From Candidatus Omnitrophota bacterium (GTDB taxonomy: Bacteria > Omnitrophota > Gorgyraeia > Zapsychrales > Fredricksoniimonadaceae): a DNA stretch of 64,000 bases. The notes under the pieces were generated by a model, which worked only from the letters and a program-made list of their open reading frames with translations, searched no databases and had not been told where the DNA came from. The DNA is taken from the NCBI GenBank assembly GCA_903861305.1, contig CAIOTT010000049.1, positions 88,246 to 152,245 of the forward strand. Direction: 5' to 3'. Both the position numbers and the translations under genes were made by a program. Of this stretch, positions 1 to 64,000 are shown one piece after another (the stretch's first letter is position 1; each line of letters opens with the position of its first letter).

Positions 1-205
1 TTGAGGCGCCGGTCCTTATCGGGATCGGAGCGGCATTTGATTTTCTCTCAGGCATGAAAGTTCAGGCACCGCGCTGGGTCCAGCGGTGCGGCCTCGAGTG
101 GCTGTTCCGGCTGTGCTGTGAACCGCGCCGGCTCTGGCGCAGGTATTTGATCGGGAACGCGCGTTTCATTGGACTTCTTTTTAATCAAAGGATCAGGAAA
201 AGCGC

Positions 206-1624
206 ATGATCAGCAGGGTGTTGTTCGTTTTTATCCGCGTTGCCTATATCCTTATTGATGTGTGCGGGGTCATCACGGCCATTTTTTTGGCGTGCTGGCT
301 GCGCCGGACCGCGTTCCCCCTGGACCTGCACACACTCCTTCTGGACACCTCGAATCCTTTTTATGTGGTTTTCCTTGCCTGGCTGGTCGCGATCCTTCTT
401 TTTAACGGGCTTAACAAGCTTTATGAGACCCATCGTGAACTTGTCGAACGGCATGAGCTGGCCCAGTTGGTAAAGTCGGTGTTCTTTGCGGCGGTCGCGG
501 TGCTGGCGTTCGTTTATACGGTCAAGGTCCAGGACTTCCCGCGGTCTGTGTTCCTGCTTATCCTTATTTTTACAACGATGACACTGTCTTTCTGGCGCAT
601 CCTCAAGCGCTGGTTCGTTGATTTTCTCGCGGCCAACGGGTATAACAATTTCAACGTGGTCATCATTGGCGCCGGCAAGGTGGGGATGATGCTGGCCGCG
701 GAGATCAAGCGCCGTCCGGGGCTGGGTTTTAATATCGTCGGTTTTTTGGACGATAAGAAAACCACAGCGGACCTGGAGGGGCGTTATGAGGTGCTGGGCA
801 AGTTGAGCGATCTTGATGATGTGATCCGGCGGAAATTCGTTACCCGGATCTTTATCACGGTCCATCCGGACGGCGGGGTCTTTCACAACATGCTTGATGT
901 GGCCAAGCAGCACAAGGTATCCCTGCGCGTGGTGCCACAGGCCTTTGACCAGGCGACAAGCGAGCTTTTCAAATACAATATCGGTTATGTCCCCGTGCTG
1001 GAATATTGTGATATTGGCCACAGCCGCCAGCAATTTGGAAAGAGGTTCTTTGATGTCGTGGTTTCCCTGGCCGGCCTTCTTGTCCTGTCCCCGTTCTTTA
1101 TTGTATGCATGGTATTGATCAAAGCCGAAGGGCAGGGGCCTGTTTTTTATTTTTCCAAGCGTTACGGCCTTGGCGGGCGGGTGTTCAACATGTGGAAGTT
1201 CAGGAGCATGGTCGCGGATGCCGACAAGAGGCTGGAAGCGCTCAAGAACAGGAATGAGGTCGATGGCCCTATTTTCAAGATCCGTCAGGACCCCCGCGTT
1301 ACTCCTCTGGGGAGATTCCTGCGCAAATACAGCATTGATGAATTGCCGCAGATCCTTAATGTCCTTATGGGTGATATGAGCCTTGTGGGACCGCGGCCTT
1401 TGCCCATCGCCCAGGTTGAGAAAGAGGACCTGAAGCAGCTCAAGCGTCTTGAGGTCCGCCCGGGGATCACCGGCCTTTGGCAGGTCCGGGGCAGGAGCGA
1501 CCTGCCGTTCCATAAACTGATCAAATGGGACACCTGGTATGTGAACAACTGGTCGTTCACGCTGGACCTGGAAATATTGTTCGAGACAGTTCCAGTGGTC
1601 CTTAAGGGAGAGGGTGCGTATTGA
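206..1624 (+). CDS. Polyprenyl-phosphate hexose-1-phosphate transferase (bacterial sugar transferase; WbaP/EpsB-like initiating transferase for exopolysaccharide or O-antigen)
   Basis: 472 aa with N-terminal TM helices, a central Rossmann-like segment ([17 protein letters not shown]) and a C-terminal bacterial sugar transferase domain ([22 protein letters not shown]...[21 protein letters not shown]). TGA stop at 1622-1624. Confidence 0.85.
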
Positions 1625-2904
1625 TGGGGCAACCTGCCGTCACGACCTGGCTTGACCGCGCGAGTTTCTTGTGTTTGTGCGGGTTCATTCTTCTGCTTCC
1701 AGTGACGATCGCGGGTGTCGAATTTTTCGCCTCCCTGGCCTGTAGCCTGTTCCTGATCAGAAAAGTTGTGGACGCCCGCCGCGGTGTTGCCTGCGGGCCA
1801 TGTGTGCCCCTGAGGATCCTTATTCCCGCTGCAGCTTTTCTGGCTGTGGCTGCGATCTCGATCCTTTACAGCGAGGCGCCGCGCCTGAGCATAAGGGCTT
1901 TTGTCGGGAAATCATTTCTTGCCATCCTGTTCTTCCTGGTCGTTCCTTCCATCGTGGCCACGCGCAAAAGGCTGGCCTGTCTTTTCGGGTGTTTTTTTGC
2001 CGCGGCTGTTGTGCTTGCTTTTGACGGCTTCTGGCAGTTATGGAAAGGACATGATCTTTTTTATATGAGGCCGCTTGTTGACGACCGTATCGGCGCGGCC
2101 ATGCGGCATCCCAATGATTTCGGAGCGTATCTGATCCCCGCGGTTGCGGTCGCTCTCGCCTTCACGCTGTGGGCCTGGACGACCCGGACAGTGCCGCGGC
2201 CGTTCAAACATTGGCAGACAAAGCTGATCGCCACGCTGGTCTTTATGATCCTGTGCTCGACGCTGGGATTGACATATTCCCGGAGCGCCTGGTTTGGTTT
2301 TCTTGTTGCGTTACTGGTTTTTGTCCTGATGCGGCGGCAATTCATGCTTGTCTGCGTTGCGGGGGTGATATTTTTCGGCCTGATCTTCCTGCCGCTCATG
2401 GTTTCCGCGCGGCATGTTTCCCTGGTCCCTTCCGGCGCGAAAGTCTGGCGCACCCTGGAGGATATAGCCTTCAACGGGTCAGGCCGCCTGACCTACTGGG
2501 GGAATGCGGTGCAGATCATCAAGGATCACCCTTTTGGAACAGGGCTTAACACGTATACCGTCGTGATCAAAAGGTACTCCCAGATCTGGCAGGCTTATCC
2601 CCACAATTGTTATTTGCAGATGGCGTCCGAGATAGGGCTTAGCGGCCTTGCCGTATTCTTATGGCTGCTGTGGAGTGTCGGGCGTTTTTTTGTGAGATGC
2701 CACGCGGGCACGAAGGAGGATCTGACAGCCGTTCTGTTAACTGGGCTTTTTGCGGGATGGACAGGGCTGCTGTTCGAGAGCGGATTTGATACGACCCTTT
2801 ATTCCGTCCAGTTGAGCAAGTTCTTGTGGTTCATGATGGGCATCCTTGTGGCGGGTGTCATGATACTGGAAAGGGAGAAGGGCGAGGGAACCTTGCTTAA
2901 GTAA
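1624..2904 (+). CDS. O-antigen ligase / O-antigen polymerase (Wzy_C) family polytopic membrane protein
   Basis: About 10 predicted TM helices. It carries the Wzy_C-type segment [20 protein letters not shown]. The start overlaps the upstream stop (tTGATGg). The ORF track starts at TTG 1621. Confidence 0.7.
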
Positions 2905-2949
2905 AAATAATATTTTATACTTCGCGTACGTTGAAACCACACCGACAAC

Positions 2950-5900
2950 GTGCCACGTATGAAAACCATTATTTTTTTCAAAAAAGCATGCGGCCAGCGC
3001 CGCCCCATCGTGCTGTTTGTCCTTTTATCCTTCCTGTTGACCATCGGGATCGGCCCGGCCGGGTCGGCACGCGCTCAGGAGGCCTTTCAACTCCCGCAAC
3101 CCGGCACCCGGGTCAGTTTAAGCCCCTCTTTTATTCCGCCGCTGCTTAAGGGGGTTAAAGTTTATCCGCAGGATCCTTTCCGGCTTGATTTTATTTTGGA
3201 TGGCGGGGAGAGGCGACCTGCCGGATCTTCTCTGCATGATGATGCCACCCGCTTGATCAAATATTTCCTCGCAGCGATCACCGTCCCTGAAAAAGACCTT
3301 TGGGTGAACCTCTCCCCATATGAAAAGGACCGCATTGTTCCCGATGCCTTTGGCCAGACCGAGATGGTCCGCGATCTTCTGGCGCAGGATTATCTGCTGA
3401 AGCAGATCACCGCGTCCGTCACTGATCCCGAAGGGCAGGCGGGCAGGGAATTCTGGGCCAGGGTTTACGCTGAAGCCAGGGAGCGTTTTGGTACAGCCGA
3501 CATCCCGGTCGACACCTTTAACAAGGTTTGGATCGTCCCGGAGAAGGCCGTTGTTTACGAGACTAAGGATGCGGCGTATGTCGTGGAATCCAGGTTGAAG
3601 GTCATGCTGGAAAGTGATTACCTGGCCCAAGAGAAAAGCGTATCATCGCCACTCGCACCAGTGCCGGGGCAATTATTGCCCTCCCCCTTGTGGGGAGGGA
3701 ATGGGAGGGGGGCAGATGTCGCCAAAAACATCCTCCGTGAGATCGTCATCCCCATCCTCGAAAAAGAAGTCAATGAAGGCCGGAACTTCGCCCACTTGCG
3801 CCAGGTTTACAATTCCCTGATCCTGGCCGTGTGGTTCAAGGACAGGATCAGGTCAAGCATCTTCGGCAAAGCCTATATCGACCAGGACAAAGTCGCCGGT
3901 ATCGACATCAAGGACAGGGCTGAAAAGGACAGGATCTGGGCGCAGTACGTCGAATCCTTCAAGAAGGGGGTATATAACTTCATCCGTGAGGAAAAAGATG
4001 CGGTTTCGGGTGAAATGATCCCGCGGAAGTATTTTTCGGGCGGGATGCGCCTTGAGAATGTCAGGGAAGTTATTGTCCTTGCTCAAGAGGCGCAGCTGTC
4101 AGGGGAAGTCCCGGATCACGCCATGATCGTCCGTGCCGATATGTCAATGACCGCTGATCCCGGGATCTTCGCCAAGCCAGAGTTGATAATTGGAATTCCA
4201 GCGGAAGAAGGCATTCATTTTGAAAGACAGCGGTTGTTAAAAGACCCTGACTGGGAATTTATTAAAAGTCGAGGTGTCGATGATTTTGTATTTGGACTTG
4301 CGATGAGGAACATAGATAGGACCGGCGCTGTCCCCTTTGGGTTGAAACCATCAAAGGAAGGGCGGATCATGAATGTTGATCAATTTGAATTGATCCGCAG
4401 GGACTTTGAAAGGATCCTTAGAGAAAAAAATGGAGGAAAGAAGGAAATAACGATCTATCAATTTGGATTGGGACGAAAATTCCTGGAGACGGAAGACATC
4501 CTGAATGCATTGCAGGCGGCATTTGAAGGCCAGGGGATACTGCCTGCGCAGAGATCCATCCCGGGGACAATTCTTCCGGATGCGCAGGATCACGTGGTGG
4601 ATGCGGCTGAGAATGGGGAAGGCTCAGGCTTTGAAACAGCCCAGAAGCAGCAGCGTGAACGCGTCAGACGCAAACAGGAAGATCTGATCAAATACGCCCG
4701 ATCGCTTGCCGCCCGGTTCCCTCAATATCCCTGGCTGGCATGGGAAAGCGCGGCGATCGTCCCGTGGGGTGAAGTTGTCCGTGATACTGAACGAATGGAG
4801 CCCGATGGGCCTGTTATTCAGGACACAGAATATTTTTCATTAGAGAACCGCTGGAATTACTGGGCCAATCAGTTGGATGCGCGACGCGTGTTCCTGGACA
4901 TGCTGGCAGGATCGCTGGTGTCCATGGAAGGCGTCTCCTTTCGGGATGTCCTTGAAAAGGCGCATTCGGACCTTATCCTGGGGGAAGGGCAGGACTCTCC
5001 GTATCGCCCTGCTACCCACAAGAGTTTCTCTGCGGACAATGATCTTGTGAATATTGCCACGACCATGCGACTGTCTGTGCGCGGCCTGGAGCGCCTGAAG
5101 ACAGAATTTGGACTATTCGTGCCGCAGATAAAAGGACATACGCTTAAGCCGAAGTCCCTTTTCCCGACGATATCCTCAATATACTTAACAATGATGTGGC
5201 TTGGGTCATATGATGAGTTTGAAGCAACGAACTTTACGTTCCGGTTCGGGAACCATTCTTTAGTCATGAATTTTATCAATGCGACCCTTCGTCTTTGCGG
5301 ACTGAGCGGTATCCGGAATGGCCATTTTGATTACGATATACTTTGGGACAATGGGTTCAAAGGAAATCGTGATAAGGCTTTGGCTTATGTATCGGCTGGA
5401 CTTTCCAGGTTGGTTGCAGAAGCTGATCGCCGCAAGGCTGATCCATCCCAACTGGGTGAAGATGCCGTTGTCATGGCGCTCTCCGAGCAAGAGATCGCGA
5501 AACTTGAAACGCTTTATCCGGAGTATGATTGGCGCAATGCCGCTGTGGTCGTTTGGCCTGAATTGACGCGCCAGGCTGGTCAAAAGATAAAGAACAAGAA
5601 TCAAATGAACTATTTCGGGAATCAGGTGGTCGTCAGGAGAGAGTTTTTACATTTGGTACGCGACATATTGTCCGGTGATCTGGATACGAAGACGTTTATC
5701 GCGGCAGTCCAACGGATCCATACCTTATTATTAACAGCCACGGGTCCCTATGACCCTTCCTCGGAAGACCTTCACGAGAAGAGTTCGTCCTATCTTGAGC
5801 AGATCAAAGGCAAGTTGAGGGATGAAAGTTGGGCGCGGGCAAGATTGCAAATTATGCAAAATGACCTGGGATCGATCTTCAGCCGGGATGTCCTGACGGG

Positions 5901-6390
5901 GCCAAGGAACCGTATCGTCTCATTGATCGCCAGGTTTTATGCTGACCTTATCGTTGAACAGCGCAATCTTTTCCCGAAGGGAAATCATTCATGGGCCATG
6001 CAGCTCGTCAATACCATGCTGCGGCTTTATGGCCTCAAGGGCATTCCTCACGGGTTTCTTGATGAATTGATCAGGTATGATGAGTTCAAGACAGATGTTC
6101 CCGCAGAGATCGTGGCCCTTGTAAAAGAAGCGAATAAGAATGTTCAATTTGATGAGGCCTACAAAGATCCCGCCATGGAAGAAAAAGGCGGCATCGACTT
6201 GACCCGCGATACGATGCGCCTCAAGGTCAACAGCGACGGCCAGGGGGCCCGATTCAACTTTGATCCTGCCATGGTCCGGCGCCTTGAGAGCGCTGCGGGC
6301 ATCACCCCGGTCATCATCGATATCTGTCCGATGACAACATCGGTGCCGGCGTTCCTGGGGAGCAAGAACGGCCTTTCCGAGACAAGATAA
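2950..6390 (+). CDS. Member 1 of a large secreted-protein paralog family: signal peptide, conserved N-terminal domain, tandem GNHS...LRLxGL repeats, conserved C-terminal GGIDL domain
   Basis: The 1146-aa ORF starts at GTG 2950 or ATG 2959. The signal-peptide-like N-terminus ends ...GSARAQEA. Residues 44 to about 370 align with the N-termini of the ORFs at 25721, 40823 and 46658 (LIKYFLA.LTVPEKDLWVNLSPYEKDRIVP...FNKVWIVPEKA...LKVMLESDY...EKEVNEGRNFA.LRQVYNSLILA.W...IPRKYFSGG). The last ~80 aa (GIDLTRD...FDPAMVRRLESAAGITPVIIDI) align with the C-termini of the paralogs. Confidence 0.8.
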   Translation: MPRMKTIIFFKKACGQRRPIVLFVLLSFLLTIGIGPAGSARAQEAFQLPQPGTRVSLSPSFIPPLLKGVKVYPQDPFRLDFILDGGERRPAGSSLHDDATRLIKYFLAAITVPEKDLWVNLSPYEKDRIVPDAFGQTEMVRDLLAQDYLLKQITASVTDPEGQAGREFWARVYAEARERFGTADIPVDTFNKVWIVPEKAVVYETKDAAYVVESRLKVMLESDYLAQEKSVSSPLAPVPGQLLPSPLWGGNGRGADVAKNILREIVIPILEKEVNEGRNFAHLRQVYNSLILAVWFKDRIRSSIFGKAYIDQDKVAGIDIKDRAEKDRIWAQYVESFKKGVYNFIREEKDAVSGEMIPRKYFSGGMRLENVREVIVLAQEAQLSGEVPDHAMIVRADMSMTADPGIFAKPELIIGIPAEEGIHFERQRLLKDPDWEFIKSRGVDDFVFGLAMRNIDRTGAVPFGLKPSKEGRIMNVDQFELIRRDFERILREKNGGKKEITIYQFGLGRKFLETEDILNALQAAFEGQGILPAQRSIPGTILPDAQDHVVDAAENGEGSGFETAQKQQRERVRRKQEDLIKYARSLAARFPQYPWLAWESAAIVPWGEVVRDTERMEPDGPVIQDTEYFSLENRWNYWANQLDARRVFLDMLAGSLVSMEGVSFRDVLEKAHSDLILGEGQDSPYRPATHKSFSADNDLVNIATTMRLSVRGLERLKTEFGLFVPQIKGHTLKPKSLFPTISSIYLTMMWLGSYDEFEATNFTFRFGNHSLVMNFINATLRLCGLSGIRNGHFDYDILWDNGFKGNRDKALAYVSAGLSRLVAEADRRKADPSQLGEDAVVMALSEQEIAKLETLYPEYDWRNAAVVVWPELTRQAGQKIKNKNQMNYFGNQVVVRREFLHLVRDILSGDLDTKTFIAAVQRIHTLLLTATGPYDPSSEDLHEKSSSYLEQIKGKLRDESWARARLQIMQNDLGSIFSRDVLTGPRNRIVSLIARFYADLIVEQRNLFPKGNHSWAMQLVNTMLRLYGLKGIPHGFLDELIRYDEFKTDVPAEIVALVKEANKNVQFDEAYKDPAMEEKGGIDLTRDTMRLKVNSDGQGARFNFDPAMVRRLESAAGITPVIIDICPMTTSVPAFLGSKNGLSETR

Positions 6391-6398
6391 CCCAGCGT

Positions 6399-6426
6399 TT
6401 GACAAACAAATTTCTCCCTATATAAT
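6399..6426 (+). promoter_or_regulatory. Near-consensus sigma70-type promoter upstream of pgk (TTGACA, 16-nt spacer, TATAAT)
   Basis: ttgaca at 6399-6404 and tataat at 6421-6426. An AGGAG RBS follows at 6453-6457, ahead of ATG 6468. Confidence 0.6.
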
Positions 6427-6467
6427 TAAACGCTCAGGTTGAGTGCACCCTTAACGAAGGAGATGTT

Positions 6468-7688
6468 ATGAACAAAATGACCGTCCGCGACGTTGACCTT
6501 AAGGGAAAAAGGGTCATTATCCGCGTTGATTTCAATGTCCCGCTGGAAGCCGGCAAGATCACGGATGATATCCGTATCCGCGCCGCCGTACCGACCGTCA
6601 AGTATGCGCTGGACCATGGCGCTGCCAGGGTCATCCTGATGAGCCACCTGGGCCGTCCATCCGGCAAGGGGTTTGAACAGGAATTTTCGCTCACGCCCGC
6701 GGCCAAACGCCTGGCGGAATTGATCGGCCAGCCCGTGAAGCTTTTGAGTGATTGCGTTGGTGACGGTGTCAGGAAAGACCTGGCGGCGGCCCCGGAAAAG
6801 CTGGTGCTGCTGGAGAACCTGCGTTTTCACAAGGCCGAAGAAAAGAACGACCCGGCCTTCGCGAAGGAACTTGCGTCCCTCGCCGATATCTATGTCAATG
6901 ACGCTTTCGGTACGGCGCATCGCGCGCACGCCTCAACGGCGGGTGTGGCGGCATATTTGCCCGCGGTCAGCGGTTTCCTGATCGAGAAAGAACTCCAGTA
7001 CCTCGGCAAGGCCGTGAACAATCCCGAACGCCCGTTCGTTGTCATTCTCGGCGGGGCCAAGGTGTCGGATAAGATCCTTCTGATCGAAAATCTGCTTCAG
7101 AAAGCCAACGCGATCCTGGTCGGCGGCGGCATGGCGTATACCTTTTTAAAAGCTCAGGGGATCAATATCGGGGACTCCAAGCTTGAAAAAGACAAGGTCG
7201 ACCTGGCCAAGGCCCTGCTTGAAAAAGCGAAAGTCGCCGGGGTCCAGATCGTGCTGACCAGTGATTTTGTGATCGTTCCGAACTTTGATTCCAATGATGC
7301 AAAAATCTCCGACACCATCCCTGATGGTTTCATGTCCCTCGATATCGGCCCCAAGACCAGGGAAGCGTTCAAGGCTGTCCTTTCCAAAGCCAGGACCGTG
7401 GTATGGAACGGGCCGCTGGGCGTGTTCGAACGCGACGCATTCCTCCAGGGGACGAAAGATATCGCCCTTTACCTCGCCGCGCTGAAAGACAAGGGTGTCC
7501 AGACGATCATCGGCGGCGGTGATTCGGCCGCGGCGGTGCTGAAGTTCGGCCTGGATGACAAGATGACCCACATTTCCACAGGCGGCGGGGCATCGCTCGA
7601 ATATCTCGAGGGGAAAGAACTTCCCGGGATCACGGCGCTCAATGACAAGAAAAAACCGGCGGGCGGTTGCGGCTGCGGCTGCCACTGA
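6468..7688 (+). CDS. pgk: Phosphoglycerate kinase
   Basis: The N-terminus [20 protein letters not shown] and the overall PGK architecture are recognisable. There is an unusual C-terminal tail ...[13 protein letters not shown]. Confidence 0.95.
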
Positions 7689-7710
7689 TGCAAAGGATAA
7701 CAGGAGACTT

Positions 7711-8466
7711 ATGAGAAAGAAGATCATTGCGGGGAACTGGAAGATGTACAAGAACCCGGCAGAAGCCCTCGCGCTTGTGGCCGGGCTGAAAAAGGAGATC
7801 GGCGCACAGTCCGCGGTCGAGGTTGTTGTTTGCCCGCCATTCGTTGATCTGGCGGCGGCGGTCCAGGCGGCGGCGGGTTCGACCATCGCTTTGGGAGCGC
7901 AGAATCTTTTCTGGGAGACCGAGGGGGCATTCACCGGAGAGATCTCGGGTGCCATGATCAAGGCCTCAGGTGCAACCTATGTTATCATCGGCCATTCCGA
8001 GCGCCGGCAGTATTTCGGCGAGACGAATGCGACCGTGAACAAGCGCCTGAAAGCGGCGTTGGCGTGCGGGTTGAATCCCATTGTGTGCGTGGGCGAGAAT
8101 CTCGCCGAGCGCGAGGCTGGCAAGACCTTTGATGTGGTGAAAGACCATGTCACCGGATCCCTGGCAGGTTTGACCAAAGAGGATATGAAGACGGTGGTCA
8201 TCGCGTATGAGCCTGTCTGGGCCATCGGGACGGGCAAGACCGCGACCTCAGCCCAGGCCCAGGAAGTCCACAAGTTCATCCGTGACCTTCTGGCCAAGCT
8301 GTTCGACCAGGCCACGGCCGAGGCCACGCGCCTGCAGTATGGCGGCAGTGTCAAGCCCGAGAACACGGCGGAGCTGACCGCGCAGCCCGACATCGACGGC
8401 GCGCTTGTCGGCGGGGCGAGCCTCAAGGTTGACTCTTTTTCAGCGATCATCAGAAATACAAAATAA
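7711..8466 (+). CDS. tpiA: Triosephosphate isomerase
   Basis: The N-terminus MRKKIIAGNWKMYKN is typical, and the catalytic-region motifs AYEPVWAIGTGKTAT and IIGHSERR are present. The ORF track extends the start upstream to 7642, overlapping pgk. The ATG at 7711 fits better. Confidence 0.9.
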   Translation: MRKKIIAGNWKMYKNPAEALALVAGLKKEIGAQSAVEVVVCPPFVDLAAAVQAAAGSTIALGAQNLFWETEGAFTGEISGAMIKASGATYVIIGHSERRQYFGETNATVNKRLKAALACGLNPIVCVGENLAEREAGKTFDVVKDHVTGSLAGLTKEDMKTVVIAYEPVWAIGTGKTATSAQAQEVHKFIRDLLAKLFDQATAEATRLQYGGSVKPENTAELTAQPDIDGALVGGASLKVDSFSAIIRNTK

Positions 8467-8476
8467 GGGGATAGTC

Positions 8477-8830
8477 GTGATCACTTTCGTAACAATAATT
8501 CATGTCATTACCTGTATCCTTCTGGTCATCACCATCCTCATGCAGTCCGGCAAGGGCGGCGGGCTGGCGCAGGGGTTTGATTCGGCGGAAAATCTGCTGG
8601 GGGCCCAGACCAACATGTTCATGGTCAAGGTCACGACCTCATTGTGCGTTATCTTCTTGTGCACGTGCATCGGCCTTGCCATCATGACAGCGAAAAAACA
8701 GCGTTCCCTGCTCTCGGACCTTCCGGACCGCCGCAGCCACGCGACAACGGTGAACGTGGAAAAACTTTTCGACCAGGCGCCGGTGCAGACGATCGTCATC
8801 AACGCGGCGACGACCAACAGCGAGAAATGA
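8477..8830 (+). CDS. secG: Preprotein translocase subunit SecG
   Basis: The SecG signature LLVITILMQSGKGGGLAQGFDSAENLLGAQ is present. A GTG start follows an AAGGGGA RBS. The track's ATG 8405 start lies inside tpiA. Confidence 0.8.
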   Translation: MITFVTIIHVITCILLVITILMQSGKGGGLAQGFDSAENLLGAQTNMFMVKVTTSLCVIFLCTCIGLAIMTAKKQRSLLSDLPDRRSHATTVNVEKLFDQAPVQTIVINAATTNSEK

Positions 8831-10557
8831 CGCATATCTTCAGGACCATCAAGAGCACAGCGGGCGTGATCCTGCTGTGCTCTTTTCTTTTTGGCGCAAC
8901 GTGTGCCGCGGCTTCAGGGCCGCAGCCCCGTTACGGCGGGACGTTTGTGCTCGCGCTGACATCCGACCCACGGTCGCTGAATCCCATTCTGGCCAAGGAA
9001 ACGTCGACCACCGCGGTCACAGGTCATATTTTTGAAGGCCTGACCACGTCAGACCCTTTTACGCTGAAGGTCATCCCGAACCTGGCCGAACGCTGGGAGG
9101 CGAGCGCGGATGGGCTTGTGTGGACTTTCTATCTTCGCGAAGGCCTGCGGTGGTCCGATGGCGTCGTGTTCACGTCTGAAGATGTGGCCTTCACGTTCAA
9201 TGACCTTATTTTCAATGATGACGTTCCCAATTCGGCGCGTGATATTTTCACGCTTGACGGCAAACCGGTCAAGGTCGAGGCGCTCGACCCGCGCACGGTG
9301 CGTTTCACGCTGCCCGTCAGGTTCGCGCCCTTCCTCAGGAGCCTGGGCCAGGAGATCCTGCCGCGGCACAAGCTTGCCGCTGCGGTCAAGGCGAAGAAGT
9401 TCAACTTTACATGGGGGATCGATGCCAACCCGTTGGACATTGTCGGGACAGGACCTTATCTCCTGGCGGAATACCAGCCCGGGCGCCGGGTTGTTTTCAG
9501 CCCGAACCCCTGCTACTGGAAAAAGTCGCCGCAGGGCGGCACGCTGCCCTATATCCAGAAGATCGAATATGTCATTGTCCCAAGCCTGGATGTGGAGCTG
9601 CTGAAATTCCTGGAAGGGAGCCTTGACGCGTACACGATGCGCGGCATGGATTATCCTTTGCTCAAGCCGCGGGAAAAGGAAAAGGGCTTTACGGTCTATG
9701 ACCTGGGGCCTGACCTGGGCAGCAATTTCATCACGTTCAACCAGAACGCCGGGGCGAATCCTTCGACAGGAAAGGCGTTTGTCGCGCCCTGGAAGCACGC
9801 GTGGTTCATGGACCTGAGGTTCCGGCAGGCCGTGGCGCACGCCATCGATAAGCGGCGGATCATCGAGATCGTCAAGAACGGCCTGGGCTATCCCCAGGAT
9901 TCACCCGAAAGCCCGGCAGCCGGATTCTTTTATTGTGCTGATGTGAAGAAATATGATTTCGACCTCGACGCGGCCCGCGCGTTATTGAAGGACATGGGTT
10001 TCACGGACAAAGACGGCGACGGCGTCCTCGAGGATGCTGCCGGGCGGAAGCTGGAGTTCAATCTTTACACAAATGCGGATAATTCGGAGCGCGCGGATAT
10101 TGCTTCGATCATCAGGAGCGATCTGGAGCGGCTCGGGATGAAGGTGAACCTCCAGCTGGTCGAGTTCAACACGCTCGTGTCAAAGTTGACCTCAAGCTGT
10201 GACTGGGACGCCATTGTCCTGGGGCTGACCGGTGGCGTCGATCCGCATTTTGGGCAGAACGTGTGGAGTTCCTCAGGCCAGCTGCACCTGTGGGCTCCGC
10301 GCCAGAAGGTTCCGGCCACCGCCTGGGAGAAAGAGGTGGACGATATTTTCACGGCCGCGGTCCAGGAAATGGATGAGGCCCGGCGCAAGACGTATTACGA
10401 CGCATACCAGAAGATCGTGGCCGAACAGCTTCCCGTGATCTACACGGCGCTCAGCGCCCGATTGACCGCGGTGAAGAACAGGTTCGGCAACCTGAAACCA
10501 TCCCCCTTTGGCGGGGTGTTCCACAACATTGAAGAGATCTATATCAGGGAACCATGA
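8827..10557 (+). CDS. ABC transporter substrate-binding protein, family 5 (peptide/nickel, OppA/DppA-like)
   Basis: Signal peptide MTHIFRTIKSTAGVILLCSFLFGATCAAAS, followed by the SBP_bac_5 start RYGGTFVLALTSDPRSLNPILAKETSTTAVTGHIFEGL. The ATG overlaps the secG stop (ATGA). Confidence 0.85.
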   Translation: MTHIFRTIKSTAGVILLCSFLFGATCAAASGPQPRYGGTFVLALTSDPRSLNPILAKETSTTAVTGHIFEGLTTSDPFTLKVIPNLAERWEASADGLVWTFYLREGLRWSDGVVFTSEDVAFTFNDLIFNDDVPNSARDIFTLDGKPVKVEALDPRTVRFTLPVRFAPFLRSLGQEILPRHKLAAAVKAKKFNFTWGIDANPLDIVGTGPYLLAEYQPGRRVVFSPNPCYWKKSPQGGTLPYIQKIEYVIVPSLDVELLKFLEGSLDAYTMRGMDYPLLKPREKEKGFTVYDLGPDLGSNFITFNQNAGANPSTGKAFVAPWKHAWFMDLRFRQAVAHAIDKRRIIEIVKNGLGYPQDSPESPAAGFFYCADVKKYDFDLDAARALLKDMGFTDKDGDGVLEDAAGRKLEFNLYTNADNSERADIASIIRSDLERLGMKVNLQLVEFNTLVSKLTSSCDWDAIVLGLTGGVDPHFGQNVWSSSGQLHLWAPRQKVPATAWEKEVDDIFTAAVQEMDEARRKTYYDAYQKIVAEQLPVIYTALSARLTAVKNRFGNLKPSPFGGVFHNIEEIYIREP

Positions 10558-11516
10558 CACGCTATATTTCCAAACGCCTGCTGACCGCCGTGTTCCTGCT
10601 GCTTGTCATGAGCTTCATGACCTTCATGCTCATGCGCTTGACGCCCGGCAATTATCTCGACACCCTGCGCATGGACCCTCAGATCTCCCGTGACACACTG
10701 GCCTATTATGAGAAACTTTACCAGCTTGATAAACCCGCGTGGCAACAGTACCTGTATTGGCTTGCCGGGCTGGCGCGCGGGGAACTGGGGTACTCGTTCT
10801 ATTATAATGTCCCGGTAGCCCGGATCATCGCCTCCCGTCTGGGCAATACGTTCATCCTTTCGCTGGCGGCGTTCCTGTTGACCTGGATGATCGCTCTTCC
10901 TCTGGGGATATGGGCGGCCTTGCGCCGCGGGCAGTGGTCGGACAGACTGGCCCAGTTCATTTCTTATGTCGTCCTGTCGATGCCGGGCTTCTTTGTGGCC
11001 ATGATCCTTTTGTATGCCGCAGCCCTGACAGGCTGGCTGCCTCTGGGCGGGATGGAAAGTCCCGGGGCGGGCACGTTACCGTTCTGGGGCAGGGTCCTGG
11101 ATGTCCTCAAGCATCTGGTGATACCGGCCACGGCCCTTTCCCTGGGGTCGATCGCGGCCCTGCAGAAACTCATGCGCGGGAACATGCTCGACGTGCTGGA
11201 GCGCCCGTATATCCTCGCGGCGCGTGCGCGGGGCCTGCCGGAGCGCCGGGTGATCTATGTCCACGCGCTGCGTAACGCCATCAACCCCATGATCACGCTG
11301 CTGGGCTATGAATTCTCGGCTTTGCTCAGCGGCGCGGCGCTCATGGAGATCATCACCAGCTGGCCGGGGCTGGGCAGCCTGATGCTCACGGCGGTCCGGT
11401 CCAAGGATATTTATCTGGTCATGGCGAGCATGATGATGGGCGGGGCCCTTTTTGTGCTGGGGAACCTGCTGGCCGATATCGCGCTGGCCAAGGCTGACCC
11501 GAGGATAAGGCTATGA
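10554..11516 (+). CDS. ABC transporter permease (OppB/DppB-like)
   Basis: BPD_transp_1 permease with the typical N-terminus YISKRLLTAVFLLLVMSFMTFMLMRLTPGN. Overlaps the neighbouring genes by 4 nt. Confidence 0.9.
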   Translation: MTRYISKRLLTAVFLLLVMSFMTFMLMRLTPGNYLDTLRMDPQISRDTLAYYEKLYQLDKPAWQQYLYWLAGLARGELGYSFYYNVPVARIIASRLGNTFILSLAAFLLTWMIALPLGIWAALRRGQWSDRLAQFISYVVLSMPGFFVAMILLYAAALTGWLPLGGMESPGAGTLPFWGRVLDVLKHLVIPATALSLGSIAALQKLMRGNMLDVLERPYILAARARGLPERRVIYVHALRNAINPMITLLGYEFSALLSGAALMEIITSWPGLGSLMLTAVRSKDIYLVMASMMMGGALFVLGNLLADIALAKADPRIRL

Positions 11517-12592
11517 GTGAAATGCGCCTGGCCTGGCAGAGGTTTGTCCGTGACCGCGTGGCGTTCATCGCGCTGGGCGTCCTGGGCTTGCTTTACGCGC
11601 TGACGCTGTTCGCTGATGTGATCGCACCGTATACGTTACGGGATGAATCACGCCTGCATACTTATTGTCCGCCTTCAGCCCTTCATGTTCTCGCGGCGGA
11701 CGGGAGTTTCAGCGGCCTTTACGTGCGCGGGGTGGCCATGCATTATGATGAATACCGTCGGCGTTCTTACAATGAAACGCAGGACGTATATCCTGTCAAA
11801 TTCTTCGCGCGCGGCGAACCGTATCAGCTTTTTGGATTGGTCCGCATGGACAGGCATCTTTTTTCCGTGGACGAGCCCGGCCGGATCTATCTTCTGGGTG
11901 CTGACAGCCGCGGCCGCGATATTTTTTCGCGCATCCTGCACGGGGCGAGGGTCTCCTTGACCATCGGGATCCTGGGTGTCCTGATCTCTTTCGGCATCGG
12001 GCTCCTTGTCGGAGGTATCGCGGGATACTTCGGAGGCCATGTGGATAATGTGCTGATGCGCCTGTGCGAAATGGTGATGATGGTCCCGGGGTTCTATCTT
12101 TTGCTGGCCCTGCGCGCGGCGGTGCCCGACAGCCTCAGCTCCCTGCAGATCTATGCCGCTATCACGATCATCCTGTCCTTCATCGGCTGGGCCGGGCTGG
12201 CCCGCGTGATCCGGGGGATGTGCCTGTCCTTGAAAGAGCGCGACTACGTGCTGGCCGCGTGGACCATGGGGCTGGGCGACATGGAGATCATTGTCCGCCA
12301 CATTTTGCCCCACACTATTTCATATTCCCTGGCGGCGGTGACGCTCGCCGTGCCTGGTTACATTTTGGGAGAATCTGCGCTCAGCCTGATCGGGTTGGGC
12401 ATCCAGGACCCTTACGCGAGCTGGGGGAATATGCTGTCCGAAGCCATGAGCATTGTGCGCATACAATTTGCGCCGTGGATATTATGGCCCGCGTTCTTCA
12501 TAGGCCTTGCGGTCATGTGCTTTAATCTTGTAGGTGACGCCTGGCGCGATGCGTGGGACCCTTTGCTCAAGGGCCGGGGGGATAACGCATGA
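11513..12592 (+). CDS. ABC transporter permease (OppC/DppC-like)
   Basis: Polytopic permease with an OppC-like N-terminal extension. Translationally coupled to its neighbours. Confidence 0.9.
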   Translation: MSEMRLAWQRFVRDRVAFIALGVLGLLYALTLFADVIAPYTLRDESRLHTYCPPSALHVLAADGSFSGLYVRGVAMHYDEYRRRSYNETQDVYPVKFFARGEPYQLFGLVRMDRHLFSVDEPGRIYLLGADSRGRDIFSRILHGARVSLTIGILGVLISFGIGLLVGGIAGYFGGHVDNVLMRLCEMVMMVPGFYLLLALRAAVPDSLSSLQIYAAITIILSFIGWAGLARVIRGMCLSLKERDYVLAAWTMGLGDMEIIVRHILPHTISYSLAAVTLAVPGYILGESALSLIGLGIQDPYASWGNMLSEAMSIVRIQFAPWILWPAFFIGLAVMCFNLVGDAWRDAWDPLLKGRGDNA

Positions 12593-13341
12593 ACGATACG
12601 CGCCTTCTTGTCAAAGGTTTGACTGTCACATTAAGGGAGCAGCCCTTCACGCCGATCCTGAAAGATGTTTCTTTTTCCGTCGGCCGCGGGACCATCACGG
12701 GCATTGTCGGCGGGTCGGGCAGCGGCAAGACGACTTTGGCGCTGGCGCTGCTTGGGCTTGTGCCCCCGGCGATGCGGGTGAAGAGCGGCGAGATACTTTT
12801 TGAAGGGCGCGATGTCCTGGGCATGGATGCCGAGGAGCTTCGCCGCTTGCGCGGGGCGCGCATCAGCATGTCGTTCCAGGAGCCGTCGGGCGCTTTCGAC
12901 CCCGTGGTCACCATCGGGGCGCATATCCTTGCCGCCATGGCCGCGCACAATCCGTCGGCAGGGACGCTCGCGCGTCAGAAGATGCTCGACCTCCTGGCGC
13001 TGGTCGAAGTGCCGGACCCGCGCCGGGTCGCGGCGTGTTATCCGCATGAGCTCTCCGGCGGCCTGCGCCAGCGCGCGATGCTGGCCCTGGCGCTGTGCGC
13101 GCGTCCGGCCCTCCTCGTGGCGGATGAACCCACAAGCAGCCTGGACGTGACCCTCCAGGCCCGGGTCATGGCGTTGTTCCGGAAGCTTCGCCGGGAACTC
13201 GGCGTTTCCATCGTGCTGATCGCCCATGACCTGGGGATGGTGCGGCGCCTTGCGGATGAGACCGTGATCCTGTCGCAGGGCCGTGTGGTGGGTGCGGACC
13301 ACGCGTACGCGAAGGCGTTGATGGCCGCGGAGGAGATGTGA
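12589..13341 (+). CDS. ABC transporter ATP-binding protein (OppD/DppD-like)
   Basis: Walker A GGSGSGKTTLALALLGL, signature LSGGLRQR, Walker B LLVADEPTSSLD. Confidence 0.9.
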   Translation: MNDTRLLVKGLTVTLREQPFTPILKDVSFSVGRGTITGIVGGSGSGKTTLALALLGLVPPAMRVKSGEILFEGRDVLGMDAEELRRLRGARISMSFQEPSGAFDPVVTIGAHILAAMAAHNPSAGTLARQKMLDLLALVEVPDPRRVAACYPHELSGGLRQRAMLALALCARPALLVADEPTSSLDVTLQARVMALFRKLRRELGVSIVLIAHDLGMVRRLADETVILSQGRVVGADHAYAKALMAAEEM

Positions 13342-13342
13342 T

Positions 13343-14083
13343 ATGATCCTGCAGGTTGAGGGCCTTTGCAAAACGTATCCCGGCGGGGTGAAAGCCCTGG
13401 ACGGTGTCACCCTGGACATCCGCGCCGGTGAGAACCTCGGGCTGGTGGGAGAATCCGGCTGCGGCAAGACCACGCTCGCCCGTGTCGTCATGGGGCTTGT
13501 CGCGCCTGATGCGGGGACCGTGCTTTTGCGCGGGAACCCGGACCGCCGTGAGTTCTGCCGCCAGGTGCGCATGGTCTTCCAGGACCCGTTTACGAGCCTG
13601 GACCCGCGGTATTCCGTGCGGGAGATACTCAAGGAGGCCCTCACGCTGGAACCGCGCATGACGACCGGGGAAGGGCTGACGCGCATGCGCCGGGTCCTTG
13701 ACCAGGTGCGCATGCCCCGGGATATCCTGGCCCGTTATCCGCACGAGTTTTCCGGTGGTGAGCGCCAGCGTCTCGCCATTGCCCGGGCCCTGATGACCGA
13801 GCCGTCGCTCCTGATCCTCGATGAGGCGGTCTCTTCACTGGACGTGCTCGTGCAAAAAGAGATCGTCCTGATGCTGGAAGAGCTCCAGCAGCGTTTGCAC
13901 ATGACCTATTTCTTTATTTCGCACAACCTGCGCGTGGTCCGGCGGTTGAGCCGCAAGATCGCGGTGATGACCGGCGGGCGTATTGTGGAATATGGCGACC
14001 GGGACGCGGTGTTCGACCGTCCGGCGCATCCTTATACCAGGACGCTGATCCAGGCAGCGTTCAATTACGAGGTGGCCCCGTGA
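13343..14083 (+). CDS. ABC transporter ATP-binding protein (OppF/DppF-like)
   Basis: Walker A GESGCGKTTLARVV, signature FSGGERQR, Walker B LLILDEAVSSLD. Confidence 0.9.
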   Translation: MILQVEGLCKTYPGGVKALDGVTLDIRAGENLGLVGESGCGKTTLARVVMGLVAPDAGTVLLRGNPDRREFCRQVRMVFQDPFTSLDPRYSVREILKEALTLEPRMTTGEGLTRMRRVLDQVRMPRDILARYPHEFSGGERQRLAIARALMTEPSLLILDEAVSSLDVLVQKEIVLMLEELQQRLHMTYFFISHNLRVVRRLSRKIAVMTGGRIVEYGDRDAVFDRPAHPYTRTLIQAAFNYEVAP

Positions 14084-16323
14084 GCCTGAATTTTTTCCAG
14101 CAGTTGACCCGTGTTTTCGGCCTTCTTGCACTGGGCGTCATGTTCGCCATTATTGCCTTCGCTTGCCTCATTGAGGTCAAGGACCTTGACCTGTGGCTGC
14201 ATGTGAGGATGGGAGAGATCATCACCACGAGCGGCCATGTCCCGGCCAAAGATGTCCTTTCCGCGACGATCAACGGCCGCGCCTGGGTCAACCATGAATG
14301 GCTTTTCCAGGTCGTGGCCTACACGGTGCGTACGGCTTTCGGATTTGACGGGCTGCTGTATATGCAGGCTGTCATGGTCATCCTCACGTTCATGGTCCTT
14401 CTGCTGTGGACCTACCGCGGTGACCGTCAGCTCGTCATTTTGCCGTTGTTGTTCAGCGTCATGCAGGTTTACCAGACGCGTTTCACGGTCCGGCCCGATC
14501 TTTTCAGCGTGATGTATTTTGTCCTCTTTGTGATGATCCTCTCCACGTTCATGGAGAAGCGCTGGTCTTTGCCGGTGCTGATCGTCGTGCAGGTGCTGTG
14601 GGTCAACATGCACGGATATTTCTTCTGGGGCCCGGTCCTTGCCGGTCTATTCCTGGCCGCGGAAGCCGGACGCCGGCACCTGCCGCTGCCCTGGGCCTGG
14701 CGTGAGGAAGGGCGGTTGTCTGACGCCGGGTATCACCGCCTTATGGCCGCGCTGGCGCTTGTTATCCTGGCCGGGCTGGCCAATCCTTTGATGTTCAAAG
14801 GCGCCGTCTACCCGCTGAAGGTCCTGCTCCAGCTTTCCGGCGGGCACAAGGTGTTCTTCAAGTACATCACCGAGCTTCAGCCTCCCATTGTCTGGGCCAA
14901 GTTCTTTGATTTTGGACAGCAGGGGCCCTTCAAAACACTGATCATTGTTTCCGCGATCAGCTTTATCCTGAATATCCGCCGGTTGAACCTGGGGTTATTG
15001 CTGGCGTGGTTGCTGGTGCTCGCGTTTGCCCTTTCCGCACTGCGGAATATGGTCTACTTTGCGGTCATAGCGTATGTTGCGGTCATGTTCAACACGGCCG
15101 CGCTGGACCTGAAGGCCATGCTCCCCGTGCGGTTCATCAGGGAAGAGTTCGAGTTGCTGTCCGGCTGGCTCTGCAAGATCGCGCTCATCGCGTTCTTTTT
15201 GAGTTACGGCGGCGAGATGGCGCAGAACGGGTATTACGATTTCAACAAGTTTGCGCGCAAGAGCGAGTTCCTGGGCATAGCCCAGCGCACCTTTCCCGAC
15301 GGAGCCGTGGATTTCCTGATCCAGAACGGGTTCAAGGGGCCGATCTTCAACGATTTCAATTCCGGAGCTTACCTCGTCGGCCGCGCGTCTCCCGCCATCA
15401 AGGTGTTCATAGACGGGAGGACGGAGCTTTACGGCGACAAATTTTTCAAGTTCTACCGCAAGATATGGGATGAAGGGGACGAAAAGGCCCTGGATGAGGC
15501 GGTGGCGCGTTATCACCTTAAAGGCGCGCTGATCGGCGGTGCTTACACGCGCCCGGGCAAGAACGTCCTGAGCCTTTTCAACCGCAAGCACGGGTGGAAG
15601 CTTGTTTATTTTGCCGATGACGGGCTGGTTTACCTGCGCGATATCCCCGAGAACGCGGCGCTGATCCGTAAGTTCGCCATTGACCTGAAAACCCTGCCCC
15701 CGTTCGTGTCGGATATCCATCGCCTGGGTGCGGCCCAGGTCAACCCTTACCGGGAAACCGCGCGCGCGGCTTACCTGCGCGACATGGGTTATCCCGAGCA
15801 GGCCATTGCCCAGGCGGATGCTGCTCTTTCGATCGCTCCGGCGGTGCTGGAGGCGTTCAAGGTAAAGGCTGAGGTTTATGCCGGGAAAAATGACCATAAG
15901 AGGGCCTTTGAGAATTACCGCCTTGCCATCCTGCAGAAGCCCGGGGATCCCAAGCTTCGCCGCGGCATGGCGCTCGCTTTTGTCGGCCTGGGCGAATACG
16001 AACGGGCCCTGGAGCAGGCCGGGCGGCTGGAGGAAGACCCGAAAGATCCTTCCGGGCCTTATGTGCGCGCGAAAGTGTGCGTCAAAAGAGAGCAATATCA
16101 AAAAGCTTATGATATATTGAAGCAGCAGATATTCCCTCTGGAAGAGGGCTTGCCCGAGATCGTCGCCATCGGCGGCTTTTGCGAGGACGCCGGGAAGCTT
16201 GATTGGGCCGCGAAGATCTACACGATGGCCCTGGCCCGCGATCCTGACAACGCTGAGGTGATGAAAAAATTGAAGGACCTTGAAGTGAAACGGCGGCAAT
16301 CGAAAAGGAAGGAAGCTCCATGA
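14080..16323 (+). CDS. Polytopic membrane protein with C-terminal TPR repeats (possible glycosyltransferase-like, family uncertain)
   Basis: 747 aa. About 12 hydrophobic helices lie in the first ~330 aa. The C-terminal third has TPR-like repeats (AYLRDMGYPEQAIAQADAALSIAP..., ALAFVGLGEYERALEQ, AKIYTMALARDPDNAEV). Confidence 0.5.
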   Translation: MSLNFFQQLTRVFGLLALGVMFAIIAFACLIEVKDLDLWLHVRMGEIITTSGHVPAKDVLSATINGRAWVNHEWLFQVVAYTVRTAFGFDGLLYMQAVMVILTFMVLLLWTYRGDRQLVILPLLFSVMQVYQTRFTVRPDLFSVMYFVLFVMILSTFMEKRWSLPVLIVVQVLWVNMHGYFFWGPVLAGLFLAAEAGRRHLPLPWAWREEGRLSDAGYHRLMAALALVILAGLANPLMFKGAVYPLKVLLQLSGGHKVFFKYITELQPPIVWAKFFDFGQQGPFKTLIIVSAISFILNIRRLNLGLLLAWLLVLAFALSALRNMVYFAVIAYVAVMFNTAALDLKAMLPVRFIREEFELLSGWLCKIALIAFFLSYGGEMAQNGYYDFNKFARKSEFLGIAQRTFPDGAVDFLIQNGFKGPIFNDFNSGAYLVGRASPAIKVFIDGRTELYGDKFFKFYRKIWDEGDEKALDEAVARYHLKGALIGGAYTRPGKNVLSLFNRKHGWKLVYFADDGLVYLRDIPENAALIRKFAIDLKTLPPFVSDIHRLGAAQVNPYRETARAAYLRDMGYPEQAIAQADAALSIAPAVLEAFKVKAEVYAGKNDHKRAFENYRLAILQKPGDPKLRRGMALAFVGLGEYERALEQAGRLEEDPKDPSGPYVRAKVCVKREQYQKAYDILKQQIFPLEEGLPEIVAIGGFCEDAGKLDWAAKIYTMALARDPDNAEVMKKLKDLEVKRRQSKRKEAP

Positions 16324-17543
16324 CGAGAAACGTCCTGACGTTCATCCTGGCGGGCGGCAAAGGCGAACGCCTGAACCCGTTAACGCGTGACCGCGCGAAA
16401 CCCGCGGTCCCTTTTGGCGGGATCTACCGCATCATTGATTTCACCCTGTCCAACTGCATCAACTCGGGGCTGCGCCGCATCTATGTCCTGATCCAGTACA
16501 AATCGTTTTCCCTGCAAAAACACATTCTCGCCGGATGGGATGTAGTTTCATCCCAGCTGGGTGAGTTCATCGACCCGATCCCGGCCCAGCAGCGTTTGGG
16601 TGACGACTGGTACCGGGGGACAGCCGACGCGATCTACCAGAACATTTATGCCATCCATGACCATGGCGCTGACCTTGTGCTGATCCTTGCCGGCGACCAC
16701 CTTTACAAGATGGATTACCAGAAGCTGATCAAGGCGCACCTGGACCACGGCGCGGATGCGTCGGTTTCCTGCATCAAGATGCCCAAGCGGGAATCGCCCC
16801 AGCTGGGCGTGATCGAGGTCGACCACGACGGTTTCATTTGCGGGTTCCAGGAAAAACCGCAGGTGCCCAAGACCATTCCCGGCGATCCGGAACATATTTT
16901 TGCGTCAATGGGGATCTACCTCTTTAATGGCAGCATGCTGGTCAGCGAGCTGGAACGTGACGCGGCGGACGGCGCGTCGGACCATGATTTCGGCAAGAAC
17001 ATCATCCCCAAACTGGTGGCATCGCAGAAAAAGGTACTCGCGTATGATTTCGGCCAGCAGTCGGATTACTGGCGCGACATCGGGACCCGCGATGCGTATT
17101 ATCAGGCCAACATGGACCTTGTCGCGCTGCATCCTGCCTTTGACCTGTATGATAAGGAATGGCCCCTGCGCACGCACTATTCGCATTATCCGCCGATGTC
17201 GCTGCGCAACGTGCGCGGCAAGGGCGGGGAGACGCCCGGCATGGTCGTTGATTCGATCGTGTCCCCCGGGTGTTTCATCGAGGGCGGGTTGGTGGAACGA
17301 TCGGTGCTTTCCTCGCAGGTCACGGTACGCAAGGGTGCTCACGTGCAGGATTCCATCCTCATGGACGGTGTCGTGGTAGGCGAGGGCGCGCAGATCAAGA
17401 AGGCCATCATTGACAAGCAGGTCACCATCCCCGCGGGGGAGAAGATCGGCTATGACCTGGAGCTTGACCGCACCCGTTTCGCGGTCACGGCATCGGGGAT
17501 CGTCATCGTCCCGAAAAAGACAGCTATTCCGGAACTTACTTGA
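16320..17543 (+). CDS. glgC: Glucose-1-phosphate adenylyltransferase
   Basis: The N-terminus LTFILAGGKGERLNPLTRDRAKPAVPFGGIYRIIDFTLSNCINSG is diagnostic of GlgC. A C-terminal left-handed beta-helix region is present. Confidence 0.9.
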   Translation: MTRNVLTFILAGGKGERLNPLTRDRAKPAVPFGGIYRIIDFTLSNCINSGLRRIYVLIQYKSFSLQKHILAGWDVVSSQLGEFIDPIPAQQRLGDDWYRGTADAIYQNIYAIHDHGADLVLILAGDHLYKMDYQKLIKAHLDHGADASVSCIKMPKRESPQLGVIEVDHDGFICGFQEKPQVPKTIPGDPEHIFASMGIYLFNGSMLVSELERDAADGASDHDFGKNIIPKLVASQKKVLAYDFGQQSDYWRDIGTRDAYYQANMDLVALHPAFDLYDKEWPLRTHYSHYPPMSLRNVRGKGGETPGMVVDSIVSPGCFIEGGLVERSVLSSQVTVRKGAHVQDSILMDGVVVGEGAQIKKAIIDKQVTIPAGEKIGYDLELDRTRFAVTASGIVIVPKKTAIPELT

Positions 17544-17726
17544 CGGGAATATGTTTAGTGCCTGAAACATTGTAGACGCCAGCCTCTTCGCCTGGCACGG
17601 CGGAAACCAGGGGCATTGGTCATGTTCGTTCATGGTATGAACACCTGATCCGGTATCTTACGGAATAGAATGTCATAGAACTGCAAGCATTGTTTACAAG
17701 CGTCAGAAGAATAATTCATTCCTTTA

Positions 17727-17755
17727 TTGACAAGGACATTTTTTACCAATAAATT
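17727..17755 (+). promoter_or_regulatory. Sigma70-like promoter (TTGACA, 17-nt spacer, TAAATT) in an AT-rich intergenic region upstream of the HTH gene and smc
   Basis: ttgaca at 17727-17732 and taaatt at 17750-17755. Confidence 0.4.
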
Positions 17756-17830
17756 ATAGGTGCTATGGTGCCATATCTGGGGCCTGTGGTATCTGTCTAT
17801 CCCAATAGGTAACATTCGAGCGAGGGACCC

Positions 17831-18034
17831 ATGGAACAGTTCGGGCAGTTGATGACCATCGATGAAGTGGCGGAGTACCTGCGTGTTAAAAAACGCACGG
17901 TCTACGACTGGGTCAAAAAAGACAAGATCCCGGCCGTCAAGATCGTCGGCCTGTGGCGGTTCCGCAAGCAGCGGATCGACGCCTGGCTTGAGGAGGATTC
18001 CAAAGCGCAGGAATCCCCGGCGGCCAAGAAATAA
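17831..18034 (+). CDS. Small helix-turn-helix DNA-binding protein (excisionase/MerR-superfamily HTH_17-like)
   Basis: 67 aa with the motif LMTIDEVAEYLRVKKRTVYDWVKKDKIPAVKIVGLWRFRKQRIDAWLEE. Confidence 0.6.
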   Translation: MEQFGQLMTIDEVAEYLRVKKRTVYDWVKKDKIPAVKIVGLWRFRKQRIDAWLEEDSKAQESPAAKK

Positions 18035-18082
18035 AGTCCCGCATGATCGCACGCAAGACATTTTTCAAAGGAGCTCAGCCAC

Positions 18083-21000
18083 ATGTATTTCAAGAAGCTT
18101 GAGATATTCGGATTCAAATCATTTGCCGAGAAAACCGTGCTCCATTTCGAACCGGGGATCACGGCTGTCGTCGGCCCCAATGGGTGCGGCAAAAGCAATG
18201 TTTTCGACGCCATCCGCTGGGTCCTTGGCGAGCAGAGCGTCAAGCAGCTGCGCGGCGGGCAGATGGAAGATGTTATTTTTAACGGCACTGACGCAAAGCT
18301 GGCGCTCGGGTTCGCTGAGGTCAGTGTCACGTTCGAGAATGTCCCCCGCGTCCTGCCTGTTGATCATGACGAGGTCACGGTCACGCGCCGTCTTTTCCGT
18401 TCCGGGGAGAGTGAATATCTCATCAATAAAGAACCGGTGCGCCTGAAAGATATCGTCGAAGCGTTCATGGGCACGGGGGTCGGTGCCGAAGCGTATTCGC
18501 TGGTCCAGCAGGGCAAGGTCGACCTTGTCGTCAGCGCCAAGCCCGATGACCGGCGCGTGATCTTCGATGAGGCCTCCGGCATCACCAAATACAAGGCCAA
18601 GAAGCGCGAGGCCATGAACAAGTTGAAGGAGACGGACGATAACCTCTTGCGCCTCAATGACATTGTCGTCGAGGTAAAACGCCAGATCACCTCCGTCGAA
18701 CGCCAGGCGCACAAGGCCAAGCGTTATAAGGACGAGTTTGAAAAGCTCAAGGGCCTTGAGCAGGCCTATGCGTTCCACCAGCTTGATGCTTTGGGCCGTG
18801 AGCGCGCCGGGATCCAGCAGGCGCTCGCTGACCTGAAACAGCGCGAGGAAACCCTCGTGAGGGACCTTGAAGATTTCCGCCAGGTCGTCGAACGTGAGAC
18901 GCTTGCGCTGGAGGACATCGGCCAGAAGGTGAACGAATCCCGTTCCCAGGAATTGAAGCTCGAGAACCAGATCGAACTGGCCAACCGCCAGATCGGTTTC
19001 AACGAAGAGCGCCTTGGGAATATTGCGCAGAACGAGAAACGTGTGGCCGAACAGAAAGAACAGCTGGTCGTCAAATGCGCTGCGCAGGAGGGAAAGATCG
19101 CCGAGCTTGAAAAGCTCCTTGGTGATTTTGAGGCCGATTTCGCTTCGACGTCGGAAGAGCTCGCGCAGAAGCGCGCGGTCCTCGCCGGCCTTGTGGGTGT
19201 GATCCAGGAATATGAGCAGACGATGCATGCTGACGAGGAGAATATCCGCCAGATGACCGCCCGTTTTGCCGCGATGAAAGCCGAGCTGACGGAGATCATG
19301 AAAGAGCGCGAGGGGTACCTTGCCCGCCGTCATCGCCTTGATCAGGAGCAGTCAAAGGTCGTGCGTGAGCGTTCCGAGATCGAATCCCGGTTGAGCGGCC
19401 TTTCCGATGGCATCCGCGCTATTATGGCCCGGCGCAACGAGCTTCAGGATGAACTGGGGCGCGCCAAAGCTGAGCTTGCGGCGGCCCAGGAGGAATTTGC
19501 GGGCCTTAACGCGGCCATCAATGACCTGGAACGTAAAAAGCTTTTCCTTGTTTCCCAGAAAGAATTCATTGAAAAACTGCATGTGCAGTACCAGGACATG
19601 CCGGATCCCGTCGTGACAGGGCACTTTTTCTCCCCGATCCCGCCGGCCGACCGGCACACCGGGTTTATTGGCAAATTGAAGTCTGTCCGCCAGGTCCCTG
19701 CCGAAAATCAGGATGACCTTCGTCGTCACCTCGAGGGCATGGAGGCGGCCGGGCTTTACGAGATCATCTGCGAAACAAAATTCGTTGAGCTTGACCCTCT
19801 GGCCATTGCCGGCGAGATCGAGGCGATCGATGTCCGTCTCGGCGACATGGCCCTGCAGCGCGGCGAAAAACAGGCGCTCATTACGGAGCGTACGCGCGGC
19901 GTCGAGGTGCTCAATCAGGAAGTCCATGCGCAGGACAAACGCCTGTCCGTCTGTGAATCCCAGCAGCAGGATATCAGTGCGCAGGCCGAGAAGCTGCTGC
20001 AGGAATCCACTGTTGTCGACGGAGAGATCCGCGAGGCGGATGAGGGGCTGGTGCGCCTGAACGCAAGCGAGGCACAGCTGACGGGTGAGGCGGCGCTATT
20101 GGAGGGCGATCTTAAGGCCACGCAGGAAAACCTCAGCAACCGTGAAGAGGCCGTCGAGGCCAGCCGCGCGGAGCGGGAAGAAGCGGCCGTGGCGCTGGCC
20201 CAGTTCGAATCCGAGATCAACGCCATGCGCGAACGCGAACGGTCATGGCGCGACAATCTGGAAATGTTCCGTTCTTCGTTGAACGGTTATTTAGATGAAA
20301 TGAGCCGCCTGAACACGGAGGCTTCTTCTTTTGACGAGCGGCGCCAGAAATTGCGTGCGGATATCGCTCAGCTGGAGCAGTCAATGGTCGTTTTGCGCGG
20401 GGAGAGGGAAGCTTTGAAAGAGTCTCTCGCGCGTTTTGAGGCGGAAGAAAAGGACCTGGCTCAGCGCACCGGCAGTTTGCGCGCCGAGATCGCGGGCATG
20501 GGCAAGGAACTGGGTGACGCGCGCGACAATTCTCACGGGATGGCCATGCGCGGGCAGCAACTGGATTTTCAGGAACAGGCGATCAAAGAACGCATGCTCC
20601 AGAGGTACAGCCTTGATCTTGCCGCGATCGCCCTGGCGCCGGCGGCGGGTGAGACGGGTGAGCAAGTAGCTCCCCTGGCGCCGGTTGAAGCGCCTGCGCT
20701 CGATATCGAGGCTCTCAAGGCGGAGATCGCTGTTCTGGTGAAGCGCTGCGATTCTTTCGGCGGCGTTAATCTCCTTGCCATTGAAGAGTTTGAAGACCTT
20801 AAGGGCCGTTTCCAGTTCCTGACGCAGCAGCAAAGCGATCTTCTGGAAGCCAAGACATCCCTTGAACAGACCATCCGCAAGATCAATAAGACCACGCGCG
20901 AGCTTTTTGTGGAGACCTTTGTCAAGATCAACGAGCGCTTCCGTGAATATTTCAAGGTCCTTTTTAACGGCGGCGAGGCCCAGTTGGTGCTCCTTGACCC

Positions 21001-21427
21001 CGAGAACGCGCTGGAGTCCGGCATCGACATCATTGCCCGCCCTCCAGGGAAAAAACTGCAGAACATCAGCCTTTTGTCCGGTGGTGAGAAGACCATGACC
21101 GCGATCGCCCTTATTTTCGCGGTTTTCCGTGTCAATCCAAGCCCGTTTTGCGTCCTTGATGAGATCGACGCCGCGCTCGACGAAGCCAATGTGGGCCGGT
21201 TCGCGACCGTTCTCAAGGAATTCGCGAAGATCTCGCAGTTCATCGTCATTACGCACAACAAGAAGACCATGGCGAATGCCAATGTCATGTACGGCGTTAC
21301 CATGCAGCAGCGCGGTATTTCCAAGGTCGTGTCCGTGAAATTCACGGGAGACAAGCAGGAGCCCGTGCCGGTCCAGGATGTTCCGAAGGCCGATGAGGTG
21401 AAAACGGAGGAGTTGGCCGGAGTTTAA
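18083..21427 (+). CDS. smc: Chromosome segregation protein SMC
   Basis: The N-terminal Walker A head is [47 protein letters not shown]. Long coiled coils and a hinge follow. The C-terminal signature [18 protein letters not shown]...[10 protein letters not shown] is present. Confidence 0.95.
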   Translation: [1114 protein letters not shown]

Positions 21428-21494
21428 GTGCCTGTATTTTTATTCCGGATCTTATACCAGCAGGACCCGGATTTTCTTAAGAGCGTAACATCAA

Positions 21495-21533
21495 GAAAGC
21501 CAAAGGATTCCCTTCCTTTGGCTTCTTTGTCTC
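21495..21533 (+). terminator. Rho-independent terminator after smc
   Basis: Stem gaaagccaaagga / tcctttggcttc followed by a T-rich tail tttgtctc. Confidence 0.6.
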
Positions 21534-21538
21534 ATGCC

Positions 21539-21569
21539 TTGACACGTTTGAAACGCGTATGTTATACTT
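21539..21569 (+). promoter_or_regulatory. Sigma70-like promoter for the cvpA-dnaG-rpoD operon
   Basis: ttgaca at 21539-21544. A tatact/ttatac -10 candidate sits 17-19 nt downstream. Confidence 0.45.
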
Positions 21570-21591
21570 CAGCACTTCGGAGTGTTATGCC

Positions 21592-22161
21592 ATGATGGAA
21601 TTTATTAGAAAATTAAACGGGATCGACCTGTTGCTCATCCTGCTCGCCGTGAGGACGTTCTACAGCGCGATGAACGGCGGGTTTGTTGCGGAGTTCGTCA
21701 AGAATCTGGGCGTGTTTGTCTCGGTATTCGCCGCGTTGCATTACTATGTGAAACTCGCCGCTTATATCGGCCAAAACATAAAATTCGCTGTGCCGGTGAG
21801 CCAGCCTTTGGCTTTTGTCATGATCTGGCTGGTCGTTCTTTTCGTGTTCCGGTATTTCCGGGAAGGTTTGGGAATGGTCTTCACGGTCCAGACGGTTTCG
21901 CTGGTGGACCGTTGGGGCGCGGCTGTTATATCCGTGGTCCGGTTCATTCTGACGGGGAGCCTTATTCTATTCCTGTTCTTGCTGGCTCACGAGCCGTATA
22001 TGGAGCACCTGACGCGGGCGTCTTTTTCGCAGAAATATGTCCTGCCCGTCGCACCTGAAGTTTATCGCAAGATCACCCGGGGTCTGGTCACGAAGTTCTA
22101 CCCGGACGAAAAGATCAACCAAGCCGTGTTCGATCAATTGGCTGTGCCCGGGAAGCGTTGA
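21592..22161 (+). CDS. cvpA: CvpA family membrane protein (colicin V production protein-like)
   Basis: About 190 aa with 4 TM helices. The N-terminus MMEFIRKLNGIDLLLILLAVRTFYSAMNGGFVAEFVKNLG is typical of CvpA. The start could equally be ATG 21559. Confidence 0.6.
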   Translation: MMEFIRKLNGIDLLLILLAVRTFYSAMNGGFVAEFVKNLGVFVSVFAALHYYVKLAAYIGQNIKFAVPVSQPLAFVMIWLVVLFVFRYFREGLGMVFTVQTVSLVDRWGAAVISVVRFILTGSLILFLFLLAHEPYMEHLTRASFSQKYVLPVAPEVYRKITRGLVTKFYPDEKINQAVFDQLAVPGKR

Positions 22162-22180
22162 ACCGGCGGAGAATATTGCC

Positions 22181-23980
22181 GTGAGCCTTATCCCGGAAGA
22201 GATCATAACGCGCGTCCTGGAACGGACCGACATCGCGGAACTCATCGGCAGTTACACCCCCCTGAAGCGGGCGGGGAAGAATTATAAAGCTCTTTGTCCT
22301 TTTCATAACGAGAAAACCCCGTCGTTCGTGGTGACGCCTGACAAGCAGATATTCCATTGTTTCGGGTGCGGGGCCGGCGGTAATGCCATTTCGTTCGTCG
22401 TGAAGCAGGAAAGGATGGATTTTCCTGAAGCGGTGCGGTTCCTGGCCGCAAAGGCGGGGATCGAGGTCCCGGAGAAGGGCCGCGATGCCGATAGCCAGAA
22501 GCAGAACGCGCTCAGGGACATGGTTTTTGCAGCCAATGCCGCGGCGGTGGAATATTTTCACGCCAATCTTGTTGGCGGTCGCGAGAAGGAGGTCGGTGTT
22601 GCGCGGGAATATTTGAAGACCCGCAAGCTGAACCTTGACGCGGTCAAGCGTTTCAAGATCGGTTATAGTTACGACGCGTGGGACGGGCTGACGCGGCATT
22701 TGCGGACCAAGGGATTTGACAGCGCGATCATTGATAATTCAGGGCTTGTTGTCACGCGCGCGGATGGCGCGAAGAAAGGTTCTTACGACCGTTTTCGCGG
22801 GCGGGTGATGTTCCCGATCTTCGATTACCGCGGGCGCCCCGTCGCTTTTGGCGCGCGGGCCTTGAAGAAGGACGACAAGGCCAAATATATAAATTCACCC
22901 GAGACGCCGGTTTACACCAAGGGCCGGCATCTTTACGGATTGAACTGGGCGAAGGATGCGCTTGCCCGTGAAGACAGGGTGATCATTGTTGAAGGGTACC
23001 TGGATTTTATCCGGCCGTTCCTCGCGGGGGTCGAGAATGTTGCCGCGTCACAGGGAACAGCGTTGACCCCGGACCAGATCCGGCTTTTGCGGCGCTACAC
23101 GCGCAATGTCACGATGCTTTTTGATATGGATCCCGCAGGGCAGTCGGCGGCGCTGAGAAGCCTCGATATCCTGCTGGAAGAGGAGATGGATGTCAAGGTC
23201 GCCGCGCTGGCTGACGGCGAAGACCCTGACTCTTTCATCCAGAAGTTCGGGGCTGAAGATTTTCGCCGTTACGTGCGCGAGGCCAAAAGCCTCTTTGAGT
23301 TCAAGCTTGAACGGCTGAAACTGGAGTTTGACGTCCGTGCGGCGGAAGGCCGCGGGGCCATCCTCCGCGAAATGCTGACGACCATCGAAAAGGTCGCCAA
23401 CACCAGCGTGAAGAGTTCGTATCTGAAAGAGCTCCGTTCGTCGCTCAGTGTGAACGAATACGAGATCGAGGCTGAGCGGCAGAATATTTTGAAGAAACGC
23501 CCGGCATTGCCGCGTCCTGCTGATGCAAGGACCAATGGCCCGGACCCCGCGTTGAGCGTCGGGTTCTCCTCTGATGAGGAATGGCTTTTACGGTTCATCA
23601 TGGCGGATGCGCGATGGCTGAAAGAGGCGCGGGCGCAGATCGACCCCGGTGATCTTCCCGGGGAGGCGGCACGGAAGGTGCTGGCAGCGGCGTACGGCCT
23701 TTTTGATGAAGGGCGTGAAGCGGGGCCGGCGGCACTTGTTGGTGAATTCGCGGATGAAGGGCTTCGCCGCAAACTCATGGCCATCGCGTCAGAGCCGGAT
23801 ACCATGGCCCCCGGGACCGCCGTAAAGGCGTTCGGGGATTGCCTCAAACGGATCCGCGACCGTGGCCGCAAGGGTAAGCGCGAACAATGGAGAGAAAAGA
23901 TCCGCCAGGCTGAGAAGTCAGGTGATCATGAAGCGCTTAGACGCGCTCAGGAAGAATTCAATCAGCTCCTAAAAGGATGA
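22181..23980 (+). CDS. dnaG: DNA primase
   Basis: The zinc-binding domain [35 protein letters not shown] is present. The TOPRIM region contains EGYLDF. The GTG start at 22181 is inferred. The ORF-track start at 22037 lies inside cvpA. Confidence 0.9.
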
Positions 23981-23987
23981 GGATGTA

Positions 23988-25574
23988 ATGAAGGAAGAAA
24001 AAGAAAAAGATTTCCAGCAGGACCTGGAGAAGCTCGTAGCTTCCGGGAAGAAGAAGGGGTTCCTGACCTACGACGAGGTCAACGAGACCCTTTCCGATTC
24101 CATCGCTTCTTCCGAAGACATCGATCAGGTCTTTGAGATACTTGACGGCAAAGGCATCAGGGTTGTGGATTCCGGCGAGGAAGAGCAGGTCGAGAGCGAC
24201 GCGGCCGCCGAGGACGCGCGTGAGCAGGCCAAGCGCCCCACCGATGAAAGCGCCGAGGAAGACAACGTTTACGCCGAGAAGTTCATCCCGCTTGACGATC
24301 CGGTGAAGATGTACCTCAAGCAGATGGGCTCTATTTCACTGCTGACGCGGGAAGAGGAGATATCCCTCGCCAAGCGCATTGAGGAAGCGGAGTTCAAGTT
24401 CGCGGAAGCGCTTTTCGTTAACGCTTACGCGCGGCGCGAGGCCATGAACACGATCGAGCGCGCCCTCAAGGAAGAGATCAGCGTTGAAGATGTGGTCAAG
24501 GATGAACTGGAACGCCGTCCGACGCTGCTCAAGGACCTCCGGCGCACGCTGGACAAGGCCCGTCGCGCCAAGAAGATCACCGAAGCGATCGCCTGCGTGG
24601 CGGACTTCAAGCTGACGGCGTCGGTCAATGAGCAGATCATCGGCCGTATCGACGAGATCCTGTACCGTGTGCACCGCTGCGACAAATTGTTGGGCATGAA
24701 AAAGATCGACACCTCCCGCAAGCAGGTCATGGAGGAAAAGAGCCGTTTGCTCAAGGACCTGATGGAGCCTGTGGCCCGCGTGCGCGAGCAGTTGCGCGTG
24801 ATCCGCATGCGCCAGACGCAGTTCAACAAGGCCAAGAAGAAGCTGGTGGAAGCGAATTTGCGCCTTGTTGTCAGCATTGCGAAGAAATACATCAACCGCG
24901 GTTTGTCGTTCCTTGATCTGATCCAGGAAGGTAACATGGGCCTGATCCGCGCGGTGGAGAAGTTCGAATACAAGCGCGGCTACAAATTCTCGACGTACGC
25001 CACGTGGTGGATCCGCCAGGCGATCACGCGTTCGATCGCCGATCAGGCGCGCACCATCCGTATCCCGGTGCACATGACCGAAACGATCAACAAGATCATC
25101 CGCATCTCCCGCCTTTTCGTGCAGGAGAACGGCCGCGAGCCCGCGGCGCAGGAGATCGCCAAGCAGATGAAGATCCCGGCCAGCAAGGTCAAGGAGATCA
25201 TGAAGATATCCCAGGTGCCGATTTCCCTGCAGACGCCCATCGGCGATGAAGGCGATACGAACTTCGGGGATTTCATCGAGGATAAAAAGGCCATTTCACC
25301 GGCCAACGCGACACTGCATTCCATGCTCAAGGACGAGATCCAGTCGGTCCTCGACACCCTGGACGAGCGCGAGCGCAAGATCCTGGAGTTGCGTTTCGGG
25401 ATCGTGGACGGCACCAGCCGGACGCTGGAAGAGGTAGGGGCTGAATTCAACGTGACGCGTGAACGCGTACGCCAGATCGAATCCAAGGCCCTGCGGAAGC
25501 TGCGCCATCCGACCCGTTCCCGGCGCATCAAGATGTTCCTCGATATGTCGGTCAAAGAGGATCACGTGATCTGA
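23988..25574 (+). CDS. rpoD: RNA polymerase sigma factor RpoD (sigma-70)
   Basis: Region 1.2 [29 protein letters not shown]. Region 2 contains [50 protein letters not shown]. Region 4 contains [27 protein letters not shown]. Confidence 0.95.
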
Positions 25575-25596
25575 GGTTATGTAACGTTTAAGTCCA

Positions 25597-25635
25597 AAAG
25601 GCCTGTTTGGGGAAACTCAAACAGGCCTTTTTTCA
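25597..25635 (+). terminator. Rho-independent terminator after rpoD
   Basis: Stem aaaggcctgtttg / caaacaggcctt followed by tttttca. Confidence 0.65.
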
Positions 25636-25720
25636 TGCCTCCCGATTTGGCACTGATAATAAGTATATGTTATCTTTTAATCCAGGTGGACGCAGTTTGT
25701 GCCAACAGGGAGGGGAGGCG

Positions 25721-27418
25721 TTGGATTTAAGGCGGATTTCACAGAGATCCTTTGCGTGTGCGCTGACACTGGTATTTATGGTGTCGGATGTGAGCGTTTA
25801 TGCGCAAGGGGTGATCCAGTTGCCGCCTCCAGGTACGCGCCTGGCGTTAAGCCCGGTTTTTGTCCCGCCTGTGCTCAAGGGTGTCAAGGTTTACCGCAAC
25901 GATCCGTTCCGTTTTGATTTTATCCTTGATAAAGGTGATGCTAAAGCAACGGATGAGCAGGTTAAAATCGATTCTACGCGTCTGATCAAATATTTCCTCG
26001 CCTCCCTGACCGTTCCCGAAAAAGACCTCTGGGTCAACCTGTCCCCTTATGAAAAAGACCGCATAGTACCCGAGGCGTTCGGCCAGACAGAAATGGGCCG
26101 CGACCTGCTGGCGCAAGACTATATCCTGAAACAGATCACGGCGTCGGTGATCTATCCCGATGAAAAAGTGGGCAAGGAATTCTGGGACAAGGTTTACGCC
26201 GAAGCGCTGAAGCGTTATGGAACGACCGATATCCCCGTGGATACCTTCAACAAGGTCTGGATCGTCCCGCAGAAGGCGACGGTCTATGAAAACAAGGACG
26301 CCGCCTTCGTGGTCGAGAGCCGATTGAAGGTTATGTTGGAAACAGATTATATGGCCACTGCTCGGGCGGACATAAAGTCCGCCCCTACAACGCAAGCAAG
26401 TGACATATCGAGCGTAGGGGCGGACCTTGTGTCCGCCCGTGATGAGATCGCCAAGAACGTCCTGCGTGAAATCATCATCCCCATCCTCGAAAAAGAAGTC
26501 AACGAAGGCAAAAACTTTGCCACACTGCGCCAGGTCTACAATTCGCTCATTCTTGCAACATGGTACAAGCGCAAGGTCAAGGCCGGCATCATGGGCCAGG
26601 CGTATGTTGACAAGCAAAAAACGGGCGGGATCGATATTGCTGACAAGAATGAGAAGGAAAAGATCTGGTCACAGTACGTTGAGGCGTTCAGGCGGGGGGC
26701 GTATAATTTGATCAAAGAAGAGGTTGATCCGGGGACACAGACAATGATCCCAAGGAAGTATTTTTCAGGTGGAACAGATCTGGCCATGGAGGATAAGTTC
26801 GAGGTAAAGACCGTTGATCCTGAAGGGTCTCTCAACGTACAAAGAGGAGAGCTGTTTGTTGTTAGTACTAAAGACGAGGTTCTCCCGCCGTCGTGGAGAG
26901 AAACGACCCGTGTCGTCGATGCATTAAATATAAAAACATTTCCGGAGATTGAAAGCAGCATTGGTGTTGAATTGAGATCGGGGCATTGCGTCGTGTCTGT
27001 TTCCGGCATTTCGGGCGTCGGAAAAACAACCTTGATCGACGCGTTAGGAAAATACCTTAGGGGTATGGGGTATAACGTTGCAACGATCAAGGGAGACGAT
27101 TTCCTGAAATACAAAAAAGCGACAGCAGGTTTTTTATTCAAGAAGGTATTTGTCAAGATAGCTTCATTGTTCCCCCGCATATCGAAAGAACGGATCCTGA
27201 AGTATATATTTCAGAATTTCTTTGATCTGGACGCTGTGAATGAGTTTGAACAACAGATCAGCAAGCTGACCGAGCAAGAAAGTATATTATCGTTTAAGAC
27301 CAGAGGAGGGACGGAGCAGGTTTCGTTGGGAAAGGGAAAGAAAGTTGTTTTAGTCGAACAGATCTATGGCCGGCTATTATTCGGGCATTTTTCAAATGTT
27401 AATATACTGTTAGAATGA
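25721..27418 (+). CDS. Member 2 of the secreted-protein paralog family, N-terminal part: signal peptide, conserved N-terminal domain, P-loop NTPase/kinase-like module. Ends at an in-frame TGA
   Basis: The TTG 25721 start gives L-D-L-R-R-I-S..., matching the M-F-x-R-R start of the paralogs at 40823 and 46658. The track's 25607 start overlaps the rpoD terminator. The conserved domain QLPPPGTRLALSPVFVPPVLKGVKVYRNDPFRFDFILD...IPRKYFSGG is followed by a Walker A motif VSVSGISGVGKTTLIDALGKYL. Confidence 0.7.
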   Translation: MDLRRISQRSFACALTLVFMVSDVSVYAQGVIQLPPPGTRLALSPVFVPPVLKGVKVYRNDPFRFDFILDKGDAKATDEQVKIDSTRLIKYFLASLTVPEKDLWVNLSPYEKDRIVPEAFGQTEMGRDLLAQDYILKQITASVIYPDEKVGKEFWDKVYAEALKRYGTTDIPVDTFNKVWIVPQKATVYENKDAAFVVESRLKVMLETDYMATARADIKSAPTTQASDISSVGADLVSARDEIAKNVLREIIIPILEKEVNEGKNFATLRQVYNSLILATWYKRKVKAGIMGQAYVDKQKTGGIDIADKNEKEKIWSQYVEAFRRGAYNLIKEEVDPGTQTMIPRKYFSGGTDLAMEDKFEVKTVDPEGSLNVQRGELFVVSTKDEVLPPSWRETTRVVDALNIKTFPEIESSIGVELRSGHCVVSVSGISGVGKTTLIDALGKYLRGMGYNVATIKGDDFLKYKKATAGFLFKKVFVKIASLFPRISKERILKYIFQNFFDLDAVNEFEQQISKLTEQESILSFKTRGGTEQVSLGKGKKVVLVEQIYGRLLFGHFSNVNILLE

Positions 27419-27433
27419 GATGGGCGTCTTGCC

Positions 27434-27808
27434 ATGGAATCCTGGATCAAGAGGGAGGCGCATAAGAGGGATCTTTCCCCTTTTGTGGTCAAGATCTTTT
27501 CCGGCATTAAGGAGCATTTTCAGGAGACGCAGGAGTTGGTGCAGCTTTCTGGAGGGATCGAAAAATTCGATTTCGTAATTAATACGGACGAAACAGAATT
27601 TCCAACAATAAATAAAGTGAATAATGGCGGTATTGACCTTAATTCAACTCAAATCGACCTAACTAGCAAGGGCAATGGCGATGCTGATAATTTCGATATT
27701 GATCCCGCTTTGCTCAAACGCATGCAAAATGCACCCGGTGTAACGCCTGTCATTGTGGGCATCCATTCTCTGGACAGTTTGCAGCAGTTCCTGGAAATTC
27801 ACCTGTAG
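27434..27808 (+). CDS. C-terminal GGIDL-type domain fragment of family member 2, in the same frame as 25721-27418 and separated from it only by TGA 27416-27418
   Basis: The 124-aa ORF contains NNGGIDLNSTQIDL...NFDIDPALLKRMQNAPGVTPVIVGIHSL, which aligns with the C-termini of the ORFs ending at 6390, 46642 and 50269. 25721 and 27434 are both in frame 2. Confidence 0.55.
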   Translation: MESWIKREAHKRDLSPFVVKIFSGIKEHFQETQELVQLSGGIEKFDFVINTDETEFPTINKVNNGGIDLNSTQIDLTSKGNGDADNFDIDPALLKRMQNAPGVTPVIVGIHSLDSLQQFLEIHL

Positions 27809-27930
27809 CGTGATATATGCGAAGGGCTTTATATAAGTTGATAATATTTCTTATATATGGTATTGTTTTTAAACTGTTTTTCGGGGATTTTCCTTGTTTT
27901 ATTGATAAAGAATTCTCGTGCCAGGGTTTC

Positions 27931-28004
27931 GGGCCTATAGCTCAGTCGGTTAGAGCAGGAGACTCATAATCTCTTGGTCCCTGGTTCGAGTCCAGGTGGG
28001 CCCA
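27931..28004 (+). tRNA. tRNA-Met (anticodon CAT; could be an elongator, or the Ile2/lysidine type)
   Basis: gggcctatagctcagtcggttagagcaggagactCATaatctcttggtccctggttcgagtccaggtgggccca. The cloverleaf is consistent: a 7-bp acceptor stem, a GTTCGAGTCC T-arm, and no encoded CCA. Confidence 0.8.
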
Positions 28005-28038
28005 GATTTGTTATAATATTGTTCCAGGCCGTTATTTC

Positions 28039-28115
28039 GGACGCATAGCTCAGCTGGTTAGAGCGCTGCCCTCACATGGCAGAGGTCGAAGGTTCAAGTC
28101 CTTCTGCGTCCACCA
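28039..28115 (+). tRNA. tRNA-Val (anticodon CAC)
   Basis: ggacgcatagctcagctggttagagcgctgccctCACatggcagaggtcgaaggttcaagtccttctgcgtccacca. The anticodon loop is ctCACat. The 3' CCA is encoded. Confidence 0.8.
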
Positions 28116-28128
28116 TTTTGTTCCTCCA

Positions 28129-28168
28129 GCGCTAAATGTTCCAACCAGAATTGTGGAACATTTAGCGC
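28129..28168 (+). terminator. Perfect 15-bp inverted repeat hairpin immediately after tRNA-Val (probable terminator or processing structure)
   Basis: gcgctaaatgttcca - accagaattg - tggaacatttagcgc. There is no U-tract. Confidence 0.4.
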
Positions 28169-28191
28169 AATATGGGAGACCAAAATGGTGC

Positions 28192-28317
28192 TCTGGCCGA
28201 GCTCCGCGAGGGCAGAGCAAAAAAGAATAATAGTAATGTTTCGGTGGTGATCGTGGAATTGCCGTGTCCACGAGTAGCGTAAAGATATTTCTGGCCGAGC
28301 TCCGCGAGGGCAGAGCA
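28192..28317. repeat. Two perfect 28-nt direct repeats (tctggccgagctccgcgagggcagagca) at 28192-28219 and 28290-28317
   Basis: The two copies are exact and 98 nt apart, in the non-coding gap between the tRNAs and the next CDS. Confidence 0.6.
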
Positions 28318-28358
28318 CAACTAGAAGTATTGATTTATTTAAATGAAAGGTTACGCCT

Positions 28359-29087
28359 GTGGCCGAAAAGAATGTGAAAGACCTTTTGAGGAAGCTTGTG
28401 GCGCTCCAGAAGATCGACGCCGAGGTTTACGAGTTCAAGCGTGCCATCAAGGAACAGCCCGCCCTTCTCGACGGCATCAAGGCCAAATTTGACAAGAAAA
28501 TGACCCGTTATCAGGAGCTCGAGGCCCGCGCCCAGGAGTTGGAGCGCGCCCGCAAGGCCAAGGAACTTGACCTGAAATCTCGGGAGCAGGAGATCGTCAA
28601 GGCCAATGCGGACTTGATGGCCTTGAAGACCAACAAGGAATACCAGGCCAAGTTGTTCGAGATCGAGAACAAAAAGTCGGACAAGTCGATCCTCGAGGAT
28701 GCCATCCTTAAGTTTTTTGATGACAGCGCCAGGCTCGCGGAAGATATGGCCAAAGAGAAAGTTCTTGTCGACGCGGAAGAAAAGATCTACCTGGCCGAGA
28801 AGGACAAGGTGGATGCCGCGGTGAAAGTCCTGCTCGACAAGGTCGCGACCTTTGAATCCCAGCGCAACGACGCGTGCCAGGGGATCGACAAGGCCACGCT
28901 GGCCATGTATGAGCGTCTTGTTGAGAACCGTCATGGCCTGGCCATGGTGCCGATCGTTAATGACACGTGCGGTGGTTGCTATATAAAGCAGACCGCGCAG
29001 ATGCTCAACAAGCTTGAGATCTGTGACGAGGTCGTGCGCTGCGAAACGTGCGCCAGGATCCTTTATCTTGAGAATGTGCTTTCATGA
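28359..29087 (+). CDS. Zinc-ribbon domain protein with coiled-coil region (COG1579 / zf-RING_7 family)
   Basis: Coiled-coil N-terminal region. The C-terminus is CGGCYIKQTAQMLNKLEICDEVVRCETCARILY (C-x2-C ... C-x2-C). Confidence 0.7.
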   Translation: MAEKNVKDLLRKLVALQKIDAEVYEFKRAIKEQPALLDGIKAKFDKKMTRYQELEARAQELERARKAKELDLKSREQEIVKANADLMALKTNKEYQAKLFEIENKKSDKSILEDAILKFFDDSARLAEDMAKEKVLVDAEEKIYLAEKDKVDAAVKVLLDKVATFESQRNDACQGIDKATLAMYERLVENRHGLAMVPIVNDTCGGCYIKQTAQMLNKLEICDEVVRCETCARILYLENVLS

Positions 29088-29557
29088 TCTCCTGGGAGAT
29101 CTTTTCTGACGGGGCCTGCAGCGGTAATCCGGGCCCCGCGGCCATCGGGGCCGTGATCCGCCGGGATGGCGTGATCGTTAAAGAGATATCCGAACCTATC
29201 GGCGTTGCGACAAATAATATCGCTGAATATCGGGCGTTCATCCGCGGGATCGAAGCGGCGCAGGCACTTGGCGCCGAGCAGGTCAAGTTACGCACCGACA
29301 GCGAGCTTTTGTTTTATCAGATCAAAGGCAAGTACAAAGTCAAGCATGTCAATATGAAGCCTTTGTATGAAAAGGCTGTGGCGCTTTTAAAGCGTTTCAA
29401 GAATGTCGAATGCAAGGTGGTCCCCCGGGAGCAGAATCAGGAAGCTGACCGGCTGGCCACATCCGCTCTTAAAAAGAATGTTTTGCAGAACGCAAGCCAC
29501 GACGACCGCCCCGATGTGTTCATCATGGGGGAGGAAAGTCCGAGCTCCAAAGGATAG
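29084..29557 (+). CDS. rnhA: Ribonuclease H (type I)
   Basis: ISWEIFSDGACSGNPGPAAIGAVI...TNNIAEYRAFIRGIEAA...NQEADRLA contains the conserved DEDD catalytic-residue context. The last ~25 codons overlap the 5' end of rnpB. Confidence 0.85.
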   Translation: MISWEIFSDGACSGNPGPAAIGAVIRRDGVIVKEISEPIGVATNNIAEYRAFIRGIEAAQALGAEQVKLRTDSELLFYQIKGKYKVKHVNMKPLYEKAVALLKRFKNVECKVVPREQNQEADRLATSALKKNVLQNASHDDRPDVFIMGEESPSSKG

Positions 29558-29868
29558 CGCACCCAGATAATGCTGGGGACGTTCTGTTTTGCTTACGCAA
29601 ATGCAGGGCGGGCGAATAGAGCCACAGGGACGAACCCCTTCAGTGGGGGGTGAAACGGGCGATCTCTGCGCGGAGCAAGGCCAAATAGAGGAGAGATCCT
29701 GCTGCCATGAAAGTGGCCGGGATGCGGGGCTATCCGTCCCGTTATATCCTCGGGTAGGCCGCAAGAGTCCTGGAGGCAACTCCGGGAGTAAGTTGGATGG
29801 TCGTCCTTTCCGGTCAGCCGCAAGGCTCACCGAAAAGAACAGAACTCGGCTTATGTGGCGAGCGTTCA
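29486..29868 (+). ncRNA. rnpB: RNase P RNA (bacterial type A)
   Basis: The P4 strand GGAAAGTCCGAGCTCC starts at 29533. The 3' consensus is ...GAACAGAACTCGGCTTA. P1 pairing is agaacgcaagccacg (29486-29500) with tgtggcgagcgttc (29854-29867). Both ends are approximate to within ±10 nt. Confidence 0.8.
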
Positions 29869-29919
29869 GCAAAAAGTGAAAAAATGATTTTCTAAAGTTG
29901 AACAAACAAGGAGAAGTAG

Positions 29920-30669
29920 ATGTCAGGTCATTCAAAATGGGCAAAGATCAAGCATAAAAAAGGCGTCACGGATGCCAAGCGCGGGGCCGCATTCACCAAG
30001 ATAACCCGAGAGATCGTCACAGCGGCCAAAGAAGGCGGCGGGGACCCGGATGTCAATCCGCGTTTGCGCACGGCCATGCTGCGGGCGCGCGGGCTGGGGA
30101 TGCCGTCGACCAACGTCGAGAACGCGATCAAGAAGGGAACGGGCGATGTGGAAGGCGTTGTTTATGAATCATTCACGTTCGACGCTTACGGCCCGGGCGG
30201 CGTGGCGATCTTCATCGAAGGTTTGACGGACAACAAGAACCGCACAACGGCAGAAGTGCGCACGGCGCTGACCCGTAAGAACGGTGCTTTGGCATCGCCG
30301 GGTTCTACGGCGTATATTTTCAGCAAGAAGGGTTTGATCGAGGTCGAGACCAAGTCCATCGGCGAGGACGCGCTGATGGAGATCGTCCTGGACGCGGGGG
30401 CCGAAGACATGAAGGTCGAGGGGGATGTCTATGAAGTGACCACCGACCCGACATCGCTGGAACCTGTCAGGAAGGCGCTTGAGGCCAAGAAGATCGCCAT
30501 GAAATCGGCGGAAGTCACCATGATCCCGACGAACACCAAGAAGATCGCGGGGCAGGAAGCCAAGAATATCCTGGCGCTTATCGAAGCGCTTGAAGATAAC
30601 GAAGACGTCCAGAATGTCTACGCGAACTTTGATATTTCCGACGAAGACATGGCCGCGTTGGAAGAGTAA
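29920..30669 (+). CDS. yebC: YebC/PmpR family DNA-binding transcriptional regulator
   Basis: MSGHSKWAKIKHKKGVTDAKRGAAFTKITREI is the family N-terminus. Confidence 0.9.
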   Translation: MSGHSKWAKIKHKKGVTDAKRGAAFTKITREIVTAAKEGGGDPDVNPRLRTAMLRARGLGMPSTNVENAIKKGTGDVEGVVYESFTFDAYGPGGVAIFIEGLTDNKNRTTAEVRTALTRKNGALASPGSTAYIFSKKGLIEVETKSIGEDALMEIVLDAGAEDMKVEGDVYEVTTDPTSLEPVRKALEAKKIAMKSAEVTMIPTNTKKIAGQEAKNILALIEALEDNEDVQNVYANFDISDEDMAALEE

Positions 30670-30686
30670 AGCGGGTGGGGCAGCCG

Positions 30687-31166
30687 ATGCGGGTGATGGG
30701 GATCGATCCGGGGCTAAAGGCCACGGGATACGGTGTGGTCGAGCGCGGCCTTGACAGGCGCGTCAGAGCTTTAGAGGCCGGCACCATTGAACCGAACCCC
30801 CGCAACCCGCTGGCCGGCAAACTGGTGAAGATCCATCAACACCTCGGCGATATCCTCGATCGCCAGAAGCCTGATGTGGTTGTTCTTGAAAAACTTTACG
30901 CGCATTATGCGCATCCCATGACCGCGGTGGTGATGGGGCATGCGCGCGGTGTTATATGCCTGGTCTGCGCCCAGAGGGGTGTGGCGGTCATTGAAGAAAG
31001 CCCCAAGCGCGTGCGCAAGGCTGTTGTCGGCAATGGCAACGCATCCAAAGAGCAAACACGGCGCGTGGTGGCAAATTATTTGAAAATTGATCCGGCCAGT
31101 CTCACGCTTGACGCTTCAGACGCGCTGGCGCTCGCGTTGGCCCATGCCGGTCGGGGAAATCCATGA
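30687..31166 (+). CDS. ruvC: Crossover junction endodeoxyribonuclease RuvC
   Basis: MRVMGIDPGLKATGYGVVE is the RuvC N-terminus. The track's start at 30675 adds 4 residues. Confidence 0.85.
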   Translation: MRVMGIDPGLKATGYGVVERGLDRRVRALEAGTIEPNPRNPLAGKLVKIHQHLGDILDRQKPDVVVLEKLYAHYAHPMTAVVMGHARGVICLVCAQRGVAVIEESPKRVRKAVVGNGNASKEQTRRVVANYLKIDPASLTLDASDALALALAHAGRGNP

Positions 31167-31792
31167 TCTCCCGCCTTAAAGGAAAGGTCGTTGAAAAGAA
31201 GGACAATACCGTCATTGTCGAGGTCAACGGGCTCGGCTATGAGGTGTTCGTTCCTTCATCGGTCTTCCAGCGCCTGGATGCCGCCATGGATCCTGACGGC
31301 AATATTTCCCTCATGACGCACCATTATTTCCAGATGACGCCCAGCACGGCGACGCCGCTCCTGGTAGGGTTCCTGAACGAGCTCGAAAAGGATTTTTTTC
31401 TCCAGTTCATTTCCGTTTCCGGGATAGGGCCCAAGGCCGCGGTTCGGGCGCTCAACAGATCGATCGCCGAGATCGCGCGCGCGATCGATGAAGGGGATGC
31501 CGCGTTCCTGAAAACGCTCCCGGGCATAGGCCAGCAGAAGGCGAAGGATGTTATCGCGAAGCTGCAGGGCAAACTGGGGCGCTTCGGCCTTATCGGCGAC
31601 CAGGCTGTCAAGGAGTCGCCGGCCATCTCACGCCAGGTGTTCCAGCAGGAAGCTTTGGATGTGCTGGTGCAGTTGCAGTACAAGAAAGCGGAGGCGCTGG
31701 CCATGATCGCGGGGGCGCTGGCGCATAATAAAGATATCAACACGGCGGAAGAGCTGCTCAACGAGATTTACGCCGCATCGAGGAGGCCATGA
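31163..31792 (+). CDS. ruvA: Holliday junction branch migration protein RuvA
   Basis: MISRLKGKVVEKKDNTVIVEVNGLGYEVFVP is the RuvA N-terminus. The central region has HhH motifs (LPGIGQQKAKDVIAKL). Confidence 0.9.
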   Translation: MISRLKGKVVEKKDNTVIVEVNGLGYEVFVPSSVFQRLDAAMDPDGNISLMTHHYFQMTPSTATPLLVGFLNELEKDFFLQFISVSGIGPKAAVRALNRSIAEIARAIDEGDAAFLKTLPGIGQQKAKDVIAKLQGKLGRFGLIGDQAVKESPAISRQVFQQEALDVLVQLQYKKAEALAMIAGALAHNKDINTAEELLNEIYAASRRP

Positions 31793-32580
31793 TGGATCAA
31801 GGGCAGGCGGACCATTTGAAGGGCGCTGTCGAAGCGCTGTTGTTTGTGAGTGAAAAGCCCGTGACGGTCGAGCAGATCAAGGCCGTGATCGCGGGGTCGG
31901 CAGCGCAGGATATCAAGGCCGTGCTCGACCAGCTGAAGAATGATTATGACCTTGCCGCTTCGGGTACCGCGGCGCGCGGCATGACCGTTGTCGAGATCGC
32001 GGGCGGGTGGCAGATGCTCTCGAGTTCGCTTTTCGCGGAGTATGTCCGTGAATTCTATAAGACCCGGCACAAGGAAAAGCTTTCGCGCGCCGGGCTTGAG
32101 GTGTTGGCCATCATTGCCTACAAGCAGCCTGTGTCGCGCACAGATGTCGAGGTGATCCGCGGTGTCAATTCCGACGGGACGGTCATGCACCTGCTGAACA
32201 AGGGGCTTATCAAGATCGCGGGCCGCAAGGAAGTTCCCGGAAGGCCTTATGTGTACGGCACGACGAACCAGTTCCTGGAATATTTCGGCCTTCGCGCGCT
32301 TGAAGACCTTCCCCGGCTGGAGGATTTTCCCGCGCTCATGGCCAGGACGAACGAAGCGGGCCGTGAAGCCCCGCCCGCGGCGGATGCCCCGGAGGGCGCG
32401 CCGGTACCGGCGGACACCCAGGAAGAGATCGCCCGCGCGCAGACCCTCCTGGACATTGAAGAACTTGAGAAGCATACCAACGCGCTGTCCGCGGCTCCCG
32501 CGGATGAGGCGCTGGGAGAATCCAGCGGACAGTCAAGGGTTATGGAGGATGACAATGGACCTCAGCAAGCTTCGGCATAA
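31789..32580 (+). CDS. scpB: Segregation and condensation protein B
   Basis: LKGAVEALLFVSEKPVTVEQIKAVI is present, followed by winged-helix repeats. Confidence 0.8.
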   Translation: MMDQGQADHLKGAVEALLFVSEKPVTVEQIKAVIAGSAAQDIKAVLDQLKNDYDLAASGTAARGMTVVEIAGGWQMLSSSLFAEYVREFYKTRHKEKLSRAGLEVLAIIAYKQPVSRTDVEVIRGVNSDGTVMHLLNKGLIKIAGRKEVPGRPYVYGTTNQFLEYFGLRALEDLPRLEDFPALMARTNEAGREAPPAADAPEGAPVPADTQEEIARAQTLLDIEELEKHTNALSAAPADEALGESSGQSRVMEDDNGPQQASA

Positions 32581-33622
32581 TATCGACGCGATCGATGAAC
32601 GGATCGTCGATCTTCTCAATGACCGGGCCAAAGTCTCGCTGGAGATCGGCAAGCTCAAGGTCAAGGTCAATGGCGAGGTGTACGCTCCGGAGCGGGAACG
32701 CAAGGTCCTGGAGCATGTGCGCGCGCTGAACAAGGGCCCCATGGCGCCCTCAGCCTTTGATGCGATCTACCGGGAGATCATGTCATCGTCGATCTCCCTT
32801 GAAAAGCGGCTGCGCATTGCCTATCTGGGAGCGGAAGGATCAAATTCCCATTCCGCGGCTGTAAAGAAATTCGGTACCCAGCTGACCTATGTGGGCTGCG
32901 GCAGTATCGCGGAAGTTTTTAGGCGGGTGGAGGACGGGGATTGCGATCACGGTGTCGTGCCGATCGAGAATTCGGTCGAAGGCGCGGTGACCCCGACGGC
33001 AGACCTCCTGGTGGATTCTGACCTGCAAGTGTGCTCCCAGCTGACGCTGAAGATATCCCACGCCGTCATGGCGCAATGTTCCCTGGACAAGGTCCGCAAG
33101 ATATATTCCAATCCCCAGGTCCTGGCCCAGTGCCGCAACTGGCTTTTGGCCAATCTGCCGCCGGACCGGGTCAAGCAGGTGAGCGTCGCCTCGACCACGG
33201 ACGCGGCCAGGCTCGCGGCCGGTGAGAAGAATGCGGCAGCGCTGGCCTCGGCCGACTGCGCGCGCATTTACGGGCTGTCGATCATCAAAAGCAATGTTCA
33301 GGATATCGCCCATAACGCGACGAGGTTCTTTGTTATCGCCGGGAGGGACGCACGGCCGACAGGAAAGGACCGTACATCCATCGTCTTTTCGATCAAGGAC
33401 CGCGTGGGGGGGCTTTACGCGATGTTGGCGCCCTTTGCCAAGAACGGCATCAACCTGACCCGGATCGAGTCTCGTCCGATCAAGAAAAAGGCATGGGATT
33501 ATTATTTCTTTCTGGACCTCCAGGGCCATCGCGAGGACAAGAATGTCCATAAGGCCCTCGTGCAGCTGGAAGGTATGTGTAAATCATTGAAGATACTGGG
33601 ATCTTATCCCGAGGCCTTATGA
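32555..33622 (+). CDS. pheA: Bifunctional chorismate mutase / prephenate dehydratase
   Basis: CM domain LSKLRHNIDAIDERIVDLLNDRAKVSLEIGKLK. PDT domain RIAYLGAEGSNSHSAAVKKFG. C-terminal ACT domain. A GGAGG RBS lies at 32544-32548, and the inferred ATG at 32555 sits about 6 nt downstream. The track's start at 32249 adds an Arg-rich artefactual extension overlapping scpB. Confidence 0.85.
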   Translation: MDLSKLRHNIDAIDERIVDLLNDRAKVSLEIGKLKVKVNGEVYAPERERKVLEHVRALNKGPMAPSAFDAIYREIMSSSISLEKRLRIAYLGAEGSNSHSAAVKKFGTQLTYVGCGSIAEVFRRVEDGDCDHGVVPIENSVEGAVTPTADLLVDSDLQVCSQLTLKISHAVMAQCSLDKVRKIYSNPQVLAQCRNWLLANLPPDRVKQVSVASTTDAARLAAGEKNAAALASADCARIYGLSIIKSNVQDIAHNATRFFVIAGRDARPTGKDRTSIVFSIKDRVGGLYAMLAPFAKNGINLTRIESRPIKKKAWDYYFFLDLQGHREDKNVHKALVQLEGMCKSLKILGSYPEAL

Positions 33623-34713
33623 AAAACAGAGCGAACAAGAACATTCTCGGGATCAAGCCCTACATTCCCGGCAAGCCTATTGCCGAAGTGAAGCGTGCTT
33701 TCGGGTTAAAGCGCGTGATCAAGCTCGCGTCGAACGAAAACCCCTACGGGCCATCGCCGCGTGTTCTGGCGGCGATCGCGCGCGCGGCCAGGGATGTCAA
33801 CCGTTATCCTGACGGGAATTGCCATGAATTGCGTCAGGCTTTGGCCCGGCGCATGAAGGTCGCACCTGAGCAGCTGGTGTTCGGCTGCGGGTCAGATGAG
33901 GTGATCGTTCTGGCGCTGCGCGCGTTCGTGAACCCCGGGGACGAGGTGATCGTTGCCAAACCGTCGTTCCTGGTTTATTCGATCGCTTCCATCGCGGTCG
34001 GGGCCAAACTTGTCGAAGTGCCGCTCAAGGGGCTGCGTTATGACCTTGAAGCCATGAAGAAAGCTGTTACACCGAAGACCAAGATCGTTTTTATCGGGAA
34101 TCCTGATAATCCTTCGGGCCAATATATCTCAAAGGCTGACGTGGACGCGTTCCTTAAGGGTTTTCCCCAGGATGTGCTGGTATTCTTTGACGAAGCGTAT
34201 TTTGAATTCGTCACGGAAAAGGATTATCCGGATACGCTGGCGCTGCTCAGGAAGCGGGGTAATATCATTGTGTCCCGGACATTCTCCAAGCTGTTCGGCC
34301 TGGCGGGATTGCGTGTCGGTTACGGGGCTGCGAGCATCGAGGTTGCGGACCTGATGAACCGCGCGCGTGAGCCTTTTAACGTTACATCGATAGCCCAGGC
34401 CGCGGCGCTGGCCGCGCTCAAGGATGAGGCTCATTTCAGGAAGAGTCTCAAGGTGCTGACGCGCGAGAGGGACTTTGTCTGTGCCGAACTCGGCAAGCTC
34501 GGGGGGCGCGGCGTCGCTTACAGCAAAGGATGCACGAATTTTGTCCAGGTGCGCCTGCCGGGCGACAGCACCGCCACGGCGCTGGCCTTGATGAAGAAAG
34601 GCGTTATCGTGCGCGACATGAGCGTCTGGGGGCTTCAGCATTACATCCGTGTCACGATAGGGACTCCGGCAGAGAACAGGATGTTCCTGCGGGCGTTGAA
34701 AGAACTTGTTTGA
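33619..34713 (+). CDS. hisC: Histidinol-phosphate aminotransferase
   Basis: LGIKPYIPGKPIAEVKRAFGLKRVIKLASNENPYGPSP and the PLP-lysine region SRTFSKLFGLAGLRVGY are both present. Confidence 0.9.
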   Translation: MKNRANKNILGIKPYIPGKPIAEVKRAFGLKRVIKLASNENPYGPSPRVLAAIARAARDVNRYPDGNCHELRQALARRMKVAPEQLVFGCGSDEVIVLALRAFVNPGDEVIVAKPSFLVYSIASIAVGAKLVEVPLKGLRYDLEAMKKAVTPKTKIVFIGNPDNPSGQYISKADVDAFLKGFPQDVLVFFDEAYFEFVTEKDYPDTLALLRKRGNIIVSRTFSKLFGLAGLRVGYGAASIEVADLMNRAREPFNVTSIAQAAALAALKDEAHFRKSLKVLTRERDFVCAELGKLGGRGVAYSKGCTNFVQVRLPGDSTATALALMKKGVIVRDMSVWGLQHYIRVTIGTPAENRMFLRALKELV

Positions 34714-34755
34714 TCAGGGGAATTTAACGTACATTTTCAGGGAAGGGGACTTGTC

Positions 34756-35622
34756 ATGTTCCACAGGTTTATGTTCCGCCGGGCTGTTATCCTCGGCACG
34801 GGATTGCTGGGCGGTTCTTTCGCGCTCGCGTTGAAAAAGCACCGTCTCGCAGCGCAGGTTGTTGGCACGTCGCGCCAGGAGTCTTCACTGCGCCTGGCCC
34901 AGGAGATGAAGGTCATTGACGAGGGCACGCTGGATGTGAACAAGGCCATCCAGGGCGCGGACCTTGTTGTCCTGGCGGGTCCTGTCAAGGTCATCCTCGG
35001 GCAGATCCAGGATATTTCCAAGCATTTGCGCCGGGGCTGCATCGTGACCGACGTCGGCAGCACCAAGACCGCTATTGTCGAAGCAGCGGAGAAGCTTTTC
35101 CCGCCGCATGTCCTTTTTGTCGGGTCGCATCCCATGGCGGGGTCTGAAAAGAGCGGGGTCGCGCATGCCCGGGAGGATCTTTTCAAGGATTCGGTCTGCG
35201 TGATGACGCCGACGGAGAGGACCAACCGCATGGCCAGGGACAAGGTGAAGCATCTGTGGACGCTGTTCGGGGCGGAAGTCACGACCATGGAGCCCGCGGC
35301 ACATGACGAGGCCATGGCGTACGCGAGCCATCTGCCGCATCTGACCGCCTTTGCTTTGATGCGCGCGATACCCGAAGATCACCTGAAACACGGGGCCGCA
35401 GGGTTGAAGGACAGCACCCGCATTGCCGGATCTTCTGCACAAATGTGGGCTGACATCTGTTCTTCCAATTACCGCAATGTCCTTAAGGCGCTTGATGAGT
35501 CGGCAAAATCCCTTTCCGAGATCCGCAAGGCGGTCGTCGACCGGGATGAGGCGGCTCTCATGCAGCTTTTCAACCAGGCCAAGGCCAAACGTGAATCACT
35601 GGAGAAAAAAAGCCATGTCTGA
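34756..35622 (+). CDS. tyrA: Prephenate/arogenate dehydrogenase
   Basis: NAD-binding N-terminus AVILGTGLLGGSFALALKK. PDH-domain motif GSHPMAGSEKSG. Confidence 0.85.
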   Translation: MFHRFMFRRAVILGTGLLGGSFALALKKHRLAAQVVGTSRQESSLRLAQEMKVIDEGTLDVNKAIQGADLVVLAGPVKVILGQIQDISKHLRRGCIVTDVGSTKTAIVEAAEKLFPPHVLFVGSHPMAGSEKSGVAHAREDLFKDSVCVMTPTERTNRMARDKVKHLWTLFGAEVTTMEPAAHDEAMAYASHLPHLTAFALMRAIPEDHLKHGAAGLKDSTRIAGSSAQMWADICSSNYRNVLKALDESAKSLSEIRKAVVDRDEAALMQLFNQAKAKRESLEKKSHV

Positions 35623-36313
35623 TCCTTGTCAGCCCGAGCCATCGTTCCGTTCTATTGTTGTTATTGACGGGCCGGCCGGTGCAGGCAAGAGCACGGTGGC
35701 CAAGGGGCTCGCCAAAAAGCTTGGCGTGGCTTTTATGGATACCGGGGCCATGTACCGCGCGCTCACGGTCAAGGCGATCCGCCGCCGCGTGAAACTGGAC
35801 GATGAGCCCGCGCTTGCCGCGCTCGCTGCTGAAACACGCATAGAGCTCGTCAATGAGCCGGGCAAGGCCCTGAAGGTCCTTCTCGACGGTGAGGATGTGA
35901 GCGAGGCGATCCGTTCGGTCGAGGTGACCAACACGACGTTCTACGTGGCGCGCGCCGCGGCTGTGCGCCATATCATGGTGGCCTGGCAGCGGCAAATGGG
36001 GCAGCAACAGGCACTCGTCGGTGAAGGCCGGGACCTTGGCACTGTCGTGTTCCCGCAGGCGGAATTCAAGTTTTATCTGGATGCTGATTTTGCCGTCCGT
36101 TGCCAGCGGCGCATTGACGAGCTTCGGGCAAAGGGGCAAGCCGTTGATGAAGCAGCCCTGAAAAAAGACCTGGCCGACCGCGACCAGAAAGATTTCACCC
36201 GCAAGGTAGGCCCTTTGAAAAAGGCCGAGGATGCGGTCCTTATCGATTCGACGCGCATGAGCGCTGACCAGGTCATTGAAGCCCTGGCGCAACGTATCCA
36301 GAACAAAAAGTAA
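35615..36313 (+). CDS. cmk: Cytidylate kinase
   Basis: IVVIDGPAGAGKSTVAKGLAKKLGVAFMDTGAMYRALT. The inferred ATG at 35615 overlaps the tyrA stop. Confidence 0.9.
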   Translation: MSDPCQPEPSFRSIVVIDGPAGAGKSTVAKGLAKKLGVAFMDTGAMYRALTVKAIRRRVKLDDEPALAALAAETRIELVNEPGKALKVLLDGEDVSEAIRSVEVTNTTFYVARAAAVRHIMVAWQRQMGQQQALVGEGRDLGTVVFPQAEFKFYLDADFAVRCQRRIDELRAKGQAVDEAALKKDLADRDQKDFTRKVGPLKKAEDAVLIDSTRMSADQVIEALAQRIQNKK

Positions 36314-36340
36314 TTCTTCCGGAAAAGACCCTGATACAGC

Positions 36341-38131
36341 ATGGACCAGTCACGCATACGCAATTTTTCCATCATCGCGCACATTGATCACGGCAAGTCC
36401 ACCCTGGCGGACCGACTGATGCTCCATTGCGGCGCCATTGACGAGCGGAGTTTCAAGAACCAGCTCCTTGATGACATGGACCTGGAGCGCGAGCGCGGCA
36501 TTACCATCAAAGCCTCCGCCGTGCGCCTTACCTACAAAGCCAACGACGGGAAAGAATATCTTTTCAACCTCATCGATACGCCCGGCCACGTGGATTTCAC
36601 CTACGAGGTCGAAAAATCCCTCAAAGCCTGCGAAGGGGCTCTTCTTATCATTGACGCGTCGCAGGGTGTTGAGTCCCAGACGGTCGCGAATTACTTCCTC
36701 GCTATCAGTAACAATCTTGAGATCCTGCCGGTCATCAACAAGATCGACATCGCCAACATCGATCCCAACGAGGCGGCGCGGCAGTTCAAGGAGATCCTTA
36801 AATTCAAGGAAGAGGACATCCAGAGGGTTTCGGCCAAGGAAGGCCTTAACATTGACAAGCTTTTTGAGAAGATCGTGTCATTCATCCCGTCGCCTTACGG
36901 CGATCCGTCCAAGCCGTTGAAGGCGTTGATCTTTGACATGAAATATGACGTTTATAAGGGTGTGGTTATTTTTATCCGCGTCATTGACGGGAGGATCGCC
37001 ATCGGCACGCGCATCCGCCTGATGCATATGAACAAGGAGTTTACTGTCGAGGGGATGGGTTATTATACGCCGTTCGACGCCAAGACCAAAGAACTTGGCG
37101 CGGGCGAGGTCGGTTACATCAGCTGCAATGTGCGTGATCCCAAGGAAGTGCGCGTGGGCGATACGATCACCGACGTCGCCAATCCGTGCGCCGAGCCGCT
37201 GGAAGGCTACAGGCAGCTTAAGCCACTGGTTTTTTGCGGGGTTTATCCTGTGACCGCGGATGAGTACATGGAACTGCGCACGGCGATCGACAAATTGCGC
37301 CTGAGCGACCCCAGCTTCACGTATGAACCCGAGACATCGGAATCCTTCGGCCATGGCTTTCGCTGCGGCTTCCTGGGCCTGCTTCACATGGAAGTGGTGC
37401 AGGAGCGCCTGGAGCGCGAGTATAACCTTAACCTTGTTTTGACCACGCCTAACGTTGGGTACCGTTACGAGACCAAGGCGGGCGTCATGACGGATATCGA
37501 GAATCCTTCCCAGCTGCCGAACATGAGCGACGTGAAGTCCGTCGAGGAGCCGTACCTGAAGGTGTCGGTCCTCACACCTGTCAACTGCATGGACGCGGTG
37601 ATGGAGCTGGCCAAGCGCAAGCGCGGGGTCTACGTCAAGAGCGAATTCATTTCCGACCGCATGCGCGTGGTCTATGATATCCCGCTGGCCGAGGTCATTG
37701 TTGATTTCAACGACATGGTCAAGTCGGCGACGCGGGGTTACGGCTCCATTGATTACGAATTCACAGGCTACCGCGCGGCGCCGATCGCCAAGCTGGATAT
37801 CCTGATCAATGATGAGGCCTGCGACGCCTTCGCCTGCCTGGTCCACAAGGAACGGGCGTATGAAAAGGGCGCGGCTCTCTGCGAGAAGCTCAAAGAGCTG
37901 ATACCGGCGCAGCTTTTTGATATCCGCATCCAGGCGTCTTGCGACGGAAGGATCATCGCTTCATCGCGCATCAAGTCCATGGGCAAGAACGTGACAGCCA
38001 AATGTTACGGCGGCGATATTTCGCGAAAAAGGAAGTTGTGGGAGAAACAGAAAGAAGGCAAGAAGAAACTTAAACAGATCGGCCGTGTGGAAGTGCCTCA
38101 GGCGGCCTTCCTTGCCGCCCTCAAGATCTAA
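36341..38131 (+). CDS. lepA: Translation elongation factor 4
   Basis: IRNFSIIAHIDHGKSTLADRLM is the G-domain start. The LepA-specific C-terminal domain is present. Confidence 0.95.
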   Translation: MDQSRIRNFSIIAHIDHGKSTLADRLMLHCGAIDERSFKNQLLDDMDLERERGITIKASAVRLTYKANDGKEYLFNLIDTPGHVDFTYEVEKSLKACEGALLIIDASQGVESQTVANYFLAISNNLEILPVINKIDIANIDPNEAARQFKEILKFKEEDIQRVSAKEGLNIDKLFEKIVSFIPSPYGDPSKPLKALIFDMKYDVYKGVVIFIRVIDGRIAIGTRIRLMHMNKEFTVEGMGYYTPFDAKTKELGAGEVGYISCNVRDPKEVRVGDTITDVANPCAEPLEGYRQLKPLVFCGVYPVTADEYMELRTAIDKLRLSDPSFTYEPETSESFGHGFRCGFLGLLHMEVVQERLEREYNLNLVLTTPNVGYRYETKAGVMTDIENPSQLPNMSDVKSVEEPYLKVSVLTPVNCMDAVMELAKRKRGVYVKSEFISDRMRVVYDIPLAEVIVDFNDMVKSATRGYGSIDYEFTGYRAAPIAKLDILINDEACDAFACLVHKERAYEKGAALCEKLKELIPAQLFDIRIQASCDGRIIASSRIKSMGKNVTAKCYGGDISRKRKLWEKQKEGKKKLKQIGRVEVPQAAFLAALKI

Positions 38132-38139
38132 GGGGATGT

Positions 38140-38730
38140 ATGTTCAATAAATTCATGTCTGAAGAAACGCAAAAGGTCGTCTGGGAATGGGTCGAATCGC
38201 TGGTCGTGGCGTTCATCCTCGCCATGCTCATCCGCACATTCCTGATCCAGCCGTTCAAGATCCCCTCGGGGTCGATGCGCATGACGCTGGTGGAAGGCGA
38301 CCGGCTTTTTGTGAACAAGCTGGCCTATGGCCCGATGGTCCCGCTCACCTCATACCGTTTGCCCGGGTTCGTGAAGCCCCGGCGGGGGGATGTGGTGGTT
38401 TTCAAGTATCCGATCCAGCGGCAGAAGGATTTCATCAAGCGCCTTATCGCCTTGGGCGGCGAGACCGTGGAGATCAAGGACGGCAGGGTGTATATCAATG
38501 ACGTGCCCGTTGCCGACGGGGCGATCGCCGGGATCCATTATTACAATTACGGCACGTATGCCCAGCCCGGGAAAAAGATCACGGTGCCTCAGGGGCAGTA
38601 TTTTGTGATGGGCGATAACAGCGCCTCGAGCCATGACAGCCGTTACTGGGGGTTCGTTCCGGAGGAGCTGGTGGTGGGCAAGGCGGAGGTCCTTTTCTGG
38701 CCGCTTGACAGGATCAGATGGATAAAGTAG
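38140..38730 (+). CDS. lepB: Signal peptidase I
   Basis: Catalytic Ser box PSGSMRMTL. Lys box KRLIALGGETV. GDNSASSHDSRYWGFVP is present. Confidence 0.9.
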   Translation: MFNKFMSEETQKVVWEWVESLVVAFILAMLIRTFLIQPFKIPSGSMRMTLVEGDRLFVNKLAYGPMVPLTSYRLPGFVKPRRGDVVVFKYPIQRQKDFIKRLIALGGETVEIKDGRVYINDVPVADGAIAGIHYYNYGTYAQPGKKITVPQGQYFVMGDNSASSHDSRYWGFVPEELVVGKAEVLFWPLDRIRWIK

Positions 38731-38969
38731 CCCTGTTCCTTTTGTGTGCTGTCCTTGCGGCCGGCTGCGCGACGACGCGGCAGGCATCCCCAAGGCCAGA
38801 GACGATATCCGCGCAGGTTGAGGCGGCCCGGAAAGTTGTCGGCGCTTTGGCTCCGACGGCATCCAAAGACACAGTGGAAAAATATTCGCCCGTCACCGGC
38901 CGGCATTACAGCGGCGCGCTTGAGTTTGAACCAGGCACCGGGGTGAAGTTAATTCCGGTCGAGGAATAG
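38718..38969 (+). CDS. Small lipoprotein of unknown function
   Basis: 83 aa with a lipobox LAAGC at residues 14-18. Confidence 0.4.
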   Translation: MDKVALFLLCAVLAAGCATTRQASPRPETISAQVEAARKVVGALAPTASKDTVEKYSPVTGRHYSGALEFEPGTGVKLIPVEE

Positions 38970-38971
38970 CC

Positions 38972-39544
38972 GTGGCGCTCACCCTTGCCAACAAGATCAC
39001 GATCGCCCGTATCATGGCCGTGCCTCTCTTTATCGGGCTGATGCTTTACTATAAGCCGGGGCATGAGATTTATCGTTGGACGGCGTTGTCGGTGTATCTC
39101 CTGGCCGAGATCTCGGATGTGGTGGACGGGTATGTCGCGCGGCACTTTCGTCAGAAAACAAGGGCGGGTTCGATCCTGGACCCACTGGCGGACAAGGCGA
39201 TATTCATCAGCGCTCTTTTGTGCCTCTACCACGTCGGGAACGAGGCTGGATGGGATGTCCGCCTGCCATTGTGGCTTGTGGTGGCATTTATTGCCCGGGA
39301 TTTTATCCTTGTTTCAGGCGCACTTTTATTGCAGCTTGTGTGCGGCACATTCGAGATCGCATCCAATATCTGGGGGAAGGTGACGGCGTTCCTTCAGGCT
39401 GTATGCGTTATTGCTGTCTTTATTCAATGGCCCCTGGCGTTGGGGATGTGGCTTGCGGCATTGGCCGTGACCGTTGTTTCAGGTGTCATTTATATGATGG
39501 AAGGGATAAAAAGGTTGAACAATGGACATCATGACGTTCGTTAA
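38972..39544 (+). CDS. pgsA: CDP-diacylglycerol--glycerol-3-phosphate 3-phosphatidyltransferase (CDP-alcohol phosphatidyltransferase family)
   Basis: CDP-OH_P_transf motif DVVDGYVARHFRQKTRAGSILDPLADK. GTG start. Confidence 0.85.
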   Translation: MALTLANKITIARIMAVPLFIGLMLYYKPGHEIYRWTALSVYLLAEISDVVDGYVARHFRQKTRAGSILDPLADKAIFISALLCLYHVGNEAGWDVRLPLWLVVAFIARDFILVSGALLLQLVCGTFEIASNIWGKVTAFLQAVCVIAVFIQWPLALGMWLAALAVTVVSGVIYMMEGIKRLNNGHHDVR

Positions 39545-40163
39545 GATCCTGGCATCGGCAGGGCTCAGTTATCTTCTCGGTTCTATCCCCACCGCTTATA
39601 TCTTTGGAAAGCTCTTGAAGGGGATCGATATCCGGGAGCATGGTTCGAAGAATGTGGGCGCTACCAATGCTTTCCGGGTCCTGGGCAAGGGGCCTGGTGC
39701 CGCGGTCCTTATCCTGGATATCATTAAAGGTATCGTAGCGGTAGTCTTTGTAGCGGGTTTGCTGGATGCGTCCGTGACAGGACGCATTATCGCCGCGGTA
39801 GCCGCGGTGTGCGGGCACAATTGGACTTGCTTTCTGAATTTTAAGGGAGGGAAGGGCATTGCGACCACGCTGGGCGTGCTGATCGGCTTGACCGTGGTGA
39901 TCCCGCAGGCGCGGATGGCAGTTCTTTTATGCCTGGGCCTATGGATCGCTATTTTTCTTATTTCAAGGATAGTTTCCTTATCTTCTTTGATCACAGCAGT
40001 TTGCCTCCCAGCTTTTATGATCGTATTTAATGTGCCGACAAGCATGATCATTTTAAGCATTGTATTTTGTGTCTTCATTGTTATCCGTCATCAGCCTAAT
40101 ATCCACCGTCTTCTCTCAGCCCAGGAACCCCGCGTCCGCATGCCCTGGTCGAGAACATCTTAG
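39522..40163 (+). CDS. plsY: Glycerol-3-phosphate acyltransferase PlsY
   Basis: GSIPTAYIFGKLLKGIDIREHGSKNVGATNAFRVLGK is present. Confidence 0.9.
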   Translation: MDIMTFVKILASAGLSYLLGSIPTAYIFGKLLKGIDIREHGSKNVGATNAFRVLGKGPGAAVLILDIIKGIVAVVFVAGLLDASVTGRIIAAVAAVCGHNWTCFLNFKGGKGIATTLGVLIGLTVVIPQARMAVLLCLGLWIAIFLISRIVSLSSLITAVCLPAFMIVFNVPTSMIILSIVFCVFIVIRHQPNIHRLLSAQEPRVRMPWSRTS

Positions 40164-40292
40164 CCCTTCATTTTCATTTTCCTTCCTGTTTGACTCTTCC
40201 TAAATCATTGCACCGTCATAAGAAAGCCTTTTCCCGGCCGTGGCCGGCACGTCTTGTTTCAGCCCTGGGGGGGTGTTATCCTTCTGGCATAG

Positions 40293-40661
40293 GTGGAGAC
40301 CAAGACTATGAAACAGCTAGGGTATTTGAAACAGGAGCTTTCGCGTAACCGGGGTCGGCTGATCTCAATCCGGGAAAATATGTCGGATGAAGACAGCGAT
40401 ACCGCGACGCGGAAGAATTTCGTATACATGGTCACGCGGGTGGACGCGGTGCCTGATGAGCTCCCGGTTCCCCAGATCAGGGTCATAAAGAAGGTGGCGA
40501 CAGAGCAGCGGTATGAAGGGCTTCTGTTCAAGGTCAAGGGTGTCATTTATATTAAAAAGAACAGGTTTATCTTTCAGATCCGGTATTGTCACAGCCTTTG
40601 CATCCAGATTTATTGGAAAACCCATGTTCTCTCTTCGGATAAGCCTGCCGCTTTAGCGTAG
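40293..40661 (+). CDS. Hypothetical protein
   Basis: 122-aa ORF with no recognisable motifs. It is followed by a terminator. Confidence 0.35.
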   Translation: METKTMKQLGYLKQELSRNRGRLISIRENMSDEDSDTATRKNFVYMVTRVDAVPDELPVPQIRVIKKVATEQRYEGLLFKVKGVIYIKKNRFIFQIRYCHSLCIQIYWKTHVLSSDKPAALA

Positions 40662-40692
40662 TGCGGCTACATCCAGGCGAGGACCCTTAATG

Positions 40693-40728
40693 GATAAGGC
40701 GGCTCGAGGAAGCCGCCTTATTTTTTTT
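40693..40728 (+). terminator. Rho-independent terminator
   Basis: Stem ataaggcggct / agccgcctta followed by T8. Confidence 0.6.
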
Positions 40729-40735
40729 GCCTGCC

Positions 40736-40764
40736 TTGACAATAAAAATTTAGTCGTATATATT
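40736..40764 (+). promoter_or_regulatory. Sigma70-like promoter (TTGACA, 17-nt spacer, TATATT) in an AT-rich region upstream of the giant family member
   Basis: ttgaca at 40736-40741 and tatatt at 40759-40764. Confidence 0.45.
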
Positions 40765-40822
40765 TCTATACATATAACTACATTTATTGACATATTTACG
40801 CCATTTATAAACAGGATTTCTT

Positions 40823-43800
40823 ATGTTTATCCGAAGGTTTTTATCATGTTTTGTCTGTTTTTCGTTTGTTTCTACCTGCCTTATCCCTCCTGCTTACGCT
40901 CAAACAGCCTTTAAGTTGCCTCAACCAGGGGCCATGGTAGGTCTTTCAAGTAGTTTCATGCCTGTTGTCTTGAAGGGCGTGCACCTTCATCCTGAAAATC
41001 CGCTTCTATTTGATTTTATTGTAGATGCCGGGGACTCGGGTTTTTCGTTTGAAGGCCCGCAGTTCAAGGCTGAGTCCGAAAGGCTCATTAAATATTTCCT
41101 CGCTTCGCTCACGGTCAAGGAAGGCGACCAGTGGGTAAACCTTTCTCCCTACGAAAAAGACCGCATGATCCCTGAAGACCTGGGGAAGACCGAACTGGGC
41201 CGCGACATGCTGGCGCAGGATTACATCCTCAAGCAGTTGACCGCTTCGCTGGTTTATCCGGAGAAGGGCTTAGGCAAGGAATTCTGGGCCAAGGTGTATG
41301 AGAAGGCCCAGGCACAGTTCGGCACCATCGATGTGCCGGTGGATACTTTCAATAAAGTCTGGATCACAGCCGACAAGGCCCGCGTCCTGGAACGCAACAA
41401 TACCGCTTATGTGGTTGGCGCGCACTTGAAGGTTATGTTGGAATCGGACTATATGGCGGCCGCGCAGTCGTCCGGCGTGGGTAGGGGCGGGTCTGTGACC
41501 CGCCCACTTGACAACGCTCAAGAACTGACCAAACAAGTCATGCGCGACGTCATCATCCCCCAGATCGAAAAAGAAGTGAATGAAGGCAATAATTTCAGCC
41601 AATTGCGCCAGATCTTCTACGCCATGATCCTGTCCACCTGGTACAAGCGGGCCCTTAAAACCGCCCTCCTGAACCAGGTCTACAGCAACAAGTCCAAGAC
41701 CAGCGGTGTCGAGAACGCCGATCCGGGCGTGAAGGAAAAGATCTACGCCCAGTACCTGGAAGCCTACCGCAAGGGCGTGTTCAACTATATTAAGGAAGAG
41801 ACGAACGCCGCCGGCGAAACCATCCCGCGAAAATATTTTTCAGGCGGTTTGGACAGAAATTTGAATGTGGATCAGGCGATGGAAGTGATCGATAAGGCGG
41901 CGGCGGGGGATTCTTTAAAAGGAAAGAAAGAAGCCGTGGTCACTGCTGTAATTGATGCTGCAGAGGCATTTAATACTTTATATTTGAGTGAGCAAGGAGC
42001 GCTTTTACTGAGGTTGATCAGGATATTCAAGAGATCTGATTTTCATTGGGGAATATATAAAACGCCTGTTTCAGTTCGCTTGATCGACGGGCAGGGGGTA
42101 GCGAAGAAGGTCATTACGGTCACCCGTGAAGATTGGCAGAATGGTATTGCCGGCATATCAGATAAGTTGCAACATCTTGTGAGTTTATCAACGGATGTGC
42201 CTTTATGGATGATCAAGCTGAAGAAGTCGCCGTACTCGCAGATATTGTCTGTTGACATTACCCCATTCACTTACGAGGGTCTGGCCAGGGAGTGGAATCA
42301 AGGGCATGTCATATCAACGTATTTGGTCAGCCCGCAGAACAAGGGATTTTCATATCAGATCAAGATAGAGCCTTTACAACCGGACGGGCTTGCAGATAAA
42401 AATAAAAATATTATTTGGGATGCTGGAAGCAAGACGTTGCGGATCTTTCTGGATTACAACACGCCGGTGGGGCAGTTCGACCGGCAGAAGTTCTTTGACG
42501 GGATCATTGCGATGGTCGCGGAATTGCAAAATGTGAGCATCAAGAAAGAACTGGAACACAATAAGACACGTTTGGCGCATTTTTTGGGATTGAATATCGA
42601 GGCGGAGCGCGTTCGTGATCTGCGTGAAAAAAGGGATCTGTTGCATAACAAGACAGGCATAAGACCCGAAGAATTGACGTCAGTTAAGATGGAACTGGCC
42701 CTGGCGGAATTTCAATTCGGTGGCGATGTTGTGGACCTGAGCGATATGCCCGGTCCAGAGCGGCAGGCAGCGGTGACACAAGCGATCCGATATGGGTTGA
42801 TCCCCTTGTTGGCGGCACGTCAGGATGTTCAGGAGGTTTTGTCGCATTATCCGCAAGCATTGTCTGCCAGGAGGGTCGGGCCGGGAGAGGCTAATCAGGC
42901 CGTCCTCTCCGGAGCCGGGGTGATCCTTGTGTCGCCGGATGTTACGGCCAATGAAATCAAAGAAGCCCGGGGATTGTCGTTGCGCGTGAGATATAAACCG
43001 CTTGTTGTGATGGTGACAAAAGATGTTTTGAACGTGGACCGGGAGTCTCTTGATCTGGACGGAAAATACGATGGCATTGATCTGAGATTTAGAGGGAGTC
43101 TCCCGGCAGTATTGGATAAATCCAGTGAGGTAGGAAATCTTATAAAATATATTAAAAGAAAGTCTCCGATACCGATGATCATGATTTCCGGAGATGTGAA
43201 CGACGAGAATCGGGATCGTGTGGCTAATGGGGTCAAGGGGGAATTTCATCTGACATCCATGCGTGCCTTCGATGAATTAGAAAACATTGCGCATACGGCG
43301 TTCCAGCACGATGATGCCATGACAAAAGAGGAAGAGACGGGCGCTGCTGGCAAAATTTCCCCGGAAGCGCAAAATATCCTGGATGAAATAAAAAATTACG
43401 CCGTGATTCCCTTGCAATATTGGCCTTTGGATGTGACCACATGGTATGGTGTGCGCACGGCGCAATTGATCATTAAAGAAGGTTTTGAGGACGATCCTGA
43501 GGCGCTTTCAGCGTTGATAGAGGGCGCGATCAAGAGGAGCGGCGCAGGTTTCTCTGCAGCCAGAATGAAAGATGGGCGATCTCTCCATGATGTTGCCTGT
43601 GAGATCGGGTTGGTGGATCCTTCAGACGGGAATATGAATGTGGGCATGGTGCGTATTCTGGAAAAAATTATATTTTATGGCGACGTCATGTTTCAAAAGA
43701 GTGATTTCGATGAACTTCCGAATAAAGCACATGCTCTGATGGAGAGCAGTAACAGGGATGGAGGGATAACGGTTCCATCAGATCTTTCTTTCAAGGATGC

Positions 43801-46642
43801 AGTCGGTTTGTTGAACCCGATGGAGACGCTGTTTAAGGCATATATCAAATTAGAGCAAGGTTGGAAGTTGATCGATGATCAAATGAAAGCTATTGATGTT
43901 GTAAGTAAGATGCTTGGCATTCAATCAAGGGAGCTTATTGAGAAAATGAAATCGGCCCAATTGATGGAACAGCCGGATGGTCAACCCTTTAAGAAGGCGC
44001 TATTGGAGCTTATTTATCCACTGGGTGATTCTGTCAGGATGGTGGGTATCAAGTCTGAATTCAAGTTTTACGGGACATTGCAGCAGATCGATTTGAAGAA
44101 ATTATATCAGGAGCTTCCTGGGGTTTTCGGGAATAATGCTGCAGGGTTTAATAAATCAGAACAATGGGATGCGTTGATCGCCGGCGCGCACAATGACATT
44201 TATAGCGCGATTGAACAAAGCCGTCGGGGCGAGCTTCAAGGACCCGCGAAGCATCAGGCTGGAGAACCTTCTGATGTTGTGCTCCCGCAAGGGGGAGCGC
44301 AAGATCCGTTGGTCAATTGGTTTGTCACCAGGATCATGTCGCGGTTGAAGTGGTTTATTCAGGGCAACAAGAAGATGATCCTGGAGAATGATGTTGAACA
44401 GCTTGAGGCGCATTTCAAGATCCGGCTCATGGCGAGAAATCCTTCAGAAGCCGATCCTGAGGGCCGGGTTATTTTTGCGCCTGTAGGCAGTTCTAATGAT
44501 GCGGCGCAAGAAAAGAAGGACGCGTCAGACCATCCTGAAATGAACCCTGCATCCCGGCTTTTGCTGCCGTATACAACAACAGAAATGGCGAAATTTCAGG
44601 TCCAGGAAATTTTGCTTGATCTTGATCTTAAGGAGAAAGTTATCCCGATCCTGTTGCGCGACGTCAAAGAGGACGTTCGGGATAATATTTCTTCTGTAGA
44701 AGATAAACAGGCTTTTCTGGTCGCTGTATTGAACTCTGCTTTTAAAGCATACTGGATGAGGCATGCGATCGGTCATCCCGCGGCTGAACTGATTTTTTCC
44801 TTCTTGAAGGAGTTGTCCGGCAATGATGTCAAACGCATGGATCTTGTGCGATCAAAAATGTGGCGGGATCAGTTTTCTGTGTATCTGGGGCGTGTTGCCA
44901 AGAGGATGGTGGATGGGGTGGTCGCTGGTCCTGAAAAAACAAACAAGGAACCCTTGACCCTGAAACCAGGCATGACATTAGAGGATGCCATGTCGGCCGT
45001 GGCTGATATTGTATTGGATCCGGCGGATACTTCAGCGCGTCTTGTGGCGATGGCGGATGAGATAATGAAATTTCTCAACCAGGACGATTTTATTAATTTT
45101 GAAAAGAAAGAGTTCCTTCTGGGTGTTCTTAACCTGAGCAGGGAAGCCCGTGAAGTTTGCCGTTATGAGAACAACTCCACTAAGATGAGCCTTATCGAAG
45201 CGTTCGTTCATAAATTGACGCGTGGGGCCATTGGAAATGTGGAATTGGATCGTTATGTATTGGATCCGGATGAGTTTACACAACAATGGGACAGTGTTGT
45301 CGATGAGCTTCTCGGACCTGCACCTCTTCCAGATCAGCCTAAAAAGAGACCTGGATCCCCGATGTTGACGCCGGAAATGTCCCTGGCGTTGGCGATAGGG
45401 ACGGTGAATGAGGCGTTTCACAGGAAAGATATGTCTTATAATGATTATTTGTTGTTGCTCCGTGATGTAAAGCAGTATGTCACGCATAATATTTCTTCTG
45501 TCCACGACCAACAGTATTTTTTGTTCACGGTTTTACATCAGGGGCTGTCGATGTACGGGTTGTACTGGCATGCAAGATCATCTGCGGCGGCACCCATTGC
45601 TTTATTCCTGAAAGAATTTTCCGGCGACGTTGTTGTGGCAGAGAATATTGTGCGATCAAGGATCAGACAAAACGCGTTAGATAAGCTCCTGGACGATGCT
45701 GTCAGAAGTATATGGAGCGGGATCTTTCTGGAAAAACTTCAGAAGATGGCGTTAGAGCCGCGGGTCCTGGGCGAATTAAATAGGATCTCACAGGTCGCGT
45801 TGGCAGACGGCCCATTTGACGGGAATTCCTGGGTGTGGGGGGCGGCGCAGAAGATCGGGTTATTGAAGATCACCCCAACGGAGTTCCTCGTTGACCTGAC
45901 CATGGCGCGTTTTTTGGATAATGCGATAACCGTTGATGAGAAGGATCGCGGACGGGGGCATATCCTTGTGCCTGGGGAGCAGAGGCTTGTGCCGGAGATG
46001 ACGACGGCGCGCGCGGTGGATCTGGTCGATCAGATCTTCCTTGCTCCCGATGTCACCCCAGGGCGTCTTGTGGCGCTGGTTGATGAAATACGGAGATTCC
46101 TTGGTCAGTCGAGGTTGTTGAGGGATGACAAAATGGAGTTCCTGGAGCATGTATTTTTTAGTAGTGTCGAGACGCGTGAACTTGCCCGAGACAACAAAAA
46201 TACCCGGAAAATGAACGCCATGGCCGTATTTCTCAAGGAACTGTCGGGTGGTGTTATTGGGGAAGCGCAGATGGACCGTTACGCGCTGTCTCGTAATATG
46301 CAGCCCGATTATTATGGGGACCCGGATGCATTTAAATGGCAATGGCGCAAGGTTGTGGATGACATTGTGAGATCAATGGAGCAATCAGATCTGGCGCAAG
46401 ATACGCCTGCAGCTAAAGTCAACGGTGGTATCGACATGAATGGGAAGAAGATGACACTTGATGTGGCACGTGAAGGCAAGGGCATTGAGATGAAACTCGA
46501 CCCGGCGATGGTCGCGCGGTTCGAGCGCGGCGATTTTACGGGGGTCGTGCCGGTCATTCTCAAGGTCACGCCCATTGCCAGCCCTTTGCCGCTATTGGGC
46601 ATGGGCACGTCCATGGACATTCAAGATAAGATCAGCGGGTAA
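40823..46642 (+). CDS. Member 3 of the secreted-protein paralog family: 1939-aa giant protein with signal peptide, conserved N-terminal domain, a long lower-GC central region with internal repeats, and conserved C-terminal GGIDL domain
   Basis: Signal peptide MFIRRFLSCFVCFSFVSTCLIPPAYAQTA. The N-terminal domain aligns with the paralogs (KLPQPGAMVGLSSSFMPVVLKGVHLHPENPLLFDFIVD...IPRKYFSGG). Four internal repeat units share the consensus [FL]xKELSG / hxKLTRG (...ELIFSFLKELSGNDV, ...PIALFLKEFSGDVV, ...AMAVFLKELSGGVIG, ...IEAFVHKLTRGAIG). C-terminus VNGGIDMNGKKMTLDV...LDPAMVARFERGDFTGVVPVILKV. Confidence 0.8.
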   Translation: MFIRRFLSCFVCFSFVSTCLIPPAYAQTAFKLPQPGAMVGLSSSFMPVVLKGVHLHPENPLLFDFIVDAGDSGFSFEGPQFKAESERLIKYFLASLTVKEGDQWVNLSPYEKDRMIPEDLGKTELGRDMLAQDYILKQLTASLVYPEKGLGKEFWAKVYEKAQAQFGTIDVPVDTFNKVWITADKARVLERNNTAYVVGAHLKVMLESDYMAAAQSSGVGRGGSVTRPLDNAQELTKQVMRDVIIPQIEKEVNEGNNFSQLRQIFYAMILSTWYKRALKTALLNQVYSNKSKTSGVENADPGVKEKIYAQYLEAYRKGVFNYIKEETNAAGETIPRKYFSGGLDRNLNVDQAMEVIDKAAAGDSLKGKKEAVVTAVIDAAEAFNTLYLSEQGALLLRLIRIFKRSDFHWGIYKTPVSVRLIDGQGVAKKVITVTREDWQNGIAGISDKLQHLVSLSTDVPLWMIKLKKSPYSQILSVDITPFTYEGLAREWNQGHVISTYLVSPQNKGFSYQIKIEPLQPDGLADKNKNIIWDAGSKTLRIFLDYNTPVGQFDRQKFFDGIIAMVAELQNVSIKKELEHNKTRLAHFLGLNIEAERVRDLREKRDLLHNKTGIRPEELTSVKMELALAEFQFGGDVVDLSDMPGPERQAAVTQAIRYGLIPLLAARQDVQEVLSHYPQALSARRVGPGEANQAVLSGAGVILVSPDVTANEIKEARGLSLRVRYKPLVVMVTKDVLNVDRESLDLDGKYDGIDLRFRGSLPAVLDKSSEVGNLIKYIKRKSPIPMIMISGDVNDENRDRVANGVKGEFHLTSMRAFDELENIAHTAFQHDDAMTKEEETGAAGKISPEAQNILDEIKNYAVIPLQYWPLDVTTWYGVRTAQLIIKEGFEDDPEALSALIEGAIKRSGAGFSAARMKDGRSLHDVACEIGLVDPSDGNMNVGMVRILEKIIFYGDVMFQKSDFDELPNKAHALMESSNRDGGITVPSDLSFKDAVGLLNPMETLFKAYIKLEQGWKLIDDQMKAIDVVSKMLGIQSRELIEKMKSAQLMEQPDGQPFKKALLELIYPLGDSVRMVGIKSEFKFYGTLQQIDLKKLYQELPGVFGNNAAGFNKSEQWDALIAGAHNDIYSAIEQSRRGELQGPAKHQAGEPSDVVLPQGGAQDPLVNWFVTRIMSRLKWFIQGNKKMILENDVEQLEAHFKIRLMARNPSEADPEGRVIFAPVGSSNDAAQEKKDASDHPEMNPASRLLLPYTTTEMAKFQVQEILLDLDLKEKVIPILLRDVKEDVRDNISSVEDKQAFLVAVLNSAFKAYWMRHAIGHPAAELIFSFLKELSGNDVKRMDLVRSKMWRDQFSVYLGRVAKRMVDGVVAGPEKTNKEPLTLKPGMTLEDAMSAVADIVLDPADTSARLVAMADEIMKFLNQDDFINFEKKEFLLGVLNLSREAREVCRYENNSTKMSLIEAFVHKLTRGAIGNVELDRYVLDPDEFTQQWDSVVDELLGPAPLPDQPKKRPGSPMLTPEMSLALAIGTVNEAFHRKDMSYNDYLLLLRDVKQYVTHNISSVHDQQYFLFTVLHQGLSMYGLYWHARSSAAAPIALFLKEFSGDVVVAENIVRSRIRQNALDKLLDDAVRSIWSGIFLEKLQKMALEPRVLGELNRISQVALADGPFDGNSWVWGAAQKIGLLKITPTEFLVDLTMARFLDNAITVDEKDRGRGHILVPGEQRLVPEMTTARAVDLVDQIFLAPDVTPGRLVALVDEIRRFLGQSRLLRDDKMEFLEHVFFSSVETRELARDNKNTRKMNAMAVFLKELSGGVIGEAQMDRYALSRNMQPDYYGDPDAFKWQWRKVVDDIVRSMEQSDLAQDTPAAKVNGGIDMNGKKMTLDVAREGKGIEMKLDPAMVARFERGDFTGVVPVILKVTPIASPLPLLGMGTSMDIQDKISG

Positions 46643-46657
46643 TAAAAAGGAGCCTCT

Positions 46658-49600
46658 ATGTTCTTCAGAAGGATCATGTCAATTATTGTTTGCCTGGCGT
46701 TTATCCTTACCAGCCTGACCCCTTCAGCATATGCCCAGACAGTCTTTAATTTGCCTCAACCCGGCACCATGGTCGATCTTTCCGGTGCTTTTGCGCCGGC
46801 TGTTCTGAAAGGCGTAACCATCCATCCCGCGGATCCTTTGTTGTTTGATTTTATCGTCGATAACGGCCAAAGCGGGCTTCAGGGCCAGGCGCTGACCGAT
46901 GAGACCACCAAGCTGGTGAAATATTTCCTGGCGGGGCTGGCAGTCCCTGAAAAAGACCTTTGGGTCAACCTGTCGCCGAAAGAAAATGAGCGCGTCATGG
47001 CGGATGACCTGAGCCGCACGGATGTTGGCAGTGCGATGCTGGCGCAGGATTATATCCTGAAACAAGTGACCGCGAGTTTGATGTATCCGGAAAAAGACCT
47101 GGGGCGCAGGTTTTGGGACGAGATCTACAAGCGCGCTTATGCGCAGTTCGGCAATACCAATATGCCGGTGGATACTTTCAATAAGGTTTGGATCATGCCG
47201 GCGGAAGCAACGGTTTATCAGAACGGGAATGACGCGTTCGTCGGCCGTGCGCAGCTTAAGGTGATGCTGGAGAGTGATTTTGAGGCTGCGAAAGGCGTGG
47301 TCTCCCGGCAGGCGGCTGCCGATATCGAGCTGGCCAAGGGTGTTGTCCGTTCCGTGATCCTTCCTGTTTTGGAAAAGGAAGTCAATGAAGGCAGGAATTT
47401 TGCCCCCCTGCGCCAGGTGTTCCATTCCATGATCCTGGCCGGGTGGTACAAGAATGCCCTCAAGGAAAGCTTGCTCGCCCGGGTCTATGCCAACACGAAC
47501 AAGGTCAGCGGCATCGAGATCCCCGAGAAGGATGCCCGTGAAAAAGTGTACGCTCAGTACATGGAAGCTTACCAGAAGGGCGTGTACAACTATGTTAAGG
47601 AAGAGTTGGACCGCAATACGAACGAAGCCGTGCCCCATAAGTATTTCTCTGGTGGTATCACCGAGTTAAGTGTTGATCCCGGGAAGGCTGATGTGTCACA
47701 GGTGGATTTCAAGGGGGCTTCTACGAAGCAGTCTTATAGATTGGATGTTTCCACAGACGGGGCGCAGGAGTTGAGCCGGGCAGATCAGAAGGTTCTCGAT
47801 GGGGCAAAAACGATCATAGAAAGCTTGTTGACGGAGTCATACCAGAACGGCGATATTACGGATACCGTTTATAAAAATGCCCTTGCGAATACGTACAAGA
47901 ATCTTGTTGAATGGACGCAGGATCCGGATATTTATCGCATCGATCCCAGCATCCGTGCGGCCAATCTTGCGGCGATCCGTGACGGCCGTTGGGATGACAT
48001 TATAGAGGCGTACCGACAGGATATCCTGTTCGGGACAGCCGGCATCCGTGGAAAAGCGGTCCTTTCAGAGAAAGAATTGCAGACATTCAAGGCCGAGGGG
48101 CCCTTGGGGAATTTCCTGAAAGGTCCCAATACGATCAACACCTTCAAACTCTTGAAGACCACGCAGGGCCTCATCAAAATGGCCAGGGAGACGGGCTTAA
48201 AACGGGTTGTCATAGGCTATGACAGCCGTATCGGCGGCGCGGCATTCGCGGACATGATCGCGCGTCTTTTTATTGCCCAGTCCACGCCGGAGCATGAGTT
48301 CAAGATATTCCTTTTTGATGAAGCAAGCCCTTTTCCGGAGCTTTCTTACGGCATAACGACGGATGTGGTGAAAGGCGACATCGGTTTGCTCATTTCTGCG
48401 AGCCACAATCCCGCGGATTACAATGGCTATAAGATCACGCTGGGCAACGGGGCACAGTTGAACCAGGCCAGCAAAAATCAGGTCACGGCGGCCATTGATC
48501 AGGTCAGGAATTCCGACATTGTTATGGCTGCTTCGCTGGCCGACGCAAAACCAGGACAGCTCGTGTGGCTTGGAGGCAGTGAGGCGCTTGAGGGTAAGGA
48601 TTATTACGGGTTCGAGCGCATTGATATGCACTCATTGCATGTTGAACAAGTAAAGAAATTCATCTTGAACAAGGAAGTTGTCGTTGCACATTCCGGTGAT
48701 TTGAAGTTCGGCTTTGCAGCGTTCAATGGCGCGGGATTTAAGGCCGTGCCACGATTGTTGAGGGAGACCGGGTTCACCAACGTCAAGGTTATTGAGAAAC
48801 TTCAGAAACTCGACGGCAGTTTTCCGGCGTGGAAGTTTGGCGAACAACCGGATCCCGGCGACCCTATTTCTGCGGATATTGCTGTGAAGGAGTTCATTGC
48901 AGAATACGGCCAGCAGGTGTTTGATCTGCTGGATGCTTTGTTCGGCACTGATCCTGATGCGGACAGGATGGGGTTGAGCGTCAAGGTTCCCGAGTCCCAG
49001 CAGAAATATTTCGGGAAGTACCGGTTACTTTCCGCGAATGACGTTTGGACATTGTTAATATGGTATCGGTTGTCCATGAAAAAGCAAATGGGTCTGCTGG
49101 AAAATCCTTCTAATCATGCGGTCGCATTCAGCCACGTAACAACAGATGCCATTGAAGCTGTGGCGAAAATGTTTGGCGTCGATGCTATTGGGAAAATGCT
49201 TGATGTGACAGGCACCCTTGAAAAAGGAGATTACCTGGCGGGCCGCAGGACATGGGTTGGGTTCACTTACCTTGCGGATATATTGGAAGATGCGTATCAG
49301 ATGGGAAAGTTCGTTGAAATGCTGGCGGAGGAGTCGAACGGTGTGAGCGTGCAGGGCCATACTAAGGAAAAGGATGGGACGCTCGCCGTGATCCTTGTGG
49401 CTGAAGTTGCGGCGTATGCCAGATCTCAGGGTAAAACTTTGTTTGAACTCCTGGATGATGTCTATGCGCTGATTGGTCATTATGCCACGGCCAACAAGCC
49501 GTTGCCAAGGGTCGGGTCGTTCGAGAAAGCGGCCGGGGTCTCAGAAAAGATCAAGATCATTAAAAGATCCCAGGAATGGGGCACGAAGGCCAATGAGGAT

Positions 49601-50269
49601 GCGCATACGGACCATCCGTTCATGATCGCGGGGAAAAAGGTCCTTGGCGCTGTCGAGTTCGCTTCCGGCCGTATCGATAAGACCCATTACGCCGGTGTTC
49701 CGGATGAAGGGGTTCGTTTCTTTTTTGAAGATGAGCAGCTCCAGCCGGGGGATCCTTTTACCAATAGCCATAATTACATCACGATCCGCGCTTCAGGAAC
49801 GTCACAGGCGCTGCGGTTCTACACACAGATATTTTCCCGGGATGTGAGCCCGGAGCAGAAAGCCAAAAATTATGCTGAGGCTGAGCGCGTCGCGCTTGAA
49901 GCGCAGCGACAGATACTTGAGGAAGTCAACCTTGAGAAACATCTTCCTCCGGTCAGAGCGCAGCTTGAAAGTATTTATGCGCAAAACGAGCCTGTCGCTG
50001 ATAAAGCCCAGGATCTGGGCGGTATCGACCTCGGCCAGGGCAATTACCTCAAGGTCATCGCGACGGGAACGGCGGGCGTCCCGCAATTTGACCCTGCCCA
50101 GCTGAAACAGTTGCAGAAAGACCTGCGCGGGGTCATCCCCGTTCCGGTGGGCGTTCCTGTGCCGGTCAGTGTGCGGCCGCTCCTGGGGCTGGATCCTAAT
50201 AGCGGCAACGAGAACCTCCAGCTGAGCCAGATGGGGCCATTGACGTTTGAGGTCGAACAGGACGCATAA
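46658..50269 (+). CDS. Member 4 of the secreted-protein paralog family, fused to an alpha-D-phosphohexomutase (phosphoglucomutase/phosphomannomutase) domain
   Basis: Signal peptide MFFRRIMSIIVCLAFILTSLTPSAYAQT. Conserved N-terminal domain. Phosphohexomutase motifs: GTAGIRGKAV, the active-site Ser loop SASHNPADYNGYKI, the metal loop GTDPDADRMG and the phosphate loop IRASGTSQALR. C-terminus DLGGIDLGQGNYLKV...FDPAQLKQL...GVIPVPVGVPV. Confidence 0.8.
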   Translation: MFFRRIMSIIVCLAFILTSLTPSAYAQTVFNLPQPGTMVDLSGAFAPAVLKGVTIHPADPLLFDFIVDNGQSGLQGQALTDETTKLVKYFLAGLAVPEKDLWVNLSPKENERVMADDLSRTDVGSAMLAQDYILKQVTASLMYPEKDLGRRFWDEIYKRAYAQFGNTNMPVDTFNKVWIMPAEATVYQNGNDAFVGRAQLKVMLESDFEAAKGVVSRQAAADIELAKGVVRSVILPVLEKEVNEGRNFAPLRQVFHSMILAGWYKNALKESLLARVYANTNKVSGIEIPEKDAREKVYAQYMEAYQKGVYNYVKEELDRNTNEAVPHKYFSGGITELSVDPGKADVSQVDFKGASTKQSYRLDVSTDGAQELSRADQKVLDGAKTIIESLLTESYQNGDITDTVYKNALANTYKNLVEWTQDPDIYRIDPSIRAANLAAIRDGRWDDIIEAYRQDILFGTAGIRGKAVLSEKELQTFKAEGPLGNFLKGPNTINTFKLLKTTQGLIKMARETGLKRVVIGYDSRIGGAAFADMIARLFIAQSTPEHEFKIFLFDEASPFPELSYGITTDVVKGDIGLLISASHNPADYNGYKITLGNGAQLNQASKNQVTAAIDQVRNSDIVMAASLADAKPGQLVWLGGSEALEGKDYYGFERIDMHSLHVEQVKKFILNKEVVVAHSGDLKFGFAAFNGAGFKAVPRLLRETGFTNVKVIEKLQKLDGSFPAWKFGEQPDPGDPISADIAVKEFIAEYGQQVFDLLDALFGTDPDADRMGLSVKVPESQQKYFGKYRLLSANDVWTLLIWYRLSMKKQMGLLENPSNHAVAFSHVTTDAIEAVAKMFGVDAIGKMLDVTGTLEKGDYLAGRRTWVGFTYLADILEDAYQMGKFVEMLAEESNGVSVQGHTKEKDGTLAVILVAEVAAYARSQGKTLFELLDDVYALIGHYATANKPLPRVGSFEKAAGVSEKIKIIKRSQEWGTKANEDAHTDHPFMIAGKKVLGAVEFASGRIDKTHYAGVPDEGVRFFFEDEQLQPGDPFTNSHNYITIRASGTSQALRFYTQIFSRDVSPEQKAKNYAEAERVALEAQRQILEEVNLEKHLPPVRAQLESIYAQNEPVADKAQDLGGIDLGQGNYLKVIATGTAGVPQFDPAQLKQLQKDLRGVIPVPVGVPVPVSVRPLLGLDPNSGNENLQLSQMGPLTFEVEQDA

Positions 50270-50296
50270 CTCCAGAAAAATTGTGGCGCATTCTTT

Positions 50297-50332
50297 AAGC
50301 CGGAGGCAAAAAGCCTCCGGCTTATTTTTTCA
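50297..50332 (+). terminator. Rho-independent terminator after family member 4
   Basis: Stem taagccggaggc / gcctccggctta followed by tttttt. Confidence 0.65.
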
Positions 50333-50440
50333 AGATTTCTTCCCCCTTCTTGCGGCTTTTTGATAGACTAGTTAAGAAATTTTCAGCAACAGCCAGGGCC
50401 CGTCGGGCCCGGGTTCCCATTACATCAAGGAGGTAGTAAG

Positions 50441-50953
50441 GTGTTTATCCGGTTATTATCGATCACAGCGTTCGCATTGGTTCTTTCAGGGTGTGCCACC
50501 ACGTCAAAAACGTCTCCCGTCAGCCAGATGCAGGTCCAGGTGACGGAAATGCAGCAGAAGATGGAAGACCAGGAGAAAGAGATCGTTGATCTCAAGAGTG
50601 AGGTCAAGGAGATCGCGAGCAAGAACATGGGCAAGGAAAATGACCAGGAATCGTCGTCAACAACAAGCGCTCCCGTGGCGGTTGCGTCGAATGCGGTCAA
50701 GGCCCAGGAACCCAGGAACCTTGATATCATCCATGTCGCTGGTGTCAGCGGCCGCGAGCTTCAGAAGGCCCTCAAGGCGGCTGGGGTTTACGAAGGCAAA
50801 GTCGACGGCAAGGTCGGGTCAAGGACCAAGGCCGCCGTGGTCGAGTTCCAGAAAGCGCACAGCCTTAAAGCGGATGGTGTTGTCGGGCAGAAAACGTGGA
50901 GCGAATTGAGGACGTATCTCAATCCTCCGGCAGAGCCTGAAGCAAAGAAATAA
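50441..50953 (+). CDS. Lipoprotein with C-terminal peptidoglycan-binding domain (PG_binding_1)
   Basis: Lipobox LSGC. Coiled-coil/low-complexity middle. C-terminus LKAAGVYEGKVDGKVGSRTKAAVVEFQKAHSLKADGVVGQKTWSEL. Confidence 0.65.
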   Translation: MFIRLLSITAFALVLSGCATTSKTSPVSQMQVQVTEMQQKMEDQEKEIVDLKSEVKEIASKNMGKENDQESSSTTSAPVAVASNAVKAQEPRNLDIIHVAGVSGRELQKALKAAGVYEGKVDGKVGSRTKAAVVEFQKAHSLKADGVVGQKTWSELRTYLNPPAEPEAKK

Positions 50954-51029
50954 GCCGCACATTGCATATTGAGATAAAGGCCGTGATGTGGCGAACATCC
51001 CGGCCTTTATTGTTTTATTAGGGGGGATC

Positions 51030-51905
51030 ATGGCAAAAAAAATCCTTACAGTCACATTGAATCCGGCCATTGACCGCATCGTGTCCGTTGGTAAAGGCGA
51101 TATCGGTCAGTTCCATGCCGGCGGTAAAGGCATCAACGTGGCCCGTGCCGCGAGGGCTTTGGGGGTTGAGGTGAAAGCCGTCGGGATCGAAGGCGGCGTC
51201 ACGGGCTGGATGCTCGAGGGGCTCCTTCAGCAGGAGGGCTTGCCTCACCAGTTCTTTGTCGTTGATGGGGCAACGCGTGTCAATACAACGAAGATCTTCA
51301 AAAGCGGCGCTGTCAGGCGGGAGTTCCAGCCAGGGCCGGTTTTGGGGGAGGCGGAGCGGAGGGCATTCACGGCGTTCTTCAAGGCCCAGCTTAAAGGTTG
51401 TGCGTCCGTTGTTTTTTCCGGGAGCCTTCCTCCGGGGTTCCCGGTTGCCGCATTTACAGCGCTGATCCGTTGCGTTCGTCAGAGCGGGGCCATGGTTGTC
51501 GTCGATACAAGCGGTGCGGCCCTCGTCGCCGCCCTTGGAGAGGGCGTTGATGTGATCAAGCCCAACGCTCAGGAAGCGGGCGAGGCGCTTGGGTTCAGGC
51601 TTTCTTCAAAGGCGCATATCAGCAAGGCATTGCGGAGTTTCCATGGATACGGTATAAAGAAAGCCTTGATCTCCCTGGGCAAGGACGGTATGGCGGCATT
51701 CGACGGGCAGGAAGAAGTCTGGGTCAAGTTGCCCGTGGTGCGCGGGGGGCACGGAGTTGGTTGCGGTGACGCGGCATTGGCGGGTTTTCTTGCCGCGCAG
51801 GTTGAAGAAAAGAGTTTTCGGGCGAGTGTCCGGCAAGCGGCTGTGTGCGGCAGGGCCGCAATGAAGGTGGACAGGCCCGGCGGGATCAAAAGGAGAACAT
51901 CATGA
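51030..51905 (+). CDS. PfkB-family carbohydrate kinase (1-phosphofructokinase / tagatose-6-phosphate kinase-like)
   Basis: MAKKILTVTLNPAIDR is the N-terminus. The C-terminal region has a ribokinase-superfamily GxGD motif (GHGVGCGDA). Confidence 0.75.
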   Translation: MAKKILTVTLNPAIDRIVSVGKGDIGQFHAGGKGINVARAARALGVEVKAVGIEGGVTGWMLEGLLQQEGLPHQFFVVDGATRVNTTKIFKSGAVRREFQPGPVLGEAERRAFTAFFKAQLKGCASVVFSGSLPPGFPVAAFTALIRCVRQSGAMVVVDTSGAALVAALGEGVDVIKPNAQEAGEALGFRLSSKAHISKALRSFHGYGIKKALISLGKDGMAAFDGQEEVWVKLPVVRGGHGVGCGDAALAGFLAAQVEEKSFRASVRQAAVCGRAAMKVDRPGGIKRRTS

Positions 51906-52567
51906 CGGCGCTGGAACATGAGGAACGCATTATTAATTTGAAGAAGTTCGATAATCTTAACAGCCAGGAGATCCGTGCCCTGGTCCAGGAAAGCACAAAG
52001 GAGTTCAAGACGGCGTGGCTCAAGCTGTCCCAGGCGCTTTACACGGTGAAGCGGGACAAACTTTACGAATATTGGGGCTATGAGAATTTTGACCGCTACC
52101 TTGAGAGCGAGGTGGGGATCAGGAAAGCGATGGGCAACAGGCTTGTCAAAACGTATGCTTTTGTCGAGCAGCAGGAACCGCAGTGCCTGCACGCCAACTT
52201 TGGCGATGATCGCGACGCGGTCAGTGTCCCCGAATTCGAGGCGGTCAATGTGCTGCGCATGGCGCGCGAGAACAAGGACCTGACAAAGCAGGACTACCAG
52301 GGCATCCGCAAGGATGTTATGGAGAAGGGCAAGAACGCTGTCCTGGTCCGCAAGGACCTGACGGCGCTGATCAAGGAACGCAAGCAGGTCGATCCTGACG
52401 AGGAGCGTGAAAAGCGCAATGCCGCGTCCCTCAAGAGGTTCGTTAATGCTGTGCGCGCTTTTCATAAGGACGCTTCGGCGTTGAAGCTTCTCCCCGCGCG
52501 CATTGTCACGAAAGCGGCGGAATTGCTCGTCGACCTTGAATCCGAGATCGATGAAGAGGAGAATTGA
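51902..52567 (+). CDS. Hypothetical protein (charged, helical), translationally coupled to the downstream exonuclease gene
   Basis: 221 aa with no recognisable motif. The inferred ATG at 51902 overlaps the upstream stop. Confidence 0.4.
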   Translation: MTALEHEERIINLKKFDNLNSQEIRALVQESTKEFKTAWLKLSQALYTVKRDKLYEYWGYENFDRYLESEVGIRKAMGNRLVKTYAFVEQQEPQCLHANFGDDRDAVSVPEFEAVNVLRMARENKDLTKQDYQGIRKDVMEKGKNAVLVRKDLTALIKERKQVDPDEEREKRNAASLKRFVNAVRAFHKDASALKLLPARIVTKAAELLVDLESEIDEEEN

Positions 52568-52568
52568 C

Positions 52569-53360
52569 ATGAAGATCACCCACAGGCTTGTTGTCCTGGA
52601 CCTTGAGACCACCGGCGTGTGGGTCGAGAAGGACCGCATCATCGAGATCGCCATGATCAAACTATTGCCTTCGGGTGAAAAGGAAACTTTTCACAGCCGG
52701 GTCAATCCGCTGATCCCTATCCCGCCGGTGGTGCAGAAGCTGACAGGTATTTCCGATGCGGATGTCAGGGAGGCGCCCGTTTTTAAGGATATTGCCAAGG
52801 ATGTGGCGGCCTTCCTTGACGGCGCTGATCTCGCCGGGTTCAATGTGGACAAATTTGATATCCCGCTGCTGGAACGCGAAATGAATGAGGCAGGGGTCGT
52901 TTTTTCATCGGCCGGGCGAAAGGTTTATGACGCGCAGAAGGTTTTTCATTTGAATGAAAAGAGAGACCTCACGGCCGCGTACAGCTTCTATTGCAGCAAA
53001 CCGCTGGTGGGGGCGCATTCCGCCCTTGCTGATACCGAGGCGACCCTGGAGATCCTTGTGTCGCAGGTCGAACGTTACAGCGAAGGTTCCTCCGCCATAG
53101 AAAGCCTCGACCAGTTCCAGTACCGCGAGCAGCCTGAATTCTTTGACGCGGAGAGGCGTTTCCGCTGGTGGAACGGCGAGCTTTACATGATGTTCGGCAA
53201 GTACGCGCGCAAGGAGAGCCTGCGGGAGATCGCCAAGAAAGATCCCGGTTATCTCGCGTGGATGCAGGGCAAGGACTTCAGCGAGGACGTGAAGGCGTTG
53301 GTGGCCGATGCTTTAAAAGGGAAATTCCCCAAACAGGCGCAGGAAGAAGCTCCTGTGTAA
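52569..53360 (+). CDS. DEDDh 3'-5' exonuclease (DnaQ/epsilon-like) with an uncharacterised C-terminal domain
   Basis: Exo I motif LVVLDLETTGVWVEKDRIIEIAMIKL. An Exo III-like motif HSALADTEAT is present. Confidence 0.75.
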   Translation: MKITHRLVVLDLETTGVWVEKDRIIEIAMIKLLPSGEKETFHSRVNPLIPIPPVVQKLTGISDADVREAPVFKDIAKDVAAFLDGADLAGFNVDKFDIPLLEREMNEAGVVFSSAGRKVYDAQKVFHLNEKRDLTAAYSFYCSKPLVGAHSALADTEATLEILVSQVERYSEGSSAIESLDQFQYREQPEFFDAERRFRWWNGELYMMFGKYARKESLREIAKKDPGYLAWMQGKDFSEDVKALVADALKGKFPKQAQEEAPV

Positions 53361-53474
53361 CTGCTCAACTTTTCTGTTGAACAACAGTAGCAAGAAGATA
53401 TACAATGGTTTTTGATCATATCCCGTACATAATATGCATGTGCATTATCTGGAAGGTCCAAACAGGAGGAGTTC

Positions 53475-53939
53475 ATGGCTGCGAAGAATGAAACATGGCT
53501 GATCGCTCTTATTGTCCTCGTTGCCGGGGTACTGATCGTACTCTCCTTTTCCAGGAACAAGCCTGAAAAACAGGTGCCGGCGCCGGTGGCGGTTGCCGCT
53601 GATATAAAGAATATCAAGCCCGACCATTCGACGGCTGATATGCAGAAGATCTCAGCGGCCAAGCCTGCGCCCGCTATTGTTGAGATGCCCAAAACGGTTG
53701 TTTCCAGGGATGCTTTCGCGGTCCAGGTTTTTTCATTCAAGGAAAAAGGGCGCGCGGATGCGGCGCTCAAACTGCTCAAGGATAAAGGATATACGGCTTA
53801 TATCATGATGAGCGATCTTGGCCCACGGGGTGTTTTCTATCGTGTCCGTGTCGGATCATTTGCCAGTGAGGCCGAGGCCAAGAAGAATCTTGAAAATATC
53901 AGCAAGGATTTCAAGAGCGGCATTATTGTTTCAGAGTGA
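53475..53939 (+). CDS. SPOR domain-containing membrane-anchored protein
   Basis: N-terminal TM helix. The C-terminal SPOR-like segment is FAVQVFSFKEKGRADAALKLLKDKGYTAYIMMSD...YRVRVGSFASEAEAKKNLENI. Confidence 0.65.
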   Translation: MAAKNETWLIALIVLVAGVLIVLSFSRNKPEKQVPAPVAVAADIKNIKPDHSTADMQKISAAKPAPAIVEMPKTVVSRDAFAVQVFSFKEKGRADAALKLLKDKGYTAYIMMSDLGPRGVFYRVRVGSFASEAEAKKNLENISKDFKSGIIVSE

Positions 53940-53955
53940 AGAAATATAAGGGCCC

Positions 53956-54495
53956 ATGCTAAGAAAGATATTGCCCTTTGTTCTGGTCTTTTTCATGCTC
54001 GCGGCATCAGGATGCGCTACCGGGGCGGCCCGTAAGGGTCACAGGAACATGGCTGATCCTCTGGGCCCGTGGAGCGATGCGGACACCCGCTTTGTGGCTC
54101 AGGAGATGGTCGAGGCATGTACGGCCGGGGCGTGGGTCGGGCGGTTCAACAAGGCCCGGGGGCAGGACCCTCTTGTCAGTGTCGGCAATGTTACCGGCCG
54201 GACCGATGGGCATACGGACGCGGGCGTCTTTGTCGAGGGCCTGCAGATGGCTCTTATCAATTCCGGCAGGGTGAAGTTTGTGGCGGCTGCGGCGGGGCAG
54301 CCGCAAGGGGCTGATGGACGGGTGGACTATCTCCTGCAGGGTGGTATCAATTACGCCGTGGATGGATCACGGGGGCAGCGAGCGTTCACGTTCCAGGCGG
54401 ATATCGAGCTCATTGACCCTGTTACGCGTGAAAAGGTATGGGCCGGCCAGAAAAAGGTCAGGAAAGTTATCAAGGGGCTCCGTTATTCTTTATGA
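53956..54495 (+). CDS. Lipoprotein, LpoB-like (penicillin-binding protein activator family, COG3417-like)
   Basis: Lipobox AASGC. The core LVSVGNVTGRTDGHTDAGVFVEGLQMALINSGRVKFVA resembles the LpoB segment VDSVNNRTNGSLNAAEATETLRNALANNGKFTLV. Confidence 0.45.
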   Translation: MLRKILPFVLVFFMLAASGCATGAARKGHRNMADPLGPWSDADTRFVAQEMVEACTAGAWVGRFNKARGQDPLVSVGNVTGRTDGHTDAGVFVEGLQMALINSGRVKFVAAAAGQPQGADGRVDYLLQGGINYAVDGSRGQRAFTFQADIELIDPVTREKVWAGQKKVRKVIKGLRYSL

Positions 54496-54537
54496 ACCGC
54501 AAGCGCAATAACATATAACACAGCATGACAGGTGTGA

Positions 54538-54924
54538 ATGAAGATCATTATTGTTGACGATTCGCTTCTGGACCGTAAGCTTTTGGCGAGGACTCTGGTC
54601 AATCTCGGCGTCACGAACGAGATATTGCAGGCCGACAACGGTGACGCGGGGATGAGCCTTATTGTCGAGAATCTGGGGGATATCGCTTTGATCTTCCTTG
54701 ACTACCAGATGCCGAACATCACAGGAGTGGAACTGATGGAGGGCCTGGTGAAGGTGCCTCTGACTGCCGACCTGCCCATCATCATGGTCACCGCCTCCGC
54801 GTCCGAAGAAAGCAAGCAGACCGCGTATCGGGCGAACCCCAGACTGGCGGGATACGTTCTCAAGCCATTCAAGCCCGACCAGCTTTTGGCCGCGATCAAG
54901 CCTTACGCCAGCATCTCGTCCTGA
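54538..54924 (+). CDS. Response regulator receiver domain protein (CheY-like, single domain)
   Basis: MKIIIVDDSLLDRKLL...FLDYQMPNITG...KPF is present. Confidence 0.8.
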   Translation: MKIIIVDDSLLDRKLLARTLVNLGVTNEILQADNGDAGMSLIVENLGDIALIFLDYQMPNITGVELMEGLVKVPLTADLPIIMVTASASEESKQTAYRANPRLAGYVLKPFKPDQLLAAIKPYASISS

Positions 54925-54925
54925 T

Positions 54926-55504
54926 ATGGTGAATCCTTATCCCGATGGTCTTTCAGGTTATGCCCGTGTTCTCGCGGCATCGGCGCGTAAGATGCTGAAG
55001 ATCAAGGGAGGACTGGAACTTTCGAGGGATCCCGTCCTGCGCGAAAAGGAGATCGTTTCTTTCTGCCGGCACATTCGCGTGGACGCCCTTGAAAAATTCA
55101 ACGCGCGGGCAGTTTTTTCGGTCGTCAAGTTCTACAGTAACGTCGCAGCGATGGAAGCTGATACGCCTGTCGGAGCGCTCATTGTCTTTATCGAGGCGGA
55201 GTTCGTCGCGAAGCTTTTGTGGCATCTGGAATACCCGAGCATCGATGAAGACGATGATGAGGGCATTCTTGACGGTTGCGGAACGCTGACGAACCTTATC
55301 GCGGGGCATTTCGTCAAGGACCTTCACGCGCTGGGCTGTGTTCACCTGCAGATGTCGCATTTTGACAGTTATTTCAACACGGTCCTTGATGGCGTCGCGT
55401 TCGCGCCCGACCAGACAAGGAAGTATGAGATCAATTTCTTTATCAATGGCGAGAAGCGGCTGGTCGCAGAATTGACCATGAGCCATATCCCCAGGATAAA
55501 TTGA
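54926..55504 (+). CDS. Hypothetical protein between two receiver-domain genes
   Basis: 192-aa ORF coupled to both neighbours. No motif is recognised. Confidence 0.4.
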   Translation: MVNPYPDGLSGYARVLAASARKMLKIKGGLELSRDPVLREKEIVSFCRHIRVDALEKFNARAVFSVVKFYSNVAAMEADTPVGALIVFIEAEFVAKLLWHLEYPSIDEDDDEGILDGCGTLTNLIAGHFVKDLHALGCVHLQMSHFDSYFNTVLDGVAFAPDQTRKYEINFFINGEKRLVAELTMSHIPRIN

Positions 55505-55869
55505 GGAAAATTATGCCAGGAACCATCCTGATCGTTGACGATGACCCGACCCTTGTTCACGCGCTGGGGCAGTTCTTTGAAAAGGAAGGTTACCGCGCGC
55601 TCACGTCCCCTGACGGGGTCGACGCATTGAAACAGGTTGAGGCCCATCATCCTGATCTGATCATCCTTGATATCCAGATGCCCAGGCTGCACGGCTATTC
55701 ATTCCTTTTTGAACTTCGCAAGATCGACGGCAATCAGGACATCCCCGTGATCGTCCTCACTTCTTTTGTTGAAATGGGAGGGATGTTCCAGGCTGAAGGC
55801 GTCAAAGAGTTCCTTGTTAAGCCCTGCACGCCGCAGCTGCTTCTTGAAAAGGTAAAAAAATATATTTAA
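55501..55869 (+). CDS. Response regulator receiver domain protein (CheY-like, single domain)
   Basis: ILIVDDDPTLVHAL...ILDIQMPRLHG...KPC is present. Confidence 0.8.
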   Translation: MRKIMPGTILIVDDDPTLVHALGQFFEKEGYRALTSPDGVDALKQVEAHHPDLIILDIQMPRLHGYSFLFELRKIDGNQDIPVIVLTSFVEMGGMFQAEGVKEFLVKPCTPQLLLEKVKKYI

Positions 55870-55884
55870 AATGGAGTTGGTTGA

Positions 55885-56496
55885 ATGCTGTCGAAGCGTG
55901 AATTGACCATAGTGGTGGCGATCGCCATCGTTGTCCTTGTCCTGGGGGTTCGGGCATGGCAGAAAACCACGATCCCGTCGGCAAAAGGACCTGTCATGTC
56001 AGGCAGGTCGTTGGGTTCACCCGGGGCCAGGGTCAAGATCGTGGAATTCACGGATTTCCAGTGCCCGGCATGTGCCAGCGCGGCCAAGGTCGTCCACAGG
56101 GTCATGCAGGAGAATGAGTCTAAGCTGTTCGTCGAGTTGAAGTATTTCCCTTTGCCCATGCACAAGAATTCCAGGAAGGCGGCGGTCGCCGCTGAATGCG
56201 CCCGGGTACAGGGTAAGTTCTGGCCTATGCAGGAGCTGCTGTTCCGGGATCAGGGGATCTGGGCGATCCCTGATGCGCCTGAGGATAATTTCCTGAGCCT
56301 TGCCAGGTCCGTCGGGATCGATGAGCAGAAGATGATGCGTTGTATGGCATCCGCAGCGGCGGAAAGAACGGTGGCGGATGATCTGCAGGAAGGAAAAAAT
56401 CTTGGCGTCAAGGCCACGCCGACATTCTTTGTCAACGGTAAGGCGGTGGTGGGATCAGCGAATTTTGAACAGACGCTGAAAGAGGCTCTGCGGTAA
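55885..56496 (+). CDS. DsbA-family thiol:disulfide oxidoreductase (thioredoxin fold, CPAC active site)
   Basis: N-terminal TM anchor. VEFTDFQCPACASAAKV is present. Confidence 0.8.
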   Translation: MLSKRELTIVVAIAIVVLVLGVRAWQKTTIPSAKGPVMSGRSLGSPGARVKIVEFTDFQCPACASAAKVVHRVMQENESKLFVELKYFPLPMHKNSRKAAVAAECARVQGKFWPMQELLFRDQGIWAIPDAPEDNFLSLARSVGIDEQKMMRCMASAAAERTVADDLQEGKNLGVKATPTFFVNGKAVVGSANFEQTLKEALR

Positions 56497-56497
56497 T

Positions 56498-56953
56498 ATG
56501 ATCAACAACATTATTTTAGGATGCCGCTTTCTGATCGCGGCGCTTTTTATTGTTTCAGGCGGAGAGAAACTGCTTGGATCGTCGGAGGATTTTTATTATG
56601 TGCTTCAGGCGTATGCCGTTTTTCCGGATCCCCTGGCGCGCTTGATCTCCTTTGTCTTTCCGTGGGTCGAATTCAGCACCGGCGTCTTTCTGGCGCTGGG
56701 GTTGTGGTTACGGCCCGTCCTGGCTTTGCTCACCGTCATATCAGGGTCGTTCATCCTGGTGGTGGGCCAGGCGATCGTCAGGGGGCTTCCCATCGATAAT
56801 TGCGGTTGTTTCGGGGAGCTTGTCCATCTACCGCTGCGCGGGGTGATCGTCGTCGATGTGACGACCCTTATCCTGGCGCTTGTCTGCCTGAAACATGGCG
56901 AGGCGGTCTCTTTGTTCAGTGTTGACGGTCATTATAAAAAACATCAGCCATGA
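56498..56953 (+). CDS. DoxX/MauE-family membrane protein (likely redox partner of the adjacent DsbA-like protein)
   Basis: 151 aa with 4 TM helices. LIAALFIVSGGEKLL is present. Confidence 0.6.
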   Translation: MINNIILGCRFLIAALFIVSGGEKLLGSSEDFYYVLQAYAVFPDPLARLISFVFPWVEFSTGVFLALGLWLRPVLALLTVISGSFILVVGQAIVRGLPIDNCGCFGELVHLPLRGVIVVDVTTLILALVCLKHGEAVSLFSVDGHYKKHQP

Positions 56954-58452
56954 ACCCTGTCCGCATCCTTTCAGGCGTTGTGGCCATAGCGGTGTTCCTT
57001 GCCATGACACATTCATTTTCATTCGCCCAGGAAAACATTAAGGAAGCCAGGCTGGCCGGGAGTTGGTATCCCGGGACCCGTGCTGAACTCACACGGATGC
57101 TGGACGTGTTCTTTGCGGGTGTTGGCGACCCGGGTACGTCCGGTGCTGTCGACATCGGGGTGATCGTGTCGCCTCATGCGGGGTATCCTTTTTCCGGTCC
57201 GGTAGCGGCTTATGGGTTCAAGGCTGTCCAGTCAAAAAATGTTTCTACCGTTATTATCCTCGCGCCAACGCATCATTTTGCCTTCCAGGGAGCGGCGATC
57301 TGGCCCGAGGGCGCTTTTACCACGCCCCTGGGCACCGTGGCCGTGGATAAGGAGCTCGCCGATAAAGTCATCGCGGCCGACAAGCTTTTTAGTTTTCGCA
57401 GGGATATTTTTGAAGGGAAGCCGGGCCAGCCTGAGAATTCAGTTGAAACCCAGATCCCTTTCATCCAAAGGGCTTTTCCCCAGGCGAAGATCGTGCCCAT
57501 TATCATGGGGTATCCGCCGGACCCCCGGGTGATCGAAGCTACGGCGGCCGCCCTTGTCAAGGCCGTCGGTGACAGGGAGGATGTCCTGGTGGATGTGAGC
57601 GTCGACCAGTCGCATTTTCATCCGCTGGCGCAGGCCAACAGCATTGATAAGGCGGGGCTTGATGCCATTGAGAAATTCGATATCCAGGGGCTGTGGGATG
57701 GCCATGCCGCCGGCCGGATGGAGGTGGATGGGTTCCATGTGGTCACAGCGGCCATGATCTATGCCAGGGCCAGGGGGTATTCCAGCGCGAAGGTCCTGCG
57801 GCACGCCACATCAGCGGATGTCACGGCGGATGCCTCAAGCGTTGTCGGGTACGCGTCGATAATTTTTTTCAGGAAGCTTGAAAGACCCCAGGGCGTTGCG
57901 CCCTTGACAGCGGCGCATAAAGAACGCCTGCTCGCGATCGCCCGCGCAAGCGTGGATGCATTCGTGAAGACGGGCAAAGCCCCGGCTGTTGATGAGAAAG
58001 ATGCCCGTCTTCTTGAGGAAGAGGGGGCGTTCGTGACGTTGAAAAAACAGGGCAGCCTGCGCGGATGCATCGGCAATATTATCGGGCAGGGCCCTTTGTT
58101 CATGACGGTGCGTGATATGGCGGTGGCCGCGGCGAGCGAAGACCCGCGTTTTTCGCCCGTTAGTCCTGCCGAGTTGAAGGATGTCGATGTTGAGGTGTCG
58201 GTCCTTTCAAAACCGCGTGCTGTAAAGAACGCAGGGGAGATCATCATGGGCACGCATGGCGTTATCGTGCGCCGCGGGGCCAGGGGCGGTGTTTTCCTGC
58301 CCCAGGTGGCCACGGAAACGGGGTGGAGCAAGGAGCGATTTTTGTCGGAGCTATGTTCCCAGAAAGCCGGTTTACCGCCCGATTGCTGGCAGGATCCCGC
58401 GACGACGCTTGAAGTTTTTACGGCTGAAGTATTCGGAGAGAAGGAGAAATAG
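56950..58452 (+). CDS. Fusion of Memo-like (AmmeMemoRadiSam system protein B) and AMMECR1 (system protein A) domains, with an N-terminal signal peptide
   Basis: Signal peptide MNPVRILSGVVAIAVFLAMTHSFSFAQE. The Memo region has SPHAGYPFSGPVAAYGF. The AMMECR1 region has GAFVTLKKQGSLRGCIGNI. Confidence 0.75.
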   Translation: MNPVRILSGVVAIAVFLAMTHSFSFAQENIKEARLAGSWYPGTRAELTRMLDVFFAGVGDPGTSGAVDIGVIVSPHAGYPFSGPVAAYGFKAVQSKNVSTVIILAPTHHFAFQGAAIWPEGAFTTPLGTVAVDKELADKVIAADKLFSFRRDIFEGKPGQPENSVETQIPFIQRAFPQAKIVPIIMGYPPDPRVIEATAAALVKAVGDREDVLVDVSVDQSHFHPLAQANSIDKAGLDAIEKFDIQGLWDGHAAGRMEVDGFHVVTAAMIYARARGYSSAKVLRHATSADVTADASSVVGYASIIFFRKLERPQGVAPLTAAHKERLLAIARASVDAFVKTGKAPAVDEKDARLLEEEGAFVTLKKQGSLRGCIGNIIGQGPLFMTVRDMAVAAASEDPRFSPVSPAELKDVDVEVSVLSKPRAVKNAGEIIMGTHGVIVRRGARGGVFLPQVATETGWSKERFLSELCSQKAGLPPDCWQDPATTLEVFTAEVFGEKEK

Positions 58453-58453
58453 A

Positions 58454-58708
58454 ATGACAGGCAAGGCGAAACGAGAAAAAAGAAAGATCTTCAAGGAACA
58501 GGAACAGCAGGACAAAGGACAGAAAAAACCTCTTTTGTCCGATCGGCAAAAACGAGCGCTGCTTATTGTTCTGGTTGTCCTTTTATTCACCGTCCCTGTG
58601 GCGGATATCCTGCGTTGCAAGGCGGCTTGCATGAAGCGCGTCAAAACGCCTTATCCGGAGATCGCCTGCCGGTACGAATGTCCCTGGCCGTGGCAGAAAA
58701 GTGAATGA
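58454..58708 (+). CDS. Small basic membrane-anchored Cys-rich protein (hypothetical)
   Basis: 84 aa: MTGKAKREKRK..., TM helix ALLIVLVVLLFTVPV, then CKAACMKRVKTPYPEIACRYECPWPWQ. An AAGGAG RBS lies at 58441. Confidence 0.4.
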   Translation: MTGKAKREKRKIFKEQEQQDKGQKKPLLSDRQKRALLIVLVVLLFTVPVADILRCKAACMKRVKTPYPEIACRYECPWPWQKSE

Positions 58709-59820
58709 GAACGTCTGTTGAAGCCCGCACGATCTGGATCTGTTCGTTCCTGATCATGGCCGCCGGGTTATTCACCCTTTACAGCGCCTCTTACGATAAT
58801 CTGCGCGTCAAAGGTCAGGTTTTTTATGATCAACTGGGATGCGCGGTCTTTGCCCTTGCGGTGATGTTCGTTCTCAGCCGCATCAATTACCGGGCATTTT
58901 ATGATGCCGCGTATCCGTTGTATTTCATCAGCGTCTTGTTGCTTGTTTTTGTCCTTGTGGCTGGCCGGTCCGCGCTTGGTGCCACCCGCTGGTTCAATGT
59001 GGCCGGCATTTCCTTCCAGCCGTCCGAACTTTCCAAGATCGCCGTCATTCTCATGCTCGGCCGATATTTCAGCAAACGCAATCCAAAGCTTTCGTTCGAT
59101 ATCCGCAGCTCTTTTTATGCGCTGGGGAGGGACCTGTTGTATCCGTTCTTTCTCGTGCTGTTGAGCCTCGTGTTCATTTTTAAACAGCCTGATCTTGGTA
59201 CGGCTATTTTGGTGTATGGGATATTCCTGGTCATGCTGTTTGCCAGCGGCCTCGATTGGAAGCCCTTCGCCTGCCTTTTGGGTGTGAGTGTCCTCATGGT
59301 GCCATTGGCCTGGAGTTTTTTATTGAAGTCTTACCAGAAAGACAGGCTTCTCGTTTTTTTAAATCCTAATATCGACCCTTTGGGGGCGGGTTATACCATT
59401 ATCCAGTCAAGGATCGCCATTGGTTCAGGACAGCTGTTTGGTAAAGGATGGCTGGCCGGGACCCAAAATCAGCTTAACTTCCTGCCAGAGCGCCACACAG
59501 ACTTTATTTTTGCGGTGATCGGCGAAGAGTGGGGTTTCGTCGGAGCAGCCCTGCTTTTGGGGTGTTATTTCATGCTTATTTACACGTCCATATTGGTCGC
59601 CGGGCGCATCAAGGACAAGTTCGGTTATCTTGTTGCCGTGGGTATTGTTTCGATCCTGGCGCTCCAGGTGGTCATCAATATGAGCATGACCATGGGGCTA
59701 AGCCCGGTTGTTGGCATCACCCTGCCCCTGATCAGCTATGGCAGGACATCGTTCCTTGTATTTGCGATCATGATAGGCTTCCTCCTGAACCTTTGTCATC
59801 AGCGGCGTTCTACGTTGTGA
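58705..59820 (+). CDS. rodA: FtsW/RodA/SpoVE family peptidoglycan glycosyltransferase (SEDS protein)
   Basis: Ten TM helices. Contains FQPSELSKIAVIL and IQSRIAIGSGQLFGKG. Confidence 0.85.
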   Translation: MRTSVEARTIWICSFLIMAAGLFTLYSASYDNLRVKGQVFYDQLGCAVFALAVMFVLSRINYRAFYDAAYPLYFISVLLLVFVLVAGRSALGATRWFNVAGISFQPSELSKIAVILMLGRYFSKRNPKLSFDIRSSFYALGRDLLYPFFLVLLSLVFIFKQPDLGTAILVYGIFLVMLFASGLDWKPFACLLGVSVLMVPLAWSFLLKSYQKDRLLVFLNPNIDPLGAGYTIIQSRIAIGSGQLFGKGWLAGTQNQLNFLPERHTDFIFAVIGEEWGFVGAALLLGCYFMLIYTSILVAGRIKDKFGYLVAVGIVSILALQVVINMSMTMGLSPVVGITLPLISYGRTSFLVFAIMIGFLLNLCHQRRSTL

Positions 59821-59928
59821 CGGGGTGGTCTTCCGGCAGTGTTTTTATCCAATAATTCGGCAAAAAAAGTTCACTTTTAGAGTATAGATGATATAGTAAA
59901 ATAATCACTATTAACTTATATTTAATAT

Positions 59929-60378
59929 ATGCGATTTGAACGGGCTTCCAATAAACAGTTAGGCGAACTTCTTGTTGAGCGCGGTGTTATCACGCGCGCT
60001 CAGCTTGACAGCGCACTTGAATATCAGAAGAGCCACAAGGGAATTCTGGTGGGCGAAGCTTTGGTCGATCTCGGCGTCGCTACAGAAGAAGATATCGCCC
60101 AGGCGCTGACCTGCCAGTACGGGTTCCCCTACCTTCCGCTTGCCAATTACGAGGTTGACAAGGAGGTGCTCTCGTCTGTTCCGGGTAATATCTGTGAGCA
60201 GTTCTGCCTTGTTCCCATTGATAAGATCGGCAAGAACATAACGCTGGCCATGTCCAATCCGCTCAATGTCAAGGCGGTGGAGAGCGTTGAGCTTTTGTCC
60301 GGATGTTCCGTACAGACTTTTGTGAGTACGGCGGGGGATATCCGCAATGCTATCAAGAGGTATTACGGTTCCACGTAA
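59929..60378 (+). CDS. Stand-alone MshEN / T2SS-E N-terminal domain protein (predicted c-di-GMP-binding)
   Basis: Two tandem 24-residue MshEN motifs: LGELLVERGVITRAQLDSALEYQ and VGEALVDLGVATEEDIAQALTCQ. These are followed by a GSPII_E_N-like alpha/beta domain. Confidence 0.7.
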   Translation: MRFERASNKQLGELLVERGVITRAQLDSALEYQKSHKGILVGEALVDLGVATEEDIAQALTCQYGFPYLPLANYEVDKEVLSSVPGNICEQFCLVPIDKIGKNITLAMSNPLNVKAVESVELLSGCSVQTFVSTAGDIRNAIKRYYGST

Positions 60379-62129
60379 TGGCAACGTTTAAAGAGCGCAT
60401 CAAGGATATCCTGTTGCGGGATAAGGTCCTTAAGCCCGGGGACCTTGACCGCGCGCTGGAAGAGCAGGCGGCTTCCGGCGGGGATCTCTCCAGGATCCTG
60501 GTCCGTATGGGCCTTATCGATGAAGACCAGCTTACGTTGCTGCTGAGCGAAGGCCTGCAGCTTCCCATCATCAATATCACCCGCTTCAAGGCCGATCCTG
60601 CGGTCGTAAAGATCGTCTCTCCGGATGTCATGAGAAAGTACCAGATATTCCCGATATCAAACATCGGGACCCATCTTGTCCTTGCCATGACAGACCCTCT
60701 CAATATTTTTGTCATCGACAATATCAAGGCCATGACAGGGTTGAATATCATTCCTGTGATCAGCCGTCCCAAGGATGTCCGTGATGCCATTGAACAGTTT
60801 GACGCGCCCAAACCCCAGGATTCTTTCGAAAAGATCAAGAAAGACATCAAGGATGCCGAAGAGCTTGAGCTGGTCGCTGAGGGTGTTGAAAAGATGGATA
60901 CGGCGCAGATCGAGCACCTGACGCAGGAGGCGCCCATCATCCGTTTGACCACCACGATCATCCGCCAGGCCGTTGCCTCCAAGGCGAGCGATGTCTTTAT
61001 CGAGCCCATGGAAAAATATCTTGGCATCCGTTACCGTGTGGACGGTGTCCTGCGCAAGATCGACCAGATGCCCAAAGCGCTGCATTTTCCCATTGTTTCA
61101 CGGATCAAGGTCATATCCAATCTGGACATTTCAGAACACCGTTTGCCCCAGGACGGGCGTTTCAAGATCGTTCTCGACGGTGGCGGCGAAGTCGATTTTC
61201 GCGTCAGCGTCCTTCCGACAGCCCATGGTGAAAAGATCGTCATGCGGGTACTCGACAAGAACCTGGACCGTGTGGATATTGACAGGATCGGTTTTGAGCA
61301 AGGCCCCCTGGCCCGCCTCAAGGAGGCGTGCACGCGCCCCCACGGGATGGTCCTGGTGTGCGGCCCGACGGGCAGCGGCAAGACGACGACACTGTATTCG
61401 GTCCTCAAATACATTGATTCTCCGGGCAAGAACATGGTCACCGTGGAAGATCCGGTAGAATACCAGATGAAGGGATTGAACCAGGTCAATATCCGTTTTG
61501 AGGTGGGGTTGACTTTTACATCGACGCTGCGCTCCATCCTGCGGCAGGACCCTGATGTGATCATGATCGGCGAGATCCGGGACACTGAAACGCTGGATAT
61601 CGCCGTCAAGGCGGCGCTGACCGGGCATTTGGTCCTCAGTTCGCTGCACACCACAACAGCGGCAGGGTCGATCGTGCGCATGGTCAATATGGGGATCGAG
61701 CCGTTCCTGATCTGTTCTTCGGTCAACTGCATTGTGGCCCAGCGCCTGTTGCGCAAGGTATGTCCGTCCTGCAAGGAAGAGGTCAAGATATTGCAGGTCC
61801 TTTATGACAAGCTTGAGATAGGGGCGACCATTCCCGGCAAGGATTTGACGTTCTTTCGCGGCAAGGGGTGTGCACGCTGCCTCGGGAGCGGCTACAGCGG
61901 GCGCGTGGGCATTAATGAGGTCCTGCCGTTGTCGAGTGCCGTGAAGAAGCTTATCCTGGGGCGTGTCGGGGAGATCGCGATCAAGGTGCAGGCACGGCGC
62001 GAAGGGATGATCACCATGAGAGAAGACGCGTTGATCAAGGCGGCAAATGGGATGACCAGCCTGGAGGAAGTGGTGCGCGTTACGGCCGCTGACGAGGCGC
62101 GAAGAGACGAGACACGGAGGCCAGGCTGA
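60378..62129 (+). CDS. GspE/PilB-family secretion/type IV pilus assembly ATPase (copy 1)
   Basis: Degenerate MshEN-like N-terminus. Walker A VCGPTGSGKTTTLYS. Asp and His boxes are present. A C-terminal tetracysteine CPSC...CARC is present. The ATG at 60378 overlaps the upstream stop. Confidence 0.9.
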   Translation: MATFKERIKDILLRDKVLKPGDLDRALEEQAASGGDLSRILVRMGLIDEDQLTLLLSEGLQLPIINITRFKADPAVVKIVSPDVMRKYQIFPISNIGTHLVLAMTDPLNIFVIDNIKAMTGLNIIPVISRPKDVRDAIEQFDAPKPQDSFEKIKKDIKDAEELELVAEGVEKMDTAQIEHLTQEAPIIRLTTTIIRQAVASKASDVFIEPMEKYLGIRYRVDGVLRKIDQMPKALHFPIVSRIKVISNLDISEHRLPQDGRFKIVLDGGGEVDFRVSVLPTAHGEKIVMRVLDKNLDRVDIDRIGFEQGPLARLKEACTRPHGMVLVCGPTGSGKTTTLYSVLKYIDSPGKNMVTVEDPVEYQMKGLNQVNIRFEVGLTFTSTLRSILRQDPDVIMIGEIRDTETLDIAVKAALTGHLVLSSLHTTTAAGSIVRMVNMGIEPFLICSSVNCIVAQRLLRKVCPSCKEEVKILQVLYDKLEIGATIPGKDLTFFRGKGCARCLGSGYSGRVGINEVLPLSSAVKKLILGRVGEIAIKVQARREGMITMREDALIKAANGMTSLEEVVRVTAADEARRDETRRPG

Positions 62130-63832
62130 TGCAGGCGATCCGTGAAAAAATAGTTGAGGCGTTGTTGCAGCGGCCCGGGGTGACCAAGGTTGAAGTGGAT
62201 GCCGCCATGGAAGTGCACCGCCAGGAGGGGGTGTCCATCGGCGAGGCGCTTGTGCGCAAGGGGCTTATCTCGGAGAAGGAGTTATTGCTGTTGCTTGTCA
62301 GGGAGCTGCATATCCCTTCGCTTGATCTGCGGCATTTCAAGGTGGACGAGAAATTGAGGGAGTTGATCCCGGAACGCATGGCGCGGCAATACCAGCTTGT
62401 GCCCATTGCCGCCCTGGGCAGCGGCGTCACGGTCGCGCTGTCAGACCCTTTCAATGTGTTCGCTGTTGATGACCTCAGGAGCCTTACGGGCAAGCGTATT
62501 GATATTGTGATGGGGGCCCATTCCCAGGTCCGTGAGGCCATTGATAAATTATATAACACATCCGCCCAGACCACGGTGGCCGAGATCAGCAAGGATTTTG
62601 ATGTCGGCGGCCTGGAGATCGTCGGTGACGTTGAGAATGAGCCCAATGCCGATGTGGACAGCAGCGGGCAGGCGCCGATCATCCGCATGGTCAACCTGGT
62701 CATCAAGGAAGCCCTGCGCCAGAGGGCTTCGGATATTCACATGGAGCCGACGGAGGGCGACATGCGGGTCCGCTACCGGATCGACGGGGTCCTCCAGGAC
62801 ATCCTGGATGTCCCCCGTGAAAGCCGCAGCGCCGTCGTGGTGCGCATCAAGATCATGGCGCGGATGGATATCACGATGAACCAGATCCCGCAGGACGGGC
62901 GGTTCAAAATGCGCGTCACGGGCAAGGAGGTGGATTTCAGGGTCTCGATCCTGCCCACCTGCCATGGGCCCAAGATCGTCATGCGTATCCTGGACAAGAG
63001 CGGGCTTTCCGTCGGGCTGGAGCATCTCGGGTTCTCGCCCCAGTCCGTGGCCATGATCAACGAGTACATGCTCAAGCCTTACGGCATGATCCTTGTGACG
63101 GGCCCGACGGGCAGCGGCAAGTCCACCACGCTTTATTCCATGATCAGCCGTCTGAATACGCCCGAAAAGAATATCATTACCGTCGAGGACCCTGTCGAAT
63201 ATCTTCTTGAAGGCTTGACCCAGATCGAGGTCAAGGCGGATATCGGGCTTACCTTTGCCGCGGGGTTGCGGTCCATCCTGCGCCAGAGCCCTGATATCGT
63301 GATGGTCGGCGAGATCCGCGATAATGAGACCGCTGATATCGCCATCAAGGCGTCGCTGACAGGCCAGCTGGTATTTTCGACCCTGCATACCAATGACGCT
63401 GCTGGTGCATTGACGCGCCTGGTCGACATGAACGTTGAGCCGTTCCTGGTGGCGTCGAGCCTTTTGATGGTGTGTGCCCAGCGCCTCGCGCGCAAGATCT
63501 GCCCGCACTGCAAGGAGGAGATCGAGATCCCGCCGGAGGCTATCGAACGGCTGCAGGGACACATTGACCTGAAGACAAAATTTTATGAGGGCCGCGGCTG
63601 CGAGCGCTGCCGTCAGACGGGTTATTTCGGACGTTTCGGATTGACGGAATTATTGATCGTCGATGACACCATCCGCAGCATGCTTCTGGAGGGAAAGATG
63701 TCGGATGATATCAAGAAGTATGCGCGCGAGACGCAGGGGATGCGGACGCTCTGGGATGACGCGATCGAACGCCTGGCCCAGGGGCAGACCACCATTGCCG
63801 AAGTTCTGCGGGTGGCGACATCCGAAGAATGA
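62129..63832 (+). CDS. GspE/PilB-family secretion/type IV pilus assembly ATPase (copy 2)
   Basis: The N-terminus has an MshEN-like motif IGEALVRKGLISEKELLLLL. Walker A VTGPTGSGKSTTLYS. A C-terminal tetracysteine CPHC...CERC is present. Confidence 0.9.
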   Translation: MQAIREKIVEALLQRPGVTKVEVDAAMEVHRQEGVSIGEALVRKGLISEKELLLLLVRELHIPSLDLRHFKVDEKLRELIPERMARQYQLVPIAALGSGVTVALSDPFNVFAVDDLRSLTGKRIDIVMGAHSQVREAIDKLYNTSAQTTVAEISKDFDVGGLEIVGDVENEPNADVDSSGQAPIIRMVNLVIKEALRQRASDIHMEPTEGDMRVRYRIDGVLQDILDVPRESRSAVVVRIKIMARMDITMNQIPQDGRFKMRVTGKEVDFRVSILPTCHGPKIVMRILDKSGLSVGLEHLGFSPQSVAMINEYMLKPYGMILVTGPTGSGKSTTLYSMISRLNTPEKNIITVEDPVEYLLEGLTQIEVKADIGLTFAAGLRSILRQSPDIVMVGEIRDNETADIAIKASLTGQLVFSTLHTNDAAGALTRLVDMNVEPFLVASSLLMVCAQRLARKICPHCKEEIEIPPEAIERLQGHIDLKTKFYEGRGCERCRQTGYFGRFGLTELLIVDDTIRSMLLEGKMSDDIKKYARETQGMRTLWDDAIERLAQGQTTIAEVLRVATSEE

Positions 63833-63949
63833 ATAATATTTTTTGTTTTCTTCTCCAGCGTGGTTTCTATATAATAAATATGAGGTCCGGTCCGAACCAC
63901 AATGCTGTGCCGTGACCGGCAGCTGTTCTGGCGTGAAAAGGGATATGTT

Positions 63950-64000
63950 ATGCAAAAACCCTGTGATGACCATCGGTTGATCGGCGAGATCCTCGTTGAA
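63950..64000 (+). CDS. Partial gene start: another MshEN/T2SS-E N-terminal domain protein (truncated by the window end)
   Basis: MQKPCDDHRLIGEILVE... matches the RLGExLV start of the MshEN motif. Confidence 0.35.
   Translation, partial: MQKPCDDHRLIGEILVE

Follow-up and report, generated by a model that had tools for sequence, protein, structure and literature searches.

Four members (W1–W4) of a very large, Omnitrophota-specific and apparently undescribed protein family are encoded in a 64,000-nucleotide stretch (hereafter, the window) from a Candidatus Omnitrophota bacterium. Complete members are, almost without exception, built alike, with a Sec-type signal peptide, an N-terminal domain of ~330 aa (N-domain), a variable central region (cargo) and a short C-terminal domain (C-domain). 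From these sequence features, we tentatively favour, at somewhat less than even probability, an exported, polymorphic cargo-carrier or effector family, in which the two conserved ends may act as trafficking or docking handles. Omnitrophota are widespread, uncultured and ultra-small bacteria, thought to be predators or dependants of other microbes, and the family offers a concrete candidate for the molecules by which they affect these partners.

Four window members and their conserved ends

A sequence-only reading of this DNA had proposed a four-member family of giant secreted proteins. All four ORFs were found where it had placed them (Table 1), and HMMs of the two domains, built in this analysis and run on all window ORFs, matched both domains in exactly these four. 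E-values for the N-domain across the four ORFs were 2.9e-163, 6.4e-153, 2.5e-145 and 6.6e-139 (next best window match, 0.47), and those for the C-domain ranged from 4e-31 to 8e-27 (next best, about 1). W4 starts 15 nt downstream of W3. The count of four understated a phylum-wide family with thousands of members, the second member measures about 695 aa from 25721 instead of ~730 aa, and the proteins are better described as large (0.7–1.9 kaa) than as giant, though relatives exceed 3.7 kaa.

Table 1. Positions of the four family members and their parts in the window
Feature	Position (nt)	Strand	Description
W1	2950..6390	+	1146 aa from GTG at 2950
W1, public gene call P0128	ATG start at 2959	+	1143 aa
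W1 signal peptide			end ..SARA↓QEAF (P0128 numbering)
W1 N-domain	3109..4095	+	aa 51-379 (P0128); HMM E 9e-153 and alignment; ends ..IPRKYFSGG
W1 C-domain	6181..6360	+	aa 1075-1134 (P0128); HMM E 1.5e-29 and alignments; GGIDL...FDPAM...ITPVIIDI
W2 first piece, P0001	25697..27418	+	573 aa in public assemblies; signal peptide, N-domain, kinase-like cargo cut by TGA
W2 second piece	27419..27808	+	in frame past TGA; remaining kinase-like cargo and C-domain (HMM E 4e-31)
W3	40823..46642	+	1939 aa; signal peptide ..PAYA↓QT; N-domain aa 42-361; C-domain aa 1870-1932
W4	46658..50269	+	1203 aa; signal peptide ..SAYA↓QT; N-domain aa 41-350; C-domain aa 1123-1183

The N-terminal regions of W1–W4 aligned at 45–57% identity with ~100 invariant columns, in which aromatic and polar residues (W, Y, N, E, K, R) are abundant. 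Every landmark motif listed beforehand fell within these columns. The N-domains of the four window proteins had no match in Pfam, NCBIfam or PDB sequences, and a weak-match Pfam scan of 70 members returned only a sub-threshold similarity to DUF896 in one helix. The structure model predicted a mixed alpha/beta fold with long helices. No PDB fold matched the N-domain model, Foldseek of the full W1 model against the PDB gave nothing below E 0.7, and the predicted structures provided no functional clue. These negative searches bear out the earlier placing of the domain outside known families, and in the favoured explanation the N-module has a previously unseen alpha/beta fold. The C-domain was more weakly conserved than the N-domain (27–41% pairwise identity in W1–W4); it was indeed present in the same four ORFs, but its length was about 60 aa and not 70 aa as first described. 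The four C-termini had no match in Pfam or NCBIfam at E ≤ 0.01 or in PDB sequences, and the C-domain was modelled with low confidence in full-length W1 (pLDDT 39–66). Both domains are new to Pfam and NCBIfam and have no solved structural relative. A degenerate C-domain copy at the junction following the N-domain (GG-x23-DxAM) was also considered and rejected, with hhalign aligning nothing beyond GG.

The signal-peptide-like starts noticed in the window, where the leaders of W1–W4 were assessed by direct reading, proved to be family-wide. Among 238 complete leaders, a hydrophobic core was found in 235, K/R in the n-region in 231 and an AxA↓Q-type site in 189, and the +1 residue was Q in 153. 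The leaders thus read as Sec/SPase I signal peptides with a positive n-region, a hydrophobic h-region and a small-x-small cleavage site. These canonical leaders suggest that family members are exported via Sec. The architecture proposed initially stood, and it may serve as the "dedicated export or display scaffold" suggested with it, for which export is indicated by the leaders only and no secretion or sorting machinery was linked.

W2 is split by a TGA at 27416–27418, with the C-domain past the stop in ORF 27419–27805. Its start lies at 25697 in the public gene call and at 25721 in the sequence-only reading. The TGA recurs in three assemblies, and the second piece is a separate 124-aa ORF in other assemblies. 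Split or interrupted members are common in the family (W2, L001, L031, L064 and L080, with TGA, TAG or TAA stops). Recoding of the TGA was judged less likely than a nonsense mutation or a split gene, because three assemblies confirm the stop, TAA or TAG interrupts other split members, and the intact homologue P0229 aligns across the stop position with no Trp, Cys or Gly there (BLAST alignment). W2 is best explained as a member that was broken or split recently.

Family extent, cargo and genomic setting

Database searches yielded 1,415 family proteins in one case and at least 4,569 N-domain proteins in another, together with 4,270 representative C-domain clusters. GTDB species-representative genomes contained at least 586 loci, almost all in Omnitrophota MAGs with several per MAG; the copies are often in tandem and scattered among housekeeping genes. 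Most members are intact ORFs of 0.7–3.5 kaa. The anchor–cassette–anchor architecture first seen in the window generalised, as 67 ORFs in 79 loci from other genomes had both domains in the same order and the C-domain lay 0–24 aa from the end in 113 of 120 full-length database relatives. Distances among N-domains and among C-domains co-varied (Mantel r = 0.44; 0/2000 permutations above 0.16). A phage origin was rejected, with only three matches in 2.9 million viral contigs. Term searches of Omnitrophota papers, together with the reading of one section, found neither domain described.

The N regions of the window paralogs shared only 65–72% identity in DNA, with a longest exact match of ≤ 28 nt, despite N-domain identities of 45–86% in protein. 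This combination of old DNA divergence and protein conservation indicates purifying selection and not recent duplication. Recent gene conversion or cassette shuffling between the window paralogs was rejected on the same values, and the cassettes cannot be called "swapped" in the sense of a recent event in this genome. In contrast, the claim that cargo is interchangeable was upheld, and relatives do carry yet other central cassettes: 95 middles fell into 80 clusters, and cargo was almost never common to two members. Even N-domains with 79–86% identity flanked unrelated cargo, with homology breaking at ..KYFSGG (+0–45 aa) and resuming at GGIDL. Cargo GC3 was about 0.10 below that of both conserved ends and of housekeeping genes.

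The cargo is mostly of cytoplasm-type biochemistry and usually resembles an ordinary intracellular enzyme. Matches included PGK (1e-107), Glu/Ala dehydrogenases, radical SAM, methyltransferases, HATPase_c, PPDK_N, GNAT, HAD, Fic, transketolase, EPSP synthase, NUDIX, Zeta toxin, hexokinase, SNF2 helicase and phosphohexomutase, and further types were kinases, HEAT/TPR repeats, pentapeptide, B12-binding and His-phosphatase/PGAM-like domains. In the window, the central features noted beforehand were all recovered. W1 carries an orphan region of ~690 aa, in which the GNHS...LRL repeats correspond to two copies of a ~240-aa module with a GN[NH]S...LRL.G motif. The GN[NH]S motif resembles that of Fic proteins; nevertheless, assignment to Fic/Doc was not supported, as the module had no Pfam match, a 12-copy profile found no Fic in the PDB, Foldseek of the W1 model was empty, and the His and Arg of HxFx(D/E)GNGRxxR are absent. 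W2 contains a P-loop (Zeta-toxin/uridine-kinase-like) kinase-like module, and the orphan cargo of W3, about 1500 aa long, is tandemly duplicated within its last ~600 residues (E 2e-24). The W4 cargo is a divergent alpha-D-phosphohexomutase (aa 476-936), in which Pfam PGM_PMM I–III all exceeded their cut-offs of 22.5, 29.3 and 20.7 bits, scoring 78.4, 33.0 and 30.0. Alignment to PDB 1tuo and reading of the loops (the catalytic phosphoserine loop SASHNP, the metal loop DPDADR, AEESNG and the phosphate loop RASGTS) placed it in the phosphohexomutase superfamily with the phosphoserine, sugar-binding and phosphate-binding loops retained, and the enzyme looks catalytically intact from its sequence.

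The genomic context of the window was of a housekeeping type, and the downstream genes were pgk, tRNAs, another family member and a PG_binding protein; an ordinary leaderless pgk–tpiA pair adjoins W1. No secretion or sorting machinery, immunity-like downstream gene or recombinase/mobile-element gene was linked to the family in the window or the 79 related loci, and the most frequent neighbour family occurred at only 6 of the 79 loci. T9SS machinery (sprA/porV/porU) was not seen within the 64-kb window.

Possible roles of the two modules

Under the cargo-carrier reading that we favour, the Sec-type signal peptide would take the protein over the inner membrane and, as its sequence suggests, be cut at AxA↓Q. 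The N-module (~330–370 aa) and the ~60-aa C-terminal module would then serve as common handles for a putative envelope or partner-cell component, leading to surface exposure, release or docking. Such recognition is suggested by the strict position of the modules, their strong purifying selection and their co-variation. The middle would be freely replaceable cargo, mostly cytoplasmic-type enzymes and repeat scaffolds, acting most plausibly beyond the cytoplasm of the producer and probably on or in a host or prey cell of these host-dependent nanobacteria, given the cargo biochemistry and the lifestyle of the phylum, reported as ultra-small and host-dependent (PMC10066038). The logic would be that of a polymorphic effector arsenal on a single delivery chassis. 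Radical SAM, B12-binding, helicase and glycolytic cargo need cofactors, ATP and substrates that are lacking in the periplasm or medium, which speaks against this explanation; therefore, the model must assume entry into another cell. The absence of linked secretion or sorting genes and the low model confidence of the C-domain also weigh against it, and the lack of immunity-like downstream genes counts against a classical toxin function. If export is confirmed, the family would show that enzymes otherwise found only in the cytoplasm also exist in Sec-exported forms. It is possible, although we consider it rather unlikely, that a new Omnitrophota-wide delivery route recognises the N- and C-modules as its two signals and brings, in each lineage, hundreds of cytoplasm-type enzymes (among them glycolytic enzymes, kinases, radical SAM and DNA-binding proteins) onto or into host or prey. 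In that case, a modular "enzyme injection" arsenal could allow nanobacteria to reprogramme their partners or to drain them.

Other explanations place the cargo nearer the producer. The protein could be displayed on the cell's own surface, with the N-module binding a wall or outer-membrane component (cf. SLH), the C-module acting as an outer-membrane translocation signal (cf. T9SS CTD) and the cargo at the surface or in the periplasm. A Sec leader combined with an extreme C-terminal domain matches the layout of T9SS substrates, the aromatic and polar invariants of the N-domain are as in wall- or glycan-binding modules, and HEAT, TPR and pentapeptide cargo might offer binding surfaces. This explanation nonetheless seems unlikely, as neither end matches T9SS CTD, SLH, dockerin, LysM or another anchoring model, and cargo dependent on ATP, NAD, SAM or Fe-S, as well as a DNA helicase, has no obvious cell-surface substrate. 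Head-to-tail assembly, in which the C-module would dock into the N-module of another protein (cohesin–dockerin or donor-strand style) so that cargo proteins form a multi-enzyme fibre or matrix outside the cell or in the periplasm, was judged quite improbable: structure comparison revealed no resemblance to cohesin, dockerin or pilin folds, and co-inheritance explains the co-variation of N and C subtypes equally well. Even so, the two modules always occur together, the C-domain is not confidently folded alone in the model, as expected for a folding-on-binding module, and related Omnitrophota proteins reach enormous sizes with the same enzyme types strung in one chain.

Much of the cargo belongs to central metabolism (hexokinase, PGM, PGK, His-phosphatase/PGAM-like, PPDK and transketolase), the W4 mutase looks catalytically intact, and in 10.64898/2026.06.07.730766 many long Omnitrophota proteins are interpreted as anchored in the membrane, with enzyme content of cytoplasmic type. 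The leader might accordingly place the enzymes in the membrane or in a compartment of the producer, internal or enlarged periplasmic, to serve the cell's own metabolism, with the N- and C-domains as assembly or regulatory domains. The probability of such a non-effector role is nevertheless low, because leaders with a positive n-region, short h-region and AxA↓Q carry the signature of cleaved exported proteins and not of anchors, the leaderless pgk–tpiA pair is retained beside W1, and cargo changes between close relatives much too quickly for a core-metabolic role. Finally, the conserved ends could be recombination handles of a decaying or selfish cassette-capturing element, many members of which have no function; the frequency of split members and the lower GC3 of the cargo are in line with this. 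However, the ends are conserved in protein and not in DNA, no recombinase or mobile element is linked, and most members are intact with catalytic motifs retained, making this scenario very improbable.

Comparison with known systems

In Bacteroidota, T9SS substrates (TANFOR-domain polymorphic toxins among them; PMC7073777) likewise combine a Sec signal peptide and a conserved extreme C-terminus with variable domains between them. The present family belongs to another phylum and has no sequence match to T9SS CTDs (TIGR04183, TIGR04131, Por_Secre_tail) or TANFOR; its variable part is central and consists mostly of housekeeping-type enzymes, not of toxins at the C-terminus with accompanying immunity genes. 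Polymorphic toxin systems (CdiA/TpsA, Rhs, MuF; Zhang et al. 2012, PMC3482391) similarly join a conserved trafficking module to a hypervariable payload and occur in several copies per genome. The family shares with them a conserved module whose payloads differ between close relatives and the conflict payloads Fic, Zeta-toxin-like kinase, GNAT and NUDIX. In contrast to these toxins, its payload is flanked by conserved modules on both sides instead of lying at the C-terminal tip, and many payloads are glycolytic or biosynthetic enzymes. No spare cassettes or immunity genes were found downstream at the 79 loci, and Pfam and NCBIfam scans of the four members detected no TPS, Rhs, PAAR, LXG or similar domains. 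Two-partner secretion (TpsA) was rejected, given no Haemagg_act Pfam match and an N-domain predicted as mixed alpha/beta with long helices in place of a TPS beta-helix.

Cellulosomal enzymes are also varied, Sec-exported and equipped with a common C-terminal docking module of ~60–70 aa. However, the C-domain of the family has no dockerin match or dockerin-type repeats, its cargo is not glycoside hydrolases, and no scaffoldin with cohesins was found. Dockerin type I (PF00404) had no match in the four proteins, and no dockerin occurred among the best 25 listed Pfam families of 60 cargo regions or in the Pfam lists of 120 relatives.

The giant or long proteins of Omnitrophota themselves ("Archaeovorin", "Dockerin-type" and "multi-enzyme metabolic clusters"), described as signal-peptide-bearing (10.1101/2023.11.21.568195 and 10.64898/2026.06.07.730766), come from the same phylum. 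They share the cargo Pfam repertoire of the family (methyltransferase, HATPase_c, GNAT, HAD, PGM/PMM, radical SAM, hexokinase, HEAT, TPR, NUDIX and PPDK_N), whereas the window proteins are 10–100 times shorter and have no dockerin, C39, S8 or transmembrane bundles. Term searches and the reading of one section of these papers found no shared N-terminal ~330-aa or C-terminal ~60-aa domain. The two HMMs offer a simple sequence marker for cataloguing the payloads of any genome, and the family ties these puzzling "multi-enzyme" proteins to a defined architecture.

Conserved ends of the four proteins and their genomic setting

Alignment of the four long ORFs of the window (W1–W4) revealed 45–57% identity over the first ~370 residues, with ~100 invariant columns that included all of the N-terminal landmark motifs listed in the sequence-only reading, and a common tail in the last ~60 residues (GGID[LM]...L...G...DPA...G..PV). 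HMMs built here for the N-domain (the ~330-aa head ending in ..RKYFSGG) and the C-domain (the tail starting with GGIDL) were searched against all six-frame ORFs of the window and matched exactly W1–W4 (N-domain: E 1e-139 to 1e-163, next best 0.47; C-domain: E 1e-27 to 1e-31, next best ~1). This confirmed the proposal of four ORFs with two conserved domains, and the proposed lengths required minor corrections, the C-domain spanning ~60 residues rather than about 70.

Features of the window in gene order (family ORFs from six-frame ORFs and translations)
Feature	Position	Strand	Remark
Sugar transferase, Wzy			Before W1
W1	2950-6390	plus	Family ORF
Cargo junction with Gly-Gly	4096-4230		Example in W1
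Two copies of ~240-aa module	4580-6170		W1 cargo
Cargo junction with Gly-Gly	6150-6185		Example in W1
pgk, tpiA	6468-8466		Leaderless, ordinary; directly downstream of W1
Opp-type ABC transporter, TPR protein, GlmU-like enzyme, SMC, CvpA, DnaG, RpoD			Between tpiA and W2, in this order
W2	25607/25721-27418 (+27419-27808)	plus	Family ORF
In-frame TGA	27416-27418		W2
tRNA-Met, tRNA-Val	27931-28115		Directly 3' of W2
RNase P RNA	29490-29869		Bacterial class A, 144 bits
YebC, RuvC, RuvA			After RNase P RNA, in this order
W3	40823-46642	plus	Family ORF
W4	46658-50269	plus	Family ORF
PG_binding protein, PfkB, RNase T, LpoB, DsbA, Memo/AMMECR1, FtsW			After W4, in this order
Two tandem GspE/PilB-type secretion ATPases (T2SSE + MshEN domains)	60303-63832		10 kb downstream of W4

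Overall, the window represents ordinary chromosome, and no dedicated island was seen in its annotation, which covers the part up to 31.8 kb and that from 40.2 kb on. In the databases, relatives of the four proteins carried no annotation beyond "hypothetical protein" and came from Candidatus Omnitrophota/Omnitrophica MAGs.

Neither domain was matched by any model in Pfam or NCBIfam, and a PDB sequence search also gave no match, consistent with the sequence-only reading, which could not assign the N-domain to a known family. A permissive Pfam scan of 70 members detected only sub-threshold similarity to DUF896, in one helix. The AlphaFold2 model of the N-domain, based on a 70-sequence alignment (pLDDT 77, pTM 0.69), predicted long helices interleaved with three beta-hairpins. 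The full-length W1 model (pLDDT 62; C-domain 39–66) yielded no match by Foldseek against the PDB.

The N-module typically runs ~40 residues beyond ..RKYFSGG, up to a D-x-A-M-[IV]-V strand. In 64 of 118 proteins (54%), a D-x-A-[ML] motif followed the N-domain at a distance of at most 45 aa, and in 27 of 110 (25%) one preceded GGIDL by at most 40 aa, against a background of 3.3% of cargo windows, and Gly-Gly was invariant at both cargo junctions. Judging from these motifs, the junctions could possibly be processing sites. The idea that the post-N junction is a copy of the C-domain was ruled out by comparison of the two.

As the sequence-only reading had claimed, W2 is split by an in-frame TGA. 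Its C-domain lies beyond the stop. The same TGA was present in three public assemblies, where the downstream part forms a separate 124-aa ORF, and an intact 754-aa homologue (database protein P0229) aligned straight across its position; the interpretation that suits W2 best is that of a nonsense or split allele of recent origin. Interrupted members were not rare, and TAA, TAG and TGA were all used. In four loci (L080:1451-10390, L001, L031 and L064), N-bearing and C-bearing ORFs were parted by a stop codon or frameshift, which suggests frequent decay or two-piece versions.

A phylum-wide family of fixed order

When each domain was searched separately, the N-domain query retrieved 1,415 proteins and the C-domain profile (35 sequences) matched 4,270 representative clusters at E ≤ 1e-3 (1.84 billion proteins), with the C-domain at the very C-terminus in 150 of 150 among the matches listed. 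Of 8,000 candidates scored with full-length W1 as the query, at least 4,569 passed E ≤ 1e-10. With one genome per GTDB species, at least 586 loci were confirmed, almost all of them from Omnitrophota MAGs with several loci apiece. The architecture is phylum-wide, multi-copy and strictly ordered: in 79 fetched loci, 96 ORFs carried N, 71 carried C and 67 carried both, invariably as leader, N, variable middle and C. ORF lengths in these loci ranged from 736 to >3,700 aa, and tandem pairs or triplets resembling W3–W4 were common.

Among 120 full-length relatives, the C-domain lay 0–24 residues from the C-terminus in 113. C-domain proteins seemingly without N were mostly fragments; for example, P0288 was cut by a contig end, and P0335 had an upstream in-frame 848-aa ORF with leader and N-domain, separated from it by a TAA. 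The leaders are Sec-like, with a hydrophobic core in 235 of 238, upstream K/R in 231 and a cleavage-type site ([AVS]x[AG]|[QEDAS]) in 189, the +1 residue being Q in 153. The N-domain ORFs of L042, L061, L067 and L069 extended past the fetched 10 kb (>3,650–3,720 aa), so that a continuum between the family and the published giant proteins of Omnitrophota is possible. Three viral-classed IMG/VR contigs (L082–L084) also encoded N-domain proteins (51–54% identity); these contigs are probably cellular or prophage-flanking DNA.

Cargo and its replacement

The cargo is replaceable and consists mostly of enzymes. As in the sequence-only reading, the central cassettes of the window members differ: that of W1 is an orphan region with a duplicated ~240-aa module, that of W2 a P-loop kinase (the homologue P0229 has a Zeta_toxin Pfam assignment), that of W3 ~1,500 orphan residues with a tandem duplication at the end, and that of W4 a divergent phosphohexomutase with catalytic loops in place. 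Relatives carried yet other cassettes, as 95 family middles fell into 80 BLAST clusters. At least 12 other members also carried the W1 module (F..GN[NH]S..MN..N..LRL.G..GI.HG), shortly before the C-domain; it is a third, optional conserved module without a detectable known relative. Its assignment to Fic was not demonstrable by profile comparison or by Foldseek with the W1 model.

The Pfam content of the cargo was overwhelmingly cytoplasm-type. It included central metabolism (PGK, hexokinase, PGM, transketolase, PPDK_N, EPSP synthase, Glu/Ala dehydrogenases, epimerase and aldo-keto reductase), other enzymes (radical SAM with or without a B12-binding domain, many methyltransferases, GNAT, HAD, NUDIX, His-phosphatase, APH-type kinase, Zeta toxin and Fic), signalling and nucleic-acid domains (HATPase_c, CheY, CheR, SNF2 helicase and HTH), and HEAT, TPR and pentapeptide repeats. 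Given the leaderless pgk beside W1 and PGK as exported-type cargo in other members, the fused PGK is an extra copy, at least in this genome. The searched text of two papers on Omnitrophota long and giant proteins describes the same cargo repertoire (10.1101/2023.11.21.568195; 10.64898/2026.06.07.730766), and no mention of flanking N- or C-domains was found in it.

Proteins with N-domains 79–86% identical to that of W2 carried unrelated cargo of differing lengths, the homology ending at or shortly past FSGG and restarting at GGIDL. N and C distances were correlated across 133 proteins (Mantel r = 0.44, permutation maximum 0.16). Together with the cargo turnover, this indicates that both ends move or change in concert and that the middle is exchanged between them. 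The window paralogs are old (65–72% DNA identity, longest exact match 14–28 nt), and their protein-level conservation thus reflects purifying selection; the ends constitute two new, conserved modules under selection. Cargo GC3 (third-position GC) was ~0.10 below that of both ends, in 57 and 50 of 67 genes (p 1.6e-10 and 1e-7; L001–L079), and in W1–W4 it was also below that of housekeeping genes.

Possible function and relation to known systems

Judging from their leaders, the family proteins would be exported. The N and C ends might serve as common handles for trafficking, anchoring or docking, and the cargo may act beyond the cytoplasm of the producer. Since the cargo needs ATP, NAD, SAM, Fe-S clusters or DNA, action inside or on a partner cell would make most sense. 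This same need speaks against display on the producer's own surface, which we regard as unlikely. Head-to-tail assembly through N–C docking, which would account for the correlated distances of the two ends no better than co-inheritance does, seems quite unlikely.

An internal or periplasmic metabolic role would agree with the central-metabolism cargo but not with leaders of the cleaved, exported type, and is improbable. A decaying cassette family, suggested by the interrupted members, is highly improbable given the purifying selection on the ends. The preferred reading, roughly as likely as not, is that of exported cargo acting outside the producer's cytoplasm, probably on or in a partner cell.

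The logic of the family matched that of polymorphic effector families and of T9SS/TANFOR-type substrates; no sequence-based comparison placed it among the former, and every such comparison with the latter was negative. The architecture class, a conserved delivery module with a variable payload, is already known. Within this class, both modules seem to be new to the searched libraries and papers, as do the bracketing of the payload from both sides, its housekeeping-enzyme content and the extent of the family across the phylum; they may be of interest to microbial ecologists and secretion biologists.

Follow-up and report, generated by a model that had tools for sequence, protein, structure and literature searches.

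A single in-frame TGA within the P-loop domain of a modular Omnitrophota gene: a probable young nonsense pseudogene

In the window, that is, the whole stretch of 64,000 nucleotides of Candidatus Omnitrophota DNA that was analysed, one member of a large modular protein family is split into two ORFs by a single in-frame TGA. The stop is real and reproducible, it interrupts a domain, and homologues of that domain run continuously through the corresponding position. The locus is probably a young, population-fixed nonsense pseudogene, meaning an ordinary gene inactivated recently and not a case of recoding, with "fixed" to be read as fixed in the sampled assemblies, which may all go back to a single study of related lakes.

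According to this reading, the ancestor would have been a single gene of about 695 codons, belonging to a modular Omnitrophota family and carrying a divergent P-loop NTPase as cargo. A point mutation would have produced the TGA inside the P-loop domain, the possible ancestral codons being Arg (CGA or AGA), Gly (GGA), Ser (TCA), Trp or Cys, and would have become fixed in the sampled population. Ribosomes would now stop at 27418, releasing a product made of the N-domain and of a P-loop domain deprived of its last ~62 residues and of the C-module, a product that has presumably lost its function. UGA being the leakiest stop codon in bacteria, a certain amount of full-length protein may still arise. 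In a family that would lose copies often, the locus would thus be a young pseudogene. The nonsense event is likely to be recent, and it would be for this reason, and not because of gene function, that the remaining 129 codons are open. Since GTDB species genomes and JGI metagenomes yielded no orthologue bearing this cargo, we infer the intact ancestral state from distant homologues and from the family architecture.

Reading frame, gene start and stop codon

The original prediction placed the ORFs 25721-27418 and 27434-27808 in the same frame, parted by a single TGA, and the translation bears this out. The sequence reads ...TTA GAA TGA GAT GGG CGT CTT GCC ATG GAA..., and since the ATG at 27434 lies 18 nt past the TGA (27416-27418), it is in the frame of the upstream ORF. 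Translated in one frame, 25721-27808 yields 696 codons with one internal stop and zero frameshifts, the TGA being the sole lesion. The features of the locus are listed in Table 1.

Table 1. Features of the split gene and of its upstream region (positions in the window)
Feature	Position	Strand	Basis
Promoter-like site TTGGCA-18-TATCTT with TG	25647..25676	+	consensus scan only, hit count near chance
Strong Shine-Dalgarno GGGAGGGGAGG before TTG start	25708..25718	+	anti-SD duplex -11.6 kcal/mol
TTG start and N-terminal signal-peptide-like helix (MDLRRISQRSFACALTLVFMVSDVSVYA, followed by QG)	25721..25804	+	translation
Conserved family N-terminal domain, ending at KYFSGG (26756-26773)	25805..26773	+	paralogue identity
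5' part (170 aa) of putative P-loop NTPase cargo domain	26906..27415	+	HMMER, motifs
Walker A GISGVGKTT	27005-27031	+	translation
GDDF motif	27092-27103	+	translation
Walker-B-like VVLVEQ	27344-27361	+	translation
In-frame TGA within P-loop domain	27416..27418	+	seen in sequence and translation
15-nt gap GAT GGG CGT CTT GCC (DGRLA), still domain-like	27419..27433	+	alignment A5
Downstream ORF start (ATG, weak SD) and 3' part of P-loop domain	27434..27604	+	homologue tails
Last strand motif KFDFVINTDETEFP	27563-27604	+	3' P-loop part
Conserved C-terminal module (GGIDLN ... DPALL ... GVTPVIVGI ...)	27620..27805	+	tblastn placement
TAG, last stop codon of the ancestral gene	27806..27808	+	sequence and ORF list

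TGA had also been taken for a genuine stop in the window, and this view holds: it terminates 26 of the 45 plausible window genes, many of them in ATGA/GTGA overlaps, which makes it a true stop here and the commonest one. The same 26 genes speak against an alternative code with sense TGA (tables 4 and 25), as do rpoD and the other conserved genes of the window, which are uninterrupted.

The first codon of the gap between the two ORFs specifies the invariant Asp of the domain (D in 5/5 sequences of A5), which is consequently encoded by neither ORF. The gap (27419..27433) holds no in-frame ATG, GTG or TTG, and the ATG that follows it forms a weak anti-SD duplex (-4.7 kcal/mol). Past the stop, 129 codons remain open, for which the chance in random sequence is estimated at roughly 0.002, as (61/64)^129. 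Such an open downstream frame could mean that the event is very recent, or that the downstream part is still in use.

At the other end of the gene, the TTG start at 25721 is backed by its Shine-Dalgarno sequence, whose duplex ranks third strongest among 41 starts examined in the window; a database protein, P0003, also supports it, its sequence beginning with MDLRR. The promoter-like site sits between this start and the rpoD terminator hairpin (about 25598-25636), the hairpin and its T-run being read directly off the sequence. Residues 2-25 are helical in an AF2 model, and A28 and Q29 hardly vary across a 70-sequence family alignment; cleavage of a signal peptide before QG is predicted.

The P-loop cargo domain

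The downstream ORF had been thought to encode only the C-terminal domain of the family. This turned out to be wrong, because the P-loop cargo takes up its first ~57 residues. By comparison with homologues, the stop falls within the P-loop domain, ~62 residues before the domain end, and not at the border between cargo and C-module, so that the downstream ORF holds the cargo tail besides the C-module.

An exhaustive HMMER search with the cargo retrieved P0026 (5.8e-21, 36% identity over residues 11-169), which is a stand-alone, uninterrupted gene of 270 aa, and P0027 (6e-5). The downstream piece follows the tails of both proteins colinearly, with KFD...P at offset 48-62 here and in the P0026 tail. 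Shuffle tests gave z=4.3 for the P0027 tail (a score equalled in 4/2000 shuffles) and z=2.3 for that of P0026, and BLASTP matched the downstream piece to P0027 at E=0.004. The 3' part of the domain also carries an invariant Arg, within IKREAHKR. Four cargo homologues, namely P0026, P0027 and domains in two giant proteins (P0028 and P0030), show no break at the stop column, where they present R, T, I and R in A5 (an alignment of five sequences, the homologues being 20-29% identical). In these homologues the invariant Asp stands one residue past the stop column and the invariant Arg 12 residues past it. A one-step CGA to TGA change in the split copy received no direct support, the P0026 codon at the stop column being CGG.

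The cargo had been described as a P-loop domain resembling small-molecule kinases of the uridine kinase, PRK or APS kinase type. The Walker A motif stands, but the assignment to these types could not be established, as the matches are all sub-threshold. Against the curated Pfam/NCBIfam thresholds, APS_kinase scored 18.6-20.3 bits (cut-off 21.1) and PRK 16.9 (cut-off 22), both reaching model positions 1-46 only. The best sub-threshold matches are to APS kinase, MobB, MeaB, SRP54, PRK and Zeta_toxin, and those from Pfam, NCBIfam and PDB alike cover about 35-50 residues round the P-loop only. A profile search of the PDB with the cargo gave an alignment confined to the P-loop region, with no model or chain matched beyond it. 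An AF2 model of P0026 built without an alignment reached a pLDDT of 36, too low to be of use. In the later motifs of the cargo (hhhhE-Q, ILLE-x-D...R...R and FDFVIN) there is a possible likeness to uridine kinase, PRK and CoaA, at their Walker B, lid and last strand. The cargo is classifiable only as a divergent P-loop NTPase, for which a kinase-like nature is plausible, if unproven.

Architecture and decay of the family

The proposed architecture of the family comprises a signal-peptide-like helix, an N-domain of ~325 aa, a variable cargo and a C-module of ~55 aa. In the window there are three paralogues (2950-6390, 40823-46642 and 46658-50269), each a single ORF, sharing ~370 aa at the N-terminus and ~50 aa at the C-terminus. 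The N-domain of the split copy is 46-61% identical to theirs and retains the family invariants, including KYFSGG. Its C-module aligns with the C-termini of the same three paralogues and of P0002, and a profile search finds this module elsewhere. Among the 56 members in which both modules could be placed, 51 carry them in one ORF, unlike the split copy with its TGA. Together with the continuity of the cargo homologues through the stop, this upholds the prediction that there was originally one gene.

Database relatives of the N-domain at E<=1e-10 number more than 1355, those named by source coming nearly all from Candidatus Omnitrophica/Omnitrophota, to which the family is apparently restricted. 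Many paralogues occur per genome, and the cargos include PGM in the window and HAD, NUDIX, methyltransferase, HEAT and a deaminase elsewhere. Neither Pfam nor NCBIfam matches the N-domain, and its AF2 model (pLDDT 81, pTM 0.79) has no PDB match at E<0.001 in Foldseek. Literature searches found no description of the family.

Several other members are broken. Of L074 only a remnant is left, in which there are three stops as well as a deletion, and L030 is frameshifted. In two N-only cases the ORF ends by a frameshift at a G8 tract (L088, with the frameshift seen in two assemblies) or at the insertion of an IS256-type transposase (L089). Runs of G5-G8 at KYFSGG are present in 12 of 79 family members, 11 of them being G6 or longer; the split copy writes SGG as TCA GGT GGA, with no G-run. 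Proteins of 342-376 aa consisting of the N-domain only exist elsewhere, and small mid-contig ORFs with only the C-module are also found, namely P0012 (L002 5001-5204) and P0014 (L004 5001-5267). Since the latter have no N-domain ORF directly upstream on their own strand, they look like remnants. Of the C-module hits, P0007 and P0013 come from the ends of contigs, and many others are on contigs of less than about 2 kb.

The idea that the C-module is normally a stand-alone gene was considered and rejected. It arose from a profile search that returned only short proteins, and the long paralogues known to carry the module, including the three in the window, were missed by that search.

Origin of the stop and comparison with known systems

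Of the three options originally put forward for the TGA, the nonsense mutation is the one favoured here, a sequencing error being unlikely in view of independent assemblies and readthrough lacking support from either a SECIS element or the homologue column. An error would mean that a sense codon, and with it an intact gene, is present in the true genome, and the source is indeed a metagenome-assembled genome, in which single-base consensus mistakes happen. However, a Logan contig assembled independently from ERR4194093 is base-identical over 26580-27977, TGA included, and the gene tables of ERZ1426852 and ERZ1426828 list ORFs of 565/573 aa and 124 aa separated by the 15-nt gap, downstream of rpoD, with the same boundary. 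Relative to the window, the proteins from these two assemblies carry the changes T->P and D->Y, and the stop is therefore present in more than one strain. The D->Y change, in P0006, hits the Asp of the KFD motif, a residue invariant in a three-sequence alignment and kept in 4/5 sequences of A5, as expected under relaxed constraint. The site itself reads TTAGAATGAGATGGG, which is neither a homopolymer nor a repeat.

An intact form was not recovered either. A collection of 5.8 billion proteins held no intact allele of ~695 aa, its 90% cluster containing the 565/573-aa forms only, and a word-indexed search of it returned only the same split proteins plus one paralogue with unrelated cargo. A GTDB scan of 185,579 species genomes found 79 family loci, none with the P-loop cargo and none beside rpoD or tRNAs, and a JGI metagenome scan for a cargo orthologue gave a P-loop match only. 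The comparison with orthologous loci in related genomes, which the original prediction had called for, thus disclosed no intact orthologue of the split copy in GTDB or JGI. An assembly artefact is hence unlikely, and the supposition of an erroneous base in an intact gene is hardly credible.

The alternative to which we give a small but real chance is that the split is tolerated and functional, with the N-part kept and the 124-aa ORF re-initiated 16 nt after the stop to give a free C-module joined to a domain fragment. Both ORFs are intact and have been annotated separately in three assemblies or more, a 15-nt spacing from stop to ATG would allow translational coupling, and N-domain-only proteins and C-module-only ORFs do occur elsewhere. 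Nevertheless, the cut lies inside a folded domain and deprives both products of the invariant Asp, the second ORF has a weak Shine-Dalgarno sequence, the two N-only cases L088 and L089 owe their ends to a frameshift and an IS insertion and display no designed two-gene layout, and the orphan C-module ORFs look like remnants with no upstream partner. Programmed recoding, in which UGA would be read as selenocysteine or by regulated readthrough to give the full-length protein, is highly improbable. In its favour, UGA is both the Sec codon and the leakiest stop codon, the frame is open to the family C-terminus and the stop is stable across assemblies. Yet the SECIS-like structure suggested immediately downstream did not materialize, since 27410-27480 folds with z=+0.61 (151/200 shuffles fold at least as well) and 27300-27600 has no Rfam match even at E<=10. 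Moreover, no Cys or Sec occupies the UGA column of the homologues and no redox motif is seen, the tRNAs of the 64-kb window are tRNA-Met and tRNA-Val only, with no tRNA-Sec, and none of the three intact window paralogues has an in-frame TGA.

The least credible explanation of all is phase-variable (contingency) switching, with the member reversibly off or on. The G-runs at KYFSGG and the G8 frameshift of L088 speak for it at the level of the family, but this copy was broken by a base substitution, which would revert at the ordinary mutation rate only, and the SGG of this copy is free of a G-run. No tandem repeat was detected in 27000-27850, and with no repeat at the stop a slipped-strand switch is excluded at the site, contrary to the suggestion of a phase-variable member. 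A broader conjecture, which we hold to be very unlikely, is that the locus is no pseudogene and that the split keeps a secreted P-loop enzyme at a low, regulated level of expression, the family being a set of switchable contingency/effector cassettes. It draws on the poly-G tracts at KYFSGG, the nonsense codon of this copy and the IS insertion in L089; if so, the UGA member may give a little full-length protein by readthrough, or two pieces by re-initiation.

For annotators, the nonsense-pseudogene reading means that the two ORFs should be flagged as one disrupted gene and not as two hypothetical proteins. Taken alone the split copy is of little weight, the family itself being of more interest: the copy shows loss and breakage proceeding at a visible rate in a very large, uncharacterised family (>1355 relatives detected) whose cargos are cytoplasm-type enzymes behind a signal-peptide-like segment, and whose N-domain is confidently modelled with no significant PDB match. 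Such turnover is as expected for fast-evolving surface/effector repertoires in organisms thought to be host-dependent. The split copy, P0026, P0027 and the giant-protein domains in addition make up a small, hitherto overlooked P-loop domain family, of which the conserved Asp and Arg could guide functional work.

With polymorphic toxin/effector families and with secretion substrates sorted by a conserved C-terminal domain, such as T9SS CTD proteins, the family has in common conserved ends, a highly variable enzymatic middle, many paralogues and a signal-peptide-like N-terminus; the likeness is architectural only, without sequence or structural match to trafficking, toxin or CTD domains. As in bacterial selenoprotein genes, an in-frame UGA is followed by an open frame, but the SECIS-like hairpin and a homologue column with Cys or Sec, which would complete the resemblance, are both lacking. 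The cargo recalls P-loop kinases (PF01583, PF00485, zeta toxin PF06414) and SIMIBI NTPases (SRP54/FtsY, MeaB, MobB) in its succession of Walker A, helix, strand and acidic residue (GKTT...V.TIKGDD), whereas its matches to them stay below the curated cut-off, around the P-loop. Its closest counterpart, P0026, found on JGI metagenome contigs with a Bac_transf sugar transferase as its neighbour, and having P0027 as a relative, shares the motif order Walker A, GDDF, helical insert, hhhhDQ/EQ, NILL-x-D, R and KFD-hh-N..P, and differs in being free-standing, without the N- and C-modules of the family. Finally, although its family is uncharacterised and GTDB and JGI gave no intact orthologue of this copy, the locus is otherwise like the nonsense pseudogenes of multi-copy bacterial families: it has a single premature stop in an otherwise intact frame, intact paralogues in the same genome, and other copies in related genomes bearing frameshifts, IS insertions and deletions.

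The interrupted reading frame

The ORFs at 25721-27418 and 27434-27808, which the original prediction had taken for one gene parted by a single in-frame TGA, do share a frame. Read in a single frame, 25721-27808 comprises 696 codons, of which one is an internal stop, and shows no frameshift, the TGA (27416-27418) and the ATG at 27434 being in phase in the stretch ...CTG TTA GAA TGA GAT GGG CGT CTT GCC ATG GAA TCC.... The start assigned to the gene, TTG 25721, is credible given the strong SD that precedes it (GGGAGGGGAGG, 25708-25718; anti-SD duplex of -11.6 kcal/mol, third of the 41 starts examined) and the database entry P0003 for the upstream product, which begins there (MDLRR...). As anticipated, TGA is a true stop elsewhere in the window, where it is the commonest terminator and closes 26 of 45 plausible genes, frequently overlapping the next gene as ATGA or GTGA; the code in use is thus the standard one. 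The gene has in common with three paralogues in the window the first ~370 and last ~50 residues, and it is followed by the only two tRNA genes of the window; an RNase P RNA lies further on.

Coordinates and properties of features in the window, at other family loci and in homologues of the P-loop domain
Feature	Sequence	Position	Remarks
Paralogue	window	2950-6390	N-domain about 3064-4101
Paralogue	window	40823-46642	N-domain about 40832-41944
Paralogue	window	46658-50269	N-domain about 46667-47749; PGM/PMM cargo
tRNA-Met	window	27931-28004	directly after the split gene
tRNA-Val	window	28039-28115	after the split gene and tRNA-Met
Bacterial RNase P RNA, class A	window, + strand	29490-29869	144 bits; starts within the 3' end of an RNase H-like ORF (29084-29557)
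G-run at SGG of KYFSGG	family loci		L088 5021-5050; L089 2706; L004 6407; L009 5048; L025 239; L061 5012
C-module-only ORF	P0012, locus L002	5001-5204	67 aa, mid-contig
C-module-only ORF	P0014, locus L004	5001-5267	88 aa, mid-contig; between two full-length members on opposite strands
P-loop homologue (HMMER)	P0026		270 aa, free-standing; E=5.8e-21, 36% identity; on three JGI contigs, beside a Bac_transf sugar transferase
P-loop homologue (HMMER)	P0027		324 aa
P-loop homologue (HMMER)	P0028	residues about 3400-3640	giant protein, 5562 aa; domain internal
P-loop homologue (HMMER)	P0030	residues about 2240-2450	giant protein, 2806 aa; domain internal

The 170 residues before the stop (26906-27415), used as query in an exhaustive HMMER search, matched only five proteins beyond the gene's own product. 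The repaired window sequence was aligned with P0026 and P0027, to which the corresponding parts of P0028 and P0030 were then added; the fifth match, P0029, was left out, as it covered ~37 residues at the P-loop only. The occurrence of this rare domain inside giant multi-domain proteins is an observation in itself, and further Walker-A-bearing segments were seen by eye in P0030. All four aligned homologues run on through the stop column, where their residues are R, T, I and R; directly after it comes an invariant Asp and, 11 residues beyond that Asp, an invariant Arg. A shared motif closes the domain (KFDFVINTDETEFP in the window, KFDLILDVNNRENP in P0026, FDYVVNVNDRRHP in P0027), at offset 48-62 past the stop column in the window and P0026 alike. 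The downstream piece resembles the tail of P0027 above shuffled sequences (z=4.3, 4 of 2000 shuffles as high), as it does that of P0026 (z=2.3), and its BLASTP match to P0027 (E=0.004) is colinear with the upstream match. Because the homologues are continuous through the column and the tail is colinear and above shuffles, the TGA is placed by this alignment inside the P-loop domain, whose end lies about 62 residues further on. The downstream ORF, supposed to encode the family C-terminal domain alone, thus also carries the P-loop domain tail, followed by a short linker and the C-module (27620-27805), which strengthens the conclusion that this was one gene. The codon of the invariant Asp (GAT, 27419-27421) falls within the 15 nt that separate TGA from ATG, a stretch with no alternative start codon, so that this residue is missing from both predicted products.

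Origin of the stop

The two products are on record from several assemblies, the upstream one at 573 aa (P0001/P0004) and 565 aa (P0003) and the downstream one at 124 aa (P0005/P0006). A Logan contig (run ERR4194093, assembled independently) equals the window base for base over 26580-27977, TGA included. Two ENA/NCBI assemblies compared through their gene tables, ERZ1426852 (60-kb contig) and ERZ1426828 (174-kb contig), present rpoD, the 565/573-aa ORF, a 15-nt gap and the 124-aa ORF. Their proteins differ from those of the window by T to P (GGTDL to GGPDL) and D to Y (KFDFV to KFYFV), and more than one strain therefore has the stop; no search yielded an intact allele of ~695 aa. Owing to the identical Logan contig, the same ORF pair in differing assemblies and the lack of an intact allele, a consensus sequencing error at the TGA, one of the options originally raised, is unlikely, in our estimate very much so.

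The gene was probably continuous until a point mutation created the UGA. The stop allele would then have become fixed across the sampled strains, and translation would end at 27418 to give a product devoid of conserved P-loop domain residues and of the C-module, with the downstream frame still open because the event was recent. In one strain the D to Y change strikes the KFD motif at its Asp, a single observation that would be the outcome expected of relaxed constraint. A tolerated truncation with re-initiation downstream is a rather improbable alternative: the SD of the downstream ATG is weak (-4.7 kcal/mol) and neither product would contain the invariant Asp. The downstream ORF was also considered as an independent gene. 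A sigma-70-like match (27389-27416, TTTTCA-16-TAGAAT with TG) has its last base just before the final two of the TGA and lies 18 nt upstream of the ATG, in a scan whose 7 matches against 3.5 +/- 2.0 in shuffles are within chance expectation. Recoding of the UGA, as selenocysteine or by the programmed readthrough once proposed, is quite unlikely, given that folding of the 71-nt stretch starting at 27410 is no improvement on that of shuffled sequence (z=+0.61), that an Rfam scan of 27300-27600 (E<=10) gave only two chance matches, one to a microRNA precursor and one to an lncRNA exon, both of them animal RNA families, that the homologues have no Cys at the stop column and that the tRNAs of the window are limited to Met and Val. 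Phase variation, also suggested originally, is extremely doubtful, as neither a tandem repeat nor a homopolymer was found near the lesion.

Broken members of the family

When genomes were scanned at one per species, 79 family loci were recovered, nearly all from Candidatus Omnitrophota MAGs and with several copies per genome. None of the 79 carries the P-loop cargo of the split gene or adjoins rpoD or the tRNAs, hence no orthologue is available for comparison. Scripted classification of 94 N-domain matches, with the window and Logan copies of the split gene both counted, found N and C modules in one ORF in 47, plus 4 intact ones with slight alignment overhang; 25 run off contig ends, the C-module was undetected in 13, and 5 are split, namely this locus twice (window and L001), L074, L009 and L030. 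The L030 member is frameshifted. The one at L074 (3884-5137; CAIOPG010000008.1, Omnitrophica MAG Umea1p4_bin-199) is decayed: it retains ~200 aa from the start of the N-domain and, beyond three in-frame stops and a deletion internal to the gene, an intact-looking C-module.

Two N-domain-only proteins were looked at. At L089 (1692-6744; JGI 3300020745 Ga0207051_1009), the 350-aa N-domain ORF (P0091) precedes an IS256-type transposase (PF00872, 3017-4309), beyond which comes the rest of a large ORF (>876 aa, no Pfam match), so this member appears split by the transposase. At L088 (ENA ERZ27253680 k141_3120948), the 347-aa ORF (P0092) ends at a G8 tract in KYFSGG, the motif closing the N-domain, and an 886-aa ORF with a deaminase domain follows in another frame, an arrangement present in two assemblies; this frameshift may reflect either a slipped-strand switch that turns the member on and off or an error in the homopolymer. 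A G5-G8 run encodes the SGG in 12 of the 79 members (G6 or longer in 11), the split gene using TCA GGT GGA. Gene breakage is thus common in the family, which fits the pseudogene reading of the split gene.

The C-module was also considered as a normally stand-alone gene, and this was rejected. A word-indexed profile search returned short proteins only, having missed long paralogues known to contain the module, so that its hit lengths do not represent the family as a whole; P0007 and P0013 sit at the ends of contigs and many other matches come from contigs under about 2 kb. The two mid-contig orphans, P0012 and P0014, look like remnants, and may be such or genuine small genes.

N-domain and cargos

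No Pfam or NCBIfam model matches the N-domain. Its relatives (>1355 at E<=1e-10) are annotated as hypothetical, and nearly all of those whose source is named belong to Omnitrophota. The AF2 model (window 25805-26773, 70-sequence alignment) is confident (pLDDT 81, pTM 0.79) and Foldseek found no PDB match at E<0.001; the domain may represent a fold that is new and confined to Omnitrophota. Cargos elsewhere include HAD phosphatase, NUDIX, methyltransferase, HEAT repeats and a cytidine/MafB19-like deaminase (the gene after P0092). Cytoplasm-type enzymes (P0056, P0099, P0145, P0089) behind an N-terminus that resembles a signal peptide and has an almost invariant A|Q make an odd pairing, which suggests exported effectors or a membrane anchor.

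As a probable young nonsense pseudogene in a multi-copy family, the split gene would be an ordinary phenomenon. The family is the more interesting object, being apparently Omnitrophota-specific, with enzyme cargos placed after a signal-peptide-like helix, a conserved C-module at the end, a confidently modelled N-domain without significant PDB match and visible decay, with poly-G tracts at the domain junction, and it merits its own analysis. The cargo of the split gene, predicted to be kinase-like, is by its motifs a divergent P-loop NTPase of no finer class: the P-loop assignment stood, and the kinase-type matches, like all the best ones (MobB, AAA_16, CbiA, MeaB, APS kinase, PRK, SRP54, Zeta_toxin), fell under curated thresholds and covered the Walker A region only. 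Its later motifs would seem to resemble three elements of uridine kinase, PRK and CoaA, namely Walker B, the lid and the final strand.

Follow-up and report, generated by a model that had tools for sequence, protein, structure and literature searches.

Chlamydia trachomatis secretes its phosphoglucomutase (PGM) CT295 (PMC9251005) and also delivers glycogen enzymes into the inclusion (PMC4829429). Here, a host-dependent bacterium of the PVC group exports a housekeeping PGM and further glycogen-pathway enzymes to work outside its own cytoplasm. Omnitrophota have been proposed to be predators or parasites, some of them with ATP/ADP translocases (PMC10066038). Giant proteins of this phylum ("Archaeovorins" and other long proteins) carry signal peptides and predicted extracytoplasmic domains; PGM, PGI, TPI and FBA domains within them were predicted to be extracellular (bioRxiv 10.1101/2023.11.21.568195), and metabolic domains in such exported proteins have already been noted (bioRxiv 10.1101/2023.11.21.568195; 10.64898/2026.06.07.730766).

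Here, we analysed a window of 64,000 nt from the same phylum, in which one gene encodes a whole long-type mutase inserted between two conserved modules. A functional analogy of this protein with the secreted chlamydial PGM can be inferred, while the means of export differ: CT295 bears a type III secretion signal on an ordinary enzyme, whereas our protein combines a predicted Sec signal with two putative carrier modules and shows no link to type III secretion. The giant Omnitrophota proteins contain PGM/PMM, PGI, hexokinase, starch-synthase, HEAT, WD40 and TPR domains, as does the family described below. They are, however, multi-TM proteins of 10,000-147,000 aa, in contrast to a single cargo and defined N- and C-modules within 1.2 kaa. 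Neither these modules nor the cysteine depletion reported here were found described in the two giant-protein preprints, and no description of the bracketing family or its cysteine purge was found in the literature.

The gene and its mutase cargo

All coordinates refer to the window and all features lie on the + strand. The 1203-aa ORF occupies 46658..50269 with an ATG start, as originally described, and a Shine-Dalgarno sequence (AGGAG, 46648..46652) can be read directly 5 nt upstream of the ATG. A gap of 15 nt separates the ORF from the gene of a 1939-aa paralogue (40823..46642), and the two are therefore probably co-transcribed. A candidate sigma-70-like promoter of this two-gene unit, called by consensus match only, is located at 40736..40764 (TTGACA-17-TATATT, 11/12 consensus matches). 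It follows a terminator-like hairpin that ends the upstream unit (40692..40723; 13-bp stem, then a T-run). The two-gene unit itself is closed by an intrinsic-terminator-like hairpin at 50296..50324 (12-bp stem with 8 GC pairs, then a T-run).

The cargo, residues 376-1090 (47783..49927), is a complete long-type alpha-D-phosphohexomutase according to its end-to-end alignment with free-standing proteins, Pfam domains I-III and the fold match. The original prediction had placed a mutase domain in the protein from about residue 480; the domain was recovered, but it begins already at about residue 376. The signature loops are present in the stated order, which is the canonical one of the superfamily (PGM/PMM/GlmM; e.g., 1TUO from T. 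thermophilus). The N-terminal loop GTAGIRG (residues 459-465; 48032..48052) contains the clade-invariant G-T-x-G-I-R. It is followed by the catalytic phosphoserine loop SASHNPADYNGYK (residues 580-592; 48395..48433) with Ser582, which aligns with TASHNP of 1TUO and 1WQA. The Mg2+-binding loop DPDADR (residues 765-770; 48950..48967) is clade-invariant and aligns with DGDADR of 1TUO, while the phosphate-binding loop RASGTSQ (residues 1044-1050; 49787..49807) aligns with RASGTEP of 1TUO and 1WQA. Within the latter, R, S, G and T are conserved across the clade (consensus RPSGTSQ). The loops are separated by 185 and 279 residues, in agreement with the spacing first given. The sugar-binding loop EESNG (residues 891-895; 49328..49342) was absent from the initial loop list.

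A Pfam search of the ORF yields PGM_PMM_I (5e-22), II (9e-8) and III (6e-7), all above gathering scores, and does not detect domain IV (PF00408). An AlphaFold2 model of residues 375-1203 (pLDDT 80.7, pTM 0.83) matches solved PGM/PMM structures over the entire target, with 1TUO ranking first (E 1.4e-24, TM 0.85) ahead of human PGM1, P. aeruginosa PMM/PGM and others. Given both the Pfam scores and the fold matches, the identification is not due to chance. The superposition proposed earlier thus recovers the four-domain fold, and the cargo is confirmed as a full alpha-D-phosphohexomutase.

The likeness to solved mutases (1TUO, P. horikoshii 1WQA, P. aeruginosa 1K35 and human PGM1) lies in this four-domain fold (TM 0.69-0.85), whereas sequence identity is only 15-19%. 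Furthermore, the cargo is longer (about 715 aa vs. 450-570 aa), has an N-terminal helical extension and insertions, shows RxSGTSQ instead of RxSGTEP in the phosphate loop and is embedded in a predicted exported multi-module protein. Much closer are free-standing PGM-like proteins of 700-750 aa from archaea, CPR, various bacteria and Omnitrophica, with which the cargo aligns end-to-end (36-52% identity over 98-100% of the cargo) and which show the same loop variants. The nearest named one is Omnitrophica P0127 (MDD4203159.1; about 52% identity). These proteins differ from the target in that they have neither signal peptide nor N- or C-modules.

Such mutases interconvert sugar 1-phosphates and 6-phosphates; the reaction relies on a phosphoserine and Mg2+ and passes through a bisphosphate intermediate. 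None of the fused orthologues examined (45-87% identity) has lost the catalytic, metal, sugar or phosphate loop. A catalytically dead protein had been named as an outcome that would overturn the original prediction; every loop is intact, and the cargo is not dead by sequence and is apparently active.

Terminal modules and the bracketed family

The cargo is framed by conserved sequence on both sides. The N-module (residues 27-335; 46736..47662) is a family scaffold of about 310 aa that runs from LPQPG to KYFSGG and has neither a Pfam, NCBIfam or PDB match nor a recognisable fold. Linker 1 (residues 336-375; 47663..47782) extends from the end of the N-module HMM match to the start of the homology to free-standing PGM-like proteins. 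Linker 2 (residues 1091-1119; 49928..50014) is delimited by composition and by low model confidence. It is followed by the C-module GGIDL...FDPA...PV.V.VP...PLLGL (residues 1120-1180; 50015..50197). These about 60 aa, in which GGID and P are invariant, have no match in Pfam or NCBIfam and are modelled by AlphaFold2 at low confidence (pLDDT 40-57). With no recognisable fold in the N-module and a poor model of the C-module, we argue their roles by analogy only. An acidic tail (residues 1181-1203, 0 K/R and 4 D/E; 50198..50269 including the stop codon) completes the protein, and comparable tails are found in relatives.

The mutase protein is not an isolated oddity but one instance of a very large carrier-cargo family. 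The family defined by the N- and C-module bracket comprises 8,316 clusters at 50% identity. All MAGs in which we saw it carry the label Candidatus Omnitrophota or Planctomycetales, where the latter is probably a mislabelling. Family proteins range from 376 to 4553 aa, always with the N-module directly behind the presequence. The C-module is located at the extreme C-terminus in 89/119 family matches and in 70 ORFs of the fetched loci. About a quarter of the family matches are without a recognisable C-module (many of these are partial sequences), and ORFs with a C-module only are truncated or frameshifted copies.

Four members, including the target, are encoded in the window. The adjacent 1939-aa paralogue consists of a signal peptide, an N-module, a repeat-containing cargo without Pfam match and a C-module, the modules being identified by HMM matches. 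It shares 56% identity with the target over the first 350 residues (N-module) and 35% in the C-module, such that the paralogy claimed from the outset extends to both ends. A third member of 1146 aa (2950..6390) has both modules around a cargo without Pfam match, while a fourth of 603 aa (25607..27418) combines an N-module with a P-loop kinase-like cargo and lacks the C-module.

Enzyme cargoes of the family include hexokinase, PGI, UDP-glucose pyrophosphorylase, starch/glycogen synthase, NDK, adenylate kinase (ADK), PGK, transketolase, uridine-kinase-like, aldose epimerase and glycoside-hydrolase domains. Scaffolds made of repeats or used for binding (HEAT, ANK, WD40, TPR) account for many of the family cargoes. 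Together with the role of surface-exposed glycolytic enzymes as adhesins in pathogens, these scaffolds speak for a use of the mutase body as a binding, adhesion, decoy ("moonlighting") or spacer element for which catalysis is irrelevant. We consider this very unlikely, since all catalytic loops are kept in fused orthologues down to 45% identity and match the free-standing-clade consensus, which argues for continued selection on catalysis.

The family architecture resembles that of MARTX and polymorphic toxins, where conserved terminal regions bracket an exchangeable central cargo, and family genes likewise occur as multiple paralogues and tandem arrays. There is no homology to these toxins, however, and in place of toxins the family carries metabolic enzymes of the housekeeping type and repeat scaffolds. 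Neither immunity genes nor an autoprocessing protease domain were recognised in this comparison.

Signal peptide and cysteine depletion

Residues 1-26 (46658..46735) are predicted to form a Sec-type signal peptide that is cleaved between AYA and Q. In the N-terminus MFFRRIMSIIVCLAFILTSLTPSAYA, followed by QT, a positive n-region precedes a hydrophobic core of 15 residues, a c-region containing P22 and the AxA site. The core (KD 3.17 over 12 residues) is the sole hydrophobic segment of the protein. Relatives (n=108) share this layout: a strongly hydrophobic core leads into a c-region rich in Pro and (A/S)-Y-A before Q, and 97% of them have a positive n-region. A Tat-type signal was rejected, as the presequence is not Tat-like. 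Presequence pattern and N-module identity to the paralogue both support the earlier reading of a mutase preceded by an apparently cleavable Sec signal and the scaffold of the family.

The original prediction had also named an uncleaved N-terminal anchor, which would make the protein a membrane-tethered cytoplasmic enzyme, as an outcome that would refute it. In this reading, N-module, mutase and C-module stay on the cytoplasmic side. The paradox of the missing substrates would then disappear, sugar phosphates and ATP being cytoplasmic, and the 2026 preprint (10.64898/2026.06.07.730766) describes many long Omnitrophota proteins as TM-only with a cytoplasmic bulk. Here, the net charge is positive N-terminal to the core, and about 25 charge-free residues follow it. 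Given the positive-inside rule, the short h-region and the AxA site, an N-in/C-out orientation with the bulk of the protein outside is predicted. The core of only about 15 residues is moreover followed by Pro and the conserved AxA site before Q, and a location in the cytoplasm would not explain the family-wide cysteine purge in comparison with cytoplasmic homologues and neighbours. We therefore regard an anchored cytoplasmic enzyme as highly improbable.

This purge is pronounced. The mature target contains 0 Cys in 1177 residues, and it has S, A and A in three alignment columns where free-standing homologues mostly have Cys. Across the family, Cys content is 0.02% in N-modules and 0.08% in cargoes (Cys-free in 135/238 members). 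The corresponding values are 1.11% for ORFs of the same loci outside the family and 0.87% for free-standing homologues of PGM, and not one of these homologues is Cys-free (0/109). The depletion provides independent support for an extracytoplasmic fate and against a cytoplasmic domain.

The protein could also stop in the periplasm or in an enlarged periplasmic compartment of the PVC type, with part of the sugar-phosphate and nucleotide metabolism running there and the N- and C-modules organising the enzymes into an assembly, e.g., on the membrane or cell wall. The Sec signal is indeed the only demonstrable targeting feature, and within 69 loci no gene recurs beside family genes and no secretion machinery is linked to them. 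Moreover, the cargo set describes a coherent path (glucose to G6P to G1P to UDP-glucose to glucan, plus NDK and ADK), and metabolic domains of giant proteins have been assigned to the "periplasmic/extracellular face" (10.64898/2026.06.07.730766). Yet an ordinary periplasmic binding protein in the window keeps a normal 0.94% Cys, so that the tenfold purge needs more than periplasmic residence. In addition, ATP and sugar phosphates are not known in the bacterial periplasm while several cargoes are kinases, and a conserved module at the extreme C-terminus resembles a sorting tag. A periplasmic end point is thus unlikely in our assessment.

Possible secretion, display and site of action

Our preferred reading, to which we give an even chance, is a modular carrier-cargo protein that undergoes Sec export and then a further, tag-dependent secretion or display, after which the enzyme would act at a host cell or within it. 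In its first step, the signal peptide would quite probably take the unfolded chain across the inner membrane and be cut after A26, leaving the enzyme outside the producer's cytoplasm. In the second step, which we rate as likely as not, the absence of Cys would give a disulfide-free chain suited to a second translocation or to surface attachment, and the terminal modules would serve as a carrier, anchor or sorting tag.

The logic of this second step may be likened to that of T9SS, T1SS or autotransporter substrates. T9SS CTD proteins combine a Sec signal, a passenger and a conserved extreme C-terminal module, and substrates that cross the outer membrane unfolded (T1SS, autotransporter passengers) strongly avoid cysteine, as the target does. 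On the other hand, the N-module has no equivalent in known T9SS substrates, neither module of the target matches any CTD or sorting-signal model known so far, the protein lacks a beta-barrel domain and no cognate machinery was identified.

Signal peptide, Cys-free chain and terminal modules would also fit a display on the producer's own surface via the N- and/or C-module, where the mutase and its siblings would pre-process sugars or sugar phosphates set free by lysed prey or present in the environment before uptake. West-Roberts et al. suggested the same for giant proteins (bioRxiv 10.1101/2023.11.21.568195), and the aldose epimerase and glycoside-hydrolase cargoes are in line with it. However, there is little use in the open medium for UDP-glucose pyrophosphorylase or for cargoes that depend on ATP (hexokinase, PGK, ADK, NDK, uridine-kinase-like), a phosphomutase requires its bisphosphate cofactor and Mg2+, and the modules contain no recognisable domain of the cell-wall-binding or S-layer type. 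We consider this kind of foraging distinctly unlikely.

In the third step of the carrier-cargo reading, which we propose tentatively, the enzyme would find its sugar phosphates in a host or prey cell and work there, either at the cell or within it. Together with sibling cargoes it might redirect the host's carbohydrate and nucleotide pools, much as Chlamydia does with its secreted PGM and glycogen enzymes. The kinase cargoes need ATP, which is absent from the normal periplasm and medium; this fits host delivery and equally exposes the third step as speculative. As one of thousands of almost cysteine-free proteins of this design, the protein suggests that these tiny bacteria, which depend on hosts, export enzymes of a cytoplasmic type from their own cytoplasm. 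Signal-peptide-free PGK, TIM and GlgC-like genes are present in the same window and represent ordinary housekeeping copies.

The phosphohexomutase and its free-standing relatives

We evaluated the mutase of the 1203-aa protein encoded by the ORF 46658-50269 (+), which starts with ATG behind an AGGAG motif with a 5-nt spacer. All four mutase motifs quoted in the original prediction are found in this ORF, i.e., the GTAGIRG loop (residues 459-465), the phosphoserine loop SASHNPADYNGYK (580-592), the Mg2+-binding loop DPDADR (DxDxDR; 765-770) and the phosphate-binding loop RASGTSQ of domain IV (RxSGT; 1044-1050). The sugar-binding loop EESNG (891-895), absent from that list, is aligned with GEESGG of 1TUO. 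With regard to the quoted loops, SASHNP (580-585) is aligned with TASHNP of 1TUO and 1WQA and fits (T/S)(A/G)SHN(P/D), DPDADR is aligned with DGDADR of 1TUO, and RASGTSQ with RASGTEP.

The Pfam PGM_PMM domains I (5e-22), II (9e-8) and III (6e-7) each exceed the gathering threshold, while PF00408 (domain IV) is undetected by Pfam in this protein. Domain IV is covered by the structural model, which extends over whole solved enzymes including this domain, and its loop is aligned by profile. Here, the complete four-domain phosphohexomutase architecture is found, i.e., three alpha/beta/alpha domains and the C-terminal domain IV. The AlphaFold2 model of residues 375-1203 (pLDDT 80.7, pTM 0.83) has pLDDT values mostly >90 in the first ~470 modelled residues, which are lower beyond and low in the C-terminal module of the protein. 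It superposes on 1TUO with an E-value of 1.4e-24 and a target-normalised TM of 0.85, and also on the whole enzymes T. kodakarensis PGM, Salmonella PGM, human PGM1 and P. aeruginosa PMM/PGM. The proposed comparison with PGM/PMM structures therefore came out in favour of the mutase, the predicted fold being matched over whole solved phosphohexomutases.

The NCBIfam equivalog models GlmM, PgmG and PMM/PGM give weak matches far under their cut-offs, such that superfamily membership but no specificity can be assigned. That is, judged from its sequence, the protein is a member of the superfamily, yet outside every named specificity. All loops are kept in every fused orthologue examined (45-87% identity), which rules out the dead enzyme that had been named as the outcome speaking against the prediction; as judged from these loops, the phosphohexomutase is intact. 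The same conservation argues against a non-catalytic use of the mutase fold, a rival explanation in which the fold would be retained for something other than catalysis.

A search with residues 441-1091 yields thousands of matches, the best non-fused ones being free-standing proteins of 700-750 aa with 98-100% query coverage. These long-type proteins stem from Bathyarchaeota, Aenigmatarchaeota, Woesearchaeota, Parcubacteria, Zixibacteria, Latescibacteria, Gemmatimonadetes and Candidatus Omnitrophica. The long-type clade (P0127, P0195 and others) thus spans archaea, CPR and many bacterial phyla, and its members carry an N-terminal helical extension of ~100 aa. BLASTP aligns residues 374-1091 of the fused protein with residues 7-754 of several members (35-52% identity), and positions 4-722 of the 724 in the long-type HMM are covered. 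Since the homology spans residues ~375 to 1090 in the BLASTP comparison of the full protein, the cargo comprises an entire long-type PGM-like protein, N-terminal helical extension included. The closest named free-standing relative is the 751-aa Omnitrophica protein MDD4203159.1 (P0127; ~52% identity), which has no signal peptide. Its origin from Omnitrophica suggests that the cargo was recruited from a gene of the lineage itself.

The clade consensus reads FGTAGIRG, SASHN(D/P)xxYNGYK, GTDPDADR, E(Q/E)SNGFS and RPSGTSQ. DPDADR, which is invariant in the clade, and SGTSQ are therefore normal for the long type, although they look unusual. The clade profile places the Ser, Mg, sugar and phosphate loops onto those of 1TUO and 1WQA. 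The clade stays under every NCBIfam equivalog cut-off and lacks a close solved structure, and thus appears to be uncharacterised.

The presequence and the depletion of cysteine

The N-terminus bears the predicted signal peptide. Its presequence is composed of MFFRR, IMSIIVCLAFILTSL and TPS-AYA↓Q, i.e., a positive n-region, a 15-residue hydrophobic core, Pro22 and A-Y-A↓Q. All features of a Sec (SPase I) signal are found (a core of 7-15 residues, a helix-breaking c-region, small residues at -3/-1), and this pattern is conserved family-wide: of 108 relatives, 97% carry a positively charged n-region; hydropathy over 12 residues averages 2.6, and the c-region follows the consensus P-P-(A/S)-Y-A↓Q.

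Other export classes were considered as well. Tat export of a folded enzyme is rejected, since the core is strongly hydrophobic, the Tat consensus is absent and RR is unconserved; RR is present in the protein itself, yet in only 49/229 family members, and none fits [ST]RRx-hydrophobic-hydrophobic. Neither the Cys of a lipobox nor the pilin-type motif G↓F(T/M)LIE is found in the sequence, which excludes a lipoprotein or pilin-type signal.

If the hydrophobic core served as an anchor, the protein could be a tethered cytoplasmic enzyme. The charge distribution of the N-terminus predicts an N-in/C-out orientation, whether cleaved or not. A second TM segment that returns the cargo to the cytoplasm is rejected, as the protein contains no further hydrophobic segment.

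This is complemented by the cysteine content. The mature protein (residues 27-1203) has 0 Cys among 1177 residues. Within the family of carrier proteins that share its terminal modules, the N-modules of 243 members contain 0.02% Cys, and the cargo and C regions 0.08%, with none at all in 135/238 members. The non-family ORFs of the same loci contain 1.11%. Free-standing long-PGM homologues have 0.87% Cys and none of the 109 is Cys-free; three columns that are mostly Cys in these homologues are S, A and A in the fused protein. Cysteine has been purged, and the catalytic residues have been conserved. Such a purge is typical of proteins kept disulfide-free outside the cytoplasm, e.g., autotransporter passengers, type I substrates and S-layer proteins, and is without rationale for a cytoplasmic domain. 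The cysteine depletion is thus independent evidence for export. Periplasmic metabolism, i.e., a mutase working in the periplasm of its producer, would agree with Sec export as well; against it, the normal periplasmic solute-binding protein encoded in the window contains 0.94% Cys, such that residence in the periplasm alone does not account for the purge.

Given the features of the presequence and the cysteine purge, we consider export of the protein likely, with good but not full confidence, while a second translocation or display step is plausible, with the balance about even.

The carrier family and its cargoes

Beside the signal peptide (residues 1-26), the protein consists of an N-module (27-335; LPQPG ... 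KYFSGG), linker 1 (336-375), the cargo (376-1090), linker 2 (1091-1119), a C-module (1120-1180; GGIDL ... FDPA ... PV ... PLLGL) and an acidic tail (1181-1203). An N-module directly after the signal peptide, a C-module at the C-terminus and near-zero cysteine define the family, and all three are found here. The adjacent upstream protein of 1939 aa (40823-46642, +) is indeed a paralogue as predicted: its first 350 residues are 56% identical and its last ~80 residues are related too. In total, tblastn identifies four family genes in the window, at 2950-6390, 25607-27418, 40823-46642 and 46658-50269.

The N-module has 49-72% identity with relatives. A whole-protein search gives >2,285 matches, nearly all confined to the N-module at ~50% identity, with source names of Candidatus Omnitrophota or Omnitrophica and one Elusimicrobia label as the sole exception. 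When comparing the N-module profile with 1.84 billion cluster representatives, 8,316 proteins are found (6,741 at E<=1e-30). The N-module always follows the presequence directly, the lengths of these proteins ranging from 376 to 4553 aa, and 150/150 listed representatives start with the match. Species-representative genomes contain at least 585 family loci, several of which share one genome; the nearest species representative among the matches listed is MAG MJ-2014-D6_bin-075 (92% identity over 184 aa). 

For locus-level analysis, 80 family loci were retained, and family alignments were built from trimmed modules. The loci are labelled Omnitrophota/Omnitrophica, "uncultured Planctomycetales" (23 TPA assemblies) or plain "bacterium" (2). 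The Planctomycetales labels are probably taxonomic misassignments. Family genes from these assemblies (L002, L003, L012, L016, L020 and others) are ~50-55% similar to the query, as are those in Omnitrophota MAGs. A large family with Sec-type presequence and bracketing modules thus has an Omnitrophota-labelled distribution, some probable mislabels included.

The C-module forms the extreme C-terminus of the same ORF as the N-module in 70 cases within the 80 loci, where tandem family genes are common and C-only ORFs are either cut at the locus edge or frameshifted copies. Whether C-modules occur without N-modules was judged solely on these loci, since the C-module profile retrieves from a set of 5.8 billion proteins solely short C-terminal fragments from short contigs. 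Residues 1105-1203 have no match at E<=10 in Pfam and NCBIfam. Features of a T9SS CTD, PEP-CTERM, LPXTG, GlyGly-CTERM or an autotransporter barrel are not found at the C-terminus, which is without TM helix and ends in the acidic tail. With regard to the N-module, its model is only moderately confident, and we therefore provisionally consider it to have no known fold.

The other three paralogues of the window differ in their cargoes. The 603-aa protein (25607-27418) combines the N-module with a kinase-like cargo that carries a P-loop (GISGVGKTT) and matches MobB and AAA_16 weakly; it is without C-module, which is therefore not obligatory. The 1146-aa protein (2950-6390) has a cargo with two repeats and no Pfam match, in which strings like a degenerate Fic motif (F.FGNHS...N..LRL.GL, without the catalytic His) are seen by eye only. 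The 1939-aa protein has no Pfam domain and shows internal repeats (...ISSV.D.Q.FL..VL... and ...FLKELSG...). Its ENA call starts 45 codons downstream (1894 aa) and thereby loses the signal peptide, i.e., annotation pipelines may hide export signals of family members.

Precomputed Pfam assignments of the N-module matches reveal sugar-metabolism cargoes (PGI, hexokinase, UDP-glucose pyrophosphorylase, aldose 1-epimerase, starch/glycogen synthase (GT5), PGK, transketolase), nucleotide cargoes (NDK, adenylate kinase, cytidylate kinase), repeats (HEAT, ANK, WD40, TPR) and others (LpxC, NAD-dependent epimerase, HMGL-like, radical SAM, SAM methyltransferases, receiver domains). PGM cargoes comprise at least two unrelated subtypes, i.e., the long type studied here and a classical one with PF00408. 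Ordinary genes for PGK, TIM and a GlgC-like glucose-1-phosphate nucleotidyltransferase are present in the window (6468-8466 and 16320-17543), none with a signal peptide, such that the fused enzymes are additional copies next to normal sugar-phosphate enzymes of the organism's cytoplasm.

Possible action outside the producer and genomic setting

For the fused mutase, Sec export with predicted cleavage at A26↓Q27 would be followed by a module-dependent second step, namely secretion, surface anchoring or delivery. The mutase would then work on sugar phosphates beyond the cytoplasm of its producer; the most sensible site is a host cell, at it or inside it, where sibling cargoes would act alongside. 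Jointly, these could convert glucose via G6P, G1P and UDP-glucose into glucan and balance nucleotides.

Omnitrophota are widespread, uncultured, ultra-small bacteria. Predation or parasitism has been proposed as their lifestyle, and some have ATP/ADP translocases (PMC10066038). A tentative and rather unlikely extension is that the family (>8,000 distinct clusters, with presumably several to many copies in each genome) comprises the substrates of an undescribed secretion or injection route. Complete housekeeping enzymes of these ultra-small bacteria, among them phosphoglucomutase, hexokinase, PGI, UDP-glucose pyrophosphorylase, glycogen synthase and nucleotide kinases, would thereby enter host or prey cells and rewire the carbohydrate and nucleotide metabolism there, with the N- and C-module as carrier and recognition elements. 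By analogy, Chlamydia offers a precedent for enzyme action outside the producer: its PGM CT295 is a secretion substrate (PMC9251005), and the lumen of the inclusion is where its glycogen enzymes work (PMC4829429). CT295 is type III secreted, whereas the presequence of the fused mutase is of the Sec type, and the window contains no T3SS genes.

West-Roberts et al. reported that regions of giant Omnitrophota proteins predicted to be extracellular contain metabolic-enzyme domains, explicitly including PGM/PMM, and weighed topology error or extracellular sugar pre-processing (bioRxiv 10.1101/2023.11.21.568195). Surface pre-processing of sugars is likewise a rival here; it would share the export of the mutase with the host-directed reading and would place its action at the surface of the producer. 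A 2026 preprint counts PF02878-80 in 64-88 long proteins, with signal peptides or TM helices in 94% (10.64898/2026.06.07.730766). The phosphohexomutase superfamily is already known, as are secreted PGM and modular proteins that are exported and vary in their cargo. In the full-text literature searched, Omnitrophota papers included, we found no description of the N- and C-modules, nor of a single-cargo family of 0.4-4.5 kaa, its size and its cysteine depletion.

If the family exports intact metabolic enzymes, it would represent a large arsenal of "metabolic effectors" that can be defined by sequence, and would give access to a new pair of secretion or sorting signals. It would also explain the "extracellular" glycolytic domains reported in giant Omnitrophota proteins and imply that genome-based metabolic reconstructions count enzymes, e.g., PGM, PGI and hexokinase, that may work elsewhere than in the cytoplasm of these organisms. 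With the N-module HMM and the cysteine signature, the export hypothesis can be tested directly on enrichment cultures and metaproteomes.

The two adjacent paralogue ORFs (40823-46642 and 46658-50269) are separated by 15 nt. A sigma-70-like promoter candidate (40736-40764; 11/12 consensus match) precedes them, and strong terminator-like hairpins mark the upstream (40692-40723) and downstream (50296-50324) edges, i.e., by these predicted signals the pair is a discrete transcription unit. It is flanked by the housekeeping genes lepA, lepB, pgsA-like and plsY upstream and by genes for a PG-binding protein, a PfkB kinase, an exonuclease, SPOR and LpoB downstream. Across 69 family loci, no recurring neighbour gene, e.g., for a dedicated transporter or sortase, is found; the best neighbour cluster is a generic histidine kinase (9/69). 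Tandem GspE/PilB-type secretion ATPases (T2SSE and MshEN; 60303-62129 and 62129-63832) are encoded ~10 kb downstream of the mutase gene, and nothing ties them to the family.

The composition of the four family genes is unlike that of the surrounding housekeeping genes, and GC dips (0.47-0.53 vs. a background of 0.55-0.59) at 2000-6000, 26000-28000 and 40000-50000 hold all four. At 27931-28115 and 29490-29869, tRNA-Met(CAT), tRNA-Val(CAC) and a bacterial class A RNase P RNA (144 bits) are located; mechanically listed ORFs are probably not genes where they overlap the latter. All credible genes of the window are on the + strand and the GC skew is positive throughout, which is consistent with one replichore and a strong leading-strand gene bias.
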